Assembly (NCBI GenBank): GCA_050309605.1
Contig: JBNRMN010000021.1
Span: 46,743 to 110,742 of the forward strand
DNA length: 64,000 bases
Source: Anaerohalosphaeraceae bacterium
GTDB lineage: Bacteria; Planctomycetota; Phycisphaerae; Sedimentisphaerales; Anaerohalosphaeraceae
Reading direction: 5' to 3'
Shown here: positions 1 through 64,000 of the stretch, in pieces
How positions within the stretch are numbered: position 1 is the stretch's first letter
How the letters are laid out: every line of letters starts with the position of its first letter
Notes under the pieces: generated by a model
What the model saw: the letters and a program-made list of their open reading frames with translations, nothing else
The model's database searches: none
Told to the model about the DNA's origin: nothing
Position numbers and translations under genes: made by a program

Positions 1-104
1 AATGGTAAAGCCTTTGTTTTGTCCGGTTCGCTTCATTTTTTTGTCCTTTCGCAATGTATGACAAGTTCGTTAAAACCGCAAATTTCTGTTTGTCTTCTGA
101 CAGA

Positions 105-1361
105 TTACATCAAGACCTGAATCATCGTGACCATCGGCAAAAACATCGCCAGTACAATCGTTCCGACGACACCGCCCAGAACGACGATCAAGATCGGTTC
201 GAGCATACTCATCATCGCCCCGACCAGCACATCGGCCTCTTCGTCGAAGTTGTCGGCGACCTTCAACAGCATTTTATCCAGATCGCCCGTCTCCTCGCCG
301 ACGTCCACCATATTGACCACGATGGCATCGACCGTCTTGGACTGGCGGAGAGGATTGGCGAAGGTATCGCCCTGGCGAATCGCCTGATGCACCTTGCCGA
401 GCATTCGGGCATAGACCTCATTGCCGCTGGTTTCGCGGGTGATGTTCAGGGCTTCGAGAATCGGTACACCGGCACTGATCAGCGTCGCCAGCGTTCGCGT
501 CCAGCGGGCGACGGTCGTTTTATACGACACTTTGCCGATGACCGGCAAATGCAGCATCAGCCAGTCCAGTCCGAAACGGGTATGCCGGAACTGGCGCAGC
601 AACCGGAAAATCGCCACCAGTATAAACGGCACCATCAGCACCATCAGCGCGTTTAGCCCCTTTCGTCCCTGGAGCCATTCGCTCATGGACAGCAGGGCCA
701 GCGTCAGCCCCGGCAGTTTGCCCTCGCCATCGCTCATATCGGTCAGCACTTCGGCGAAGGTGGGGACGATAAAGATCATCAGCCCCATCACGATGACGAA
801 GGCGACAAACAGCACCACCACCGGATAGACCAGGGCGCCTTTGACCTTGGCTTTAAGCCGTTCGGATTTTTCCATAAAATCGGCCACGCGATTGAGAATG
901 ACATCCAGCACACCGCCGACCTCGCCGGCGGCGACCATATTGACAAACAATCGGTTAAAACAGCGCGGGTATCGGCTCATCGCCTCCGAGAGGGTCGCGC
1001 CGCCTTCAATGTCCTCGGATACATAGCCGAGAATCCGCTTAAACGCGCCGGGTTTTTCCTGTTCTTCGAGAATGCGAAGCGAACGCAGAATCGCCAGGCC
1101 GGCGTCCTGAAGCGTCGCCATTTGACGGGCGAACTGGGTCAGCTTCTTGAGCTTGACTTTGGCGTTGACGCCGCGGCGCTTTGGAGCAGTCGAGGCCGCA
1201 GCGGCCTTGACCTTCCGAGGAGCATTTTGCGCACGCACCTTGGTGGGGAACAGTCCCTTGTTGCGGATCTTGCTGATGGCCTCTTTATTGCTGAGGGCCT
1301 CAATCTCCGCTTTGACTTCCTTGCCGTTTGCATCCAACGCGGTATATTGGAATACGGGCAT
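105..1361 (-). CDS. pilC: Type IV pilus / T2SS inner-membrane platform protein (PilC/GspF family)
   Basis: 418 aa; two T2SSF repeats (FARQMATLQDAGL...MVAAGEVGGVLD; RTLATLISAGVPIL...MVDVGEETGDLDKML), TM segments, downstream of pilB. Confidence 0.93.
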   Translation of the reverse strand: MPVFQYTALDANGKEVKAEIEALSNKEAISKIRNKGLFPTKVRAQNAPRKVKAAAASTAPKRRGVNAKVKLKKLTQFARQMATLQDAGLAILRSLRILEEQEKPGAFKRILGYVSEDIEGGATLSEAMSRYPRCFNRLFVNMVAAGEVGGVLDVILNRVADFMEKSERLKAKVKGALVYPVVVLFVAFVIVMGLMIFIVPTFAEVLTDMSDGEGKLPGLTLALLSMSEWLQGRKGLNALMVLMVPFILVAIFRLLRQFRHTRFGLDWLMLHLPVIGKVSYKTTVARWTRTLATLISAGVPILEALNITRETSGNEVYARMLGKVHQAIRQGDTFANPLRQSKTVDAIVVNMVDVGEETGDLDKMLLKVADNFDEEADVLVGAMMSMLEPILIVVLGGVVGTIVLAMFLPMVTMIQVLM

Positions 1362-1490
1362 TGTTTATACCTCCCAAAAACGTCCCGAACTCACTGCCGA
1401 AACGCACATCAACCGGTTATATCAATCTCTTAAATGTCCTATTTCAAATTTTTGTTTTTTATTGTCATCCGCATGCTGCCGTCAGCTTGA

Positions 1491-3245
1491 TCATTCCTCG
1501 GCGGCCAGCGTTTCGCGGACGACTTCTTCAATCGTGGTGATTCCGTCATAAATCGCCGACAGCCCGTTTTCACGCAGCGTATGCATCCCGGCGCGTTTGG
1601 CCGCCTCACGCAGGACGGCGGTCGAGGCGTGATTCATAATCAGATCGCGAATCTCATCGTTCATGGCCATGATTTCATACAGGCCTGTTCGACCGCGGAA
1701 ACCGGTGTTGTTGCACTGGTCGCAGCCTTTGCCGTAATAGAAGGTTTTGTCGCCCACATCTTCGGGCATCAATCCCAGTTCCATTAACTGTTCTTCTGTC
1801 GGGCGAAATTCGGTTTTGCAGTGGGTGCAGATACGCCGCACAAGACGCTGGGCAATGATGCCTTCCAGTGTGGCCGTGACCAAAAACGGTTCCAGCCCCA
1901 AATCGAGCAAACGAGCCACCGAGCTGGGGGCGTCGTTTGTGTGCAGGGTCGAGAACACAAGGTGACCGGTCAGGGAGGCCTGAATCGAAATCTCGGCTGT
2001 CTCCAGGTCGCGAACCTCACCGACCATCACAATATCCGGGTCCTGACGCAAGATCGAACGCAGACACTTGGCAAACGTCAGACCGATCTCAGGGCGAATC
2101 TGCACCTGCACCAGACCGTCAATATCGTATTCAACGGGGTTTTCCGTCGTGATAATCTTGGTTTCCACATCATTCAGCTCCTTCAAGCAGGAATACAGGG
2201 TGGTCGTCTTGCCCGAACCGGTCGGGCCGGTCACGACGACAATGCCGTTGGGTTTGTGGATCAACTGGCTGACCGCTTTTAATTCATGTTCCCGCAGCCC
2301 CAGCATATCCAGCCGTAAATCCACCTGCGAGCGGTCCAGGACACGCAGCACCACGCTTTCGCCGAACATCGTGGGCAAAATGCTCACACGCAAATCCACG
2401 GGGTTGCCTCCGACCACCAGCGGAATACGTCCGTCCTGGGGCAATCGCCGCTCGGCAATATCCAATTGGGCCATGACCTTGATACGGCTGCTCAGGGCCA
2501 TCGCGATATGTTTGGGCGGCGGGACCATCTCATACAGCACGCCGTCGATGCGGTAGCGCATTTTGTATTCGTCTTCAAACGGCTCAAAGTGAATATCCGA
2601 GGCCTTGTCGCGAATGGCCTGGAGCAGCACCAGGTTCAGCAGCTTCTTGACGCCGGTCGAATCGGCCATTTCTTTCAAGTCGTCCAGATCGATGCTCTGA
2701 TCGCGTCCCTGAAATTGTGTGAGGGAAACATCGCTCTCAATTTCGCCGATCAGTTCATTCAAGCTCGAATCTTCTTCTTTGTAGTATTTATCCAGCGCCG
2801 CCGAAATCGCCTCCTCGTCGGCCACCTTTGCCTCGACCGAAAAGCCCATCAGTGTGCTCAGGTCATCGGTGGCCCGGAAATTATCAGGGCTGTCCATCAC
2901 CACCGACAGCCGATTGCGCGACTTGTCATATTGGAGGGGGATAATCCGGTAAGTCCGCGCCATCTGCGCGGGGACATATTCGAGCACAGACTGAGGCACC
3001 TCGATATTTTCAATATCGACATACTCCATACCCCGCTGCCCTGCCAAGGCAATCTGCAAATCGCGTTTTTTAATCAAATTCTGCTCAAGAAAAATCTGGC
3101 CTAATTTGACCTTTCCTCCGCGTTCCTTTTGCAGGACGAGACATTCGTGGACTTTTTCGCGAGTCAGAAGCCCCATTTTAATGAGAATTCGTCCGAGCGA
3201 ACGTCCTTTCAATTCAATTACCGGAGGTATTTTTCTTTTTGCCAT
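1491..3245 (-). CDS. pilB: Type IV pilus assembly ATPase, PilB/GspE family (paralog 2)
   Basis: ASDIHFEP, RYRIDGVL, Walker A GPTGSGKTT, LRQDPDIVMVGEVRD, His box LHTND, tetra-Cys CTHC/CDQC; MshEN-like N-terminus. Confidence 0.9.
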   Translation of the reverse strand: MAKRKIPPVIELKGRSLGRILIKMGLLTREKVHECLVLQKERGGKVKLGQIFLEQNLIKKRDLQIALAGQRGMEYVDIENIEVPQSVLEYVPAQMARTYRIIPLQYDKSRNRLSVVMDSPDNFRATDDLSTLMGFSVEAKVADEEAISAALDKYYKEEDSSLNELIGEIESDVSLTQFQGRDQSIDLDDLKEMADSTGVKKLLNLVLLQAIRDKASDIHFEPFEDEYKMRYRIDGVLYEMVPPPKHIAMALSSRIKVMAQLDIAERRLPQDGRIPLVVGGNPVDLRVSILPTMFGESVVLRVLDRSQVDLRLDMLGLREHELKAVSQLIHKPNGIVVVTGPTGSGKTTTLYSCLKELNDVETKIITTENPVEYDIDGLVQVQIRPEIGLTFAKCLRSILRQDPDIVMVGEVRDLETAEISIQASLTGHLVFSTLHTNDAPSSVARLLDLGLEPFLVTATLEGIIAQRLVRRICTHCKTEFRPTEEQLMELGLMPEDVGDKTFYYGKGCDQCNNTGFRGRTGLYEIMAMNDEIRDLIMNHASTAVLREAAKRAGMHTLRENGLSAIYDGITTIEEVVRETLAAEE

Positions 3246-3294
3246 AGCCTAACTCTCCGCGTCTTGATTCATCACATCGACGCCTTACATCATT

Positions 3295-3323
3295 ATTATA
3301 CGGACGTTTTTGAAAAAAAGCAA
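3295..3323 (-). promoter_or_regulatory. Putative sigma70 promoter for pilB2-pilC
   Basis: Minus strand TTGCTT-17 nt-TATAAT, about 50 nt upstream of the ATG at 3245. Confidence 0.55.
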
Positions 3324-3549
3324 ACTTTTTAAGGATAGACACTTGGCATAAGAGACGATTTTTTATGCCACTGTCTGCTTTATCGACTTATGACATTGCA
3401 GATAGGTCATTTTAATGCTGAAAAAGGATATGAGAGCCGCAATCAAAATAAATATCGCTTTTTTGAGTCAATAAATACATAGACACTTGGCGTACAGTAC
3501 ACTGGAAACCTATCTAAAAAAATCATTTTTTGGACTATTAAATGTCGTC

Positions 3550-4680
3550 TTATCCTGTTTTCAGGACTTGGCCGTACTCATCATCCAATTTCTTTTTAAC
3601 CTTCAGCGACGCTCCGGCTTTCTTTTCAGCTTTTTCCAGCATATCGCCGGGATTTCTCGCCTTATCCAGCAATTCATCCAGATCAATCAATTCCTTATCA
3701 TATAGTTCCCACAAATGATCGTCCAGAAGCTGCATCCCCAGTTTCTTGCCGATCTGAATGCTGGATTCAATTCGGTACACCTTATTCTCACGAATGAGGT
3801 TGGAAATCGCGGGCGTAACGACCATAAACTCGTAGGCCGCCACCCGTCCGCCTCCGCGCCGGGGGCACAGCGTCTGGCTGAGCACCGCAATCAGGTTGGT
3901 GCTGAGCTGAACGCGAATCTGCTCCTGCTGGCTGACGGGAAAGGCATCAATAATACGGTTGACCGTGCCCTGACAGCCGGTGGTATGCAGGGTTCCAAAT
4001 ACCAAGTGGCCGGTTTCGGCGGCGCTGATGGCCGCTTCCATGGTTTCAAGATCGCGCAGTTCGCCAACCAAAATCACGTCGGGGTCCTGCCGCAAGGCAC
4101 GCCGCAGGGCCTCGGCAAATGCCGGCACATCCAGGCCAACCTCACGCTGAACGATCACCGATTTTTTGTGCTGGTGATAGTATTCGATCGGCTCTTCAAC
4201 CGTGATAATATGACGGTCGAGCGTTTCATTGATGTAGTTGATCATTGAGGCCAGGGTTGTCGTCTTACCGGAACCGGTCGGCCCTGTGACCAAAAACAAA
4301 CCGCGCGGCCGACGGCACAGCGAGGCGCAAATCTTCGGCAGCCCGATCTGCTCAAAACTCAGCAGTTCCGATGGAATCAGACGCAGCACCATCGAAATAT
4401 GACCCTTCTGGCGAAACACAGAGGTACGAAATCGCCCTGCGTCGCCAAACGCAAAACCATAGTCCGTTCCGCCGACTTCCTGAAGTTCCTGCTGATTGCG
4501 CTCGGGGGTGATACTTTTCATCAAGGCCACTGTATCGTCCGGCTCGAGTACCTTGGTGTCCAGCGAACGGAGCCGACCCGAAATACGCAGCACAGGCGGA
4601 CGTCCCACAACGATGTGCAAGTCGGAACCGCCCATTTTAATGCAGGCTTCCAATAAACGATCAATATGAAGTGTTGCCAT
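3550..4680 (-). CDS. pilT: Type IV pilus retraction ATPase PilT
   Basis: SDLHI, GPTGSGKTTT, ALRQDPDVILVGELRDLET, ETGHLVFGTLHT, AISNLIRE (AIRNLIRE-like). Confidence 0.93.
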   Translation of the reverse strand: MATLHIDRLLEACIKMGGSDLHIVVGRPPVLRISGRLRSLDTKVLEPDDTVALMKSITPERNQQELQEVGGTDYGFAFGDAGRFRTSVFRQKGHISMVLRLIPSELLSFEQIGLPKICASLCRRPRGLFLVTGPTGSGKTTTLASMINYINETLDRHIITVEEPIEYYHQHKKSVIVQREVGLDVPAFAEALRRALRQDPDVILVGELRDLETMEAAISAAETGHLVFGTLHTTGCQGTVNRIIDAFPVSQQEQIRVQLSTNLIAVLSQTLCPRRGGGRVAAYEFMVVTPAISNLIRENKVYRIESSIQIGKKLGMQLLDDHLWELYDKELIDLDELLDKARNPGDMLEKAEKKAGASLKVKKKLDDEYGQVLKTG

Positions 4681-4784
4681 ACCTGTACCCTATCACTTAT
4701 TATGCCATACTCTTATTTCTCTCGAACGCCCGGGCGTTCGATGTTTCCTGTCCCTTTTCTTTGTAATCGACGCACTGCGGCCTC

Positions 4785-6500
4785 TTACGCATCCATCACC
4801 AGCCCTTCGGCCTGCGTGACATGGGAGACTTCCTGCGGCGTCGTGACGCCGCGAAAGACCTTAATTCGTCCGTCCTGCAACAGCGTCTTCATTCCGGAAG
4901 CGATGGCCGCTTTTCGCAGCTCGCCGGAAGGCGCACGGGCAAACGCCAACTCGCGAAGCTGATTGTTCATTTCGAGCATCTCAAAAATCGCGATTCGCCC
5001 CTTGTAACCGGTTCCCTGACAGCGGCTGCAACCGGCTCCCTTGTAAACCGGATTCTTGCGCAGTTCGTCCGGCGTGATATTCAGCAGACGCAGAAAATGC
5101 GGGTCGGGCGTTTGATCGATGGTTTTGCAGTTTTCGCAAATCACGCGCACGAGTCGCTGGGCCATGATGGCCTGGATCGAGCTGGCGACGAGAAACGGCT
5201 TGACACCCATATCAATCAAACGGGTGATCGCACTGGGGGCATCGTTGGTATGCAGGGTGCTGAACACCAAATGCCCGGTCAAGGCCGCTTGAATGGCAAT
5301 ATCGGCGACGACGCCGTCTCGAATTTCACCGATGAGAATGATGTTCGGGGCCTGACGCAGCATTGACCGCAGAATCGCCTCAAAGCTCAAGCCGATCTCG
5401 GTACGCACCTGGCACTGGTTGATGCCGGCAATGTTGTATTCGACCGGATCTTCGGCCGTGATGATCTTTTTATCCGGACGGTTTAATTCCTGTAAGGCTG
5501 AATAGAGTGTGGTGGTCTTACCGGAACCGGTCGGTCCGGTCACCAGGAAGATGCCGTTGGGACGTTTGATAATTTTAGTAAACCGCTGGTAGTCGTCCGA
5601 CTCAAAACCAATCGCCTGAATACCGATATTGACCGAATCCGGCCGCAAGATACGCAGCACTGTGCTTTCGCCGTGATAACCGGGCAGACAGGATACACGA
5701 AAGTCAATGTCCTGATTGTCGATGGTGCGTTTGATACGTCCGTCCTGGGGCAAGCGGCGCTCGCCGATGTCCATTCCGGACAGGATTTTGATACGCGCCA
5801 GGATCGGGGCCTGCATATTTTTGGGGATATTGTCGCGTTCGACACACACGCCGTCAATACGATACCGCACCCGTACCCTGTCGGCCATCGGCTCGATGTG
5901 AATATCACTGGCCCGCATTCGCACGGCCTCGTCGATAATCAAGTTCACAAGGCGAATAATCGGGCCTTCTTCGTCGTCTTCTGTGGCCTGGGCACGTCGG
6001 ACTTCGGCCTCAATCGTGTGCCCTGCTGCGGCCAGTTCCGCTGCCGTGGCGTCAATGCTGCTGCGAACGGCATCCATGCGACCGTTGATAAACGTGTCGA
6101 TTTTCGTGGGGCTTGCAAGACAACATCGCAGCTCGGTATTCAGGCGAAACCGGAGCAAATCCAATAAATCCAAATCCATCGGGTCTTTGATGGCGATTTT
6201 CAGCTCGCCATTGTCCTGTCCCAGAGGGACGACGCGATGTTTTTTGATCAGATCTTCAGGGATGAGTTTTGAGGCGTTGGCAGGGATTTCGACTTCGTCG
6301 AGATTAACATATTCCAGGTTGAACTGCTTGGCGAGGGCTTCAGTGATTTGATCCTCGGTGGCCAGTCCCATTTCAAGCAAGGTCTCCCCCAGCCGTTTGT
6401 TGGTTGTTTTGGACTTTTTGAGGGCACGAATCAGGTTATTTTTGTCCACAAATCCCTTACGGTACAGGATTTCGCCCAAATGTCGTTGTTTTTTCTGCAT
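4785..6500 (-). CDS. pilB: Type IV pilus assembly ATPase, PilB/GspE family (paralog 1)
   Basis: MshEN-like RLGETLLEMGL, ASDIHIEP, GPTGSGKTT, TAEDPVEY, LHTND, CENC/CSRC; ATG at 6500 chosen. Confidence 0.9.
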   Translation of the reverse strand: MQKKQRHLGEILYRKGFVDKNNLIRALKKSKTTNKRLGETLLEMGLATEDQITEALAKQFNLEYVNLDEVEIPANASKLIPEDLIKKHRVVPLGQDNGELKIAIKDPMDLDLLDLLRFRLNTELRCCLASPTKIDTFINGRMDAVRSSIDATAAELAAAGHTIEAEVRRAQATEDDEEGPIIRLVNLIIDEAVRMRASDIHIEPMADRVRVRYRIDGVCVERDNIPKNMQAPILARIKILSGMDIGERRLPQDGRIKRTIDNQDIDFRVSCLPGYHGESTVLRILRPDSVNIGIQAIGFESDDYQRFTKIIKRPNGIFLVTGPTGSGKTTTLYSALQELNRPDKKIITAEDPVEYNIAGINQCQVRTEIGLSFEAILRSMLRQAPNIILIGEIRDGVVADIAIQAALTGHLVFSTLHTNDAPSAITRLIDMGVKPFLVASSIQAIMAQRLVRVICENCKTIDQTPDPHFLRLLNITPDELRKNPVYKGAGCSRCQGTGYKGRIAIFEMLEMNNQLRELAFARAPSGELRKAAIASGMKTLLQDGRIKVFRGVTTPQEVSHVTQAEGLVMDA

Positions 6501-6550
6501 CAATCCCTACTTGGCAAAAAATAAAATATGCGTTGACTCTTAAGCAATTT

Positions 6551-6579
6551 ATTATACCACGTTCGGTAATCGTCGTCAA
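6551..6579 (-). promoter_or_regulatory. Putative sigma70 promoter for pilB1-pilT
   Basis: Minus strand TTGACG-17 nt-TATAAT; the -35 overlaps the cinA stop codon. Confidence 0.65.
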
Positions 6580-7817
6580 ACAGTCAATTCAAGCCGCAGC
6601 AGATTTAGCGCAGTTTGCGCTGTTCGCAGTCGTACCGAGGCCCGACCGGCATTGGCAAAATGACAGCGGTGAACATGACAAATTCCCTTGTTCATTACAC
6701 TTATATAGACAAGACCGACGGGTTTTTGTTCCGTACCCCCGCCGGGGCCGGCGATGCCGGTTATCCCGATTGCGCAATCGGCATGGGATTTTTGGATCGC
6801 CCCTTCGGCCATTGCCTGGGCTACCGGTTCGCTGACCGCGCCACATTCCTCAAGCAATGCAGGCGGTACCCCCAATTGTTCTATTTTCGCCTGGTTACTA
6901 TATGTAATCCACCCGAAATTAAAATATTCACTTGACCCGGGTACGTCGGTCAAAAGCTTGGCGACGAGTCCGCCTGTACAGGATTCCGCCACTGTTACTA
7001 TCTTTTTTTGAGCACTCAAAAGTCGCCCAACAACCTCTTGAAGTGCGTCTTCGCCGGTTCCAAAGACCAGATTGCCCAACATTTTTTCCAGTTCGAGGCG
7101 CTCTTGTTCAAGCCGTCGTTCGGCCTCTTGCGATGTGTGGGCCTTGGCAATTACCTGAAGCGTTATAATGCCTTCGCTGACGGTGCAGTTGACCAGCGGA
7201 TTGCGGCCTCGCCGCATTCGGTCACCCAGGATCTCGGCCACAGTCGATTCGCCAGCTCCATAACAACGGAGATTGATCGACCGCACGACCGGGCCGCCGA
7301 GTCGTCGTCGGATACGAGGCAGCACCGACAATTCAAACATGGCCTTCATCTCTGCCGGCACGCCCGGCATCAACGCAATCAGCGTTTGGTCTGTTTCATA
7401 TAATACGCCCGGCGCGGTGCCGCGGGGATTGTCAATCGGCTCTGCACCTTGGGGGATACAGGCCTGCACGCGGTTTCGTTGGGGCATTGTCAGGCCGCGC
7501 GATGTGAAAAAAGCCTCAATCTGTTCGCCCAGTTCGGGGTGATAGATCAACTCCACGCCCAGATAGGCCGCCAGCGCCTGGCGTGTCAGGTCGTCGTCGG
7601 TCGGGCCGAGTCCGCCGGTGACCACCACGACATCTGCCCGCTGTACGGCCAGACGCAGGGCCTGGACGATATCGGCCGTTTCGTCGGCGATACACTGAAC
7701 CGAGGCCGTCTGCACCCCCGCCGCGAACAATCGCCCGCTCAGCCAGGCAGCATTGGTATCCACCGTCCGCCCGCAGAGCAATTCATTTCCGATACTGAGT
7801 AAATAGGCTCGCGTCAT
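6576..7817 (-). CDS. cinA: Competence/damage-inducible protein CinA (MoCF domain plus NMN deamidase)
   Basis: IGNELLCGRTVDTNA, TGGLGPTDDDLT, AESCTGGL, GAVSEPVA, ITGIAGPGGG. Confidence 0.93.
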   Translation of the reverse strand: MTRAYLLSIGNELLCGRTVDTNAAWLSGRLFAAGVQTASVQCIADETADIVQALRLAVQRADVVVVTGGLGPTDDDLTRQALAAYLGVELIYHPELGEQIEAFFTSRGLTMPQRNRVQACIPQGAEPIDNPRGTAPGVLYETDQTLIALMPGVPAEMKAMFELSVLPRIRRRLGGPVVRSINLRCYGAGESTVAEILGDRMRRGRNPLVNCTVSEGIITLQVIAKAHTSQEAERRLEQERLELEKMLGNLVFGTGEDALQEVVGRLLSAQKKIVTVAESCTGGLVAKLLTDVPGSSEYFNFGWITYSNQAKIEQLGVPPALLEECGAVSEPVAQAMAEGAIQKSHADCAIGITGIAGPGGGTEQKPVGLVYISVMNKGICHVHRCHFANAGRASVRLRTAQTALNLLRLELTV

Positions 7818-7979
7818 CTTAATCTCAGTTCTACTCTATGTAACTGATGTATTTTAGATAGACAAATACCTAATTTCACATTATCTCCACTTGGAAGCCG
7901 GTTCACCGACGTCGCCCTAAGGATTTTACCCGGAACAGGACTGTAATTCTATCCCGAATCGATGAAAGTTGATGAGGAA

Positions 7980-8008
7980 TTGACAACGTCTGCATTTTGC
8001 GGCACAAT
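7980..8008 (+). promoter_or_regulatory. Putative sigma70 promoter of lipA
   Basis: TTGACA (7980)-17 nt-CACAAT (8003); the ATG at 8016 follows 7 nt after the -10. Confidence 0.55.
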
Positions 8009-8015
8009 AGCCGCT

Positions 8016-8891
8016 ATGACAGATACCCCCCTACGACGACTGCCGCCGTGGCTGAAACGGCGAATCGGATCGGGCCAGGTGTTTCAGCACACCCACCACA
8101 CGCTCGATACATACGGGCTGGAGACGATCTGCACCCATGCGAATTGTCCTAATCGGGGCGACTGCTGGAGCCGTGGGACGGCGACGGTGCTTATCTTGGG
8201 CGATATTTGTACTCGAAATTGCAAGTTTTGTTCCGTCGGGCACGGAAAACCTCTGCCGCCGGATGCGACCGAGCCGGATCGCGTGGCTCAAATGGCCAAA
8301 GAAATGCGGTTAAAGTACCTGGTCATTACCAGTGTGGATCGGGACGATTTATCGGACGGCGGGGCCGGGCACTTTGGCGATGTCGTCAATCGGTGCCGCC
8401 ACGTCCTGCCGGAGTTGAAATTTGAGCTGCTCGTGCCGGATTTTCGCGATTGCCAGGACAAGGCGATTGAAATTCTGGCTTCGGCACGTCCGTTTGTGTT
8501 CGGGCACAATGTCGAGACGGTCCCATCGCTGTATGCCAAAGCCCGTCCGGGCGGCGATTATGCGCGGTCGCTGGCGCTTTTGCGCAAGGCCAAGGCCGCC
8601 TGGCCCGACATTCAGACCAAATCCTCGCTGATGCTCGGCCTGGGCGAGACGGATGAGCAGGTTCTTGAGGTTTTGAAGGATTTGCGAAACGTTGGCTGCG
8701 ACCGCGTGGCCATCGGTCAATACCTGCGGCCCAGCAAAACATCGCTGGAAGTGGTTGACTATATCACGCCCGATAAATTCGACTGGTGGGTGCAGCAGGC
8801 CCGCAAACTGGGGTTTGGCTGGGTGATGAGCAGCCCATTTACACGCAGTTCCTACCACGCAGAGGAGCAAACTGCCCAGCGGCGCAAGTGA
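8016..8891 (+). CDS. lipA: Lipoyl synthase
   Basis: CTHANCPNRGDC (CX4CX5C), radical SAM CTRNCKFC, HNVETV, C-terminal RSSY; start ATG 8016 preferred over 7962. Confidence 0.95.
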   Translation: MTDTPLRRLPPWLKRRIGSGQVFQHTHHTLDTYGLETICTHANCPNRGDCWSRGTATVLILGDICTRNCKFCSVGHGKPLPPDATEPDRVAQMAKEMRLKYLVITSVDRDDLSDGGAGHFGDVVNRCRHVLPELKFELLVPDFRDCQDKAIEILASARPFVFGHNVETVPSLYAKARPGGDYARSLALLRKAKAAWPDIQTKSSLMLGLGETDEQVLEVLKDLRNVGCDRVAIGQYLRPSKTSLEVVDYITPDKFDWWVQQARKLGFGWVMSSPFTRSSYHAEEQTAQRRK

Positions 8892-8919
8892 GCCGGATGG
8901 CGTTACCCACACGGTCCCG

Positions 8920-8995
8920 CATCATCGGGCAGTTTGCGCTGCCGCGCTTTTGACGAACATCATCGGGCAGCTTGCGCTGCCGCGCTTTTGTCGAG
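8920..8995. repeat. Tandem 38-bp direct repeat (2 copies), each with a GGCAG-N6-CTGCC hairpin
   Basis: catcatcgggcagtttgcgctgccgcgcttttgacgaa followed by catcatcgggcagcttgcgctgccgcgcttttgtcgag. Confidence 0.85.
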
Positions 8996-9083
8996 TTTTT
9001 TGCCCCCTCCCTTCGGGGATATCTTATAGTTTACTAAGATACAACAGTCTTTATTTGTACACTGATATTATGGGGGTGTTATT

Positions 9084-10634
9084 ATGAGAACCTGTAAGGT
9101 AACCCAACGCAGGGGCGTGGCCCTGTTTGCGGCATTGATTTTTATCGCCGTTTTTATGGCAGCCTCGGCGGGGATGCTGGCGATGTCGTCGCAGAATACG
9201 CTGGCCGCAGCCAATCTGCAGGCCGGCAACCTGGCCCGTTCCACCGCTGAATCGGGACTGGAAGTCGTGCGGTACTGGCTGAGCCAAACCGACGTTGAGG
9301 CCGATTCGCAGGAGGCGTTGTTTGCCCAATTGGCCGACACATTGAAAGCGTCGGTCGAAAACATCACCGACGAGAATTTCATTTGGGATAACGACGGAAA
9401 TTTGACGGGCCTTGATATTCCCGGCGTTGCGTTGCAGAGCAATCAAAGCGGCGTCCTTCAATCGTTTGATGCCGAGATTCGTTATGATCAAGCAAATACG
9501 ATCACAATGACCGTCACCGGGCGCACCGTCACCGGGAACAACAACATACTGCGCAGGCTTGAGGTGCAGTATAAAATGGACCCTGTGACCACCCAGAGCG
9601 AAACCGAACCCGAACTGCCTCCTTTGTCGCCTTTGTTCGGCTATGGCGTTGCCAGTAAAGGGCCTATTTCGATGACCGGCAACACGCTTGTGACCGGCTA
9701 CAACCAAGCCTCGGAAGGATCGATTTTTGTTGAAGCGTTGAACAGCAGCCAGACGTTCTCCATCAACGGAAGCTGTACCATCTCCGGCAATGTCAGCATC
9801 GCCAACCCCAACCATACCACGGTTCAACTGGGCGGCAATCCCTGGATTGACGGCAGTGCGGTTCAGCCCTGGTGGCCCTTTAACCCCAACAATTTTACCG
9901 AACAGGAAATCAACGATCGCGGCGTGTATGTCAACACCACAGGCGTGGAGTTTCCCCGCCCCAATCCTCAGCAGTTTCGCCAGTACGCCACCGGCCCTGA
10001 AATCACCAGCTCGATGAGCGGCGTCTATACCCTGGACAATGCGGTCATCAAAGCCGGAACCAATCCCACGTTTACCGGCGTTTATGAAATCCGCGGCGTT
10101 CTTTATATTGAACAGCCCAATACAGTCACATTTGGCGGAAGCTGTACGATCAGCGCGATTATTGTGGCCGAGGGCGACCACGAAAACGCCGACCCCGCGA
10201 ATAACAAAATCACGTGGAGCGGCCATGTGACCAATAACAATGTTCAGAATTTACCCGATGAGGCCCAATTTGCACAAATCCGCCAGCTTCAGGGTATGTC
10301 TGTTTTGGCGCCCGGCTTTGAGCTGAATATCGGCGCGACTTACAATGCCTATGAACGGTTCCACGGATCAATCGTCGGCAACGGGATCAAATTCACCGGA
10401 GACCCAACACTGATCATCAACGGCACAGTGATCAATTACAGCGACGACCCTATGACGATGGGGGGCAGCTCGAAATTATATTTTGACAACAAGGATATCG
10501 ACTCCTGGCCCGTGGGGTTGCTGCCCGAAGGCTTTGACGATCTGGAAGGCCAAACGATCGAAACCACGACCTATCGCATTCAGTATAACCCCGCGTCCTA
10601 CAGGGAGATTCCCACCTGTCATCTGCAGCAGTAA
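9084..10634 (+). CDS. PilX-like N-terminal domain protein (large minor pilin / adhesin-like)
   Basis: RRG|VALFAALIFIAVF prepilin-like N-terminus, A..AESGLE PilX-type motif, G/N/T/S-rich beta-type C-terminal region. Confidence 0.7.
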   Translation: MRTCKVTQRRGVALFAALIFIAVFMAASAGMLAMSSQNTLAAANLQAGNLARSTAESGLEVVRYWLSQTDVEADSQEALFAQLADTLKASVENITDENFIWDNDGNLTGLDIPGVALQSNQSGVLQSFDAEIRYDQANTITMTVTGRTVTGNNNILRRLEVQYKMDPVTTQSETEPELPPLSPLFGYGVASKGPISMTGNTLVTGYNQASEGSIFVEALNSSQTFSINGSCTISGNVSIANPNHTTVQLGGNPWIDGSAVQPWWPFNPNNFTEQEINDRGVYVNTTGVEFPRPNPQQFRQYATGPEITSSMSGVYTLDNAVIKAGTNPTFTGVYEIRGVLYIEQPNTVTFGGSCTISAIIVAEGDHENADPANNKITWSGHVTNNNVQNLPDEAQFAQIRQLQGMSVLAPGFELNIGATYNAYERFHGSIVGNGIKFTGDPTLIINGTVINYSDDPMTMGGSSKLYFDNKDIDSWPVGLLPEGFDDLEGQTIETTTYRIQYNPASYREIPTCHLQQ

Positions 10635-10653
10635 GTCGCCGAACGATTCTGCA

Positions 10654-10682
10654 TTGCAAACGGCGGGCTTTTCGGGTATGGT
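10654..10682 (+). promoter_or_regulatory. Putative sigma70 promoter at the head of the redox/beta-propeller cluster
   Basis: TTGCAA-17 nt-TATGGT, 40 nt upstream of the ATG at 10722. Confidence 0.45.
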
Positions 10683-10721
10683 GGCATCGCAAACACGGAT
10701 GCCTTATCGGGAAAGACTGCC

Positions 10722-12038
10722 ATGCGAATCGTACAATTGACGCCGGGATCGGGTGATAATTTTTATTGCGAAAACTGCCTGCGCGATTTGGCGCTGGTGC
10801 GGGCGATGCGTCGTTTGGGACACGAGGTGACCCTTGTGCCGATGTATTTGCCGCTTCAGATTCGCAACCCCGAACCATTACAGTCCGCCCCTATCTTCTT
10901 TGGGGGCATCAATGTCTATCTCCAGCAGAAACTCGGCCTGTTTCGCAAGGCCCCGATGTGGCTGGACCGCTGGCTGGACAGCCCGCTGCTGCTGCGGCCG
11001 ATTGCAAAACTGTCTTCGATGACCCGGGCACGCGATCTGGGTGAAACCACCATTTCGATGCTTGAGGGTGCAAACGGACGCCAGAGAAAAGAAATCGAGC
11101 GACTGTGCGACTGGCTGAGGAGTCTGCCGGATCAACCGGATATGATTTTGCTGTCCAATGCGCTTTTGAGCGGACTGGCTCAGCCGCTTCGCGAAGCATT
11201 GGCTCGTCCTGTCGTCTGCCTGCTGCAGGACGAAGACGGCTTTTTGGACGGATTGGGGCATCCGTGGGCCGAGCGTGCCTGGCAGGTACTCCAACAAAAT
11301 ACCTCCGATATAGACCATTTTATCTCGGTCAGTCGCTACTTTGCGGATGTAATGGCCGAACGGATGGGGCTGGATTCGGAGACCCTCACAGTCATTCCGA
11401 CGGGCATTGAGGTCAATGACTTTACCCCCGCGGCCGAACCGCCCGACAAGCCGACCATTGGCTTTCTGGCTCGAATGTGCCACGACAATGGGCTGGATAT
11501 CCTCGTCAATGCGCTGTTTATGCTGCGTCGGGATGAGCGGTTTGCGCAGGCTCGGCTGCTTGTAACCGGCGGCAGTCTTCGCAGCGACGCCGTTTTTCTG
11601 CGCAAAGTCAGACGCCGAATCGAGGCGCTGGATTTATCGGATTATGTCCTCTTCGAACCGGACTACACCGGTACGGCACGAAAAAAATTCCTGAACCGTC
11701 TGTCGGTCATCAGCGTACCGGCACGTAAGCCGATGGCGTACGGTTTGTTTGCCATTGAGGCGATGGCCTGCGGCGTGCCGTTCATTGAGCCGGACGCGGG
11801 CGTATTTTCTGAACTGGCCCGCCATGGCGGAGGCGCTGTTTATGCTCAGAACAATCCGGTGCATTTGGCCGAGATGTTGAGGGATGTGCTCAGCGATCAG
11901 GCACGGTTTGCGCAATTGCGGCGCCGTGCCAGAGAAACGGCCGAAACGATCTTTGATATTGACCATACCGCCGCTCAAATGGCGGCGTGTTTTCAGACGG
12001 TCATCGGTCAGGCGCATCACGCCGCGACAAATGAATAA
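10722..12038 (+). CDS. Glycosyltransferase family 4 (GT-B) protein with N-terminal CxxC
   Basis: LGHEVTL, ISVSRYFA, VIPTGI, IGFLARM, YGLFAIEAMACGVP; FYCENCLRD at the N-terminus. Confidence 0.85.
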   Translation: MRIVQLTPGSGDNFYCENCLRDLALVRAMRRLGHEVTLVPMYLPLQIRNPEPLQSAPIFFGGINVYLQQKLGLFRKAPMWLDRWLDSPLLLRPIAKLSSMTRARDLGETTISMLEGANGRQRKEIERLCDWLRSLPDQPDMILLSNALLSGLAQPLREALARPVVCLLQDEDGFLDGLGHPWAERAWQVLQQNTSDIDHFISVSRYFADVMAERMGLDSETLTVIPTGIEVNDFTPAAEPPDKPTIGFLARMCHDNGLDILVNALFMLRRDERFAQARLLVTGGSLRSDAVFLRKVRRRIEALDLSDYVLFEPDYTGTARKKFLNRLSVISVPARKPMAYGLFAIEAMACGVPFIEPDAGVFSELARHGGGAVYAQNNPVHLAEMLRDVLSDQARFAQLRRRARETAETIFDIDHTAAQMAACFQTVIGQAHHAATNE

Positions 12039-12056
12039 CGGGATAACGGGGACGAA

Positions 12057-12737
12057 ATGCTTGAATTAAATCATATCAGCAAACGTTACGCCAACGGCGG
12101 CGATGTCGTCGAGGTCTTGCGGGATGTTTCACTGCGGGTCGAGTCGGGACAAACGGTCTCGATCGTCGGGCCGTCCGGAAGCGGCAAGAGTACCCTGCTG
12201 AATCTGATCGGCGGACTGGATCGTCCCGATGACGGGACGATTGTTCTGGACGGCGAAAATCTGGCCGGTCTTTCCGATGACGCGCTGGCGGCAGTACGCA
12301 ACCGCAAAATCGGTTTTGTGTTTCAGCTTCATCATCTGCTGCCGCAATGCACGACGCTGGAGAATGTGCTGCTGCCGACACTGGCGACGCGCTGCAGTGC
12401 CGCGCAGCGCAGGACATTCGAGCAGCGCGCCGAGGCACTGCTCGAAAAAGTCGGCTTAACGGACAAGCACCACAGTTTCCCCGGCCAGCTCAGCGGCGGC
12501 CAGCGCCAGCGCGTTGCGCTGATTCGGGCTTTGATCTGTCAGCCCCGGATTGTGTTGGCGGACGAGCCGACCGGTTCATTAGACGCCGAGGCCGCCGAGC
12601 AAATTGCTGAATTGCTTATCGCGCTGAATCAGACCGAAGGGACGACGCTGATTGTTGCCACTCACGCCCTGCCGCTGGCCGAGCGAATGGAACGGCGGCT
12701 TCGGCTGGATCGTAAGCAACTAAAAAAACTCGCTTAA
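12057..12737 (+). CDS. ABC transporter ATP-binding protein (LolD/MacB-type)
   Basis: GPSGSGKST, IGFVFQLHHLL, LSGGQRQRVA, LADEPTGSLD, ATH. Confidence 0.93.
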   Translation: MLELNHISKRYANGGDVVEVLRDVSLRVESGQTVSIVGPSGSGKSTLLNLIGGLDRPDDGTIVLDGENLAGLSDDALAAVRNRKIGFVFQLHHLLPQCTTLENVLLPTLATRCSAAQRRTFEQRAEALLEKVGLTDKHHSFPGQLSGGQRQRVALIRALICQPRIVLADEPTGSLDAEAAEQIAELLIALNQTEGTTLIVATHALPLAERMERRLRLDRKQLKKLA

Positions 12738-12765
12738 TTGGACTGTCACAATAATACGGAAATCC

Positions 12766-15700
12766 ATGCGGTTCGGTAAGGTGTTAACTCGTTCTATTCG
12801 GTATTATCGGCGAACGCATACGGCGCTGATTTGTGCCGCGATGGTGTGTACCGCCGTGCTGACCGGCGCCCTGCTGGTAGGCGATTCGGTGCGGGCCGGG
12901 CTGGAGCGACTGGCAGCCCTGCGGCTGGGACGGGTGCAATACACGCTGCTTGCCGGAGAATACCCCTTTCAAACCGACCTGGCCGAACGCATCAAACAGC
13001 GTACGGGCTATGAGACCGCCGCGGTGCTGATGACCGACGCGACAGTCGAGACCCCCGATGGCTCGGTGCGAATTCATCGAGTTCGTATGCTCGGCGTCGA
13101 TGAGGCCTTCTTTGCCCTGGGTCATTCTGAACCGTCCGACCGGGTCGTGCTGCCGGCAATCAATGAAGCGCTGCGTCGGCGACTGGGCGCATCGTCGGTC
13201 GATTTGATCGTGCGTCTGGACGATCCGTCGGCGTTGTCGCGCGATTTGATCTTTGCCTCTGATGAACAATCACGCCGAACGCTGCGAATCAGCATCAACG
13301 GCCTTGTTCCGGATGACTCACTGGGGCGATTCAGCTTGCAGGCCGACCAGCAGGCGCCGCTGAATGTCTTTGTGCCGCGTTCGTGGCTGGCCGGACAGCT
13401 TGACCTTGAGGGACGCGCCAATCTGCTGGTTGTTTCCGCCGCGCCTTCGGGTCCCTCATCGGCATCGCAATTGGATCGCGCTCTGGCGTGCGTGGTTCAA
13501 CCAGAAGACTTCGGCCTGGAATGGATTGAGTATCCGAACAACGGAACGATTGAACTGCAAAGCATGCGGCTGTTTATTCCGGACCATGTCGGTCAGGCCG
13601 CCGTGCAGTGCGGCCGCGGCCCGCTGCGTGTGTTTTCGTATTTTGTCAACCGTCTTTCGCACGGCACTCGGGCTGCGCCTTATTCGATGGTCGCCGCCCT
13701 CGAAGGAACAGACCGTGCCGATTTGTTTGCAACACTGGGCGACAACGAAATCATCATCAATGAGTGGCTGGCCGACGACTTGAACGTCGAGCCGCGCGAT
13801 ACGCTGCAAATGGATTATTTCGCCATCAGCCCGACCCATACGCTGATTGAACAAAGCCGGACGTTCCTTGTCCGTCAGATCGTGCCGATGCTCGGTTTTG
13901 CCGCCGATGCCACGCTGATGCCGCCGTTTCCCGGCTTGGCGGATGCGGAAAATTGTCAGGACTGGGATCCGGCGATTCCAATTGATCTGAATCGGATTCG
14001 CGATAAGGATGAGGCGTACTGGGACCGTTATCGCGGCACGCCCAAGGCGTTCATCTCGCTGACCACCGCGCAGGATTTATGGCGCAATCGATTCGGCAAT
14101 CTGACGGCGATTCGCTGGCCGATGGCAGACAATACGGTTGAATCGCTGGGCGAGGAGCTGGCCGAGGTGCTGGAGCCGGCGTCGCTGGGGCTGTTTTTTA
14201 TCGATGCCGCCGAGCACAGTCGGCGCGCCGGGGCCGGATCGACGGATTTCGGGGGGTTGTTTGCCGGACTGAGTCTGTTTTTGATATTGGCCTGTGTGGT
14301 GCTACTGGCGTTGATTTTTGTGTTTTCTCTTCAACAGCGCAGCCGTCAGGCGGGGATTTTGCTGGCCATGGGCTGGACGAAAGGCAAAACAGCCCGGCTG
14401 CTGCTGGGCGAGGGCGCATTGCTGGCGCTGCTGGGAACTGTCGGCGGCACGATGCTGGGGGTTGGCTATACACTGGCGATGATGGCGGGTTTGCGAACGG
14501 TCTGGCAGGACGCAGTGGCCGGGGCAATGCTGCGGTTTTACGCCAATCCTGTCACATTGGTTATCGGCGCGGGCGCGGGTTTTGTGGTCGCCATCGGCGC
14601 TATGGGGTGCGGCCTTCTCGTCCATTTCAAGAAGACACCGATTGACCTGCTGTCTTATACCCCCGCTGTTATTTCCGGAACATTTTCGACTGCCGCACGA
14701 ATCATCCGGCTGGTGCTGTTGGCGGTTCTGGCGGCGGCGTTGATTGGTTCATTTTATTTGCTTGATTCGCTACTCCGGCCTGAGCTGTTTTTCTTTATGA
14801 ACGGCAGTCTCTTGCTGCTGATCTTGATGCTGTGGGCCGCGGAAATGATGCGTACCGCGGCTGTGATCCGCAAAACACCGTCCCGTTCGTCTCGGCTGAT
14901 TGCCAAAAACATGATCCGGCGTCCCGGCCGCAGTCTGGCGGTGATGCTGACGGTGGCGTGCGGGGTATTCATCGTGCTGGGTGTTGGACTGAACCGCCGA
15001 AGTCCTGCGCGTTATGCTGAACGCGATTCCGGTACGGGCGGATTTGCCCTCTGGATCGAGACCGCCCTGCCGATGGCCAAAGTGCCCGATGCCTCGTTTG
15101 TCGGTCAAGTCGCCCACGCTGCAAACGCATCCGACGACATCGCAATAGTCGCTTTGCGGCAGCGCCGCGGCGACGACGCCAGTTGTCTGAATCTGAACCG
15201 CGCTCAAAATCCGACACTTTTGGGCGTTGACCCCGACGAATTTGCCCGGCGCGGAGCGTTTTCATTTCGCAGCGCTGAGCCAAGCGGGCCATCACCCTGG
15301 ACATTGCTGACCCAAACCCTCGATGATGGTATGATTCCGGTCATCGGGGATCATGCCACGGTGTATTGGGGACTGGGGCTGGATTTGGGCGATACCCTTG
15401 CGGTACAGGATGACCGGGGACGAGAACTTCATCTGAAAATTGTCGGTATTTTGAAAGAATCCGTCTTTCAGGGTCGTCTTCTTGTCAATGAACGGGATTT
15501 TATTGAGCGGTTCCCGTCGGAAAGCGGGTACACGGTCTTTCTGGCGGAGTCCGACTCCGATAAGATTGATACGCTGACCTCGGCGTTTTCGCGGCAGCTT
15601 GCCGATTATGGCGCGGAAGTAGTTCCGACGAGCGATGTGCTTCGGGACTTTTTGCGGGTAGAAAACACCTATTTAACTATTTTTCTGGCATTGGGCGGAC

Positions 15701-16044
15701 TGGGACTGATTCTCGGCAGTGCCGGCGCGGGATTGGTGTTGCTGTTTAACGTGATTGATCGACGCGGAGAGCTGGCGATGATGCAGGCAATGGGCTTTTC
15801 CAAGGCCGTCCTCAATCGGCTGCTGCTGGCTGAACACATCGGTTTGTTTGCCGCCGGGGTCCTGGTCGGCGGGCTGTCGGCCATTGTGGCGGTGCTGCCT
15901 GCGGTTCAGTCCGCAGGCCTGGGAACCCTGGCCACGGCGCTGCTGCTGACGACCGTGGTTTTATTAAGCGGATTTGTCTGGGTTTGGTTCGGTGGACGGA
16001 CGGCGATGAAACACAACCTGTTGGACAGTTTGCGAAACGAATGA
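12766..16044 (+). CDS. Large FtsX/MacB-type ABC transporter permease (duplicated permease)
   Basis: 1092 aa; two large soluble domains each followed by TM bundles with QRSRQAGILLAMGW / RRGELAMMQAMGF motifs; follows the LolD-like ATPase. Confidence 0.85.
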   Translation: MRFGKVLTRSIRYYRRTHTALICAAMVCTAVLTGALLVGDSVRAGLERLAALRLGRVQYTLLAGEYPFQTDLAERIKQRTGYETAAVLMTDATVETPDGSVRIHRVRMLGVDEAFFALGHSEPSDRVVLPAINEALRRRLGASSVDLIVRLDDPSALSRDLIFASDEQSRRTLRISINGLVPDDSLGRFSLQADQQAPLNVFVPRSWLAGQLDLEGRANLLVVSAAPSGPSSASQLDRALACVVQPEDFGLEWIEYPNNGTIELQSMRLFIPDHVGQAAVQCGRGPLRVFSYFVNRLSHGTRAAPYSMVAALEGTDRADLFATLGDNEIIINEWLADDLNVEPRDTLQMDYFAISPTHTLIEQSRTFLVRQIVPMLGFAADATLMPPFPGLADAENCQDWDPAIPIDLNRIRDKDEAYWDRYRGTPKAFISLTTAQDLWRNRFGNLTAIRWPMADNTVESLGEELAEVLEPASLGLFFIDAAEHSRRAGAGSTDFGGLFAGLSLFLILACVVLLALIFVFSLQQRSRQAGILLAMGWTKGKTARLLLGEGALLALLGTVGGTMLGVGYTLAMMAGLRTVWQDAVAGAMLRFYANPVTLVIGAGAGFVVAIGAMGCGLLVHFKKTPIDLLSYTPAVISGTFSTAARIIRLVLLAVLAAALIGSFYLLDSLLRPELFFFMNGSLLLLILMLWAAEMMRTAAVIRKTPSRSSRLIAKNMIRRPGRSLAVMLTVACGVFIVLGVGLNRRSPARYAERDSGTGGFALWIETALPMAKVPDASFVGQVAHAANASDDIAIVALRQRRGDDASCLNLNRAQNPTLLGVDPDEFARRGAFSFRSAEPSGPSPWTLLTQTLDDGMIPVIGDHATVYWGLGLDLGDTLAVQDDRGRELHLKIVGILKESVFQGRLLVNERDFIERFPSESGYTVFLAESDSDKIDTLTSAFSRQLADYGAEVVPTSDVLRDFLRVENTYLTIFLALGGLGLILGSAGAGLVLLFNVIDRRGELAMMQAMGFSKAVLNRLLLAEHIGLFAAGVLVGGLSAIVAVLPAVQSAGLGTLATALLLTTVVLLSGFVWVWFGGRTAMKHNLLDSLRNE

Positions 16045-16079
16045 AAAAACAACATTCTTATTACTGGAAATCCTGACAA

Positions 16080-17777
16080 ATGAAGGCAGAACACCGTCCT
16101 CAAAAAACGGACTCGGTCGTCTTTGAGCCAATGCCTTCGACGGTTCAGCCATTGAGCCGTCGAGATTTTTTACGTCTGGGGGCCATTGGCGCAGCCGGGA
16201 CCTTGCTGGGACATCTTCGGCCGTCTGTCGCTGCGCCGGCTGATACCGTCTCATTGCCCGATCGGCCCCATATTGTGCTGATTATGTGCGACGATATGGG
16301 GTATTCGGATCTGGGCTGTTATGGCGGTGAGATTCATACCCCCATTCTGGACGGCCTGGCGGCCAATGGGGTGCGGTTCACGCAGTTTTACAACGCGGCA
16401 CGCTGTGTGCCGACACGCGCGAGCCTGATGACGGGGCTTTACCCGCATCAGGCAGGGCTGGGACACATGGTCAACGACCGCGGGCATGACGGGTACAGAG
16501 GCCGGCTCAACGACCGCTGCGTCACCCTTGCCGAGGTGCTGCGCCAGGCGGGCTATCAGACCTTTATGAGCGGCAAATGGCATGTTACGCCCTATGATTA
16601 TGCCAATCCGAAATCGACGCTGGATCGGGAAAGCTGGCCGCTTCAACGGGGCTTTGACGAGTTTTTTGGGACACTTGCGGGGGCCGGCAGTTTTTACGCG
16701 CCCGTTTCGCTGATGCGCAATAACGAATTCATCGCGCCGGGGGATGATTTTTACTATACCGATGCCATCAATGACCAGACCGCCCGTTATATCCGACAGG
16801 CAGACAAGAATCGTCCGTTATTCCTGTATGTCGCGCACACCGCCCCGCATTGGCCGCTGCACGCGCCGGAGGAAACTGTCGCCAAGTATGCGGACACCTA
16901 TACTGTCGGCTGGGATGCGATTCGCCAAGCACGGTACAAACGGATGGTCGAGATGGGAATTATTCAATCCGATTGGCCGCTGACCGAACGGGACAGTCGC
17001 GTGCCGCCGTGGGATGAGGTTGAGCACAAAGACTGGCAAGCAGGGCGCATGGCGGTACATGCGGCCATGGTGGATGTGATGGACCAGGGTATCGGCCGCA
17101 TCGTCGAGGCACTCAAAGAAACCGGACGTTTTGAAAATACGCTGATCCTGTTTTTGTCGGATAACGGCGCTTCCAATGAAGTGATTCAGGGTCAAAACAC
17201 CCGTCATGGACAGTTTGCCCGCGGCGGAACACGTCCTGATGTGATGCCGGGGCCGCCGGATACGTATGCGTCGTTCGGTATCCCATGGGCAAATGCGTCC
17301 AACACGCCGTTTCGGCTTTACAAAAAGTGGATTCATGAAGGCGGTATTGCCGCGCCGCTGATTGCCCATTGGCCGGACGGCATTCAAGCACGCGGCGAAT
17401 TGCGTGCCGACATAGGACACATTATTGACATTATGGCCACCTGTGTCGAGGTCTCCGGCGCGACCTATCCGGCTGAGCGTAATGGCGTATCGGTGCTGCC
17501 GTGTGAAGGGCTTTCGCTCGCGCCGGTCTTTGCCGGAAAACCGCTTCGGCCGCGAGCGATCTTTTTCGAGCATGAGGGCCATCGCGCAGTGCGTTATGGG
17601 CGGTGGAAACTGGTTGCCGAGCATCAAAAGAACTGGGAGCTTTATGATATGCAGGCCGACCGAACGGAAATGAACAATTTGATCGATAGACATCCGGAGC
17701 TTGCCTCGTTAATGGAAGCACTTTATGAACAGTGGGCCAAACGCACCGGCGTTCTGCCCTGGCCTGTGCAAGGCTGA
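16080..17777 (+). CDS. Tat-exported arylsulfatase (formylglycine-dependent)
   Basis: SRRDFL Tat motif, DDMGYSD, CVPTRASLMTG (CxPxR), GKWH, SDNG, EGGI; the start could be 16131. Confidence 0.92.
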   Translation: MKAEHRPQKTDSVVFEPMPSTVQPLSRRDFLRLGAIGAAGTLLGHLRPSVAAPADTVSLPDRPHIVLIMCDDMGYSDLGCYGGEIHTPILDGLAANGVRFTQFYNAARCVPTRASLMTGLYPHQAGLGHMVNDRGHDGYRGRLNDRCVTLAEVLRQAGYQTFMSGKWHVTPYDYANPKSTLDRESWPLQRGFDEFFGTLAGAGSFYAPVSLMRNNEFIAPGDDFYYTDAINDQTARYIRQADKNRPLFLYVAHTAPHWPLHAPEETVAKYADTYTVGWDAIRQARYKRMVEMGIIQSDWPLTERDSRVPPWDEVEHKDWQAGRMAVHAAMVDVMDQGIGRIVEALKETGRFENTLILFLSDNGASNEVIQGQNTRHGQFARGGTRPDVMPGPPDTYASFGIPWANASNTPFRLYKKWIHEGGIAAPLIAHWPDGIQARGELRADIGHIIDIMATCVEVSGATYPAERNGVSVLPCEGLSLAPVFAGKPLRPRAIFFEHEGHRAVRYGRWKLVAEHQKNWELYDMQADRTEMNNLIDRHPELASLMEALYEQWAKRTGVLPWPVQG

Positions 17778-17849
17778 TCGATTGAAAGGCATTTAACGAA
17801 TGCGTGTTAAGACGCTGTTTATCAATGGAATACGGGCCGGTCTGAGACG

Positions 17850-19247
17850 ATGAAGCATACGATTGGATGGATGATACCCACCCTTGTGGCGGCGGCGGCG
17901 GCGTGGGCGGTGATTGACTGGATACAGCATTTCCACACCTTCAGCGTTGAGCCGCGGGTGGAAGGGATGGACGGACGTCCGGAGGCTGCGGCGGTCACTG
18001 AGCAGCCGCTTGATCTGACCGGAACGCTGGAGATGTTCGACGGCGTGCCGTCGGCGATTACGGCAAGCTGGCCGGGCTTTCGCGGTCCAAACCGCGACGG
18101 GGTGTGGGACGATGCGTCGTTCACACCAGCCGAATCGTGGCCGAGCGACGGGCCGCCAGAATTATGGCGCGTCGAAGCGGGCGAGGGGTACGCCGGGGCG
18201 GCGGTCCACAACGGGCGAGTCTATCTGATCGATTATGATATGGACAACCAGCGCGATGCGATTCGCTGTCTGTCGCTGGATGACGGACGCGAAATCTGGC
18301 GTTATTCCTATCCGGTCGTGGTGCGGCGCAATCACGGAATGAGCCGCACCGTGCCGGCGGTCAACGATGATTATGTCGTGACCATGGGGCCGAAATGTCA
18401 TGTGGTGTGTCTGGATGCCAAGACGGGCGAATTCAAGTGGATGATCGATCTGATTCGCGAGTACGGTACGGTTGAGCCGCTCTGGTATGCCGGACAGTGT
18501 CCGCTGATTATCGATGACACGGCGATTATCGCGCCGGTCGGGAATGAGATATTGATGATGGCGGTGGAGCTGGAAACCGGCACTGTCCGCTGGCAAGCGC
18601 CGACCTTTGACCGCTGGCAGATGACGCATACGTCTGTTTTGCCGATGCGGTTCGGCGACACTGAGGCGTATGTCTATTCGGCCAATGAAGGGATTGCCGC
18701 GGTATCGGCTCATGACGGCTCGATTGTGTGGAAAACCGATGCCTGGCGTCTGCGCATCGGTATCGCTTCGCCGATTGACGTTGAACAGAATCGCATTTTT
18801 ATCTGCGGCGGATACAATAAAGGCTCAATGATGCTGCAAATCGAGCAACAGGCGGATAACTTTGAGCCGCAGGTTTTATATGAACTCAGGCCGGAGGTCT
18901 TCGGTTCCGACCAGCAGACGCCGATTTTTTATGAGGGCGTCATTTACGGGGTTCGGCCGGACAAGCAGTTGGTCTGTATGAATACAGACGGCTCCATCCG
19001 GTGGACAAGCGGGCCGGAAAACCGCTATGGATTGGGGCCGTATATCCTTGTCAACGGCTTGATATATATTCTAAATGATGACGGGGTTTTGTCTTTAATT
19101 CGGGCCAATCCCGACCGCTTCGAACGGCTGGCTCAGGCCAACGTGCTGGACGGTCATGAAAGCTGGGGGCCGCCGGCGTTTGCCGCGGGACGGCTGATTG
19201 TGCGGGATTTGACGACAATGGTCTGTCTTGATGTGTCGGCTCAATAG
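17850..19247 (+). CDS. Membrane-anchored PQQ-like (BamB-like) beta-propeller protein 1
   Basis: N-terminal TM, WPGFRGPNRDG, repeated CLDAKTGEFKW / AVELETGTVRW blades. Confidence 0.85.
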   Translation: MKHTIGWMIPTLVAAAAAWAVIDWIQHFHTFSVEPRVEGMDGRPEAAAVTEQPLDLTGTLEMFDGVPSAITASWPGFRGPNRDGVWDDASFTPAESWPSDGPPELWRVEAGEGYAGAAVHNGRVYLIDYDMDNQRDAIRCLSLDDGREIWRYSYPVVVRRNHGMSRTVPAVNDDYVVTMGPKCHVVCLDAKTGEFKWMIDLIREYGTVEPLWYAGQCPLIIDDTAIIAPVGNEILMMAVELETGTVRWQAPTFDRWQMTHTSVLPMRFGDTEAYVYSANEGIAAVSAHDGSIVWKTDAWRLRIGIASPIDVEQNRIFICGGYNKGSMMLQIEQQADNFEPQVLYELRPEVFGSDQQTPIFYEGVIYGVRPDKQLVCMNTDGSIRWTSGPENRYGLGPYILVNGLIYILNDDGVLSLIRANPDRFERLAQANVLDGHESWGPPAFAAGRLIVRDLTTMVCLDVSAQ

Positions 19248-19329
19248 GCAAAAACTTGCATTTTGACGCCTATAGTAGAACCAAGCAAGTTATAGGACAA
19301 TCTGACTAAGCATAATCCTGATCCATCGG

Positions 19330-20376
19330 ATGCACATAAAAGCAGGGACAATACAGCCGACATTGATCGGCGGACTGGTTGTCGCAGCGGCCATCGCGAC
19401 CGGCCTGGCGGCGTTTTTTTTGATTGATCCGGGCCGCCCGCTGGCAAAGCTCGGTTCGGAATACAGTTATGATTTATCCGAGTACGCTGCGATTGATCCC
19501 GACTTGATTCTTTATGAGCAGGTCGGCGAGCCGTTTTCGACCGGCTTATCGCAAAGTCGGGTGATTGTCGTTGGCCCCAAGGGCACGATATGGATCGCCG
19601 GCGACCAACAGCTTGTCGAATTCAGTCTTGATGGCCGGCGTCTGCGAACCATCGACTGCGACGGCGAGCCGACTTGTCTTGCTCTGGATGCTGACGGTCG
19701 GTTGTATGTCGGTCTGATCGACCATCTCGTTGTTTTCAGTCCGACCGGCGAGTTCATTGCCCAATGGTCTATGCCCCATCCCGACGCCCTGCTGACGTCA
19801 GTGGCGGTGCTGGGTGATTCGATTTTTGCCGCCGAGGCCGAGCGTAAGACGGTTTTGCGATTCGACAAGGACGGCGCACTCATCGCGCAGTTCGGCCAAG
19901 CCAATCCCGAACGCAATCATCCGGGGTATGTCATTCCCAGTCCTTACGGCTTTAATCTGGCCGCGGCGCCGGACGGCTTGCTGCGGATCGTTAATTCGGG
20001 GCGGCATCTGATTGAGGCCTGGACGATTGACGGGCATCGGGAGTGGTGGTGGGGCACGTCGTCAATTCGCGTAGAGGGCTTCAGCGGCTGCTGCAACCCG
20101 GCGGGGCTGGCGCTCTTGCCGAACGGCCATTACATCACCAGCGAAAAAGGACTGGTACGCATTAAAGAATACGACGACCACGGACGGTTTATCGGCGTGG
20201 TCGCCGGGCCGGAGCAGCTCAACTGGGTCGAGCCGCTGCGCGTGCACGAAACACCGCAGGATGCGCACGTCCGCGGATTCGGCGTGGCGACCGATGCGAC
20301 TGGTCGTGTGTATGTTCTGGATGTCTTTCGAAATCGGGTGCGCGTGTTTGAAAGAACAGAAAATGATTCAAATTAA
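19330..20376 (+). CDS. Membrane-anchored NHL-repeat / 6-bladed beta-propeller protein with GCCNP motif
   Basis: N-terminal TM; blades LALDADGRLYV, VATDATGRVYVLD..RNRVRVF; GFSGCCNP. Confidence 0.75.
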   Translation: MHIKAGTIQPTLIGGLVVAAAIATGLAAFFLIDPGRPLAKLGSEYSYDLSEYAAIDPDLILYEQVGEPFSTGLSQSRVIVVGPKGTIWIAGDQQLVEFSLDGRRLRTIDCDGEPTCLALDADGRLYVGLIDHLVVFSPTGEFIAQWSMPHPDALLTSVAVLGDSIFAAEAERKTVLRFDKDGALIAQFGQANPERNHPGYVIPSPYGFNLAAAPDGLLRIVNSGRHLIEAWTIDGHREWWWGTSSIRVEGFSGCCNPAGLALLPNGHYITSEKGLVRIKEYDDHGRFIGVVAGPEQLNWVEPLRVHETPQDAHVRGFGVATDATGRVYVLDVFRNRVRVFERTENDSN

Positions 20377-20638
20377 AGCCAACAATATGACACCACAACA
20401 CCACCCCAAACTAAAGCGGCGCGGTATGCTGCGGGCGTGTGCACGGTTCGGCATTGCACTGGGAGCGGTGCTGGGCGGCGCGGCGCTGTCGAAGCGCAAC
20501 GGCGGTCGGCTCGACGAAAACGCCTGTCCGGATCCGCGTGGACGAACCGGCTGCGGAACGTGCAGGCTGCTTGAGGCGTGCCGACTTCCGCGGGGTTTAT
20601 CCTACAAACAGGTGCGAAAGGACAGCGACTATGTCTGA
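20363..20638 (+). CDS. Small Cys-rich protein with Tat-like leader
   Basis: KRRGMLR plus hydrophobic stretch, then C-x8-C-x2-C-x5-C; overlaps both neighbours; start 20363 or 20387. Confidence 0.6.
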   Translation: MIQIKANNMTPQHHPKLKRRGMLRACARFGIALGAVLGGAALSKRNGGRLDENACPDPRGRTGCGTCRLLEACRLPRGLSYKQVRKDSDYV

Positions 20639-21188
20639 TAAACCGACCACGACACGACGGCGTTTTCTGCGCGAAGGGGTGTGGGGCGGCGTACTGGCCG
20701 CGACCGCGGCAGCGGGGGCGACGCTGGCGGCACGGGCCAAAAACGACCGGCTCGTGTGGCAGATCGATCCATATAAATGCATCGCCTGCGGGCGCTGCGC
20801 AACGCACTGCATCTTTACCGAATCGGCGGTCAAGTGCGTGCATTCGTATGCGATGTGCGGCTATTGCGATTTGTGCACGGGTTATTTCATCCCGGAACCG
20901 AAAGACCTGACTACCGCGGCGGAAAATCAGCTTTGTCCGACAGGCGCTATTATTCGGACGTTCGTCGAAGACCCGTATTTTGAGTACACCATTGTTGAAT
21001 CGCTGTGCATCGGCTGCGGCAAGTGCGTCAAGGGCTGTGGTGCATTCGGCAACGGCTCGCTGTATCTGCAAGTACGGCATGACCGCTGCGTCAACTGTAA
21101 CGAATGCGCAATCGCGGCGGCTTGTCCCTCGCAGGCGTTTGTGCGTGTACCCGCCGAAAAGCCCTATTTGCTGAAGGAATTCAAATGA
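20631..21188 (+). CDS. Tat-exported multi-[4Fe-4S] ferredoxin (NapG/MauM-like)
   Basis: TRRRFLR Tat motif; CIACGRCATHC, CGYCDLC...CP, CIGCGKCVKGC, CVNCNECAIAAACP; ATG at 20631. Confidence 0.85.
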   Translation: MSDKPTTTRRRFLREGVWGGVLAATAAAGATLAARAKNDRLVWQIDPYKCIACGRCATHCIFTESAVKCVHSYAMCGYCDLCTGYFIPEPKDLTTAAENQLCPTGAIIRTFVEDPYFEYTIVESLCIGCGKCVKGCGAFGNGSLYLQVRHDRCVNCNECAIAAACPSQAFVRVPAEKPYLLKEFK

Positions 21189-22498
21189 GCCGTGCATTCA
21201 ACAGGCGCTGGATTGTTGTAATGCTGTGGCTGGGGCTGTTTTCGGTGGCGACGGCGGTGCAGCGGTTTCCGCCGCCTCAATTCAGCGAACCGCGCGAGCT
21301 GCCGGAACCCACAACACCGCCGCCGCGCTCAATGACAATGGAGACCGTTGATGTGGCGGTGCTGGCCGCGGCGCTGATGCTGGCGGCCTGGCTGATTCTC
21401 AAAAAACGCCGTCGCGGGTGGATCGTGGCGCTGATGCTGTTTTCGCTGGGGTATTTCGGTTTTTGGCGTCAGGGGTGTATCTGTCCGATCGGCGCAATCG
21501 GCAACGTATCGCTGGCGATTTTTGACGCATCGTATGCCCTGCCGCTGACGGTGCTGGCGTTTTTTCTGCTGCCGCTGCTGTTTACGCTGTTTTTCGGACG
21601 GGTTTTTTGCGGGGCGGTCTGTCCGCTGGGGATGGTGCAGGATCTGGTCTTGATCCGCCCTCTGCGCATCCCGGCATGGCTCGAATCGGGGCTTCGGTTG
21701 TTTGCGTGGCTGTACCTGGGGCTTGCAATCTTAATGGCCGCGACCGCCAGTGCGCTGGTCATCTGTCGATACGATCCGTTTGTGGCGTTTTTCCGACTGG
21801 GGGCCAATCCGCAATTGTGGATAATCAGCCTTTCGGTCCTGGTGGTTTCGCTGTTTGTGGGCCGGCCGTACTGTCGCTTCCTGTGTCCTTACGGCGTGAT
21901 TCTTCGGCAATTGGGACGGCTGTCCAAATACCGCGTGACGATCACGCCCGATGAGTGCATTCATTGCCGTTTGTGTGAAGACGCCTGTCCGTTTGGGGCG
22001 ATAGACAAACCGACCGTCGAATGGCCTGACAGCCAGCGCGTCAAAGCGCGTCATCGGGCGCGCGTGCTGCTGATGCTGCTGCCAATGATCCTGTTGCTGG
22101 GCGGCTGGATCGGCTTCAAAGCCGCACCGGCACTGGCCCGCTCCAATGCCGCCGTTCGGCTGGCCGAGCGGATTCGACTGGAAGAGGCCGGCCTGGTTGC
22201 CGACCGGACGGATGAAAGCACCGCCTTTCGCACAACCAACCGCACGATTGAAAGCCTTTACACAGAGGCCGAGAACAAACAGCAGGATTTTGTCATTGGC
22301 TCGACGCTACTGGGCGGTGCAATGGGACTGTTGTGCGGCCTGACGCTGATGCGGACTCATATCTGTTTTCGGCGCGATCAATATGAGGCCCATCGCGCCG
22401 GCTGCGTGGCCTGCGGGCGCTGCTATCTGTCCTGTCCGCGTGAACAACTGCGACGACAACGACGAACTGATCTTCAACCGGCGGAGTCAACTGCATGA
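21185..22498 (+). CDS. Polytopic membrane 4Fe-4S protein (NapH/MauN-like)
   Basis: Multiple TMs; CICPIG, CGAVCPLG, CRFLCPYG (CxxxCP); CIHCRLCEDACP and CVACGRCYLSCP; ATGA overlap with the upstream gene. Confidence 0.85.
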   Translation: MSRAFNRRWIVVMLWLGLFSVATAVQRFPPPQFSEPRELPEPTTPPPRSMTMETVDVAVLAAALMLAAWLILKKRRRGWIVALMLFSLGYFGFWRQGCICPIGAIGNVSLAIFDASYALPLTVLAFFLLPLLFTLFFGRVFCGAVCPLGMVQDLVLIRPLRIPAWLESGLRLFAWLYLGLAILMAATASALVICRYDPFVAFFRLGANPQLWIISLSVLVVSLFVGRPYCRFLCPYGVILRQLGRLSKYRVTITPDECIHCRLCEDACPFGAIDKPTVEWPDSQRVKARHRARVLLMLLPMILLLGGWIGFKAAPALARSNAAVRLAERIRLEEAGLVADRTDESTAFRTTNRTIESLYTEAENKQQDFVIGSTLLGGAMGLLCGLTLMRTHICFRRDQYEAHRAGCVACGRCYLSCPREQLRRQRRTDLQPAESTA

Positions 22499-24237
22499 GA
22501 GACTATGACGATACACCTGAAATCAGTCCGCTTCGACAGGCCGCGGGCGGCACGGCCATTGTAACCGGCGTCTTCGGCGTGTTCATTGCGGCGCTGCTGG
22601 CGCTGCATTTGTATCACTACGTTGTCACTGACCCGGCGCGAACGGATGAACTGGAACAGTTGAAAGAGCAGTACACCCGCGAGCCGACTAATGCGCAACT
22701 GGCCGAACGCATTTATGAACTGGATATTCAGACGCGGCGGGATCAGTTTGCCCGATTGTATTTCCTGCAGCGCGGCACCTTGCTGCTGGTGATTGATTTG
22801 GCGGTCTTTGTATCGGCGGTTTTGATTCGTACGCAACATTGGCGCACGCCCGCCCTGCCGGATGCGGCCGGCGACCGCAAAACCGAACAAATCCGCCACG
22901 CGCTGCATGTACGTACGGCGGTTACGCTGACGGCGGTTGTGCTGGCAGGAGGCGGGCTGTATCTGGCGCAGCATCCTTTCGAAACTCCGCCGCCCCCGGC
23001 TGCGTCCGATGCAGCCGATCCGCAACCGGCTGAACCGGTGTATGCATCGTTTGAAGACACGCTGGCTCAGTGGCCGGCCTTTCGCGGCCCGCAGGGGCTG
23101 GGCGTTACCGAGTTGGACACAATTCCTGACGACTGGGACGGTCCGAGCGGGCGCAACATCCTCTGGAAAAGTTCGGTTCCGCTTGAGGGGCATAATTCGC
23201 CGGTGATTTGGGAAGATCGCGTCTTTCTGAGCGGTGCAACCGACCAGCAGCAGCAAATCTTCTGTTATGATCTCAACAGCGGGCAACTGCTCTGGGCCGG
23301 CGACGTGGCGATAGCCGACGATCCAGATCGCGAAAATATGTACATCATGGAGGATACCGGTTACGCCGCACCGACGGTCGTAACCGACGGCTATCGGGTC
23401 GCAGCCATCTTTGCCGGCGGCGACGTGGGCTGTTTCACCGTCGAGGGGGAACGTTTGTGGCATCGGCACCTGGGCGTGCCCGAAAGCGCCTACGGCTATG
23501 CCGCGTCGCTGACGGCGTATGAACAGAACATTATCGTTCAATACGACGTGAGTTATGAAGCCGGCCAAAGTCGGCTGATCGCACTGGACTGGCAGACCGG
23601 CCGCATCGTCTGGCAAACGCCGCGTCCCGTGCCGAACTCATGGTCGTCTCCGACGGTTGTACAAGTCGGCGAGACGCCGCAACTGTTGACCAGCGGCTCG
23701 CCGTGGGTCATTGCCTACGATCCGGCCGCCGGCACAGAATTGTATCGCGCCGACGCCCTCAGCGGCGATGTGGCGCCGACACAGGTTTTTGCCGACAACA
23801 AGATTCTGGCCATTGAACCGTATAACTCCATCGTGGCAATTCGTACTGAAGAGGCCAACGGCGATGTAACCGACACGCATCTGGCCTGGCGCAGTCCGGC
23901 CGACATCCCCGACATTTCCAGTCCGGTCAGCGATGGAACGCTCGTCTGGACGCTGAGCACCTACGGCACACTCATCGCATTCGATCTTTCGGACGGGAGC
24001 GAAGTCTATTCCGAGCGTCTTGATTTTGAATTTCAGGCTTCGCCAAGCATCGTCAATGACCGGCTGTATCTGCTGTCTGTCCGGGGGACGATGATTCTGG
24101 CCGAGACCGGGCGCCAATACCGTGAAATCAAACAACTTGAGCTGGGCGAAAAGTGCTACGCCACGCCGGCCTTTGCCCCGGGACGCATCGTTATCCGCGG
24201 CATCAACCATTTGTATTGCATAGGAACAGCACCGTGA
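22495..24237 (+). CDS. Membrane-anchored PQQ-like beta-propeller protein 2
   Basis: N-terminal TM segments, WPAFRGPQGLG, CYDLNSGQLLW, ALDWQTGRIVW, SWSSP; ATGA overlap. Confidence 0.85.
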   Translation: MRDYDDTPEISPLRQAAGGTAIVTGVFGVFIAALLALHLYHYVVTDPARTDELEQLKEQYTREPTNAQLAERIYELDIQTRRDQFARLYFLQRGTLLLVIDLAVFVSAVLIRTQHWRTPALPDAAGDRKTEQIRHALHVRTAVTLTAVVLAGGGLYLAQHPFETPPPPAASDAADPQPAEPVYASFEDTLAQWPAFRGPQGLGVTELDTIPDDWDGPSGRNILWKSSVPLEGHNSPVIWEDRVFLSGATDQQQQIFCYDLNSGQLLWAGDVAIADDPDRENMYIMEDTGYAAPTVVTDGYRVAAIFAGGDVGCFTVEGERLWHRHLGVPESAYGYAASLTAYEQNIIVQYDVSYEAGQSRLIALDWQTGRIVWQTPRPVPNSWSSPTVVQVGETPQLLTSGSPWVIAYDPAAGTELYRADALSGDVAPTQVFADNKILAIEPYNSIVAIRTEEANGDVTDTHLAWRSPADIPDISSPVSDGTLVWTLSTYGTLIAFDLSDGSEVYSERLDFEFQASPSIVNDRLYLLSVRGTMILAETGRQYREIKQLELGEKCYATPAFAPGRIVIRGINHLYCIGTAP

Positions 24238-26579
24238 GTGAGCCGGACTTGACATTTGTGGATCAAAGCGTTGAGCGCATCGGCAAAGCGCCGCGATTCG
24301 TTCTGCCGCTGCTGCAGGCGATCCAGGGGCACTACGGCTATCTGCCGAGTGAAGCGCTTGAGCGTCTGTGTGCTGTGAGCGATTGTCAGCCGGGCGATGT
24401 GTGGTCGGTGGCGACGTTTTACGACCAGTTTCGTCTGCGTCCGGCCGGCAAGCACTTCGTGCGGGTTTGTATCGGTACGGCCTGCCATGTCAAAGGGGCA
24501 ACTCGTATTTATGACGCCTTTCGTGACTATCTGAAGATCACCGGCGATGACGACACCGACACCGAGCGCCAATTCACGGTGGAAAAAGTCGCCTGTCTGG
24601 GTTGCTGTATGCTGGCGCCGGCGATTCAGATTGACGATGTCATCTATGGGCATTTGCAGCCGGAAACGGTCGGGCAGGTGCTGGATGATTTCCTGGCCCA
24701 GCAGGACAGCAAGCCCGCCGAGGAGCAGGATAAAGACGCTCACGCCGTTCATCACGGCCAGGCGCGAATTTGCCTGGATTCGAGCTGCCGCGCCGTCGGC
24801 AGTGACAAGGTGTACGCCGCGCTGAAACAGGTCGCTAAACGACTGCGTCTGCCCGTGCGTGTCAAAGACACCGGCTGCCACGGGATGTCTTATCTGGCGC
24901 CGCTGGTGGAGGTGCTGACCGAGGACGGGCGGGTGTTTCGATACGGCCGTGTCCAGCCGGCGGATGTCGAGCCGTTGCTGCGCCGACACTTTCGACCGGC
25001 CTCACTGCCGGCACGCATCGGGGCCAAAGCGGCGGATTGGCTGGATTCGCTCGTCGAAGATCGTCTGGACGAAGGACCGGTACGCTATACGCTGCACGTC
25101 CGCCCGCACGAGACGGATCGCTATCTCGGCCCGCAGGTACACATCGCCACCGAACATTTCGGCCACGCCGAGCCGTTGGATATTGAGGAATACCAATCGC
25201 ATGGCGGATTTACGGCACTGCGCCGCTGCCTGGAACAGAATGACCCTGAGGCTGTGGTTGCTGCAATAGAACAGGCCGGCCTGCGCGGTCGCGGCGGCGG
25301 CGGATTTCCTACCCATCTGAAATGGTTTGCTGTGCAGAAAACACCGTCGGACAAAAAATACATTATCTTAAACGGCGATGAAGGCGACCCCGGTGCGTTT
25401 ATGGATCGGATGCTGATGGAGTCGTATCCGTTTCGCATCCTGGAGGGAATGGCGATTGCCGCCGCGACGGTCGGGGCCGACGAGGGCTATTTGTATATTC
25501 GCGCCGAGTATCCGCTTGCCCTTGAACGGATGCGAAAAGCCATTGAGCTGTGTCGTCAGCACGGCTATTTGGGGCGCCGCATTGGCGGCAGCGGGTTTTC
25601 GCTGGATTTGCATATTTACGTCGGCGCCGGGGCGTTTGTCTGCGGCGAGGAAACGGCTTTGCTGGCCAGTATCGAAGGCCGACGCGGGATGCCGCATCTG
25701 CGCCCGCCCTATCCGACACGCCAAGGCCTGTGGCACAAGCCAACGCTGGTCAACAATGTCGAGACCTATGCGCTCGTACCCTGGATACTGCGCAACGGTC
25801 CGGAGGCCTTTGCCGCATACGGCACCGAACACAGCAAAGGCACCAAGGTCTTTGCACTGGCCGGCAAGGTGCGCCGGGGCGGATTGGTCGAAGTCCCGAT
25901 GGGCATTACGATCCGCCAAATCGTCGAGGACATCGGCGGCGGCATTGAACACGACCGGGCGCTGAAGGCTGTCCAGATCGGCGGTCCGTCGGGCGGCTGT
26001 GTAGCGGCGTCGATGGCCGATACGCCGATTGACTACGAATCGCTGCATCACGCCGGGGCGATTATGGGTTCCGGCGGTATGGTCGTGCTGGATGAGACCG
26101 ACTGTATGGTTGATATCGCCCGCTATTTTCTGGCGTTTACGCAGGAACAATCCTGCGGCAAATGCACGTTCTGCCGGGTCGGCACCAAACGAATGCTTGA
26201 ACTGCTGGATCGTCTGTGCGAGGGGAAAGGCAAGACCGGCGACATTGAAAAACTGACCGAGCTGGGACATCAGATTCAGCAAAGCAGCCTTTGCGGACTG
26301 GGCAAGACCGCCCCGAATCCGGTGCTGTCCACGATTGCCCATTTTCGCGACGAGTATGAGGCACATCTGCACGGGCACTGCCCGGCGTGTACCTGTCGGT
26401 CCTTGATCCGCTTTACGATTACCGACCAATGTATCGGCTGTACGCTCTGTGCTCAGCACTGTCCATCGGATGCCATCTTGATGAAACCGTATGAACAACA
26501 CGAAATCGATCAGGATAAATGTGTCCGCTGCGGCGTCTGCAAGAGCGTCTGTCCGGCCGATGCGGTCCACGTCGAGTAA
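24234..26579 (+). CDS. Fused HydC/NuoE-HydB/NuoF NADH-dependent Fe-S flavoprotein
   Basis: CIGTAC...CLGCC [2Fe-2S]; GLRGRGGGGFPT; GDEGDPGAFMDR; GAGAFVCGEETAL; GGPSGGC; SCGKCTFCR...SLCGLG; two C-terminal CxxCxxCxxxCP; GTG start in a GTGA overlap. Confidence 0.9.
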   Translation: MSEPDLTFVDQSVERIGKAPRFVLPLLQAIQGHYGYLPSEALERLCAVSDCQPGDVWSVATFYDQFRLRPAGKHFVRVCIGTACHVKGATRIYDAFRDYLKITGDDDTDTERQFTVEKVACLGCCMLAPAIQIDDVIYGHLQPETVGQVLDDFLAQQDSKPAEEQDKDAHAVHHGQARICLDSSCRAVGSDKVYAALKQVAKRLRLPVRVKDTGCHGMSYLAPLVEVLTEDGRVFRYGRVQPADVEPLLRRHFRPASLPARIGAKAADWLDSLVEDRLDEGPVRYTLHVRPHETDRYLGPQVHIATEHFGHAEPLDIEEYQSHGGFTALRRCLEQNDPEAVVAAIEQAGLRGRGGGGFPTHLKWFAVQKTPSDKKYIILNGDEGDPGAFMDRMLMESYPFRILEGMAIAAATVGADEGYLYIRAEYPLALERMRKAIELCRQHGYLGRRIGGSGFSLDLHIYVGAGAFVCGEETALLASIEGRRGMPHLRPPYPTRQGLWHKPTLVNNVETYALVPWILRNGPEAFAAYGTEHSKGTKVFALAGKVRRGGLVEVPMGITIRQIVEDIGGGIEHDRALKAVQIGGPSGGCVAASMADTPIDYESLHHAGAIMGSGGMVVLDETDCMVDIARYFLAFTQEQSCGKCTFCRVGTKRMLELLDRLCEGKGKTGDIEKLTELGHQIQQSSLCGLGKTAPNPVLSTIAHFRDEYEAHLHGHCPACTCRSLIRFTITDQCIGCTLCAQHCPSDAILMKPYEQHEIDQDKCVRCGVCKSVCPADAVHVE

Positions 26580-26604
26580 CAACACGGAATACACCGACCG
26601 CTCG

Positions 26605-26646
26605 ACGAACTAAAACTACGAACTACGAACTAAGAACTAAAAAACT
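26605..26646. repeat. Heptamer tandem repeat (ACGAACT-type, about 6 degenerate units)
   Basis: acgaact aaaact acgaact acgaact aagaact aaaaaact, directly before the GTG at 26648. Confidence 0.85.
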
Positions 26647-26647
26647 C

Positions 26648-28264
26648 GTGCCAACACTGACCATTGACAATCAGACGGTTGAGGCGCCTGATGGCGCTAC
26701 GATTCTTGAGGCAGCTCATGCGGCCGGGATTCACATCCCGACGATGTGTTATCTGAAAGGTTTTGCTCCCTCAACAAGCTGTATGGTGTGCGTCGTGCGG
26801 GTCGAGGGCGTCAAGTCCCTCGTGCCGGCCTGCGGGGCTATGGCGGTGGATCGGATGCACGTCACCACCGACAGCGACGAAATCCGCGCCGCCCGCAAGG
26901 CCGCCATTGAACTGCTGCTCAGCGATCATTTGGGCGACTGCGTCGGGCCGTGTCAGATGGGCTGTCCGGCGGGAATGAACATCCCGCTGATGCTTCGGCA
27001 TATTGCTGACGGTGATGACCGGGCGGCGATAGAAGTTATCAAACGCGACATTCCTTTGCCCGCGATTTTGGGCAGGATATGTCCGGCCCCATGCGAAAAG
27101 GTCTGCCGACGGGCCAAAATTGACCAGGCCGTGTCCATTTGTCGGCTCAAACGCTTTGCTGCGGACATAGATTTGGATTGCGGCGAACCTTTTGAGCCGT
27201 CTGTACGTTCTAATAAGAGTAAAACCGTCGCCATTATCGGCGCTGGGCCGTGCGGCCTTTCGGCGGCATATTATCTGGCCTGTGAGGGAATCGAGTGTGT
27301 CGTCTATGATGAACATGCCCGGCCCGGCGGTGCGGTGCGATATGGGCCAATTGATCGAAAGGTACTGCCTATTGATATCGTTGAGCGGGAAACGGGACTG
27401 TTGTTGAAACACAATATTACATTTCAACCGCAGCAGCGAATCGGCAAAGATGTCGCGTTTGATACGCTATGCCGAGACTTTGACGCGGTGCTCGTGGCCG
27501 CGGGCGACCCGATGCTGTACGACAGAAACGAGTTTGCACTGGATGTCAAAGACAACCACATCCGTGTGGATCGCCAAACGTATGCAACCTCGCGTAAGGG
27601 GGTCTTTGCCGCAGGCGGGGCAATCGGCAGCCGTCGATGGGCGGTGCGGGCGGTCGCCGACGGCAAAGAGGCCGCGGATTCGATAGCCGTGTATCTGGAG
27701 AAAAAACCCCTTGTTTCAAAAAAACCGTTCAACAGCCGAATGGGCGCCTTGTCGCCGGAAGAACAGAAAACGCTGCTCGCCACCGCCAACGCCGAGCCGC
27801 GATATGAACCGAGTGAGCCAACCGCCGGTTTGGACGACACGGATGCGCGGGCTGAAGCGCGGCGGTGTCTGCATTGCGACTGCCGCAAGGCCGAACACTG
27901 TCGCCTGCGTGATTTGGCGTTCGAGTTCAATGCCCGCCAAAGCCAATGGGCCGGTCAGCGCAAGACAATGCGGATTGAGTTTGGCAAGGATTGCGTTGTC
28001 TATGAACCGGGCAAGTGCATCCAGTGCGGCCTGTGCATTCAGACCGCCCGGAAAGCCGACGAAACAACAGGGCTGGCCTTTGTCGGTCGGGGATTTGCAA
28101 TGCGCATCGGGGTCCCGTTTGAAAAAACTTTGCCCGAGGCAATCGCCCGTGCGGGAGCCGAATGCGTCGCAAACTGCCCGACCGGCGCCTTGGCGTTTGA
28201 CGACTCTTCGCAGGATATGGAGAACCAACAGCAAGAAACGACAAATGAATCGTTCCGACAGTAA
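26648..28264 (+). CDS. HydA/NuoG-N-terminal-like Fe-S protein with inserted partial GltD/NfnB-like FAD domain
   Basis: IPTMC..SCMVC..PAC [2Fe-2S]; HLGDC..PCQMGCP, GRICPAPCEKVC; GAGPCG FAD motif; EARRCLHCDC..C; KCIQCGLC...CPTGAL; GTG start at 26648. Confidence 0.85.
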   Translation: MPTLTIDNQTVEAPDGATILEAAHAAGIHIPTMCYLKGFAPSTSCMVCVVRVEGVKSLVPACGAMAVDRMHVTTDSDEIRAARKAAIELLLSDHLGDCVGPCQMGCPAGMNIPLMLRHIADGDDRAAIEVIKRDIPLPAILGRICPAPCEKVCRRAKIDQAVSICRLKRFAADIDLDCGEPFEPSVRSNKSKTVAIIGAGPCGLSAAYYLACEGIECVVYDEHARPGGAVRYGPIDRKVLPIDIVERETGLLLKHNITFQPQQRIGKDVAFDTLCRDFDAVLVAAGDPMLYDRNEFALDVKDNHIRVDRQTYATSRKGVFAAGGAIGSRRWAVRAVADGKEAADSIAVYLEKKPLVSKKPFNSRMGALSPEEQKTLLATANAEPRYEPSEPTAGLDDTDARAEARRCLHCDCRKAEHCRLRDLAFEFNARQSQWAGQRKTMRIEFGKDCVVYEPGKCIQCGLCIQTARKADETTGLAFVGRGFAMRIGVPFEKTLPEAIARAGAECVANCPTGALAFDDSSQDMENQQQETTNESFRQ

Positions 28265-28317
28265 CGTCTTTATCGTCAAATTAAAAAACGTCAATGTTAA
28301 AGATTGGGAAAACAGCA

Positions 28318-29502
28318 ATGAAAGCAAAAATTTGGATGACATTTATTTCCGCAGCTATCGTCTTGTCCGCCTCGGCGATCGCGGCCGACTGGCCGCATTG
28401 GCGCGGCCCGAATCTGGACGGCATCAGCACCGAGACTGACTGGAATCCGCAGGCGCTGAACGATTTGAATATTGTCTGGGAGGCTGAAATCGGCATCGGC
28501 TTTTCCTCCGTCAGCGTTGCCGGCGGCAGGGCCTATGTCATGGGCAATATCAATCGCAACACCGATGTGCTGTATTGCTTTGACGCGGCCAGTGGCGATG
28601 AGCTGTGGCGATTTGAGTACGCCGAGCCGCTGAATCCGAAGTACTATGAAGGCGGCCCCGGCTCGACGCCGACCGTCCATGAGGGCAAGGTCTATACCCT
28701 CAGCAAAACCGGCAAAGTCCACTGCGTTAACGCACACACCGGCGAGCTGATCTGGAATCTCAACCTGCCGCACAAGGAAACGACATGGGGATTTGCCTCG
28801 TCGGGGCTGATTCTTGACGACAAGGTCATCTTCAACGTCGGCGCATCGGGGGTGGCCTTGAATAAGAATGACGGCAGCATCGTCTGGGACAGCGATAAAA
28901 GCGAATCCGGCTACGCCACACCCGTTCCCTTCACGCACAATGGAAAAACCCTGCTGGCCATTTTTGGCAAAGAGACGCTAATGGCTGTCGATCCGACGGA
29001 TGGAAAGCGAATGTGGAGCTATCCCTGGAAAACACAGCACGACGTGAATGCCGCTGACCCGATCATTGTCGGGGATGAAATTTTTATTACTTCCGGCTAC
29101 AATCGCGGCGCGACGCTGCTGAAAATCGCCTCGCCGCCGACGCGCGTCTGGGAAAACAAAAATATGCGCAGCCAGATGAGCGGACCGGTACTGATCGACG
29201 GCTATCTGTACGGCATCGATCAGAATCAACTGGCGTGCGTGGAATGGAAAACCGGCAAACAGCTCTGGGCCGAGCGCAAAGCGGGCAACGGCTCGCTGAC
29301 CGCCGCCGGCGATAAACTCATCGTCGCCAGCGAAGGCGGGCGATTGATGATCGTCCAGGCCACGCCGGACGGTTTCCAGGAATTATCCGGCGCCGACATC
29401 CTGAGCGCCCGCTGCTGGGCGCCGCCGGTACTGTCGGGCGGCCGTATCTACTTTCGCAACTCACGCGGAAAGCTGGTCTGTGTGGATGTAAGGAATCAAT
29501 AA
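28318..29502 (+). CDS. Secreted PQQ-like beta-propeller protein 3
   Basis: Signal peptide ending AIA|ADWPHWRGPNLDG; blades CFDAASGDELW, CVNAHTGELIW, CVEWKTGKQLW. Confidence 0.88.
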   Translation: MKAKIWMTFISAAIVLSASAIAADWPHWRGPNLDGISTETDWNPQALNDLNIVWEAEIGIGFSSVSVAGGRAYVMGNINRNTDVLYCFDAASGDELWRFEYAEPLNPKYYEGGPGSTPTVHEGKVYTLSKTGKVHCVNAHTGELIWNLNLPHKETTWGFASSGLILDDKVIFNVGASGVALNKNDGSIVWDSDKSESGYATPVPFTHNGKTLLAIFGKETLMAVDPTDGKRMWSYPWKTQHDVNAADPIIVGDEIFITSGYNRGATLLKIASPPTRVWENKNMRSQMSGPVLIDGYLYGIDQNQLACVEWKTGKQLWAERKAGNGSLTAAGDKLIVASEGGRLMIVQATPDGFQELSGADILSARCWAPPVLSGGRIYFRNSRGKLVCVDVRNQ

Positions 29503-29552
29503 GTTTAATACAGCAATCATTTGACAACCTTGATTAAACAGGAGAACGAAAC

Positions 29553-30377
29553 ATGTTGATGAAAAGGTGGATGTGGTTTGTGGCGGCGGCGGTCTTGATG
29601 ACGGCAGTGTCTGTTTTGGCGGACAATATTCCAGTCGCCAATCATTCATTTGAAATTCCGGCAATTGATCCAGTCGAAAATCCTTTTTTGGCTATTCCAG
29701 TTACACCTTATTGGATCGCACTGGATTTGGATGATGATTTCGGAAGCAACACGGGAATCTTTAAAAATACACCTCCGGACAGCCCCGCCGGCGACCATAT
29801 TGTCAATGCACATGGTGAGCAGTTAGCGTTTCTCGGCAGCCAGACGGGCAATGCGCTTTTGCAGGATTTGACGGCACCCTATGAGGCGGGCAGAAACTAT
29901 CGAATGACGGTTGAAGTGTGCCCTTCAAAGCGGTATCCGCCGTCGGAAGCCGATCCTAACAATACGCTAAGCCTTGAGTTTTATTATATCAACAATGAGC
30001 CAAATCTTGTTACCCTTTCCGCTTCGCCGGTTCCGTCAACTGCTCTGACGGCAAATTATCTCAAGCCTTTTTCTGTCATATTGCCGACGGTGGAGACAGA
30101 CGACGCATGGGTTGATCGGCCCATCGGCATTGCGATTCGCGCCAACGGTGTCGCGGGGGGGTATTGGGATTTGGACAACGTGCGGGTGACGGCCTTTCCG
30201 CGTGTCCCGGAGCTGAGCGGAGACGGGATTGTTAATTACGATGATTTTTCGATATTGGCCGCCGAATGGGAATCCTGCCAGGCCGTGACAGCGGATCTGA
30301 CGGGCGACGGTTGTGTATCGACAGGTGATCTGTTGATCTTGGCGGATTTCTGGCTGGAGCAGCTATTTATAGAATGA
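29553..30377 (+). CDS. Secreted protein with C-terminal dockerin-like tandem repeat
   Basis: Signal peptide; NHSFE...LDNVRV beta-sandwich-like region; LSGDGIVNYDDFSILAAEW and DLTGDGCVSTGDLLILADFW. Confidence 0.7.
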   Translation: MLMKRWMWFVAAAVLMTAVSVLADNIPVANHSFEIPAIDPVENPFLAIPVTPYWIALDLDDDFGSNTGIFKNTPPDSPAGDHIVNAHGEQLAFLGSQTGNALLQDLTAPYEAGRNYRMTVEVCPSKRYPPSEADPNNTLSLEFYYINNEPNLVTLSASPVPSTALTANYLKPFSVILPTVETDDAWVDRPIGIAIRANGVAGGYWDLDNVRVTAFPRVPELSGDGIVNYDDFSILAAEWESCQAVTADLTGDGCVSTGDLLILADFWLEQLFIE

Positions 30378-31153
30378 CGCCCGACTGCAATTCATCCTGT
30401 TGCCGAAGACGAATCGGTTTTACGCTGATTGAGTTACTGGTCGTTATAGCGATTACTGCATTGCTGATCGGCATATTGACGCCGTCGCTGAGAAAGGCGA
30501 AACAGAAAGCCCGCATATTGGGTTGTGTCTCCAATTTGCGTTCAATCGGTATCGCTGTTCAGACCTATGCGCATGATTATAACGATACGATTCCTTTCGG
30601 TCCTGCGGGGCGTCCCATTGCCGGCGGCAATTTTTATACCGTTACGGGAAATGTGACCAGTTTGCTGTCGCTGCAGGATGGGGCGCCGGTTGGACTTGGG
30701 CTTCTGCTGGACGGGTATCTGTCACATCAACCCCGTGTGTTATTCTGCCCCGGCGCTGATCAGCCTTCAGAAGCTGATACCCAACTGGCCCGTGTCAATA
30801 TAAGACAGGCACAATCTGATTATTTTTATCGTCATGCGTCGGTTGCCTTGCTGGTCGGAGAACCGGATACATCTCACATTCGGCTTAGCCGTTTGGGGAA
30901 AAACCGTCAAGGACGTGCAATTTCCGCACTTGCAATGGATGTTCAGTTTTTAGCGCATCCGTCGCTTGAGGCGTTTGGCGTTCTGACACGTACCAGCCAT
31001 CGGCGTCAATTTTTGAATATTCTGATGTCCGATGGACAGGTCTTTTCTGTACCCAACACCGATCAGCAGTACACCATTGATATCGGCGCAGAACCATACG
31101 ATGCGCTGGAGAGGATTCTACGGGTGTTCGAACGAGCCGATGAACTGCGATGA
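30374..31153 (+). CDS. Prepilin-type N-terminal cleavage/methylation protein (DUF1559 / H-X9-DG-like)
   Basis: G|FTLIELLVVIAI, CVSNLRSIGIA, LFCP, C-terminal SHRRQFLNILMSDG; ATGA overlap. Confidence 0.85.
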   Translation: MTPDCNSSCCRRRIGFTLIELLVVIAITALLIGILTPSLRKAKQKARILGCVSNLRSIGIAVQTYAHDYNDTIPFGPAGRPIAGGNFYTVTGNVTSLLSLQDGAPVGLGLLLDGYLSHQPRVLFCPGADQPSEADTQLARVNIRQAQSDYFYRHASVALLVGEPDTSHIRLSRLGKNRQGRAISALAMDVQFLAHPSLEAFGVLTRTSHRRQFLNILMSDGQVFSVPNTDQQYTIDIGAEPYDALERILRVFERADELR

Positions 31154-32284
31154 TTACTCCGGGCCGTGGGTTCGGTACGGCATGGCCGCCGGATACTCGC
31201 GGATAATTTCCTCATAATCATCCAGCCAGCAGGCCTCGGGGTTGGAATTGCACACCAGCACCTTGCCGCTGTCGGTATCGTCGGCGGCGCGATGGTATTT
31301 GAAAAAGATTTTGGTATCTGTTTTCGACAAGATCTCAATCTTGCCGGTTGCGTGCGACATCACAAACCGCAAGCGCTTGGCCAGCCCCGACACCCGGGCC
31401 TTAGCCGCTTCGTAAATGGCATACCCCTCTTCAATCGGCACCGTATAAGCGTGATTGCCCAATGCCGGGCGACACTGAAACAGATAATACGGCACAACTC
31501 CCGCAAAAGACAATCGGCGGAGCAGCTCGGCCAATACATTCGGATCGTCATTGACGCCCCGAATAAGCGGGAACTGATTGGTCAACACCGCACCAGCTCG
31601 CACCAGCTTGTCCAGGCCCGCACAGGCAGTGTCGGTCAGCTCGCGCGGATGACAGAAATGCGTCATCACATAAATCCGCTTGGTCGGCAGGCTGTATGTC
31701 GAAATCATCTCCGCCAGCCCCGGATCGTCAAGAATTCGATACGGATTAAATACCGGCATGCGTGTCCCGAGGCGAATAATCTGCACGTGCTCAATCTTGC
31801 GCAATTCGGAAATAATGTGCTCCAGCTTGCGCGTCGCCAGCACCAGCGGGTCGCCGCCGGTCAGGAGTATATTGGTAATTTCCGGATGTGCGTCGATATA
31901 CGCCATCGCCGCGGAAATATCCCTGAGTGATTCCTTCTGCGGGTCAATAAACACCCGCTTGCGAAAACAATAGCGGCAAATCCCCTCACACACATTGCTG
32001 ACCAGCAGCAGCGCGGTGGAATGATACTTATGCTCCAGGCCCGGCAGTACCGTATAAGCCTCTTCATTGGAAGGATCCAACCGGCCCCAACCTTCCAGTT
32101 CGTCGGTGTGCGGTATAATCAGCCGACGAATGGGGCAGGCCGGATCGTCCCAATCAATCAGCGACAAATAATAATCGTTAGCCCGAAATGCGAATCGCTC
32201 GGTAACCTGCCGCAGCGTATCGCGTTCGGACTGTGTCAACTGCTCAATATCCCCAATATTGTGATAATACTTAATCTTACGCAT
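31154..32284 (-). CDS. KamA-family radical SAM protein (lysine 2,3-aminomutase-like)
   Basis: GLEHKY, CEGICRYCFRKR, LLTGGDPL, RLGTR, THFCHPRE, NQFPLIRGVND, PYYLFQ, GKIE. Confidence 0.88.
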   Translation of the reverse strand: MRKIKYYHNIGDIEQLTQSERDTLRQVTERFAFRANDYYLSLIDWDDPACPIRRLIIPHTDELEGWGRLDPSNEEAYTVLPGLEHKYHSTALLLVSNVCEGICRYCFRKRVFIDPQKESLRDISAAMAYIDAHPEITNILLTGGDPLVLATRKLEHIISELRKIEHVQIIRLGTRMPVFNPYRILDDPGLAEMISTYSLPTKRIYVMTHFCHPRELTDTACAGLDKLVRAGAVLTNQFPLIRGVNDDPNVLAELLRRLSFAGVVPYYLFQCRPALGNHAYTVPIEEGYAIYEAAKARVSGLAKRLRFVMSHATGKIEILSKTDTKIFFKYHRAADDTDSGKVLVCNSNPEACWLDDYEEIIREYPAAMPYRTHGPE

Positions 32285-32348
32285 AAACCTCGCTGTTTGT
32301 ACTACGGGTAATCATTTAAAATAAATAACGATATGTAGCCAATTGAAT

Positions 32349-32377
32349 ATGATAGCAGAAGACACAGCCTTATGCAA
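32349..32377 (-). promoter_or_regulatory. Putative sigma70 promoter for the KamA-family gene
   Basis: Minus strand TTGCAT-17 nt-TATCAT with TG extended -10. Confidence 0.5.
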
Positions 32378-32549
32378 GCCCACGTTAAAATACTATCAAT
32401 AAATTACTTACGTACAGGGGCCGATGGCGTGGGAAAGATTGTGGGGCATTATCTCATGGCAGGCAAATAAAGATAATGTTTAGCGGATAAAGGCCCATTA
32501 TCCGAAATTAATGGATTTATGCAGAGGCGACCAGATTGTAACCGGCCGT

Positions 32550-33986
32550 CTATTCGTCTGGTTGATCATACGGCTGAAGCCAGATTTCGGCAAACACATG
32601 CAAGTCAAAAATATCGACGGTTTGATTCATATCGAAATCGAATCCGCCGCACCAGCCGCAATCAACTTCGAGCCAGAGGTGTGCAAGCCAACTCAAGTCC
32701 ACAAGATTCACAAAACCATCGTCGTCATAGTCCCCCGGAACCACGGGTTCGGGCAATATCTTAAACACGTCGCCGCTGTTCAAATTCAGGATATAGAGAT
32801 TTCCCAAGCCGTCCTGCCCAAAAGAAGAAATGCTTGCAATTGAGCCGACATCCGGAGTCATCTGGGGTGTTCGGTTTATTAAATGGGTTACTGTATCGCC
32901 GTCATACACAAACGTCCAGATTTGGGCGTTGACGTAGTCCGCAAAGAAATAGGTCCCTTGCAGTTCCTGCCTTGCCCCGCGATAGACATAACCGCCTGTG
33001 ACCGAGCGCCTGCCGCTCGGCCCCGGTACGTGGTCATAAACATAAATCGGATCTGTAAAGCTCGAATCGAAACAGGGAATCGGATCGCCTGAGGTGTAAC
33101 ACAACTGGCCCTCCATAACGCGCCAGCCGTAATTTTCACCGCCCGGACTGTCGGCCGGTTGGAAGTTTATCTCTTCTTGAGCATTCTGCCCTACATCGGC
33201 AATATACAAATCGCCGGTCAGACGATCAAAACTGCACCGCCATGGATTCCGCAATCCATAGGCCCAGACCTCATCGGCCCCATTGCCACCGAGAAACGGG
33301 TTATCGGGCGGAATGCGGTAATGTCGCGCCGGATCGTCCGGAAAATCATCGCCATGCACATCAATACGCAACAGTTTGCCGAGCAGAACCGTCGTGTCCT
33401 GAGCGTTTCCCAGGACGGGGGTATGGCCGGAATCATTATCGCCGCCGCCGCCGCCGTCCCCGCTGGAGATATATAAATACCCGTCCGGCCCGAAATCAAT
33501 CCAACCACCGTTATGATTGCTCTGGGGCTGGGAGTAGCTGATGATCAAGGTTTCGCTGTCAGGGTCAGCGATATCACGATTTCCAGAGACTTGATAACGC
33601 CGTATTTGGGTCGCGCCGGTTCCGGCCACAGTGACATTGACATAAAACCAGCCGTTGTCATGATAGTCTGGATCAAATGCCATACCGAGCAAACCCTGCT
33701 CAAAGCCCGTCGCCAGTCCATCAATTTCCAAAAAAACTTCGGAGTTGATTCGGCGTGTTAATAGATTAAGGATCCGGATTTTGCCCGTATACTGCTCCAG
33801 CACAAACAAACGCTCCCCGTCCCCCGGCGGCGAGACAGCATAGAGCGGTCGTTGAAATCCTGTCGCAATGCGATGGGTGGTGACGGCACCAGAGCAGGGG
33901 AATATCCCCAAAATATAAAAAAACGCAATAATGCTCAATAAGTGCCAAAAACTCACGATTTCGTGTTCGATTGTCTGTGTTTTCAT
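32550..33986 (-). CDS. PQQ-dependent glucose/sorbosone dehydrogenase-family protein with C-terminal dockerin-like repeats
   Basis: EQGLLGMAFDP, NHNGG..FGPDGYLYISSGDGG, LGKLLRIDV, WAYGLRNPWRCSFD, DVGQ; GDYDDDGFVNLVDL tail. Confidence 0.88.
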   Translation of the reverse strand: MKTQTIEHEIVSFWHLLSIIAFFYILGIFPCSGAVTTHRIATGFQRPLYAVSPPGDGERLFVLEQYTGKIRILNLLTRRINSEVFLEIDGLATGFEQGLLGMAFDPDYHDNGWFYVNVTVAGTGATQIRRYQVSGNRDIADPDSETLIISYSQPQSNHNGGWIDFGPDGYLYISSGDGGGGGDNDSGHTPVLGNAQDTTVLLGKLLRIDVHGDDFPDDPARHYRIPPDNPFLGGNGADEVWAYGLRNPWRCSFDRLTGDLYIADVGQNAQEEINFQPADSPGGENYGWRVMEGQLCYTSGDPIPCFDSSFTDPIYVYDHVPGPSGRRSVTGGYVYRGARQELQGTYFFADYVNAQIWTFVYDGDTVTHLINRTPQMTPDVGSIASISSFGQDGLGNLYILNLNSGDVFKILPEPVVPGDYDDDGFVNLVDLSWLAHLWLEVDCGWCGGFDFDMNQTVDIFDLHVFAEIWLQPYDQPDE

Positions 33987-34170
33987 AAATCCTCCGCAAA
34001 TATGTTAACGCATTCAACATTAAGCCGCTGACAAATCTACCCTCACCATAAGCACAGTGGTATCAGTATAATCCTGATTTTGAGGGGGATAATAACTTAT
34101 GCGGAACAAAACGCGTTGTCCCGCTTCGACCTGTTCCTGAGTACGCACCAACAGGCCAATGTAACGCCGT

Positions 34171-34209
34171 AAAAAAAGCCCCCGATTCACATTTGCGAAT
34201 GGGGGCTTT
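34171..34209 (-). terminator. Intrinsic terminator after bfr
   Basis: AAAGCCCCC...GGGGGCTTT stem; a U-run follows on the minus strand. Confidence 0.75.
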
Positions 34210-34236
34210 GGGGGTTCGTGAACCGGCTAAATAAGG

Positions 34237-34773
34237 TCATTCGGCCGGAGGCACCACAAATCCTTTGGAAAACCCGCCGGTACTGCTCGACGTGCCGGCA
34301 ATGCGTGCCAAGTAGGCCTGCCCCAGTTTACCGATATGGTCATTGACATTGTCGAAATAGTTAAAGTGCGCCTGCTCTTCGTCAATGATTGCCTCAAAAA
34401 GCTTCATCGTCACGCTGTCGCCGTTCTCGCGGCACACATTCAGGAACTGATTGTAGGTGAAGATGGTGTCGTCTTCCAGGTTGCTGTCGAAGGGAAAGAT
34501 TTTTTCGACCGCCTGGCCCCGCTGAACCTTGTCCGCCAAATCGGCGGTTGGTTCGCCGCCCAGTTCTTTGATGCGTTCAGCAAACTGCTCGGCGTGGCGC
34601 ATCTCGTCAATCGCGATCAACTTGACGTTGGCCGCCAACTCGCCGTAATCCATATCATCCAGATTATAGTGCTGATTCATATACTGCCCGATCGCGTGCA
34701 GTTCCATCGAACGCGCCTTGTTAAGCACTTCAATGACCTTTTGCCGTGCGGCTTCTTTTGCATCTTTTGCCAT
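34237..34773 (-). CDS. bfr: Bacterioferritin (Desulfovibrio-type)
   Basis: ELHAIGQY, DEMRHAE (ferroxidase ligands, heme Met), ERIKELGGEP, EEQAH; AGGAG RBS before the ATG at 34773. Confidence 0.9.
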   Translation of the reverse strand: MAKDAKEAARQKVIEVLNKARSMELHAIGQYMNQHYNLDDMDYGELAANVKLIAIDEMRHAEQFAERIKELGGEPTADLADKVQRGQAVEKIFPFDSNLEDDTIFTYNQFLNVCRENGDSVTMKLFEAIIDEEQAHFNYFDNVNDHIGKLGQAYLARIAGTSSSTGGFSKGFVVPPAE

Positions 34774-34875
34774 TTTCTCGACTCCTAAAATCGCATTTAT
34801 CGTATTTGACTCATTCACTGCGTTGTTCATTGTATCCACACCGGCCGGGAATTCCAGCGTTAATTAGCAAAAAAA

Positions 34876-36315
34876 TCAGCGTCCAACCGCCTTCGCCACG
34901 CCCTTGCCGTAAGCCGGGTCGGCCTTGGCAAAATGGGCAATCATTTTGTCCTGAATCTGTTTCGGCGCCTTTTTCAAGCTGCCGGCGATATTTTCACACA
35001 GTCGCTTTTGCTGTTCAGGAGTCATCAGGCGAAACAGATTGCCGGGCTGTATATAATCGTCATCAACACCGCGTTTTTGCTCGTACCAATCGGCATCGCC
35101 GGTGATTTTCAGCGGCGGTTCGCGAAATTCCGCAGCTTCTTTGGGACCGCCGAAGCTGTTCGGCTCATAATTAACCGACGCTCCCCCGTTGCCGTCAACG
35201 CGCATCGCACCATCACGCATATAGTTATGCACCGGACACTTCGGACGATTGACCGGGATACTCTCATAATTGACACCCAGCCGATACCGATGCGCATCAG
35301 CATACGAAACAATCCGTGCCTGAAGCATCTTATCCGGTGAAAACGAAATCCCCGGCACGACATTACCGGGTGAAAACGCCGCCTGTTCGACCTCGGCAAA
35401 GTAATTTTCCGGATTACGGTTCAGTTCCAGCACACCGACATCATGAAGCGGATAATCCCCGTGCGGCCAGACCTTAGTCAGATCGAACGGATTCCACCGA
35501 TAGGTTTCGGCCTCTTTTTCCGGCATAATCTGCACCTTCAGCGTCCACTTGGGAAAATCGCCCTTCTTAATCATCTCAAACAACTGCTTGGTATGATAGT
35601 CCGGATCGCAGCCGGCCAGTTTGTCAGCCTCATCCGACGGCATATTTTGAATCCCTTGCTGAGTCTTGAAGTGGAATTTCACCCAAAACCGCTCATTATT
35701 CGCATTGATGAAACTGTAAGTGTGGCTGCCGTATCCGTTCATAAACGGAATACCCGCCGGGATTCCCCGGTCGGAAAAAAGAATCGTCACCTGATGCAGA
35801 GCTTCGGGCACTTGAGACCAGAAATCCCACTGCATTGTGTCGTTTTTGGCGTTGGTCTGCGGGTCGCGCTTCTGTGTATGAATGAAATCGGGAAACTTGA
35901 TTGCATCCCGTATGAAAAACGTCGGCGTGTTATTACCCACCAAATCCCAGTTGCCTTCTTCGGTATAGAACTTGAGTGCAAAGCCGCGCACGTCGCGAAC
36001 CGTATCAGCGGACCCTTTTTCCCCGGCCACGGTGGAAAACCGTCCAAACATTTCAGTTTTTTTTCCAACCTGTGAAAAAATCTTTGCCTTGGTATATTTC
36101 GTTATGTCGTGGGTCACGGTAAATGTTCCATAGGCTCCGGCCGCCTTGGCATGAACGACACGCTCCGGAATCCGCTCCCGATTAAAATGAGATAACTTTT
36201 CCAGCAGATAATGATCCTGCAACAACGTCGGGCCGTGTTGGCCTGCGGTCAGCGACGTTTGGTTGTCCGGCACGGGAATTCCGGCCCTTGTCGTAAGTCG
36301 TTCCGGTGTATCCAT
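34876..36315 (-). CDS. katA: Monofunctional heme catalase (small subunit)
   Basis: [29 protein letters not shown], proximal [14 protein letters not shown]. Confidence 0.96.
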
Positions 36316-36405
36316 AATAGTATCTCCTGTTAAAATATCCTGTTAAGTTTACTCTTTCGAAAAAGAGTCCAATTCTCGGCATCCGGCACACATATACTCA
36401 AATGT

Positions 36406-36447
36406 ATGATATAGGACAGGTTCATGGTTTTCAAGCCAAATTGAAAA
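36406..36447 (-). promoter_or_regulatory. Putative katA-bfr promoter with an overlapping 7-6-7 inverted repeat
   Basis: Minus strand TTGAAA-17 nt-TATCAT; TTTTCAA-gccaaa-TTGAAAA (36428-36447) covers the -35. Confidence 0.5.
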
Positions 36448-36924
36448 GATTCCCTAAGTCCAAGAACGAGATATAAAAAACAGCACCATCGCTTTTTTTA
36501 ATGCCACCACCACATTCCTGACCAGAAGCACACTGCAAAACATCAGGAAACATACGGGCGCAATTAGACTTCCGCGATGCAATTGTTGTCCATTATAAAC
36601 CAAACGGTATCATCTCAAACTTATGGGTTAGATGGATTGTTTTCTTTCTGTGTCGCCAATTCGATTATCTGCTGAAATCTGCTTTGGCCTTGAGAAAGAG
36701 CAGCTCCTTTGTTAAAATTATCACTACAGTGGAGGCTTATTTCTGCTGAATTAATATAACGTCTTTTCGAATAACAAGTTGTATCAAATATTAAAAAATG
36801 ACACCACACAAATCAAAACGCATTGCTGTGCGACAGGGTCTCCATTCAGACGACTTTGCCGGTTCACGGCACCGATGTGGATCGTTCGCCATACGAATTG
36901 TTTTCAATATACAAGGAAAATACG

Positions 36925-37299
36925 ATGAATCTTAAAGATTATTTTTCTCAGACACAAGGGCTGGGCGTTTTGGCGACCAGCGATGCAGCCGGCCATGTGG
37001 ATGTTGCGCTCTATGCCGCCCCGCACATACTGGATGAAAACACCATTGGATTTATTATGCGGCCTCGCCGTAGCCTGGACAATATACAGAAAAATCCCCA
37101 GGCCGCGTATCTGTTTATTGAAAAAACCGAAGGTTACAAAGGCGTACGGCTTTATCTTGAAAAAAGCGGCCAGGAAAACGACCCGGAAAAAATCAATCAG
37201 CTACGGCGAAGTCATCACGGCGGTGATGAGGAAAGGGCCACACTGGTGTACTTCAGCGTGACCGAGGTGCGCCCGCTGGTCGGCGACAAGACCACGTAA
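36925..37299 (+). CDS. Pyridoxamine 5'-phosphate oxidase-like FMN-binding protein
   Basis: GVLATSDAAGHVDVA, SLDNIQKNPQAAYLF, GVRLY; AAGGA RBS before the ATG at 36925. Confidence 0.8.
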   Translation: MNLKDYFSQTQGLGVLATSDAAGHVDVALYAAPHILDENTIGFIMRPRRSLDNIQKNPQAAYLFIEKTEGYKGVRLYLEKSGQENDPEKINQLRRSHHGGDEERATLVYFSVTEVRPLVGDKTT

Positions 37300-37348
37300 A
37301 CGGTTGTTCAATAAACCTATCCGGCGTCTCATAGAGTTTTGCTGCACG

Positions 37349-38242
37349 ATGGCTGCTCCAACAACCATTCTGATCAGTGGTTCGACCGGTTTTATCGGTT
37401 CGGCGGCGGCAACGCATTTTCAGTCTGCCGGACATACGATACTCCGTTTGAGTCGTTCGCCCGGCAAGAACGCGGTAAGCTGGCAGCCGTTGGCCGGCCG
37501 GATGGACGCCCTGCCGGATCATGTGGAAGCCGTGGTGCATTTGGCCGGGGAGAACATATTCGGACGGTGGACGAAACGTAAGAAAGAACGCATCTACGCC
37601 AGCCGTGTGCACGGCACGACCCTGCTGGCCGACCATATCGCCGCGATGAAATACAAGCCAAAGGTGCTCATCTGCGCATCGGCGGTGGGGTACTACGGCG
37701 ACAGCGGCGATGCGATCCTGACCGAGCAATCGCCGCCGGGGGACGGCTTTTTAAGCCGGGTCTGTCGTGATTGGGAAACGGCGGCAGAATCCGCTCGTCA
37801 GGCAGGAATTCGCACTGTCCATCTTCGGCTGGGTATGGTCCTGGACAAAAACGGCGGCGCATTGGCCGCAATGCTGCCGGTCTTCAAACTGGGTCTGGGC
37901 GGCGTGCTCGGCGGCGGAACGCAGTGGGTCAGTTGGATTTCGCGGGCGGATGTGATTCGAATCATCGACTTTGCAATCCAAACCGAAACACTCAGCGGTC
38001 CGGTGAATGCCGTCTCGCCGCAGCCGGTACAAAATCGTCTATTGACTCGGACACTCGGACGGCTGCTGCATCGCCCGACGTTTCTGTCGGCGCCGGCGGC
38101 TGTCCTGCGGCTGGGGTTGGGCGATTTTGCACAGGAAACACTGCTGGCTTCTTCGCGCGCCGTTCCTGAACAACTGCTCAAGGCGGGTTTTGTGTTTACA
38201 CACCCCACACTGGAGGAGGCTGTATCGGCAGCCATTTCATAA
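37349..38242 (+). CDS. TIGR01777-family NAD-dependent epimerase/oxidoreductase
   Basis: ISGSTGFIG, VHLAGENI, SAVGYYG, LGLGG..GGGTQWVSWI, GPVNAVSP. Confidence 0.9.
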   Translation: MAAPTTILISGSTGFIGSAAATHFQSAGHTILRLSRSPGKNAVSWQPLAGRMDALPDHVEAVVHLAGENIFGRWTKRKKERIYASRVHGTTLLADHIAAMKYKPKVLICASAVGYYGDSGDAILTEQSPPGDGFLSRVCRDWETAAESARQAGIRTVHLRLGMVLDKNGGALAAMLPVFKLGLGGVLGGGTQWVSWISRADVIRIIDFAIQTETLSGPVNAVSPQPVQNRLLTRTLGRLLHRPTFLSAPAAVLRLGLGDFAQETLLASSRAVPEQLLKAGFVFTHPTLEEAVSAAIS

Positions 38243-38272
38243 AAAAACGGCGCTGAATGGCAGCGCCGCTTT
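38241..38272. terminator. Likely bidirectional intrinsic terminator between convergent genes
   Basis: A7-CGGCGCTG-aatgg-CAGCGCCG-cttt. Confidence 0.7.
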
Positions 38273-38293
38273 GAGATCAAATTGACGCCGAAT

Positions 38294-40081
38294 TTATATG
38301 GCGATCATCTTTGCGGAATGTCTTTTTTTAACCGCTTTGTTCAGGCTCTTAAGGACATATTTTTGCACGACGGCGTCCCAGCCCATATGACGGGCAAGCT
38401 CGTAGCCGCTTTTAATCATTCGGTCGGCTTCCTGGTCGGTCTTGGGCAGCCGCGCACAAATTTCCAGCGCCACTTTACCACTGATTTTGTGTTCGATGCG
38501 GTCGCGGTAGGCGCGATCAATACGAAGCATCTCTTCGATTTCAAGCCCTGCATCGCCGTTTAGCTCAGTATAGTCGGCGGTTATCACATTGGCGACGGGT
38601 TTGCCGCCGGAGATCGCCCTGACAAAGCCGGCACAACCGCAGACATTGGTCACGACACAGAGTCCGCCGAAACACAGCGGCTCAAGCTGCGCAATGCCGA
38701 AAGGCTCATAAATGCTTTGACCGAATTCCACATCACTGCCCTTGCGGATGTCCATAAATTCCATTTCAGCCGGCATCCGCGCGCCGCAGCAGGCCCGCGT
38801 AAAACCGAACTGATTGATAAAGATAACCTTGATATTACGACTGCGGGCGTTGAATTCCTGCACCCCCGCATAATAAGCCGCCTCGCCGCCGGATAAATCG
38901 GGCATCCCCTCACGATGAGCAACCGGCCAGTTGTATGCCGCTTCCATCTCATAAATATCGCGATCACGACGTTTGTGCGTCTCAGTGCTGAGCACCAGCA
39001 AAACGCCGGTCTTGTTGAGGGCGGCAAACTCGCGATCCATATGTTCCAGGACGCGCAGGTCCCGCCACAGTCCCTTGCTGAGTACCAGACGAGTTACGTG
39101 CGTAAACACAAAGTCAGGTTTCCAGCCGAGCAGATTTTCGCAATACTGACGAAGCCGATTGCGCGATTCATACCGCTCGGCCAGACTGATTTGATAGGCC
39201 GGGATGCCGTTGTAGGTCAGATCAATATCGGCAATTTTGAACTCCGGCGATAAAAATTGAAGCTCCTGGACCACACAATCGCCCACCGCCAGCACATTGT
39301 CGCAATGGCGCGCAGCCTCCACCAAAGCATACTTGAAATTGTGAGTCTGATCGCCGAATATATCGTTGACGTAAAAGTCATTTTGTGCTGCCTTATGCAT
39401 CACATTATAAAACATCGTATCGTGGCCGGGATGGCTTTCGACGATGCCGCGCATCGGAGCAACTTCGTGGGCATAAAAGACCGTCTTGAAATCAAACGGA
39501 TCGAGAATCCCCGCCAGCGCCGCAGGCATTCCCATAAATTCGTGCGATACAAGAATAGTCTGTCGGTCGCGCTCGGCGGCGCCGATGGCCTTCAACGCAG
39601 CCATCGCGGGAATCGCCAATCGGACGTACTGTTCATATTCCCAGTACTGCTCATAAAGATTGCTGCGAATACCGAATTCACGGAACAAGGCCCCCTTGAA
39701 TTCGTTGATATATCGCTGCTCCATCCGCGTGATATCCACCAACAGCACTTCCGGATGGCTCTGTATGCCGGTCATCGGATCGACGAATTTTCGCCGCCCA
39801 TAGACAATGTTGACATTGAACATATTTTCGATGCGGCGAAAGCTCGACATATAACTGCTGCGCACCAGACCGTCCAGCGAGGAGTACAACACCTCGCCTC
39901 CCGGACCCAGCCGATGGGAAATGTCTCCTTCAGATGAAAACAGCGGACTGACCAAAATCGTTCGCGCCACGGCTTGGTCATAGGCCCGACTGGTGAACAT
40001 TCCGTCAAGGACGGCGCCGATGCCGCCGATTTTTCCCGTCGCCTCATGGGTGACATGCACAACCGTTGGTTTCTGATTCAT
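38294..40081 (-). CDS. GT3-like (eukaryote-type) glycogen synthase / alpha-glucan glycosyltransferase
   Basis: HEATGKIGGIGAV resembles GT3 WEVANKVGGIYTV; SIYEPFGIAQLE..CVVTNVCG resembles SYYEPWGYTPAE..TTNVSG; start 40081 or 40111. Confidence 0.65.
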   Translation of the reverse strand: MNQKPTVVHVTHEATGKIGGIGAVLDGMFTSRAYDQAVARTILVSPLFSSEGDISHRLGPGGEVLYSSLDGLVRSSYMSSFRRIENMFNVNIVYGRRKFVDPMTGIQSHPEVLLVDITRMEQRYINEFKGALFREFGIRSNLYEQYWEYEQYVRLAIPAMAALKAIGAAERDRQTILVSHEFMGMPAALAGILDPFDFKTVFYAHEVAPMRGIVESHPGHDTMFYNVMHKAAQNDFYVNDIFGDQTHNFKYALVEAARHCDNVLAVGDCVVQELQFLSPEFKIADIDLTYNGIPAYQISLAERYESRNRLRQYCENLLGWKPDFVFTHVTRLVLSKGLWRDLRVLEHMDREFAALNKTGVLLVLSTETHKRRDRDIYEMEAAYNWPVAHREGMPDLSGGEAAYYAGVQEFNARSRNIKVIFINQFGFTRACCGARMPAEMEFMDIRKGSDVEFGQSIYEPFGIAQLEPLCFGGLCVVTNVCGCAGFVRAISGGKPVANVITADYTELNGDAGLEIEEMLRIDRAYRDRIEHKISGKVALEICARLPKTDQEADRMIKSGYELARHMGWDAVVQKYVLKSLNKAVKKRHSAKMIAI

Positions 40082-40397
40082 CTGTGTGCCCTCGTTTTCG
40101 CCATTTACCATTATCTCTACGCTGTCGAATCAAGTCAGTTGATACCTTTCGCCATATAAAATATAGGGTAAAATCGACCCGCTGCCAACTGCCTCTTGAG
40201 GTGTTTTTACGGAAAAACGTGATGATGATTCCGCTGGTATTCAAAACGGTGATTTTATCGGATTGTCAGGAAAATTTTATTAAAAATTTTTGTAGAATTC
40301 GGTTTTACAGTATTGAAAGTCTCATTTTTAGCATCACACCGTAAAGCACCTTTGGGCCGATAATAAAGCGATTTTCAGACCTATTGTGTTTTTTGTC

Positions 40398-41273
40398 TCA
40401 GGCGTTAAAACAAGACAAAAATGCGTCTTTGAGCCAGTCGATCAGATCGGTTGCCGTGAGACTGATTTGTCCCAGTTTGTCGGCGGCCAAGTCGCCGGCC
40501 AGACCGTGCACATACACCCCCAGCACAGCGGCGTCGAAACGGTTCATTCCCTGGCCGCACAGCGCCGCAATGACGCCGGTCAGGACATCACCCGCTCCGC
40601 CGGTGGCCATGCCGGGATTGCCGGTCGTGTTGACATAGTATCGGCTGCCGTCAGTGACAACGGTACCGGCGCCCTTGAGGACCACGATACAATCAGTCTG
40701 CTCGGCCAAACGGACCGCCTGTTCCACTCGATCCGCAGGCATCGACTCGCGACATACGCCGTGCCACAAACGCCGCATCTCACCGGGGTGAGGCGTCAGG
40801 ATGGGGCGCGCCTTTTTGGTCTGAATCCAGCAGCCCGCCCCGCACATCGCGGCGAGCACATTCAAACCGTCGGCGTCAATGACCAGCGGCAGGTCTTCTA
40901 TACTCAGCAAGGCCGACACACACTGCCGCACCCCCCTGCCGGTTCCTGCGCCCGGGCCAAAGGCCGCCACGTCATTGTCTCGGGCACATCGAACAAGCTC
41001 GCAAGCCGCCTGCTCGTCGCATTGACCCGATTCATCTTCCGGCAGAGTCAGTGTGGTATAGCACGGGTCCAGGGCGGCCACAATCGGCTGAATCGAACGC
41101 GGCACGGCCGCACAGACCAGACCGGCTCCGCTGCGCAGCGCCGCTTTGGCCGCCAGCGCGGGCGCCCCGCTGAAACCCCGACTGCCGCCGACAATCAAGA
41201 CTTTGCCAAATGTCCCTTTATGGCCGTCGGCCGGTCGTTTGGAAAGTTTCGGTATTGCGAGTTGTTGTTTCAT
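40398..41273 (-). CDS. nnrD: ADP-dependent NAD(P)H-hydrate dehydratase
   Basis: HKGTFGKVLIVGGS, GAGLV, VIDADGLN, LTPHPGEM, VLKGAGT, GMATGGAGDVLTG. Confidence 0.93.
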   Translation of the reverse strand: MKQQLAIPKLSKRPADGHKGTFGKVLIVGGSRGFSGAPALAAKAALRSGAGLVCAAVPRSIQPIVAALDPCYTTLTLPEDESGQCDEQAACELVRCARDNDVAAFGPGAGTGRGVRQCVSALLSIEDLPLVIDADGLNVLAAMCGAGCWIQTKKARPILTPHPGEMRRLWHGVCRESMPADRVEQAVRLAEQTDCIVVLKGAGTVVTDGSRYYVNTTGNPGMATGGAGDVLTGVIAALCGQGMNRFDAAVLGVYVHGLAGDLAADKLGQISLTATDLIDWLKDAFLSCFNA

Positions 41274-41328
41274 TGTTTTTTATCAGGTGAGCTATTCTGG
41301 CTATTACCGCAATCAATCAACCCAATTA

Positions 41329-42087
41329 TCATAAACCAAGCATTTTTGATAAAATACGAATAGACTTTTTGGTATAATGTTGTAGATAACTGCCCAACCC
41401 GACTCGCTGAACAAATACTTTTGTTTCTGTTTTAATATCAGATACATTAACAGCTTCCGATTGGTTTATTTTTTGGGCATATGCCCAATTGTCTCTAATA
41501 ATAAAATTGCCAAAATCAGGATGCGGCTTAACAAGCAGCTCATATATTTTTCTGACCTGAGGAGTATCTCGTTGATCCTTCGGCATTTTTTTCACATTTT
41601 CATTATCGGCCATACTTTGACCGAAAGTCCAATCAAGATCATCAAAAATAATCCATCCGCCGCTTTTCAGCAGTTGATTGACAAGGAAAAAGGCAAACCC
41701 ATCCGTTGCCCACGTATGGGCACCATCGATATAACACAAATCATACTTCGGACCTGAAGAAACTTCAATCATTTTCATCAATCGCCATAGATACGAGGTG
41801 GGTTCGTAGAAAATTTCCACATACTGTTCCAGCCTCAAACCCTTGACAAGTTGTTCAATATTGGGGTGAAATGTTTTGGCAATCTCCAAATCAATGGTGG
41901 TTACGCATCCGGTACCTAACTCATCCAAAGCACCGGCTATATAACAGGTTGATACACCGTGTTTAAATCCCAGCTCAAGCACTTGTGTGGACTGATTTTT
42001 CAGGATGAACTCGGTCAGGGTCTTTGCCTGTTCATAGTTCATCACAGGAATGCCCTCCACTTTATACCGAATCTTGTCAATATGCAT
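41329..42087 (-). CDS. Class I SAM-dependent methyltransferase (Methyltransf_24-like), low GC
   Basis: VLELGFKHGVST, TTID, YDLCYIDGAH, LKSGGWIIFDD. Confidence 0.82.
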   Translation of the reverse strand: MHIDKIRYKVEGIPVMNYEQAKTLTEFILKNQSTQVLELGFKHGVSTCYIAGALDELGTGCVTTIDLEIAKTFHPNIEQLVKGLRLEQYVEIFYEPTSYLWRLMKMIEVSSGPKYDLCYIDGAHTWATDGFAFFLVNQLLKSGGWIIFDDLDWTFGQSMADNENVKKMPKDQRDTPQVRKIYELLVKPHPDFGNFIIRDNWAYAQKINQSEAVNVSDIKTETKVFVQRVGLGSYLQHYTKKSIRILSKMLGL

Positions 42088-42214
42088 AAATGCTCTCTAT
42101 TCCCGCGTGAAGGCGATTCTTAACGGCTGTATCAAGAATACCCTGTCTGTTTGGTGATTACCCTTTTTCACAGAATACATTTGTCCGTAATTAGGTGTCT
42201 CATCGGGTGATGTA

Positions 42215-43873
42215 CTATTCTCCGGTCACCACGCTGCTGTTCATCCAGTTCGCTGCGATCAGCGCCACATCGGCCAAATCGACAACACAATCCTGATTGA
42301 TATCTCCTACCGGATAGGCCGGACAGGAAGGCGTACTTTCAAAATGCGTCAACACAACACGGCCCTCCTCATACAGCACCTCAAAACGCCCGTCCTGAAA
42401 CAGATAATGCGACGCAGCGTTAAGAAAACGTCCTTCGACCGTTCTCGCATCAATGATCACAAATTCATCGTCATAGGCCGGAACAAATCCCTCTTCCAAA
42501 CGCACTTCAAGCCGTCCGTCAAGGATCGCCGTGCCGTCGTCCTGATTCGGCAAAACCAGGCCGCCATAATCCCAATACGCCTCCGTTCCGCCGAGACTGA
42601 TGCTCAATCTGCCGGTCGCATACTGGACATAGTTATAGTGAATCTCCAGCGCCTTCCAGTCGCCGACGGCGCCGGGAGCAACCACGCCGCTTTCGTTTTC
42701 GACGTCGGCCCAAATCCACCCCCAGCCTTCGAGCGTTCCGCCTTTAAGCCGCAGCGAATTGGCCCGATGTTCGTCATAGTGCATCAAGATCGCCCCGCCG
42801 TTCATTCGCACCGTCCCCCGCGGCCAGACGACCAGATAATCCCCTTCCTGAGGGGCGCAGGTCAGATCGGCATAAATGGAACTGAACGGATCGTCCTCAA
42901 AATAGAGCAGCCCCGCCCCGCCGGCGTCGCTGAGATTGCCGCCGACGGCAAGCGACCCGGCTACATCAACCCATGAGTCGTCATAGATGTTAAGCTGCCC
43001 GCGGCTGCCGGCCTGTTCAGCGATAAGCGTCGGGCCTGCGCTGTACAGCATGGCATCGGTCAGGTTGATTTGGCCGTGTCCTTCGGCGCCGATAATCAGC
43101 GAGGCATAATCGTCGTCAATCTCCGCCGCCAATTCGGTCTCGTATCCATTGCCGTCAACATCAATAACCGCCGACGCCTCCGGAAATAAACCTATATCCA
43201 GATACCCCGTCAGCATCGCGGCTCCATCGGACAGGCTCATTGTGGACCACCCTTCAAGTGCCATTCCAAACCAGCCGTCCACATACCATTCGGTGTCCAC
43301 GCCGCTGATCTCAATATAAGCCTCATCCTCCGGAAAGTTGGCGCTGAAGCCCTCGCCGTGGGCCAGTACTGCCTGGTCCCGAAGTGAAAAATCCGCCGTC
43401 CCGCCGTCGGCAATAAAGAACCCGCCCCATTGATCGTCCCTATATACATACCATTCCGTCCCCTGACCGTGTACATCCACGCGGGCCGCCGATCCGGGAT
43501 TCCAGCAGAGATGCACATCAGCCGAGTCCAGCCAGCCGCCGTAAACCTCCATCGCACTGTCCAGATTTTCGCCGATCATCACGGCGTAAGCATCGTATTT
43601 TCCTTCAATCTGATAATAATAACCGTCCAGATTCAGCGCAAGCTGCGAACCGTCCACCCGCAGCCGATCATGAATCACATCGTCGGTCAAATAAACCGTA
43701 TAGGCATTCGGCAGTAAAAAATCGGCAAAATCATCGCTGCCGGGGATGCCAGAGGGTGTCCAGTTGGCCGAATTGTTCATCGCGCCGCCCGCGGGCGCGT
43801 TCCACTGGTAAACATCGGCATTCACGACGGCAAAAAACGCCGGAAGAACAAGACATATTAGACGTGTTTTCAT
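42215..43873 (-). CDS. Secreted beta-helix / autotransporter-passenger-like protein with dockerin-like C-terminus
   Basis: Signal peptide; repeated G-rich beta motifs (ISGVDTEWYV, GGTLEGWG..VENESGVVAPG); GDINQDCVVDLADVALIAANW; no beta-barrel. Confidence 0.7.
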   Translation of the reverse strand: MKTRLICLVLPAFFAVVNADVYQWNAPAGGAMNNSANWTPSGIPGSDDFADFLLPNAYTVYLTDDVIHDRLRVDGSQLALNLDGYYYQIEGKYDAYAVMIGENLDSAMEVYGGWLDSADVHLCWNPGSAARVDVHGQGTEWYVYRDDQWGGFFIADGGTADFSLRDQAVLAHGEGFSANFPEDEAYIEISGVDTEWYVDGWFGMALEGWSTMSLSDGAAMLTGYLDIGLFPEASAVIDVDGNGYETELAAEIDDDYASLIIGAEGHGQINLTDAMLYSAGPTLIAEQAGSRGQLNIYDDSWVDVAGSLAVGGNLSDAGGAGLLYFEDDPFSSIYADLTCAPQEGDYLVVWPRGTVRMNGGAILMHYDEHRANSLRLKGGTLEGWGWIWADVENESGVVAPGAVGDWKALEIHYNYVQYATGRLSISLGGTEAYWDYGGLVLPNQDDGTAILDGRLEVRLEEGFVPAYDDEFVIIDARTVEGRFLNAASHYLFQDGRFEVLYEEGRVVLTHFESTPSCPAYPVGDINQDCVVDLADVALIAANWMNSSVVTGE

Positions 43874-43946
43874 CTTTCTACCCACCCTTCGCCGTTATCG
43901 GCTTCTATTGGAAAGCATCAATCTTATGTTAAATAACTCGACCTAA

Positions 43947-43976
43947 ATTATACAATTTTTCACAGGTAAAAGTCAA
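43947..43976 (-). promoter_or_regulatory. Putative sigma70 promoter for the secreted beta-helix gene
   Basis: Minus strand TTGACT-18 nt-TATAAT. Confidence 0.5.
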
Positions 43977-44029
43977 GTGCGGGCTTCCTGTTTTCTGATA
44001 TATAGACCTGGAATGCCCGATTAAAACAG

Positions 44030-45070
44030 TCAGCCGGTTGCCTTCGGCTCCAGACTCATCGGGGCAAACAGGCCGGCCCGATATTTGTGGTAAGCCAGCG
44101 CGGCAATCATCGCGGCGTTATCCGTACAGAGCCGTTTATGGGCAATCAGCAGCCGCAGGTGTTGTCGTGCCGCCAGCGATTCCATCGCCTGTCTCAGTGC
44201 GCCGTTGGCGGCTACCCCACCGCCGATGAGAATGGTCTTGGCGCCGACTTGTACAACCGCCCGCCGGGTCTTTTCCACCAGCACATCCACCACCGCGGCC
44301 TGAAATGAGGCGGCAATATCGGCGATGTCCTGCGGCGACATTGCAGGAACTCGATTTTGCCCTTTCATATCCTGTCCCTGACAGTGATACAGCACGGCGG
44401 TTTTGAGGCCGCTGAACGAAAAATCAAGCGATGTCTTACCCAGCAGCGTCCGCGGAAAAGCAATCGCGTTGGGGTTGCCCTGACGGGCGGCTTTTTCAAT
44501 GCTCGGCCCTCCCGGATACGGCAGATTCAAAATGGCTGCGACTTTGTCAAAGGCTTCTCCGGCGGCGTCATCAATCGTCTTGCCCAACAGCTTCAGTTCA
44601 AGGCAGGACTCGGCATCATACAGGTTCGTATGGCCGCCGGACACAATCAGCGCCGCCGCAGGCAGTTCAATCGTATCGGCCTGTTCCAGCATCGCCGATT
44701 GAAAATGCGCGTGAATATGATTGACGGCAATCAACGGCTTTTGCCACGCCCAGGCCAGCGCTTTGGCCGCTGTAACACCCACCATCAGCGCAATGGTCAA
44801 CCCCGGCTGATTGGCGACAGCCACCGCGGCAAGCTGCTCAGGCACGACATCCGCCTGTTCCATCGCGTTGCGCACAACAGGCAAAATCTGCTCCACGTGG
44901 GCGCGCGACGCAATCTCCGGCACCACCCCGCCGAAACGTTCGTGCAGCCGGGTCTGGGAAGCCACGACGGAGGACTTGATCTGACATCCGTTGCTGACCA
45001 CCGCCGCGGCGGTTTCATCGCAACTGGTCTCGATGGCAAGAATCAGCGTCTCATTGGTTTGTTTAGTCAT
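44030..45070 (-). CDS. tsaD: tRNA N6-adenosine threonylcarbamoyltransferase
   Basis: LAIETSCDETAAA, GGVVPEIASRAH, HIHAH, VSGGHT, DDAAGEAFDKVA, GGVAAN, CTDNAAMIA. Confidence 0.96.
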   Translation of the reverse strand: MTKQTNETLILAIETSCDETAAAVVSNGCQIKSSVVASQTRLHERFGGVVPEIASRAHVEQILPVVRNAMEQADVVPEQLAAVAVANQPGLTIALMVGVTAAKALAWAWQKPLIAVNHIHAHFQSAMLEQADTIELPAAALIVSGGHTNLYDAESCLELKLLGKTIDDAAGEAFDKVAAILNLPYPGGPSIEKAARQGNPNAIAFPRTLLGKTSLDFSFSGLKTAVLYHCQGQDMKGQNRVPAMSPQDIADIAASFQAAVVDVLVEKTRRAVVQVGAKTILIGGGVAANGALRQAMESLAARQHLRLLIAHKRLCTDNAAMIAALAYHKYRAGLFAPMSLEPKATG

Positions 45071-45127
45071 AAGGGATACTCGCGAATGCCTTTCGCAAAA
45101 GGGGAACAACAAAACACACACGTCGTG

Positions 45128-45340
45128 TCAATCGGCATCCGAAGACGATTGTGGGTCGGCAGACTCGCCGCCCGGTTCGGCACAGACCCTGTACCGCTCG
45201 TCCAGCCACGCGCCCAAATCAATCAGACGACACCGCTCGCTGCAAAATGGAAAGAACGGCGCGTTAATGTGTTTTTTGCCGTCATCGGCCGTGGTGACCG
45301 ACGGAATCACTTTACCACAAATGGGACATTGATACGTCAT
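45128..45340 (-). CDS. yacG: DNA gyrase inhibitor YacG
   Basis: CPICGK...PFCSERCRLIDLGAWLDERY. Confidence 0.9.
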   Translation of the reverse strand: MTYQCPICGKVIPSVTTADDGKKHINAPFFPFCSERCRLIDLGAWLDERYRVCAEPGGESADPQSSSDAD

Positions 45341-45407
45341 CGTACAATCGTGTTTTCAATGGATAATCGCCTGTCTGCTTACTCATCCCGTGATCGATCA
45401 TTGTCCT

Positions 45408-46184
45408 TTAATGAAAGTACGGCTCATCCTCTTCGTAATCCTGCTCTAACAGTTCTTCTTCATCGTCGGCTTCGGTTAGCAGGGACATATAACGGCCGTT
45501 CGAAAAGTCATTGTGGGTCGATTCAGCGACTTGGCCGTTTTCAATCATCTCGGCATATCGTACGCTGTATCTGGCCCAGGGGAACGCCTCCAGCCGGGGT
45601 TTGGGAATTGGCTCGCCAGTGCCTTCGCACATCCCGTACGTTCCTTCCTCAATCCGTTTCAGCGCCAGCAGGATTTCCTGCACCGTCTTGCGTTCATTGG
45701 TCATCAATCCAAGGGTGAATTCCTGTTCATAATTATCGCTTCCGATGTCGGCCATATGAATTGGCATGCTGGACAGATCGCCGGCGGCATCCTGACGTGA
45801 TTTTTTCAGAAATTCATTTTCAATATAATCCACATCACCGGTGATTTCCTTCAGTTTGTCGATTAAAATCAGCCGGAAATGCTTCAACTCGGCTTTCGAG
45901 AGATAAGTTTTAATTTTTTTAGGTACGGTTTGTTGTGTTTTAGTCGCATCGACCGTATTGGATGTCTTTGCCGAAGCACGCTGTGCTGGCGGCTTTTGTT
46001 TTGCCGAGGCAGGTCTTTTTTTTGAAACGGCTTTATTTTTTATCGATTTTTTGGCCGCTTTTTTGGCCGTTTTCTTAACGGTCCGGGTGGATTTTGGGGC
46101 TTTTTCAGCCGTCAACTTTGAAGTTTTTGTTTTTTTGGAGGCTTTCGATGCAGTCGCCTTTTTTTTGGTAACCTTTTTTGCCAC
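45408..46184 (-). CDS. dksA: DksA/TraR-family RNA polymerase-binding protein with K/A-rich N-terminal extension
   Basis: Coiled coil with HMADIGSD, ALKRIEEGTYGMCEGTGEPIPKPRLEAFPWAR. Confidence 0.85.
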   Translation of the reverse strand: MAKKVTKKKATASKASKKTKTSKLTAEKAPKSTRTVKKTAKKAAKKSIKNKAVSKKRPASAKQKPPAQRASAKTSNTVDATKTQQTVPKKIKTYLSKAELKHFRLILIDKLKEITGDVDYIENEFLKKSRQDAAGDLSSMPIHMADIGSDNYEQEFTLGLMTNERKTVQEILLALKRIEEGTYGMCEGTGEPIPKPRLEAFPWARYSVRYAEMIENGQVAESTHNDFSNGRYMSLLTEADDEEELLEQDYEEDEPYFH

Positions 46185-46441
46185 AGGAATTTACCCTTCA
46201 ATCACCGGTTTTTGAATTCAGATCTGCCGCTCACATAACAAAGGTTTAGCCCTTTATTATATCTCATCATTCAAGCGAATGGAATGGAAATTATAAAACA
46301 AATAAACAGACCGACGCTGTCTTTTTACGGGCATAATTTTGTGTTGACGCCCCCCGATTTTTCTGCATACTGACAGGCGCACGATAGGCCCTGTCAATTT
46401 AACCCAATTGAAGAAACAACGTACAGGATAAGGAGATTGCA

Positions 46442-47863
46442 ATGTCATCTTATCGCTCTTTTCTGTCGGCTATTGCATGTTTACTGTTGCTTGGCGGGTG
46501 CTTTGAAGATGAGGCAATCATCACGCTCAACAGTGACGGAAGCGGCACATTTTCCCAAAAATTGACACTCTCTGAACGACTCATCGCAGCCGCTTCGGAT
46601 GACAACACGTCCAGCGACCTGCCGCCGATCACAATAGACGATGTTCGCAGCGAAATCGGCTCGGCATTGAACATCACCGATATTCGTGAAACCGGCCTGC
46701 CCGACGGCGGCAAAGTCATCGAAATCGAGGGAACCTTTGACAAACCGGAGGCGTTTTTTCTATCGGAATTTTGTCGGGAAACACTCCGCGTTCGTCTCGC
46801 TTCGGCTGACACAGGCAAAGCGGCGATTCACCATACGATGGAATCCAGCGACGACAGTTCGCCCGGCCCGACCCTGACGCAGCTTTACGGCCTGGCCAAA
46901 GGGTTGTATGTCAGCAGAACCGTCCGGCTGCCCGCACCGATTGAGCGGACCAACGGTCAACTGAGCGACGACAACAGAGCCGTCCAATGGGAAATGGATT
47001 TACGAAATCAACAGGGACTTGAAAAAACCAGAGCGTTTGTGGAAGGTGCGGACAAAGGAAAAGGCATCGCTGTTTTTGACGCTTCGGCCCTGACTTTCAG
47101 CCTGCCGCTTCAAGTGGAAACAACGGCCGAATCGACTGCATCCGGGCAAGAAGACACAGCGGCATCGTCTTCTCTTGCCGCAACGTCGGACCCAAACCTC
47201 TTTCAGGCGGACGCGGCCTGGTTGAGCGTCAATAAAAAAAGGACGGCCGACGGTGAGATGGAAATGTCAGATTTTCAAATCGGCATCGAACTGCGATGGA
47301 ATGAAGGGGTTAATCCGACGCGATGTGAACCGGCGGTACTGACAAGCGCACGAGATGATACCGGCAAGGATTTGCTGACTGATTCGCGTCAGATGTCCCG
47401 TCAAATCAATGATTTTGAACGTCGAAACAGAAAAAAAGAACTGACTCGTGAATTGGCCCTGCCTTCTGAAAACGCCCGAACACTCAAGGCTATCTCCGGC
47501 TATGTTGAGGTCGTTGCGGAAGTCGAAACCCGGCAGATTCTCATCGATGACATCCATTCGCTGGTCAATGCCGAATCCATCGGTCATGAGATTCTTGACG
47601 GGTTGAACTTCAAGATACTCAGTATCGAGCAAAACGGAATGCGAATCCACATTGACGGCGGCCGCAATACCATCGTCTCAATCGAGCCTCTCAGAAAAGA
47701 CGGCAATTCTGTTCAACAACGAGGATACAGCGGCTGGGAAAACACATATCACTACCAATTCGCCGACGATCTGTCCGATGTGAATCAATGTCGGCTCGAG
47801 GTGGTTGTGGCCGAAAAGACGGTCAACGTTCCCTTTTCGCTGGCTGAGATAGCGCTGCCTTAG
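46442..47863 (+). CDS. Hypothetical lipoprotein
   Basis: LLLGG|C lipobox; AAGGAG RBS; 473 aa, no family recognised. Confidence 0.7.
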   Translation: MSSYRSFLSAIACLLLLGGCFEDEAIITLNSDGSGTFSQKLTLSERLIAAASDDNTSSDLPPITIDDVRSEIGSALNITDIRETGLPDGGKVIEIEGTFDKPEAFFLSEFCRETLRVRLASADTGKAAIHHTMESSDDSSPGPTLTQLYGLAKGLYVSRTVRLPAPIERTNGQLSDDNRAVQWEMDLRNQQGLEKTRAFVEGADKGKGIAVFDASALTFSLPLQVETTAESTASGQEDTAASSSLAATSDPNLFQADAAWLSVNKKRTADGEMEMSDFQIGIELRWNEGVNPTRCEPAVLTSARDDTGKDLLTDSRQMSRQINDFERRNRKKELTRELALPSENARTLKAISGYVEVVAEVETRQILIDDIHSLVNAESIGHEILDGLNFKILSIEQNGMRIHIDGGRNTIVSIEPLRKDGNSVQQRGYSGWENTYHYQFADDLSDVNQCRLEVVVAEKTVNVPFSLAEIALP

Positions 47864-47889
47864 CAAGAACCTGAAAAACGAACAGATTG

Positions 47890-48672
47890 TCAGTGGGTTC
47901 TCGAAATTCCTGTCGGCACCACCACGCGGCGGCCTGCAATGGTTCCCTGGGCAACCTGGACTTCAAAAAAGGATTCGATGGTCGTGGTATCAAGCCCTTT
48001 TGCGTCGCGCTGATAGGCCGTGCGTCCATCCGCGGCCATCAACAAAAACGAATCGGCGTAATGCTGAATGAGGTTAATGTCGTGACTGACAAGAACGATG
48101 GTTTTGTTCTCATTTTGACGAAGGTCTTTGAGCAGTTCAAAAATCCGGATCTGATGCTTCAAATCCAGATGACTGGTCGGCTCATCCAGCAGCAGCACAG
48201 GCGTTTGCTGAGCCAAAGCACGAGCGATAAAAACACGCTGCCGTTCACCGCCGCTCAGCGCCGTCAACGGCCGTTCGGCAAAACGGAGGGTATCGGTCAT
48301 TTCCATCGCCTGCTCTGCCAAATGAGCATCGTGCGGCGTTTCGAACAGTTTGCCGGTCGGCAGATACCGCGACATCAATACCGTCTCGCGCACGGTAAAC
48401 CCGAAGGCGGGTGTGGTACTTTGGCAAACCAATGCCATCACGCCGGCCAGCCGAACGCGCCGATAATCCTGAATTGGCTTGCCTTGGATGAAAAGTTGTC
48501 CCGTTTGCGGCCTGAGCAGTCCGGCCAGCAGATTCAGCAGTGTCGTCTTGCCCGATCCGTTGGGGCCGAGCAGCGCCAGAAAATCGCCGGGCTGAACCGA
48601 GAATGTCAAATCCTTCAGCACGGTTTGCAGGCCATAATTAAATGAGAGATGGTGAACATCAATCATGCTCAT
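47890..48672 (-). CDS. Cobalamin/Fe-siderophore ABC transporter ATP-binding protein (BtuD/FecE-like)
   Basis: GPNGSGKTT, LSGGERQRV, LLDEPTSHLD, SHD; ATGA overlap with the permease stop. Confidence 0.9.
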   Translation of the reverse strand: MSMIDVHHLSFNYGLQTVLKDLTFSVQPGDFLALLGPNGSGKTTLLNLLAGLLRPQTGQLFIQGKPIQDYRRVRLAGVMALVCQSTTPAFGFTVRETVLMSRYLPTGKLFETPHDAHLAEQAMEMTDTLRFAERPLTALSGGERQRVFIARALAQQTPVLLLDEPTSHLDLKHQIRIFELLKDLRQNENKTIVLVSHDINLIQHYADSFLLMAADGRTAYQRDAKGLDTTTIESFFEVQVAQGTIAGRRVVVPTGISRTH

Positions 48673-49700
48673 TTGCTGCCCCAATGCAGATTTTTACTAT
48701 GACGTACAAGCAGAATCAGAAAAAACGGCCCGCCGACCATGGCCGTCACCACGCCGACCGGCAGCATCGCCGGCGCAACGATCACCCGCGCGATGGTATC
48801 GGCCAGTACCACAAACGCCCCGCCGACAAGGGCACTGACGGGGATGAGCTGACGATGGTCCGGCCCTGCCGCCAAACGCACCGCATGGGGCACGATCAGC
48901 CCCACAAAACCAATCAGCCCGCCCAGACACACCGCCGCGGAGGTCATCAGCGCCGAGACCGCAAAAGCGACAAGACACACGGTTGAGACCGACAGCCCCG
49001 CCGCCGCGGCATCCTCTTGGCCGAAACTGAGCAGGTTCAGCGACGGTCCCAGCCGCAGCAGCACCATGACCCCTGCCGCCACAAGCAAGGCCGTCGCAGC
49101 GACGACCTCAAACCGCTGCATCTGGGCAATACTGCCCATCAGCCAAAACATCGTCGTCTGCACCTGCCGTGCACGCGCGATCGAGGTCAAAAACATAATC
49201 AGTGCCGAAAAAAAAGCGTTGACCACTACACCGGCCAGCAGCAGCGCCGTCATATTGGCGCGTCCGGCGGCCCGGCCAATCAGCCAGACCAGCCACGTCG
49301 TGCAGAGGGCGCCGACAAAGGCCGCCAGCATCATCGCACTGACGCCCATCAGCGACCATGTCCAGCCCAGCATTACCGCCGTCATCGTGCCCAGTCCGGC
49401 CCCGCTGGAAATGCCGAGGATATACGGATCGGCCAGCGGATTGCGCAGCACCGCCTGAAAGACACAGCCGGCCGCGGCCAGCGCCGCGCCGATAATCGCC
49501 GCCAGCAGCACCCGCGGCAGACGAATGCGAAACAGAATCTCGTAATCCATATTCATCTGCCCGCCATGAACAGGGCCGTGCATCGCTTCCACCAGCGAGA
49601 CCGGCTCTGACCCCACCAGCAGACAAACCACAAGCACGACGGCCAAAAAGGCCGCTGCCGCGATGATTCGAAAAAGCAACGCTTTCGGGGTCAGGGACAT
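48669..49700 (-). CDS. FecCD/BtuC-family ABC permease
   Basis: RLPRVLLA, QAVLRNPLADPYILGISSGA, GLIGFVGLIVPH, LPVGVVTA. Confidence 0.92.
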   Translation of the reverse strand: MSLTPKALLFRIIAAAAFLAVVLVVCLLVGSEPVSLVEAMHGPVHGGQMNMDYEILFRIRLPRVLLAAIIGAALAAAGCVFQAVLRNPLADPYILGISSGAGLGTMTAVMLGWTWSLMGVSAMMLAAFVGALCTTWLVWLIGRAAGRANMTALLLAGVVVNAFFSALIMFLTSIARARQVQTTMFWLMGSIAQMQRFEVVAATALLVAAGVMVLLRLGPSLNLLSFGQEDAAAAGLSVSTVCLVAFAVSALMTSAAVCLGGLIGFVGLIVPHAVRLAAGPDHRQLIPVSALVGGAFVVLADTIARVIVAPAMLPVGVVTAMVGGPFFLILLVRHSKNLHWGSK

Positions 49701-49703
49701 CGT

Positions 49704-50618
49704 TTACTCCTGCCATACGCAACAGGCAATCTGTTCCAGCGCCTGATCCAGCCGCGGACCGAGCCGGGAGACCACATCGCCGTCCAGGACATATATTCGG
49801 CCGTTTTGCACCGCCGGCGCCGAAGCATACGCCGCGTAAAATGCATCGGCCGAGCGCCGCTGGTCGGCCAGTCGCTCCGGCTCATCGGTCGGTTCAATGA
49901 TCACATCAGGTCGGGCGGCCAGAACCTGCTCGGCGCCGACAGGCGGATAGATATGCCGCGTCGGACCAATGGCATTGACGCCGCCGACCAGCTCAATCAG
50001 CTCATTGACAAAAGTCTTCGTCCCGGCCACACGCAGCGGCTCGCGCTGGATCACCCAAAGTACTTTCGGTCGCCGGCGCCCGGCATAGCGGCGGAGCATC
50101 CGCTCCCGATCCGCCTGCAACTGTTCGACCAGCATCTGAGCCTGTGCAGTGCGATCCACGGCGTGTCCGATTGTCAAAATCGCATCGAAAAGCTGCGAAA
50201 CGGTTTCAATTTCGAGCGTCAGTGTTCGGCAGCCAAACGTTTCAAGTCGCTCGGCCAATTGACGCTGCTGCTCAAAGCCGAGGGTAACCACCAGCGTGGG
50301 ACGCCGAGCCAGCACCGCTTCAATATCCGGCTGCCAGAACGTGCCGATCCGTCGTTTTTGCTGCGCCGCCGGGGGATAATTGCAATGCCGCGTTACACCG
50401 ACAATTTCCTCATCCAACCCCAAGGCAAAGAGTATCTCGGTCAGATTCGGCGCCATCGAGACGATCCGAATCGCGTCCTCTTCGGACGAAGCGGTCGGCT
50501 GATTTTGTTCGGCACAACCGACCAGACAACAGAGTATCGCAATCAGCACGCCTAAACAGTGCTTAAAGACGCCGCCGGCGGCACTTTGAAATTCGGAATT
50601 TGAAATTTGAATTGTCAT
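49704..50618 (-). CDS. Cobalamin-binding lipoprotein (BtuF-like)
   Basis: LVG|C lipobox, RIVSMAPNLTEILFALG, VGVTRHCNYP, SRLGPRL. Confidence 0.85.
   Translation of the reverse strand: MTIQISNSEFQSAAGGVFKHCLGVLIAILCCLVGCAEQNQPTASSEEDAIRIVSMAPNLTEILFALGLDEEIVGVTRHCNYPPAAQQKRRIGTFWQPDIEAVLARRPTLVVTLGFEQQRQLAERLETFGCRTLTLEIETVSQLFDAILTIGHAVDRTAQAQMLVEQLQADRERMLRRYAGRRRPKVLWVIQREPLRVAGTKTFVNELIELVGGVNAIGPTRHIYPPVGAEQVLAARPDVIIEPTDEPERLADQRRSADAFYAAYASAPAVQNGRIYVLDGDVVSRLGPRLDQALEQIACCVWQE
50586..50613. repeat. Heptamer tandem repeat (TTGAAAT-type) in the btuF-like 5' end
   Basis: ttgaaat tcggaat ttgaaat ttgaatt. Confidence 0.7.
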
Positions 50619-52450
50619 CAGAACCCCGTCCGCTTGAATTGCTTATCGAGGTCTTTGCGCGAAAAAACCAGCGTCGTGGGCCGTCCGTGCGGGCAGCGGC
50701 TGGTTCGCTGCACCACATCTTTGTTGGCCAGCAGATGGGCGATTTCCGCCTCTGAAAGCGGCTGACCGGCCTTGACGGCGGCCTTGCACGCTGCCATATC
50801 CAGAATCTCGTGCAGCAGCCGTTCTTCATTGCTGTGGCCTTCATCTTCGACGAGCTTGTCCAGCAGTTCAACGACAAACACAGTCGGCTCAACGCGCTCC
50901 AGCAGCATCGGAAACGCCTGCACTGCCAGTGTATTCGGCCCGAACGGTTCGATTTCAACGCCGATTTTTTCAATCAAGTCGCGATGCTTTTCCACCGCGT
51001 CGGCCTGGGCGGGCGTCGCCTCAAAAGAATGCGGCATCAACAGACGCTGCGACGGCAGCCGTCCTTCGCGCAAGCGGACGCACATCTGCTCATACAGGAT
51101 GCGTTCGTGCAGTGCATGCTGATCAATGACCATAAAGCCGTCGGCGTCGGGCACGACCAGATAGCTGTTGTCCACCTGCAAGTACGTCCTGGGCTTCCAG
51201 TCTTCCTGCAACGCCGAGCCGCTTTGGCCAAACGAGTCTGTCTGTCCTGACACACTGTGCGGCGGCGGAGCTTTTGATCGTCCGGCCGAATAGGACCGCT
51301 TGAAATCGAACGACCGCTGAGTCGAAGCGGGTTTGGGTGTTTTGAAAAAATCCTCCATCGCCCGCTCGATGCGCTGCTGACGGTCGCGGCTTTCGGCATG
51401 ATCGAAGTGTTCACTCGGCACAAAAACCTCCGGGGCCGGCAGGCAGGCGCCGACATCCAGATTGGTGCTGAGCAGCTTGTCGCGCAGCAGCGCCAGCACC
51501 TCGGAATAGACCAGATTGGGGTTGTCAAACCGCACCTCCACCTTAGTCGGATGAACATTGACGTCGAAATCTTCCGGCGGCATCTCAATGAACAGAAAAA
51601 CGACCGGATACTTGTTCGGCTCGATCAGGCCGCGATAGGCTTCCTTGACGGCGTGCAGAATAAATCGGTCGCGAATGAACCGGCGATTGAGAAAGACATA
51701 TTGATATTTTCCGCTGGAGCGTGCCCCCACCGGACGTCCGAGCAGCGCTCGCAGCCGCATGCCGCGCTCCTGCCGGGAGGTTTCGAGCAGGTCGTCGGCC
51801 ATTTGCGGCCCGAACAGCAGACCGATGCGCTCGCGCAGACCCTGGCCGCTGAGCAGATGATGCACCTGTCGGTTGTTGTGTGTGAGCGTCAGATCAAGCG
51901 ATTCGTGCGATAAGGCAATCCGCGTAAAATGCTCGGTAATGTGGTTCATTTCGGTGTTGGCAGTACGCAGAAACTTGCGGCGGGCCGGCAGTTTGTAAAA
52001 CAGATTGCGCACCTCAATCGTCGTTCCCGTATCGCCGGCGCAGGGGACAACCGGGCCTTTTTGGCCGCAGTCGATTTCAATGCGGTGGGCGCCGATGGCA
52101 TCCGACGTGCGACTGGTGACGCTGACTTTGGCGACCGCGCCGATACTGGCCAGCGCCTCGCCGCGAAAGCCCATCGTGCGAATGCCCAGCAAATCGTCGG
52201 CGGTGCGGAGTTTGCTCGTCGCATGCGGTTCGAACGCCAGCGCCAAGTCGTCGGCGGCCATCCCCCCGCCATCATCGACGACCCGAATCAAACGGCGACC
52301 GCCATCCTCAACGTCAATCACGACGCGACCGGCCCCGGCATCGATGCTGTTTTCCAGCAGTTCCTTGACGACGCTGGCGGGGCGCTCGATCACCTCGCCG
52401 GCCGCGATCATATTGACCATATTGTCATCAAGGACGGCGATCCTGCCCAT
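50618..52450 (-). CDS. mutL: DNA mismatch repair endonuclease MutL
   Basis: IAAGEVIERPASVVKELLENSIDAG, GFRGEALASI, DVNVHPTK, DQHALHERILYE, ACK, CPHGRP. Confidence 0.96.
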   Translation of the reverse strand: MGRIAVLDDNMVNMIAAGEVIERPASVVKELLENSIDAGAGRVVIDVEDGGRRLIRVVDDGGGMAADDLALAFEPHATSKLRTADDLLGIRTMGFRGEALASIGAVAKVSVTSRTSDAIGAHRIEIDCGQKGPVVPCAGDTGTTIEVRNLFYKLPARRKFLRTANTEMNHITEHFTRIALSHESLDLTLTHNNRQVHHLLSGQGLRERIGLLFGPQMADDLLETSRQERGMRLRALLGRPVGARSSGKYQYVFLNRRFIRDRFILHAVKEAYRGLIEPNKYPVVFLFIEMPPEDFDVNVHPTKVEVRFDNPNLVYSEVLALLRDKLLSTNLDVGACLPAPEVFVPSEHFDHAESRDRQQRIERAMEDFFKTPKPASTQRSFDFKRSYSAGRSKAPPPHSVSGQTDSFGQSGSALQEDWKPRTYLQVDNSYLVVPDADGFMVIDQHALHERILYEQMCVRLREGRLPSQRLLMPHSFEATPAQADAVEKHRDLIEKIGVEIEPFGPNTLAVQAFPMLLERVEPTVFVVELLDKLVEDEGHSNEERLLHEILDMAACKAAVKAGQPLSEAEIAHLLANKDVVQRTSRCPHGRPTTLVFSRKDLDKQFKRTGF

Positions 52451-52469
52451 TCAAAACCACTCCGCTAAA

Positions 52470-52519
52470 TGAAATCCAAAGCACGAATATCGAAATCCGA
52501 ACGTCGTGCTTTGCATTTC
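52470..52519. repeat. Heptamer-periodic inverted repeat between gpmI and mutL
   Basis: tgaaatc caaagca cgaatat cgaaatc; arm gaaatccaaagcacga pairs with tcgtgctttgcatttc (1 mismatch). Confidence 0.75.
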
Positions 52520-52524
52520 GTATG

Positions 52525-54093
52525 TTATATCAAAAGGCTTTCTCCGGTCATTTCGTCAGGCTTGTCAACACCCATCACTTCCAGAAATGTCGGCACGACA
52601 TCAGCCAGACGTCCATTTTTCATTTTGCGGCCTTTGAACTGTTCGTCAAAGACAATCAGGGGCACATCGCCGACCGTGTGAGCGGTGTGCGGCATATTGT
52701 TCTGGAAATCCCACATCTTCTCGAAATTGCCGTGATCGGCCAGAATGACGGCGCTGCCGCCAAGCGATTTGACCTTGTCCAGCACTCTGCCGACACAGGC
52801 GTCAACGGTCTTGCAGGCCTTGACCGCCGCTTCGAGGACGCCGGTATGCCCGACCATATCGGGATTGGCAAAGTTGCAGATAATCACGTCAAATTCGCCG
52901 CTGTCGAGTTTTTCACAAATCACATCGCACACTTCCGGGGCGCTCATTTCCGGCTTAAGGTCGTAGGTCTTGACCTTGGGCGAAGGAACGATCTGACGCT
53001 GTTCGCCGTCAAACGGCTTTTCCCGGCCGCCGTTGAAGAAAAAGGTAACATGGGCGTACTTTTCGGTCTCCGCGCAGCGAAACTGCTTCAGCCCGAGCTT
53101 GCTGAAATACTCGCCGGCGATATGGGGCATTTGACGCACCGGGGTAAAGGCCGCCGGCGCCGGAATCGTTGCGTCGTATTCGGTCATACAGACATAATAC
53201 ACATCCGGTCGGGTCTTGCGCTGGAATCCGTCAAACGACTCATCAACAAACGCACGGGTTATCTCGCGCGGGCGGTCGCCGCGGAAATTAAAAAAGATGA
53301 CACTGTCGCCGTCTTCCACCAGCGCCACGGGCTTGCCGTCATCGCCGACTATAGGGGTCGGGGCGATAAACTCATCGGTTTCGTTTTTATCGTAACTGGT
53401 CTTGACCGCCTCGGCGGCGCTGCGCGCGGGCCGGCCGATGCCGCGGGTCAGACACTCATAGGCCGCCTGCACGCGATCCCATCGCTTGTCGCGATCCATA
53501 GCGTAAAACCGCCCCGATACCGTGGCGATTTGCCCGACACCGATGTCGGCCATTTTCTTTTCAATGTCCGCCAGGTAACCGGCGCCGCTGGTCGGCGGCG
53601 AATCGCGTCCGTCGGTAAAAGCGTGCAGATAGACATCCTTTAATCCTCTGCGTTTGGCCAGTTCAAGCAGGCCGTACAGATGTTCCAGCAGCGAATGCAC
53701 GCCGATATCGCTGCACAGCCCCATCACATGCAGTTTGCTGTTGTTTTTCAAGACGTGGTCAACCGCCTTGTTGAGCTGTTCATTGTCGAAAAACGAACCG
53801 TCCCGGATCGCCACGGTAATCCGCACCGAGTCCTGATAGACAATCCGACCGGCGCCGATATTCTGGTGTCCGACTTCGCTGTTGCCCATGGTTCCTTGCG
53901 GCAGCCCGACATCCTCGCCGTAAGTCCGCACCAAACAATTCGGATACGCCGCCATCAGCATGGCATCCACCGGCGGTTTGGCTACTTTAATCGCGTTATA
54001 TTCGTCCTCCTGCGGATTGGGGTTGTATCCCCAGCCGTCGCGGATTATCATCACACACGGCCGCTTTCGCAGCGGCGTCTTTTTATCGCTCAT
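52525..54093 (-). CDS. gpmI: 2,3-bisphosphoglycerate-independent phosphoglycerate mutase
   Basis: IRDGWG, MGNSEVGH, FTDGRD, YAMDRD, FNFRGDR, AETEKYAHVT, NPDMVGHTG, ADHGN; start 54093 fits the promoter. Confidence 0.96.
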   Translation of the reverse strand: MSDKKTPLRKRPCVMIIRDGWGYNPNPQEDEYNAIKVAKPPVDAMLMAAYPNCLVRTYGEDVGLPQGTMGNSEVGHQNIGAGRIVYQDSVRITVAIRDGSFFDNEQLNKAVDHVLKNNSKLHVMGLCSDIGVHSLLEHLYGLLELAKRRGLKDVYLHAFTDGRDSPPTSGAGYLADIEKKMADIGVGQIATVSGRFYAMDRDKRWDRVQAAYECLTRGIGRPARSAAEAVKTSYDKNETDEFIAPTPIVGDDGKPVALVEDGDSVIFFNFRGDRPREITRAFVDESFDGFQRKTRPDVYYVCMTEYDATIPAPAAFTPVRQMPHIAGEYFSKLGLKQFRCAETEKYAHVTFFFNGGREKPFDGEQRQIVPSPKVKTYDLKPEMSAPEVCDVICEKLDSGEFDVIICNFANPDMVGHTGVLEAAVKACKTVDACVGRVLDKVKSLGGSAVILADHGNFEKMWDFQNNMPHTAHTVGDVPLIVFDEQFKGRKMKNGRLADVVPTFLEVMGVDKPDEMTGESLLI

Positions 54094-54141
54094 CGGGTTC
54101 CTTTCTTTAGGCTGTTTCCAATACCAATCGATAGTTAAACC

Positions 54142-54170
54142 AGTATAAAAGAACCGCCCACGAGTGTCAA
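54142..54170 (-). promoter_or_regulatory. Near-consensus sigma70 promoter for gpmI-mutL-btu
   Basis: Minus strand TTGACA-17 nt-TATACT. Confidence 0.75.
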
Positions 54171-54248
54171 TTGCCGATTTGAATGAACAGGCCCATAAAA
54201 ACAATAAAAGACATACCCGATACACAGAATTATCTAAATGAAATCTTT

Positions 54249-54277
54249 TTGACATTCCTCGGCAAGGTGGCTATACT
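54249..54277 (+). promoter_or_regulatory. Near-consensus sigma70 promoter for TPR-lspA
   Basis: TTGACA-17 nt-TATACT. Confidence 0.75.
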
Positions 54278-54348
54278 TTGCCCCGGATTTTGTCGTAAAC
54301 TGAATTAACCGCCGTAGTTGGGGCATTTGAATCGGAAAGGGTCTTTTG

Positions 54349-55374
54349 ATGACGGGTTTTCGAAATGCAGGGCGCCTCGTTTTGTGTGTGCCGATTTTAG
54401 CGGGATTTCTGGCAAGCGGCTGCGTTTTCTGGCCGTGGACGGAGACGCTGTCCAAAGACGAGCTGGCCGCCCAGGAACTTCAGCAGCAGCGTCAGCAGGC
54501 CGTCAGTCTCTATGTGGACGCGATGATGCTGAATGACATCGAGGATTATGCCGCTGCCCTTGACAAACTGGAACAGGCCACTCAGCTCCACAAAGAGTTT
54601 GCTCTTGCATTCTCGATGAAAGGCGACTTGTATCAGGCATTGCAGCAGTACGAACAAAGCGCCGACGCCTATGAGCAGGCCGCGAGGCTGGATCCCTGGT
54701 CGTTCAAAGACTTTTTTAATCTGGGCAAAGTCAGCGAGATTCTCAAACAATATGCACGTGCCGCTCATGCGTTTGTCGCCGCGGCCAAACTCAAACCGGA
54801 GCATTATGAGGCACATGTCGGCGCAGCGCGCAGCTTTTTTGAGCTAAACGACTTCGGACAAGCGCAGGAATATGCCCAAAAGGCGAAAACAATCGACCCC
54901 GACCAGCCCGATGCGGAGTTTTTGCTGGGCAATATCTATATCGAACAAAAAGATAACGTTCAAGCCATCAACGCTTATCGCCGTGTACTTGAATTACAGG
55001 GCAATCAGCCGGATGTAATGGTCTCTTTGGCGCGCGCCTATCTGCGGGCCGAACGGTTCAGCTCGGCCATTGAACTGTTGACCGATGTGCTCGAACACGA
55101 ACCGGAAAACGGGGTGGCTTATCAGTATCTGGGATTTGCCCAATTAAAGCTCAAACAAACCGAAGCGGCAATCGAAAGCTACAAGCAGGCGGTACGGCTG
55201 GGCACTGACGACTGGATGGCGCACAAGAGTCTGGGGGTCGCCTATATGCTGTGGGCAATTCAAAACAACAACGATGAGAAGATCAAGGCACTGGCGATTG
55301 AGCAATGGAACATCTCGCTTCAGATTAACCCCGACCAGCCGCAACTGCATGAGCTGATGGCCAAATACAACTAA
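54349..55374 (+). CDS. Tetratricopeptide-repeat lipoprotein
   Basis: LASG|C lipobox; many TPR units (AYEQAARLDP, AYRRVLELQG, YQYLG). Confidence 0.85.
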   Translation: MTGFRNAGRLVLCVPILAGFLASGCVFWPWTETLSKDELAAQELQQQRQQAVSLYVDAMMLNDIEDYAAALDKLEQATQLHKEFALAFSMKGDLYQALQQYEQSADAYEQAARLDPWSFKDFFNLGKVSEILKQYARAAHAFVAAAKLKPEHYEAHVGAARSFFELNDFGQAQEYAQKAKTIDPDQPDAEFLLGNIYIEQKDNVQAINAYRRVLELQGNQPDVMVSLARAYLRAERFSSAIELLTDVLEHEPENGVAYQYLGFAQLKLKQTEAAIESYKQAVRLGTDDWMAHKSLGVAYMLWAIQNNNDEKIKALAIEQWNISLQINPDQPQLHELMAKYN

Positions 55375-55388
55375 CGCCCTGAGCCGCG

Positions 55389-55922
55389 ATGACACACCGC
55401 CCGCCGACAAAAAACCGCGAGACGATGCCGCCGCAACGCCGACCGAACGCCGGTGATTTGATCCTGTTCCTGTCGATCAGCCTCATCGGGGCGGCGCTGG
55501 ATTTGTGGTCCAAATACGCCGTGTTTAATTGGCTGGAAGGAAAACTAAACCGACAATACACGCTGATTAACGGCTTTTTGCGATTCATTATGGCGGAAAA
55601 CCCCGGCGCCGCGTTCAGCTTGTTTTCCGGGATGCGATGGATGTTTGTCGGCATCTCGATGATCGCCCTGATTGTCATTAACACCCTCTTTGTATTGGGC
55701 AAGCTGACGCCCCGGCTGACGCTGGCGGCGATGGGCTGTATCAACGCCGGCGTCATCGGCAATCTGTACGACCGCTTGTTCAACGAAGGACGGGTGCGGG
55801 ATTTTATTGATGTCTATGTGGGCAGTTATCACTGGCCGACGTTTAATATAGCCGATTCTCTGCTGTGCATCGGTGTCGGGATGCTGCTGATAACCGGCTT
55901 GACTTCCTCGGAGAAACATTGA
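55389..55922 (+). CDS. lspA: Lipoprotein signal peptidase II
   Basis: DLWSK, NPGAAFS, GNLYDRL, VRDFI, WPTFNIAD. Confidence 0.95.
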   Translation: MTHRPPTKNRETMPPQRRPNAGDLILFLSISLIGAALDLWSKYAVFNWLEGKLNRQYTLINGFLRFIMAENPGAAFSLFSGMRWMFVGISMIALIVINTLFVLGKLTPRLTLAAMGCINAGVIGNLYDRLFNEGRVRDFIDVYVGSYHWPTFNIADSLLCIGVGMLLITGLTSSEKH

Positions 55923-55965
55923 CTTGCTGCCCTGCTCACTACACCCCGACGCCTCTTGGAAAACT

Positions 55966-55993
55966 CCCATTCTCCATTCTCAATTCTGCATCA
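55966..55993. repeat. Heptamer tandem repeat (TCCATTC-type)
   Basis: cccattc tccattc tcaattc tgcatca between convergent stops. Confidence 0.6.
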
Positions 55994-56386
55994 CAGCCCT
56001 AACTCGTCAAAGACCTGCTCTGCGACATATAAAGGCGTTCTGAGTCCTGCGGCCAGGGCAATCGCATCCGACGGCCGACTGTCAATCGCCATCGTCTCTG
56101 TGCCCCGGCGGACATAAATCGTCGCAAAGAAGGTGTGGTCGCGCAGGTCATTGATCACCACTTTCTCAATGGTTCCGCCCATCTGCTCGATGACCTGCTC
56201 CAGCAGATCATGGGTCAGCGGCCGCGGCAGCTCGATGCCTTTCAGGCGTCTGTCGATGGCAAGAATCTCCGGCATTCCGATTACAATCGGAAAACTCCGC
56301 TGGCCGTTCAGTTCCCGCAGCACGATGATCTGCTGATCCACTTGCTCATTGATAATAATCTGGGCCAGTTCGACCTGAATATCCAT
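55991..56386 (-). CDS. Bifunctional nuclease family protein (DUF151)
   Basis: FPIVIG..E, RPLTHDL, TFFATI, IDSRPSDAIALA. Confidence 0.92.
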   Translation of the reverse strand: MDIQVELAQIIINEQVDQQIIVLRELNGQRSFPIVIGMPEILAIDRRLKGIELPRPLTHDLLEQVIEQMGGTIEKVVINDLRDHTFFATIYVRRGTETMAIDSRPSDAIALAAGLRTPLYVAEQVFDELGL

Positions 56387-56418
56387 AAGGCATCCTTTCG
56401 CTCATGTTCCGCCGTCCG

Positions 56419-59400
56419 TTACTGCTCCAATTCGGCCAGGTGTTTGCTGACCGCCTCAAGCTGTTCGGATAATTCTGCCAGTTTCTGGCGTGTCTGCTCG
56501 ACGACTTCCGGCTTGGCGCGGGTCAGGAAGTTTTCATTGCCGAGCTTGGCTTGTAACGGACGAAGGCCGTTTTCGATAAATTCTTTCTGTTTTTGCAGTC
56601 GCTGACGTTCCGCCTGCGGGTCTATCACATCATGAACGTACAGCCGCACCTCCTCGACAATCGCCGCAGCGGCATTGGCGGGCTTTTCCAGATCGGCCGC
56701 AATGTGCACATCCTCCAGGCCGGCAAGCTGTTTGATCAGCGCCGATTGAGCCGTCAGCAACTCACTGACCGACGCCGGCGCCGACAGCGAGGCCGTCAGG
56801 GATTGGGACGGAGCGATGTTGTACTGGCTGCGAATGTCCCGAATCGAACGAATGATGTTTTGGATCAGATCAACCTGCTTTTCGCAGGACTCATTTATCC
56901 ACGGATCCAGCGGTTCGGGCCAGGGGGCAATCATAATCGAATCGGCCGACGATAACTCCCTCAACCCGTTCAGACCGCGCCTGGGGGCGATTGAATTCAG
57001 ATTCTGAAAGATCCCCTCGGTAATGAACGGCACGAACGGATGCAGCAGCCGCAGAATCTGATCCAATACAAACGCCAGCACATTCTGCGCAATCGGTTTT
57101 GCGTCGGTCTGCTGCATTCGCGGCTTGCACCATTCGAGATACCAATCGCAAAAATCATTCCAGAAAAAACGATACAACTCATTGATCGGTTCATTGAATT
57201 TATACGCCTCCAGCGTCTCGGTGACCGTCTTGATCGTCCGTGCCAGTCGCGACAGAATCCATCGGTCGGTTAGGTCCATCCGCTGCGCATCGAACGCATC
57301 CGGATCGACGCCTTCCAGATTCATCATCGCAAACCGCGAGGCGTTCCAGAGCTTGTTACAGAAACTGCGTCCGAGATCGAACTTCGGCGAGGTGTTGACC
57401 GTCCGCCCGTCCGGCAGCTTCAGCGGCGCAACCGGCATTCGCACATCCTGGGTGTCGGTGGTCATACTGGCCAGTATAAACCGCATCGCGTCGGCGCCGT
57501 GGCTGTCAATCGCCACCAGCGGATCGATGCCGTTGCCCAGGCTCTTGCTCATTTTGCGGCCCTGGCCGTCCTGAATCATCGCGTGGATATACACATCGCT
57601 GAATGGAATATCGCCGACACAGTACTGGCCCATCATCACCATCCGCGAGACCCACAGCGTGATAATCTCCCGCGCCGTACACAACACGTCCGTCGGATAA
57701 AACGTCTTCAGCTCATCCGTCGCCTCCGGCCACCCCAACGTACTGAACGGCCACAACGCCGACGAAAACCACGTATCCAGAACATCGTCGTCTTGGCCCC
57801 ATCCAAACTCTTCAAGCAAAGAGATTGCCTCGGTATCTTCTGGATCGCGCACGCAAATAAAGGATTGAACAAGTTGCGATAACCCTAAATTATCAAATTG
57901 TCCGGGCTTAAGTTGTTCACGATAATATACTGCAATTCGAGATTCATCAATTAACCGCCGTGCAACGTTTTGAAATCGTTCAAAACCTGGCACTGTAGAA
58001 ATATTATTATTTATTTTAGATTCATCAGCAATATACCAAACGGGTATCCGGTGGCCCCACCAGAGCTGCCGGCTGATCGGCCAATCGCGCAGGTTCTCCA
58101 GCCAGGTTTGGTAGGTCTTGCTGTAGCGTTCGGGGTGAAATTTGACGCGGCCTTCCAGCAGCGGTACGAGTGCCAATCCCGCCAGTGAATTGACCGGCAC
58201 ATCCGTACCATTGATATAAGTAACTCCATCGCGCGTCTGGGTTTCACATCGTAAATCTGAAATTTGAAATTTGAAATTTGAAATCGGCTTTTTCACCTCG
58301 ATATACCACTGGTCGGACAGATAATGCTCAATCGGCACATGGCTGCGGTAGCTGTGCCCCACCTCGTGCGCATAGTCCCGCACCTGCTCGAGCAGATTCT
58401 CTTCACGAAACCACTGCACAATCGCCTCGCGTGCTTCGAAACGATCCATCCCGATAAGATTTTCAACGTCGGGGTTCTCAATTTTCTCCCACTCAGTCCA
58501 TCCGTATTTGTCGCTGATAGTCCCGTCCGGGGCCATCACATTAATCACCGCTAATAGATGCCGCTGGCCGATTTCCCAGTCGTTCGGGTCGTGGGCGGGC
58601 GTAACCTTCAAAAAGCCCGTCGAAAATTTAGCCTTCTCATCATCGCTGTTCGGATCGGGCAAAACGACGTGATCGTCGGCAATGATCGGTATCAGCCGCC
58701 CGACAATCGGCAGCCGTACCATCTTGCCGACGAGCGATTCGGCCCGCGGGTCGTTGGGGTTCATCGCCACCGCCGTATCGCCCAGCATCGTCTCCGGACG
58801 AGTTGTGGCCACAGTGATGTATTCAAGCGTCTGGCCGTTGACATTAACCGGCTCTTCCAGCGGATACCGAAGATACCAGAAGGCGCCCTGTACGGTATGG
58901 TGTTCGACCTCGTCATCGGCCAGTACCGTCTGTGTGGCCGGGTCCCAGTTGACCAGCCGCTTGCCGCGATAAATCAACCCGTCTTTGAACAGGTTAAAGA
59001 AATTCGTCCTCACTGCCTTAGCGCAGATATCATCCATTGTAAAGCGCGTCCTGTCCCAGTCGCAGGAACAGCCCATTTTTTTGAGCTGCCCCAGAATCCG
59101 CGCCTCATATTCATCCTTCCAGGACTGGACATGTCCAATGAACTCGTCGCGCGTAAAATCCGTTCGCCGCTTGCCCTGCTCGGCCAGCAGGCGTTTTTCC
59201 ACCACCGTCTGGGTGGCAATGCCCGCATGATCCGTCCCCGGCATCCACAGGGTGTTATACCCCTGCATCCGACGCATTCGAATCAGGATATCCTGAAGCG
59301 TATTGTTCAGGGCATGACCCAGATGCAGGGCCGCGGTGACATTCGGCGGCGGAATTACGACAGCATAACTGCCCTTTTTGGCTCCGCTGTTGGCATCGGC

Positions 59401-59484
59401 ATGAAAATATCGACCCTCCTGCCATAGCCTCTCGGCATGTGCTTCGACCTGTTTGGGATCGTAAATCTTTTCTATTTCCCTCAT
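56419..59484 (-). CDS. valS: Valine--tRNA ligase
   Basis: PPPNVTAALHLGHAL (HIGH), DHAGIATQ, ATTRPET, SRQLWWGHRIP, DVLDTWFSS, KMSKS, C-terminal coiled coil. Confidence 0.97.
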   Translation of the reverse strand: MREIEKIYDPKQVEAHAERLWQEGRYFHADANSGAKKGSYAVVIPPPNVTAALHLGHALNNTLQDILIRMRRMQGYNTLWMPGTDHAGIATQTVVEKRLLAEQGKRRTDFTRDEFIGHVQSWKDEYEARILGQLKKMGCSCDWDRTRFTMDDICAKAVRTNFFNLFKDGLIYRGKRLVNWDPATQTVLADDEVEHHTVQGAFWYLRYPLEEPVNVNGQTLEYITVATTRPETMLGDTAVAMNPNDPRAESLVGKMVRLPIVGRLIPIIADDHVVLPDPNSDDEKAKFSTGFLKVTPAHDPNDWEIGQRHLLAVINVMAPDGTISDKYGWTEWEKIENPDVENLIGMDRFEAREAIVQWFREENLLEQVRDYAHEVGHSYRSHVPIEHYLSDQWYIEVKKPISNFKFQISDLRCETQTRDGVTYINGTDVPVNSLAGLALVPLLEGRVKFHPERYSKTYQTWLENLRDWPISRQLWWGHRIPVWYIADESKINNNISTVPGFERFQNVARRLIDESRIAVYYREQLKPGQFDNLGLSQLVQSFICVRDPEDTEAISLLEEFGWGQDDDVLDTWFSSALWPFSTLGWPEATDELKTFYPTDVLCTAREIITLWVSRMVMMGQYCVGDIPFSDVYIHAMIQDGQGRKMSKSLGNGIDPLVAIDSHGADAMRFILASMTTDTQDVRMPVAPLKLPDGRTVNTSPKFDLGRSFCNKLWNASRFAMMNLEGVDPDAFDAQRMDLTDRWILSRLARTIKTVTETLEAYKFNEPINELYRFFWNDFCDWYLEWCKPRMQQTDAKPIAQNVLAFVLDQILRLLHPFVPFITEGIFQNLNSIAPRRGLNGLRELSSADSIMIAPWPEPLDPWINESCEKQVDLIQNIIRSIRDIRSQYNIAPSQSLTASLSAPASVSELLTAQSALIKQLAGLEDVHIAADLEKPANAAAAIVEEVRLYVHDVIDPQAERQRLQKQKEFIENGLRPLQAKLGNENFLTRAKPEVVEQTRQKLAELSEQLEAVSKHLAELEQ
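58251..58285. repeat. Heptamer tandem repeat (TGAAATT)n in-frame within valS
   Basis: gtaaatc tgaaatt tgaaatt tgaaatt tgaaatc; encodes ISNFKFQISDL. Confidence 0.9.
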
Positions 59485-59522
59485 ATTCCATCCTGAAACA
59501 GTAAATCTAAGATCGCGTTAAT

Positions 59523-59555
59523 AAAAAAGCCCCGGCGGCCGACCCGTCGGGACTT
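59523..59555 (-). terminator. Intrinsic-terminator-like hairpin between rho and valS
   Basis: Minus strand aagtcccgacgg-gtcgg-ccgccggggctttttt; imperfect stem plus U-run. Confidence 0.55.
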
Positions 59556-59671
59556 GTATTTTAGGCCTATTTGTCGCACTGTAAAGTCCAATGTTCACGG
59601 TTAATTGAACACGTCTCAATTTGACATCCAAAAAAGACGTCCCCATTGCTCCGCACGCCTCACGCAGCGGA

Positions 59672-61222
59672 TCAATCCAACTTGAGCGTCATCAGAAACT
59701 CGGCGTTGGTGCGGGTCTTGGCCAGTCGGTTCTTGAGCAGCTCGACCGCCTCGACAATGTTCATCTCGCTGAGCACCTTGCGCAGACGATAGACCAGCTC
59801 CAGCTCTTTGGGATCCAGCAGCAGTTCTTCTCGACGGGTACCGCTGCGGCTGATGTCGATGGTCGGGAAGATGCGTCGATCCACCAACCGACGATCCAGA
59901 TGAATTTCCATGTTGCCCGTGGCCTTGAACTCTTCAAAAATCACTTCGTCCATCTTGGAACCGGTATCGACCAGAGCCGTCGCCAGAATCGTCAGTGAGC
60001 CGCCGAATTCAATGTTGCGAGCGGCGCCAAAGAATCGCTTGGGCATCTGCATCGCGTTGGCGTCCACGCCGCCGGTCAGAATCTTGCCCGAATGCGGCAT
60101 TTCGGTATTGTACGCCCGCGCCAAACGGGTAATCGAATCCAGTAAAATAACCACATCTTCGCCAAACTCGACCATACGCTTGGCCTTTTCGATAACCATT
60201 TCGGCCACCTGACAGTGTCGCGAGGTCGGCTCGTCAAAGGTCGAACTGATGACCTCGACATCCTTGGCCACCTTGCGTTCGAAATCTGTCACTTCTTCCG
60301 GGCGTTCATCAATCAGCAGAACAATCATTTTGATTTCGGGATAATTGGCGCTGATGGCGTTGGCAAACTTCTGCAGCAGGACCGTCTTGCCGGTACGCGG
60401 CGGCGCAACGATCAGGCCGCGCTGGCCTTTGCCGATGGGCGTAATCAGATCCACAATGCGCATCCCCACCTCATCGGGCGTCGTTTCAAGAATGATCCGC
60501 TCTTCGGCGTGCAGCGGCGTCAGATCGCGAAAAACCACCTTCTCGGCCAGCTTGTCCGGCTCCTGATAATTGACCGCCTCCACACGGAGCAGGGCAAAAT
60601 ACTTTTCGCTTTCTTTCGGCGGACGAATCTGGCCGGATACGATATTACCGCTGCGAAGCCCGAACCGGCGAATCTGCGACGGCGAGACATACACATCATC
60701 CGGAGAGGCCAGGTAATTGTATTTCGGACTGCGCAAAAAACCGAACCCGTCTGGCAATATCTCCAGCACCCCTTCGCCGAACATCAAGCCGTCCTGGCGG
60801 ACGCGCTCTTTGAGGATACGGAAAATCAGTTCCTGCTTGGTCATCCCCATATAATCGGTGATGTCCTCTTTGCGCGCGATACTGTGCAGTTCGACTACAT
60901 CCAGATTCTGCAAGTCGGTGATATGCAGGTTGCCGCGTTTGATGCGTTCGTATTTGGCGTGAATGGATTCTTCGAGTTTTTCCTTTTCGGTTTTTTCTTC
61001 GTCGGGTTTTTCCGACACGGCAACAGAGGACTTTGCCGTCTCAGCGGAGCCGGACGCAGCAGCGGCTTCGGCTTCTTCAGCGGCGCCGCCGTTGGCTTCA
61101 TTTTCGGCCTGCTGAGTGTCAGCGTCTTGCTTGGGTGTTGTTTCGTCGGTTTTTGTTTTTTTACGATAAGTCCGTTTTTTACGGACTTCAGACGACCCGT
61201 TTTTTGCCGTGGTCTTGGCCAT
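59672..61222 (-). CDS. rho: Transcription termination factor Rho with charged N-terminal extension
   Basis: [67 protein letters not shown]. Confidence 0.97.
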
Positions 61223-61518
61223 AGTAACTCCTGTTTGAAAAATAAGTTATTGTATGATAAAATCGTTTGCTCAATGCACTGCCCTGATCCATAGAAACAA
61301 CAACGTACACCGCTGCCGCGTCTCCGGGAATTTTGCCTCATAAGAGCCGCCGACGAGCTCTGTTACAAGAGGATTGAATTCTTTTTACATATTAACCGTG
61401 CAGGTCTTCCCGCGTGAAAACCAGCCATCCCGCCTGTCGGTCGTTTCCGCTCATTGCGCCGGAATACACCAATCCCTGCGAAAACGAGAATCAGCAGAAT
61501 CGACCTGACCGAATTACC

Positions 61519-62130
61519 TTATCTGCTTCCTGTTATGGTTGAAAAGAGTTGAGCGACTTGCCCAGCTAAATCTGATTCATCAGAATTGTTACGCAGTATA
61601 TAATGAGCAAGTTTCTTCTTTTTGTCCAGAGAAATTTGAAATTTTTCACGTTTTTTCAGCTCATTTTCATCAATTTTTCCGCTTTTTTCGGCTCTTTGCC
61701 ATCGTCGTGTCTGCTCGGCCTCGACAAATACCAGCACATCGCACAAATCCAGCCGGTCCGCCTCGGCCAGCAGCGGCACATCCAGCACAATGGCCGCGAT
61801 CTTCGAATCCCGCTGATAAACGGCAATCCGCCTTTCGACCTCGGCCCACACCCGCGGATGAATCACCGTGTTGAGCCGTTCCAAAGCCGCCGCATCCGAA
61901 AACACGATACCGGCCAGCGATTTTCTGTCCACCCGCCCCTTTGCGTCCACAATGCCGGGACCAAAAAGTCGAACAATTTCCCGTTTAATCTCAGGGTCAT
62001 CCAATATCCGATGTGCGATTTGGTCGGCTTCGATGACAGCACATCCCAGGCTCTCGAAGTACCGCGCGACGGTACTTTTGCCCGCTGCGATTCCGCCCAA
62101 CACCCCGATTACTTTCTTTTTTGCCGCCAT
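61519..62130 (-). CDS. coaE: Dephospho-CoA kinase
   Basis: IGVLGGIAAGKSTVA, ADQIAH, VDRKSLA, LNTVIHPRV, LDVPLLAE. Confidence 0.93.
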   Translation of the reverse strand: MAAKKKVIGVLGGIAAGKSTVARYFESLGCAVIEADQIAHRILDDPEIKREIVRLFGPGIVDAKGRVDRKSLAGIVFSDAAALERLNTVIHPRVWAEVERRIAVYQRDSKIAAIVLDVPLLAEADRLDLCDVLVFVEAEQTRRWQRAEKSGKIDENELKKREKFQISLDKKKKLAHYILRNNSDESDLAGQVAQLFSTITGSR

Positions 62131-62169
62131 TTGCTGGATACCCGCAGTCCCTGCTGTCCGTCAAGACCT

Positions 62170-62198
62170 ATGATACGCCTCCTCTTGAAAACTGTCAA
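62170..62198 (-). promoter_or_regulatory. Putative sigma70 promoter for coaE-rho
   Basis: Minus strand TTGACA-17 nt-TATCAT. Confidence 0.7.
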
Positions 62199-62254
62199 CT
62201 CATCAGCCTGAAAATAAACAAAAAGACCGGTTGTGTCTTTTTCAACAAAAACCC

Positions 62255-62283
62255 TTGAATAACATTATTCTGTTTATTATAGT
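62255..62283 (+). promoter_or_regulatory. Putative sigma70 promoter for ahcY
   Basis: TTGAAT-17 nt-TATAGT. Confidence 0.55.
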
Positions 62284-62336
62284 GCAACATTCATAACGAT
62301 GCAATAATTTCAGAGACAGCCGAGAAAGGAAGACGT

Positions 62337-63788
62337 ATGAAAACAATGCACAACGGCAAAATCAAGACCGTCAAGGCGGTGGACGCGACGCTGCCTTATC
62401 AGGTCGCCGATATGACGTTGGCCGAGTGGGGCCGAAAGGAAATGCAGCTTGCCGAAAAAGAGATGCCCGGCCTCATGGCGGTGCGGGAAAAATACGGCAA
62501 AGAGAAACCCCTCAAAGGCCTGAAAGTGACCGGGTCGCTGCATATGACCATCCAAACCGCCATGCTCATTGAGACGCTCGAAGCACTCGGCGCCGATGTG
62601 CGATGGGCTTCGTGTAACATCTTTTCGACCCAGGATCACGCCGCGGCCGCCATTGCCGCAGCCGGACGCAGTGCGGTGTTTGCCTGGAAAGGCGAAACGC
62701 TGGAGGACTATTGGTGGTGCACGGAACAGGCACTGACCTGGCCGGATGGTTCAGGGCCGGATATGATCGTCGATGACGGGGGCGACGCCACACTGATGAT
62801 TATTCAGGGAATGCGGGTGGAAAAAGACCCGTCGCTGCTCGAAAAAGAGTACGACAACAAAGAATTTCAGGTCATTATGGATCGGTTTTCCGAAAGCTAT
62901 CGCACTCGACCGGGACACTGGACCTCGGTAGCCAAAAATTTGCGCGGCGTCTCGGAGGAGACCACCACCGGCGTAGGACGGCTCTATCAGCTCCACAAAT
63001 CCGGTGAGCTGCCTTTTCCGGCGATCAACGTCAATGACTCTGTTACGAAATCCAAATTTGACAACCTGTACGGCTGCCGCGAATCGTTGGCCGACGGCAT
63101 CAAACGCGCCACGGATGTGATGGTGGCCGGCAAAATCGTAGTCATCTGCGGCTACGGCGATGTGGGCAAAGGCTGCGCCCAATCGATGCGCGGCCTGGGT
63201 GCACGGGTTATGATTACGGAGATCGACCCGATTTGCGCCCTACAGGCGATGATGGAAGGCTACGAAGTTACCACGATGGAAAAAGCCGCTCCCATTGGCG
63301 ATATTTTCATCACGGCCACCGGCTGCTGCGATGTCATTCGCGGCGAACATATGGAGCAGATGAAAAACGAGGCGATTATCTGCAACATCGGCCATTTTGA
63401 CAGCGAAATCGAGATGATCTATCTGGAAGACAGCGGCCACTGCACAAAGGAAACCATCAAGCCCCAAGTCGATAAATGGACGCTGAAAAACGGGCGATCA
63501 ATCATCGTGTTGGCCGAGGGCAGACTCGTGAATCTCGGCTGCGCGACAGGACATCCGAGTTTTGTAATGAGCAACAGCTTCACCAATCAGTGCCTGGCAC
63601 AGATTATGCTGGCTTCGGAAGACCTCAAGCCGGGCGTCTATACCCTGCCGAAAAAACTGGATGAAGAAGTCGCCCGCCTGCATATGGAGGCGCTGGGCGG
63701 CGCCATTACCAAACTCACCCCGAAACAGGCCGCCTATCTCGGCATTGATGTTGAGGGGCCCTTCAAGCCCGAACATTATCGCTATTGA
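62337..63788 (+). CDS. ahcY: Adenosylhomocysteinase
   Basis: [57 protein letters not shown]. Confidence 0.97.
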
Positions 63789-63794
63789 GACACC

Positions 63795-63829
63795 GGACGG
63801 GCGCGGTCGAATGCCGCGCCCGCCCTTTT
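63795..63829 (+). terminator. Intrinsic terminator after ahcY
   Basis: ggacgggcgcgg-tcgaatg-ccgcgcccgccc-tttt. Confidence 0.7.
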
Positions 63830-64000
63830 CATTCATCGCATATTTCGCATCTACGGAGCGGACAGCCACTGTCCGGCCAAAACGGCAAAGTCTTCCAGAT
63901 CGACACGGCCGTCGCGGTTCAGATCGGCTCCATCGCAATGGGCGTATAAGCCGCAATCAAAACTAAGCCACCATTGAGCAAACAAACCGAGGTTTTCAAG

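Follow-up and report, generated by a model that had tools for sequence, protein, structure and literature searches.

In the NapGH, MauMN, NosR and NosGH systems, a periplasmic enzyme is served by a polytopic Fe-S protein and a Tat-exported multi-cluster ferredoxin. NapH, the quinol dehydrogenase of NapGH, has its Fe-S domain and CX3CP motifs on the cytoplasmic side. In the nos and mau clusters, the periplasmic enzyme served by the NapH/NapG-type pair is a beta-propeller; nos maturation also needs an ABC system, and one of the mau subunits is small and Cys-rich, its leader being long and of the RR type. On the cytoplasmic side, a HydC/HydB-type core is found in Bfu enzymes such as StnABC of Sporomusa ovata (8OH5), NfnABC of Thermococcus sibiricus (9N5U) and the bifurcating [FeFe]-hydrogenase HydABC. 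Attachment of the Bfu core to membrane subunits has been proposed for Nuo-Bfu and Mbh-Bfu, and Nuo-Bfu has been reported for Planctomycetes, a group that the available part of the supplement lists only under Nuo (PMC9304861); PQQ and NapH go unmentioned in the available text of that paper.

Here we describe a widely conserved and apparently undescribed operon of planctomycetes and some Bacteroidales, which seems to move electrons between cytoplasmic NADH or ferredoxin and cofactor-less beta-propellers outside the inner membrane. Full-text literature searches and targeted papers returned no published description of the cluster, in keeping with the initial annotation, which did not recognise it as a characterised complex.

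Gene content and conservation of the cluster

The cluster spans positions 10722 to 29502 of the window, the 64,000-nucleotide stretch of Anaerohalosphaeraceae DNA analysed here. Its ORFs lie on the + strand and are co-directional, as initially annotated. The 13 genes counted at that time needed revision, since the interval holds 12 large ORFs, among them a Tat sulfatase that had gone unnamed, and one small ORF that had been missed, encoding an 83-aa Cys4 protein. Pfam and NCBIfam searches supported the proposed GT4, LolD-like ATPase, FtsX, three PQQ_2, one NHL, Fer4_5, Tat ferredoxin and NuoE-NuoF assignments. The features are as follows.

10722..12038, + strand: GT4 glycosyltransferase, accessory module (Pfam Glycos_transf_1, 7e-18, and further GT4 families)
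12057..12737, + strand: ABC ATPase of LolD/MacB/FtsE type, accessory module (ABC_tran, 1.2e-37)
12766..16044, + strand: duplicated FtsX-type permease, 1092 aa, accessory module (FtsX domain, 1.5e-12)
16080..17777, + strand: Tat-signal sulfatase (Sulfatase, 2.7e-59; weak TAT_signal match)
17850..19247, + strand: PQQ1, N-terminally anchored eight-bladed PQQ_2/BamB-like propeller (PQQ_2, 7.1e-25)
19330..20376, + strand: NHL, N-terminally anchored six-bladed propeller (NHL, 1.1e-10)
20387..20638, + strand: small RR-motif Cys4 protein, 83 aa (direct sequence reading)
20631..21188, + strand: Tat-signal polyferredoxin with about four [4Fe-4S] motifs (Fer4 families, RRRFLRE Tat motif)
21185..22498, + strand: NapH-like polytopic Fe-S membrane protein (Fer4_5, 3.7e-16, two stretches)
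22495..24237, + strand: PQQ2, propeller behind an N-terminal membrane domain (PQQ_2, 1.1e-18)
24234..26579, + strand: NuoE-NuoF fusion (2Fe-2S_thioredx, Complex1_51K, NADH_4Fe-4S and Fer4 domains)
26648..28264, + strand: GltD-like BfuA-type subunit, StnC/NfnA-related (PRK12814, 6.5e-122, below cutoff)
28294..29502, + strand: PQQ3, signal-peptide PQQ_2 propeller (PQQ_2, 9e-38)

Synteny was assessed over 80 related loci, the denominator for each gene being the loci with enough flank. A seven-gene core, in the order PQQ-like propeller, NHL propeller, Tat polyferredoxin, NapH-like membrane Fe-S protein, TM-anchored propeller, NuoE-NuoF and GltD-like subunit, was preserved in 59-72 of 63-73 related loci (PQQ1 59/64, NHL 67/69, ferredoxin 72/73, PQQ2 72/73, NuoE-NuoF 66/67, GltD-like subunit 59/63). 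The carriers are Planctomycetota, three Bacteroidales MAGs and one Aegiribacteria MAG, with the same gene order across Phycisphaerae, Pirellulales, Rhodopirellula (including an isolate record, L075), Aegiribacteria and Bacteroidales, where locus L066 retains it at 29-59% identity. The start/stop overlaps noted previously are real (ATGA at 21185 and 22495, GTGA at 24234); these 4-nt overlaps chain the ferredoxin, NapH-like, PQQ2 and NuoE-NuoF genes, so that PQQ2 is translationally coupled to the NapH-like gene upstream and to NuoE-NuoF downstream. Given this core synteny across phyla and the overlapping codons, the cluster genes are a single conserved system; co-conservation across phyla, put forward earlier as a test of this unity, was positive for the redox core. 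A promoter-like site described at 10654 was not recovered: a promoter scan yielded 6 sites, where shuffled sequences lead one to expect 5.9, and the closest of them lies at 10318-10346.

These data bear directly on whether the genes are simply unrelated co-directional neighbours that form no single system. The sulfatase is a clearly unrelated insertion, and the HpiC1-like and DUF1559 genes that follow the cluster and the pseudopilin-like gene ahead of it lack general conservation among the loci, as would be expected of chance neighbours, but the conservation of the seven-gene core in distant lineages and the overlapping start and stop codons contradict this explanation and make it highly improbable. 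Among the 80 loci, a sulfatase occupies this position only in the nearest, 96%-identical relative (L001); in the other 79, sulfatase-like ORFs occur only at the flanks and on the opposite strand (L008, L033, L043). The gene is hence a lineage-specific insertion that probably lies outside the system.

The cytoplasmic NADH/ferredoxin module

For both cytoplasmic proteins, the best PDB sequence matches were the Stn/Nfn-Bfu enzymes, with which the operon shares the HydC/HydB-type core, although NuoE and NuoF are fused here. The fusion contains an FMN/NADH site and a C-terminal 2x[4Fe-4S] domain; its best full-length matches were 9bov_B, NfnB (9n5u_B), StnB (8oh5_B) and HydB, and complex I NuoF matched it over the core only. 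The HydC-HydB core of the initial annotation was thereby upheld: judged by full-length homology, the fusion is the bifurcating-type equivalent of BfuC-BfuB or HydC-HydB, and domain comparisons show it to carry the extra C-terminal ferredoxin domain that is typical of NADH/ferredoxin-coupled Bfu cores. Across 65 sequences its cluster Cys residues (eight C-terminal, N3-type and NuoE) show 98-100% conservation. The exception is the Trx-like domain at the N terminus of the NuoF part, where only C185 and C215 are invariant and C180 reaches 34%, so that the cluster content differs from that of some Bfu cores.

The GltD-like subunit, which likely starts at GTG 26648 (ATG 26519 is also possible), shares with the large subunit of Stn/Nfn-Bfu a [2Fe-2S] cluster, a GltD-like 2x[4Fe-4S] and FAD domain and NuoG-type clusters. 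In PDB alignments, its residues 47-329 correspond to StnC/9bov_A 6-286 and residues 321-558 to 426-671; the alignment skips StnC residues 287-425 and ends at 671 of 1172. Set against the domain limits given for StnC in the available part of PMC10482914 (NADPH-binding Rossmann domain about 287-425, FdhF-like domain 683-1172), these two blocks indicate that, unlike StnC, the operon subunit lacks both the Rossmann domain and the FdhF-like tail. At the level of homology, the comparison shows a StnC/NfnA-type partner in which the Fe-S chain and FAD domain are retained and the NADP(H)-binding domain has been lost. K211, with a conservation of 95% or more, aligns with K170 of StnC, the Lys ligand of the FAD-proximal cluster that both systems share. 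Across 59 sequences with a median length of 527 aa, conservation extends to GxGxxG, K211 and every cluster Cys. As the cytoplasmic genes are set among genes for membrane and periplasmic proteins, NADP+ cannot be the third substrate.

This subunit had been described as HydA-like, an identity that we rejected because its top matches were StnC and NfnA and not HydA. The operon shares with HydABC the HydC/HydB-type core, in which the ferredoxin domain at the C terminus of HydB is also present, but lacks the H-cluster domain, and the "HydA-like" protein has only N-terminal Fe-S domains in common with HydA.

Membrane and periplasmic proteins

That the remaining core proteins sit in the membrane and periplasm is supported by their Tat motifs, by hydrophobic segments at their N termini and by CX3CP repeats of the Fer4_5 type. 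Like those of NapGH, MauMN, NosR and NosGH, the membrane protein is a polytopic Fer4_5 protein in which two CX3CP motifs are accompanied by 4Fe-4S motifs towards the C terminus; it has seven hydrophobic segments and fifteen Cys invariant in 81 sequences, and 6537 of the 8000 candidates scored were relatives at E<=1e-10. In contrast to NapGH, a TM hairpin splits its 2x[4Fe-4S] domain and the coupled gene string also encodes a cytoplasmic NADH module. Its score against the nearest named family, NapH/MauN (TIGR02163), is far under the cutoff (56.6 against 213 bits). The Tat ferredoxin, likely starting at ATG 20631, has seventeen Cys conserved at 97-100% in 70 sequences and no match to the MauM/NapG model TIGR00397, and is thus similar to NapG in architecture only.

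The 251-nt "gap" ahead of the ferredoxin is filled by the small Cys4 gene, the stop of which overlaps the ferredoxin ATG by 8 nt. Its product has an RR motif and, besides a hydrophobic stretch and a patch of basic residues, the pattern C-x5-8-C-x2-C-x5-C-x-LP; it was found by regex in 61 of 74 sequences (the 73 ferredoxin-bearing loci and the window), with R11, C47, C56, C59 and C65 invariant in 49 sequences. No family matched it in Pfam or NCBIfam, and a profile search brought up 2509 representatives at E<=0.001, of which 892 also passed E<=1e-10; the 150 that scored best are all standalone proteins of 68-127 aa. The catalytic subunits of Nap, Nos and Mau are absent from the operon; Pfam and NCBIfam detected no NosZ, NosD, NosL, MauA, MauB or MauG homologues in the cluster, no Trp is conserved among the 49 sequences of the small Cys4 protein, and the propellers, unlike those of nos and mau, are of the PQQ_2 and NHL types.

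The resemblance to NapH raises an alternative in which the Bfu module and the NapH-like protein would form an NADH(+ferredoxin):quinone oxidoreductase, the Tat ferredoxin would take electrons from quinol as in NapGH, and the propellers would be structural or regulatory. Since NapH is a quinol dehydrogenase, a direct wire from the cytoplasmic module to the periplasmic ferredoxin would not be required, a point that also weighs against the reading favoured below. NapH/MauN being the nearest named family agrees with this alternative, as does a Tat-signal WrbA-like FMN quinone-reductase homologue within the cluster in loci L017, L021, L036, L054, L058 and L053; moreover, Nuo-Bfu, predicted to be membrane-bound and quinone-reducing, is also assigned to Planctomycetes in the available text of PMC9304861. 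Nonetheless, the low NapH score and the strict retention of 3-7 propellers, the NHL protein and the Cys4 protein with the core, which a quinone reductase leaves unexplained, render it an unlikely account, if the foremost of the alternatives.

All four propellers have N-terminal hydrophobic segments compatible with export or anchoring. The AF2 model of PQQ1 (pLDDT 89.7) returned BamB chains and tetrathionate hydrolase as top PDB folds (about 15-19% identity, Foldseek E about 1e-16 to 1e-18), with which it shares an eight-bladed PQQ_2-type propeller without bound cofactor; it differs from them in its N-terminal membrane anchor and its own set of invariant residues (H162, H260, M258, C140, C217, C376, C459, R166, Q216, Q355 and R452). 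In our reading of the model, these lie mostly in long loops ahead of the blades. PQQ1, the best-conserved propeller, is a candidate substrate or partner site. The NHL model (pLDDT 89.6) matched TRIM2/3 NHL domains, the structural matches of both proteins all being at 15-20% identity. A vicinal Cys pair (G253-C254-C255-N256-P257) is invariant in 65 NHL sequences. The names of the 566 NHL relatives found at E<=1e-20 in a profile search give no guidance: most read "hypothetical protein" or "NHL repeat-containing protein", and a few bear automatically assigned labels, for example YncE or lactonase YvrE. PQQ2 has clear hydrophobic segments at residues 21-39 and 88-106 and probably a third near 142-160, and its N-terminal part matched only unnamed Atlas clusters. 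PQQ3 is a PQQ1 paralogue (hhalign against the PQQ1 profile 8.6e-41, 29% identity) without the H/M/R motif of PQQ1; it lies downstream in 38 of 53 loci, its copy number varies, tandem-fused forms of 816-1252 aa exist, and the Bacteroidales loci have four additional copies upstream.

The accessory module and the proposed electron flow

The glycosyltransferase and transporter genes had been taken as one unit with the redox genes, a view that holds in part: within 10 kb, GT4 was found in 31 of the 47 loci that extend far enough upstream, the ABC ATPase in 36/50 and the permease in 35/51, an automatic count that leaves out the overlooked permeases of L024 and L078, whereas the remaining loci, such as the Rhodopirellula, Phycisphaera sp. 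RhM and Planctomycetaceae copies, lack them. Being missing from roughly a third of the loci, GT4-ABC-FtsX is accessory and not core, yet in Bacteroidales-type loci it moves together with the cluster, which speaks for a functional connection, and the GT4-ABC pair stays with the cluster even where it has been relocated to the downstream side, in L066 and L078. The CxxC of GT4 was confirmed (C16 and C19 100% conserved and C166 97% in 32 aligned sequences), and none of the NCBIfam models tried reached its cutoff on this protein. The top NCBIfam model of the ATPase was LolD (253.2 bits, below the 307.75 cutoff). The permease, with two large periplasmic domains and nine hydrophobic segments, matches the ADOP duplicated-permease tail, and its C397 and C807 are invariant in 30 sequences.

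These proteins could instead point to an envelope machine, in which the BamB-like propellers, the LolCDE/MacB-type transporter and GT4 would build or maintain an envelope component, for instance a lipoprotein, a glycolipid or a protein of the outer membrane, with the redox module merely feeding a maturation step such as disulfide, lipid or cofactor reduction. The BamB chains among the PQQ1 matches, the LolD model and a DevA (glycolipid exporter) match of the ATPase (4.4e-54), the MacB-like periplasmic core of the L078 permease, and the invariant NHL Cys-Cys and periplasmic Cys residues are consistent with it. However, the BamB similarity is at fold level (18% identity; TIGR03300 40 bits against a cutoff of 285), the dispensable half is precisely the transporter and GT4, and a Bfu-type core would be unusually heavy as the supply for a maturation step, all of which leaves this explanation improbable.

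We favour, with a probability of about 0.5, a membrane-bound NADH/ferredoxin oxidoreductase of Bfu type (HydBC/StnAB-type) with a periplasmic third partner and outward electron flow. The NuoEF/GltD-like module, without a soluble third substrate site, would dock onto the NapH-type polytopic protein, whose split 2x[4Fe-4S] domain and CX3CP motifs are predicted to face the cytoplasm. Electrons would pass, directly or via quinone, to the Tat-exported four-cluster ferredoxin and the small Cys4 protein, and from these to the membrane-tethered propellers: PQQ1, NHL with its Cys-Cys pair, and PQQ2 within the membrane part. The conserved His, Met, Arg and Cys in the blade-connecting loops of PQQ1 would be part of the propeller end, although the propellers may be scaffolds instead of catalysts. 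GT4 and the MacB/LolCDE-type transporter would form a facultative module that matures, exports or mechanically activates the periplasmic part. The membrane part thus proposed, a NapH-like Fe-S protein and a propeller anchor, differs from the complex-I or Mbh-type proton-pumping modules of Nuo-Bfu and Mbh-Bfu. A Pfam search of the cluster proteins found no H-cluster, NiFe or molybdopterin domains and none of them contains CxxCH, as the initial annotation had stated; this absence of a conventional catalytic cofactor domain counts in favour of the proposal. Weighing against it are the poor results of the NapH-like protein and the ferredoxin with the NapH/MauN and NapG/MauM models, the few invariant Cys of the Trx-like domain and the loci without GT4, ABC and FtsX nearby.

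The same anatomy would also serve the reverse direction, in which the propeller/ferredoxin part oxidises a low-potential periplasmic donor and the NapH-like protein passes electrons to a Bfu core that bifurcates onto NAD+ and ferredoxin. Inward flow from a periplasmic donor is electrogenic, and the operon would then act as an uptake system that generates pmf, comparable to uptake hydrogenases or formate dehydrogenases. Against this, the cluster lacks cofactor domains for the oxidation of H2, formate, CO, sulfide or phosphite, and we know of no cofactor-less propeller that oxidises any of these, which makes the reverse direction rather doubtful. Bfu third substrates are often donors (H2, formate, NADPH) and, according to the available text of PMC9304861, the enzymes are reversible, so the direction proposed here is one that we infer. 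The likeliest physiological course is outward: NADH, probably together with reduced ferredoxin, would be discharged onto an acceptor in the periplasm. While the occurrence of the cluster in Rhodopirellula, an aerobic genus, fits such a role poorly, outward flow would provide fermentative anaerobes with an electron sink.

A conserved and translationally coupled gene string

Pfam and NCBIfam scans of the proteins encoded in the window resolved the forward strand between 10722 and 29502 into twelve large ORFs, in the following order:

10722-16044 (+): GT4 glycosyltransferase, LolD/MacB-type ABC ATPase and 1092-aa duplicated FtsX permease (accessory module)
16080-17777 (+): Tat-signal sulfatase
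17850-19247 (+): PQQ1, PQQ_2-type propeller
19330-20376 (+): NHL propeller
20631-21188 (+): multi-cluster ferredoxin with an RRRFLRE Tat motif
21185-22498 (+): NapH-like polytopic protein with two Fer4_5 (CX3CP) repeats and 4Fe-4S motifs
22495-24237 (+): PQQ2, propeller behind a membrane domain
24234-26579 (+): NuoEF, NuoE-NuoF fusion with a C-terminal 2x[4Fe-4S] domain
26648-28264 (+): GltD-like (StnC/NfnA-type) subunit, a [2Fe-2S], GltD-like and NuoG-type Fe-S flavoprotein
28294-29502 (+): PQQ3, propeller with a signal peptide

The initial annotation had left the sulfatase unmentioned. The start and stop overlaps that it described are all present, as 4-nt ATGA junctions at 21185 and 22495 and a GTGA junction at 24234. 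The promoter that it placed at 10654 was not found at that position, and promoter-like sites are no commoner than in shuffled sequence (6 versus 5.9 expected). Terminator-like sites numbered 19, against 12.7 +/- 3.4 in shuffles, most of them inside genes. An Rfam search at E<=1 across 8800-32500 returned only two sub-threshold chance matches and left the spacer between the NHL and ferredoxin genes blank.

This 251-nt spacer, from the NHL stop at 20376 to the ferredoxin ATG at 20631, is occupied by an ORF (20387-20638) of 83 residues whose end runs 8 nt into the ferredoxin gene. Its product, here termed the Cys4 protein, presents an RR motif, a hydrophobic stretch of about 20 residues, a basic patch and the pattern C-x5-8-C-x2-C-x5-C-x-LP. 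The coupled string hence runs from the Cys4 protein through the ferredoxin, the NapH-like protein and PQQ2 to NuoEF, and the missed gene illustrates that small ORFs within such operons escape annotation. A pattern search detected an ORF of this type in 61 of 74 sequences (the 73 ferredoxin-bearing loci and the window), some of the misses being loci cut at that point or with slightly different spacing, and in 49 aligned sequences neither R11 nor any of the four Cys varies. The protein falls in no Pfam or NCBIfam family and returned only weak Tat-signal-type matches. A profile search of 1.84 billion representatives yielded 2509 relatives at E<=0.001, of which 892 also pass E<=1e-10; each of the best 150 stands alone, at 68-127 aa, with no fusions. 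The Cys4 domain may be exported, if the N-terminal region is read as a Tat-type anchor, or cytoplasmic, if the positive-inside rule is followed. A role as precursor of a RiPP or a quinone cofactor was set aside, because the gene is coupled to the ferredoxin gene and not to the GT4 and ABC genes; conserved Trp or Tyr residues are also absent.

Among the 8000 candidates scored as relatives of the NapH-like protein, 6537 matched at E<=1e-10, many at 55-60% identity. An alignment of 13 of these relatives was used to scan a collection of one genome per species. The cluster is very widespread: among the first 600 matches to the pattern in this collection, at least 580 encode a membrane-subunit relative. 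The 80 best loci (L001 to L080) were retained. By record title these derive from Pirellulales (25), Sedimentisphaerales (15), Planctomycetota (12), Phycisphaerae (9), Anaerohalosphaeraceae (6), Phycisphaerales (4) and Bacteroidales (3), with one each from Aegiribacteria, Planctomycetales, Phycisphaera, Rhodopirellula, Planctomycetaceae and an entry named only 'bacterium'. ORFs of at least 60 aa were assigned to their best window protein (blastp E<=1e-5, at least 40% query coverage), and presence was counted only over loci with sufficient DNA on the relevant side.

Table. Presence of window proteins among the related loci.
PQQ1: 59/64
NHL: 67/69
Ferredoxin: 72/73
PQQ2: 72/73
NuoEF: 66/67
GltD-like subunit: 59/63
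Downstream PQQ3-type propeller: 38/53
GT4: 31/47
ABC ATPase: 36/50
FtsX permease: 35/51 (automatic rule; L024 and L078 are scored absent, yet both carry such a permease)

Gene order matches that of the window in most loci. The GT4 and ABC genes lie downstream rather than upstream in L066 and L078, and extra upstream propeller paralogues occur in the Bacteroidales loci L066, L079 and L080 (four) and in L078 (two). One locus, on a Phycisphaerales bin7 chromosome (L043 8540-11248), holds a degraded cluster that lacks PQQ1, NHL and ferredoxin genes and retains a partial NuoEF; its 902-aa ORF was rejected as a functional fusion, being a read-through of a sulfatase and the NapH-like gene in this degraded copy. 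Across phyla, the core of redox and propeller genes is thus kept strictly as a unit, the outcome that the initial annotation had proposed as its test of a single system, and chance adjacency of unrelated genes is excluded.

Cytoplasmic subunits related to the Stn/Nfn-Bfu enzymes

The Bfu family of flavo-iron-sulfur oxidoreductases is built on a HydBC/StnAB-type core. Two features of this core (BfuBC) were identified in NuoEF, which contains a NuoF-type FMN/NADH domain with an N3-type [4Fe-4S] cluster and a NuoE-type [2Fe-2S] domain (Pfam Complex1_51K, 1.3e-44; NADH_4Fe-4S, 1.2e-33; 2Fe-2S_thioredx, 1.3e-43). It also carries the extra C-terminal 2x[4Fe-4S] ferredoxin domain found on BfuB, matched by Fer4_21 and Fer4 at residues 758-806, with all eight Cys 100% conserved. 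According to the available portion of PMC9304861, the extra clusters mark the bifurcating members, and non-bifurcating BfuB homologues lack the C-terminal ferredoxin domain.

Full-length matches to NuoEF were obtained for B subunits of the bifurcating type (9bov_B, 4e-209; NfnB 9n5u_B; StnB 8oh5_B; HydB), and these take in the N-terminal Trx-like and C-terminal ferredoxin domains. The NuoF chains of complex I align to the NuoEF core only, ending near residue 712. A quinone-linked NADH dehydrogenase in which the propellers act as scaffold is considered an unlikely reading of the cluster. Conservation among 65 orthologues reaches 98-100% for the Cys of NuoE, of the N3-type site and of the C-terminal domain (eight), and for H711, C716 and C721. 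The last three form the His/Cys site after the NuoF core; this site and the N-terminal Trx-like domain are where the Bfu metal sites B2 and B5 lie. Only C185 and C215 are invariant in the N-terminal Trx-like domain, where C180 is kept in 34% of sequences and the fourth position is Ser. In the Thermococcus (Tsi) NfnABC structure, as presented in the available text of PMC12018979, Zn occupies two such sites and the enzyme still bifurcates, so the incomplete N-terminal ligand set of NuoEF is compatible with Bfu membership.

The second cytoplasmic subunit had been labelled HydA-like in the initial annotation, a label that we replace, as its best matches are 9bov_A (2e-99), StnC 8oh5_C (1.4e-81) and NfnA 9n5u_A (1.1e-79). 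FeFe-hydrogenase NCBIfam models match only its N-terminal Fe-S part (154.7 bits, cutoff 765), and Pfam detected no Fe-hydrogenase large-subunit domain, the H-cluster domain of HydABC, in the 17 proteins scanned. The GltD-like FAD domain and two [4Fe-4S] clusters that characterize Stn/Nfn-Bfu enzymes are present (Fer4_20, 3.9e-17; NAD_binding_8, 1.8e-9). The subunit aligns with its structural homologues in two blocks, query residues 47-329 with 6-286 and query residues 321-558 with 426-671, and the alignment stops at 671 even though the matched chains span 1172-1178 aa. Residues 287-425 of 9bov_A and StnC 8oh5_C are skipped, and with them the second Rossmann fold, for NADP(H). The part of PMC10482914 describing StnC assigns residues 102-565 to a GltD-like module with two Rossmann folds (FAD and NADPH) and residues 683-1172 to an inactive FdhF-like domain.

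The same architecture was observed in the orthologues, 59 of which were aligned including the window protein, with a median length of 527 aa against 1172 for StnC. The [2Fe-2S] cluster, the two GltD-type clusters, the FAD fold (with a conserved GxGxxG) and the NuoG-type clusters are kept, as is K211, which aligns with the cluster-ligand K170 of StnC; neither the NADP(H) domain nor the FdhF-like tail is found in the window protein or the 58 others. As homologues start only at around residue 45 of the long ORF, the GTG at 26648 is the likely start. Judged by homology, the cytoplasmic proteins of the cluster are hence relatives of the Stn/Nfn-Bfu enzymes, from which they differ in lacking the NADP(H) site.

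Membrane and periplasmic components

The NapH-like protein has about seven hydrophobic segments and 15 Cys that are invariant among 81 sequences, arranged as a C-x-C pair, two CX3CP motifs, C194 and two CxxCxxCxxxCP motifs split by a transmembrane hairpin. Its Fer4_5 repeats score above the Pfam cutoff (59.3 versus 22), and the protein falls well below the cutoffs of TIGR02163 (56.6 bits versus 213.05) and PRK09477 (49 versus 234). By these scores it is a distant relative of the NapH/MauN proteins and not a member of that family. A PDB sequence search returned only generic ferredoxin-motif matches, leaving the membrane part without a solved homologue. Predicted membrane-bound Bfu enzymes use complex-I or Mbh modules; here a NapH-type membrane protein would take that place. 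The adjacent ferredoxin combines the Tat motif with about four Cys4 motifs, its 17 conserved Cys corresponding to roughly four clusters, and TIGR00397 was absent among its matches at E<=0.001, which places it outside NapG/MauM.

The PQQ1 model (pLDDT 89.7) is an eight-bladed propeller behind an N-terminal helix. In a fold search, BamB and tetrathionate hydrolase (15-19% identity) came out nearest to it, a match at the level of the scaffold only. The invariant residues of PQQ1 (H162, M258, H260, R166, Q216, C217, Q355 and R452) map in the model mostly to long loops preceding each blade, which are the usual funnel-building positions in propeller enzymes. PQQ3 is a paralogue of PQQ1 that lacks this residue set. 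The NHL protein is modelled as a six-bladed propeller (pLDDT 89.6), again with scaffold-level fold matches only, and carries an invariant G-C-C-N-P motif and an E272-K273...R277...K279 patch; the names of its 566 relatives say little, most being 'hypothetical protein' or 'NHL repeat-containing protein'.

Assignment of the PQQ propellers to known families was rejected in each case considered. They are not true quinoproteins, with TIGR03075 scores of 27.1 (PQQ1), 18.5 (PQQ2) and 60 (PQQ3) bits against a cutoff of 480 and only short partial stretches matching PF01011, the test for PQQ dehydrogenases. Nor are they members of the BamB family (TIGR03300 at 40, 43 and 73 bits, cutoff 285), as their N termini lack a lipobox Cys and the similarity to BamB is at the fold level only. 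Searches of the ESM Atlas with PQQ1 and with the N-terminal 175 residues of PQQ2 returned only generic PQQ-like and unnamed clusters. Downstream propellers are sometimes tandem-fused (816-1252 aa), and the long 'PQQ3' and 'PQQ2' ORFs were dismissed as fusion clues to function, being tandem propellers. Complex prediction for PQQ1 (60-465) and the NHL protein (45-348), partnered with the mature ferredoxin and with a separate alignment for each protein, gave scores of 0.34, 0.03 and 0.00. The median (0.03) lies below the mark of 0.32, and the result neither supports nor opposes binding.

Alongside the Bfu-type subunits, the cluster encodes a NapH-type membrane Fe-S protein, a Tat polyferredoxin, the Cys4 protein and anchored propellers, with no conventional catalytic cofactor domain. 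The initial annotation had reported the same absence, and the cluster proteins contain zero CxxCH heme motifs and no H-cluster, NiFe or molybdopterin domain detectable with Pfam.

Accessory genes and proposed role of the cluster

The initial annotation had included the GT4-ABC-FtsX genes in the proposed system. They are a frequent companion of the core, and to this extent the proposal holds, but they are also mobile and dispensable. The ABC ATPase scores 253.2 bits with the LolD model (cutoff 307.75); the permease carries an FtsX domain above the Pfam cutoff and reaches 23 bits with lolCE (cutoff 362). Both are of the same superfamily as the LolCDE/MacB type VII transporters, and no named subfamily fits them. 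A reading of the cluster as an envelope-biogenesis machine fed by the redox module appears very unlikely.

The sulfatase, between the permease and PQQ1 genes, has a counterpart at the same position only in L001 among the 80 loci (87% identity; L001 is a 96%-identical relative). In L002 an extra propeller is encoded there instead, and the content of this slot thus varies. When the unassigned ORFs of the loci were clustered, four lineage-specific additions emerged, none with a homologue in the window. A polytopic protein of 170-220 aa, rich in CPxC, CPC and CxxCP and without a Pfam or NCBIfam family, lies at the cluster edge on either strand in 13 loci (L009 18346-18852 and 12 more). A cytoplasmic 2x[4Fe-4S] protein of about 260 aa directly follows PQQ3 in 8 loci and is itself followed in 4-5 loci by a class-B-like radical SAM protein of about 520 aa, which may be a maturase (L002 16101-16874 and 16918-18489; also L071, L049, L003, L004, L005 and L041). 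Finally, 5-6 loci carry, between the GltD-like and PQQ3 genes but on the other strand, a gene for a Tat-signal WrbA/FMN_red-type flavoprotein (L017 16927-17697 (-); also L021, L036, L054, L058 and L053). Exported quinone-reductase-like flavoproteins are unusual, and this one could be an alternative periplasmic partner. These additions suggest that maturation and extra periplasmic redox partners differ between lineages. The neighbours in L066, L078, L075 and L008 were discarded as substrate clues, being housekeeping or unrelated genes.

The genes surrounding the cluster in the window are as follows:

108-6503 (-): row of four genes, three for T2SS/T4P-type ATPases and one for T2SS F
9084-10634 (+): 516-aa GspK-like pseudopilin just upstream of GT4, no Pfam match
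29553-30377 (+): HpiC1-like beta-sandwich with a dockerin-like C terminus, ATGA-coupled to the next gene
30374-31153 (+): DUF1559/N-methyl pseudopilin-like protein
31154-32284 (-): KamA-family radical SAM aminomutase, abutting the downstream cluster end
32553-33986 (-): GSDH-family (soluble glucose/sorbosone dehydrogenase type) protein, just outside the cluster
34240-36315 (-): catalase, adjoining a ferritin/rubrerythrin-like protein, about 5 kb downstream
38297-40111 (-), 40386-41360 (+), 42218-43885 (-), 44357-45715 (+), 46442-47860 (+): five ORFs (38297-47860) of 325-605 aa without a Pfam match at E<=1e-5

The HpiC1-like/DUF1559 pair also follows PQQ3 in L006 and L030 (50-51% and 68-70% identity) and may be a lineage-specific extension of the cluster. 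A KamA-family copy, 63% identical, lies downstream of the cluster in L056. The catalase and ferritin/rubrerythrin-like pair suggests that the organism encounters oxygen.

We class the cluster as a Bfu enzyme in which the third module is new and spans the membrane. The gene set is apparently undescribed: full-text searches of open-access literature returned no account of it, in line with the initial annotation, which had recognized no characterized complex in it, and look-ups of terms in PMC9304861 and in PMC11406978, on Hydrogenedentota Bfu, gave none either. The initial proposal of a bifurcation-type NADH oxidoreductase wired to exported propellers is developed here into a reading to which we give a probability of about 0.5. 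The cluster proteins would assemble as one complex passing electrons between NADH or ferredoxin and the periplasm, with a substrate site on PQQ1 and the NHL protein, and electrons would usually flow outward, making the complex an electron sink. Inward flow from a periplasmic donor, which would use the same components in reverse, is regarded as quite improbable.

A bolder and rather doubtful proposal is that the periplasmic end of the complex constitutes a categorically new terminal reductase, devoid of heme, molybdopterin, copper-A/Z and nickel centres. The four-cluster ferredoxin and the 35-residue Cys4 domain would then supply electrons to residues borne on the propellers: in PQQ1 the His/Met/Arg/Cys loops, and in the NHL protein its invariant vicinal Cys pair. 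From there thiol or persulfide chemistry, or an unrecognized cofactor, would reduce an acceptor in the periplasm or outside the cell, with polysulfide, elemental sulfur and quinone-like shuttles as candidates. The reaction would be driven by the confurcation of NADH and reduced ferredoxin, and the GT4 and ABC proteins would mature or energize the periplasmic end.

The available text of PMC9304861 lists 17 BfuB clades without assignable function and places Planctomycetes under Nuo-Bfu only, and the cluster provides a concrete candidate for function among these unassigned clades. It also bears on the long-open question of the role of the cytoplasmic Fe-S clusters in NapH, NosR and MauN-type proteins. 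If a new reductase is indeed present, the cluster would represent a widespread, unrecognized respiratory-type electron sink in fermentative Planctomycetota and Bacteroidales. Should the propellers be catalytic, anaerobes that degrade polysaccharides in sediments and digesters would possess a new redox chemistry in the periplasm, and the modelling of their fermentation balances would change.
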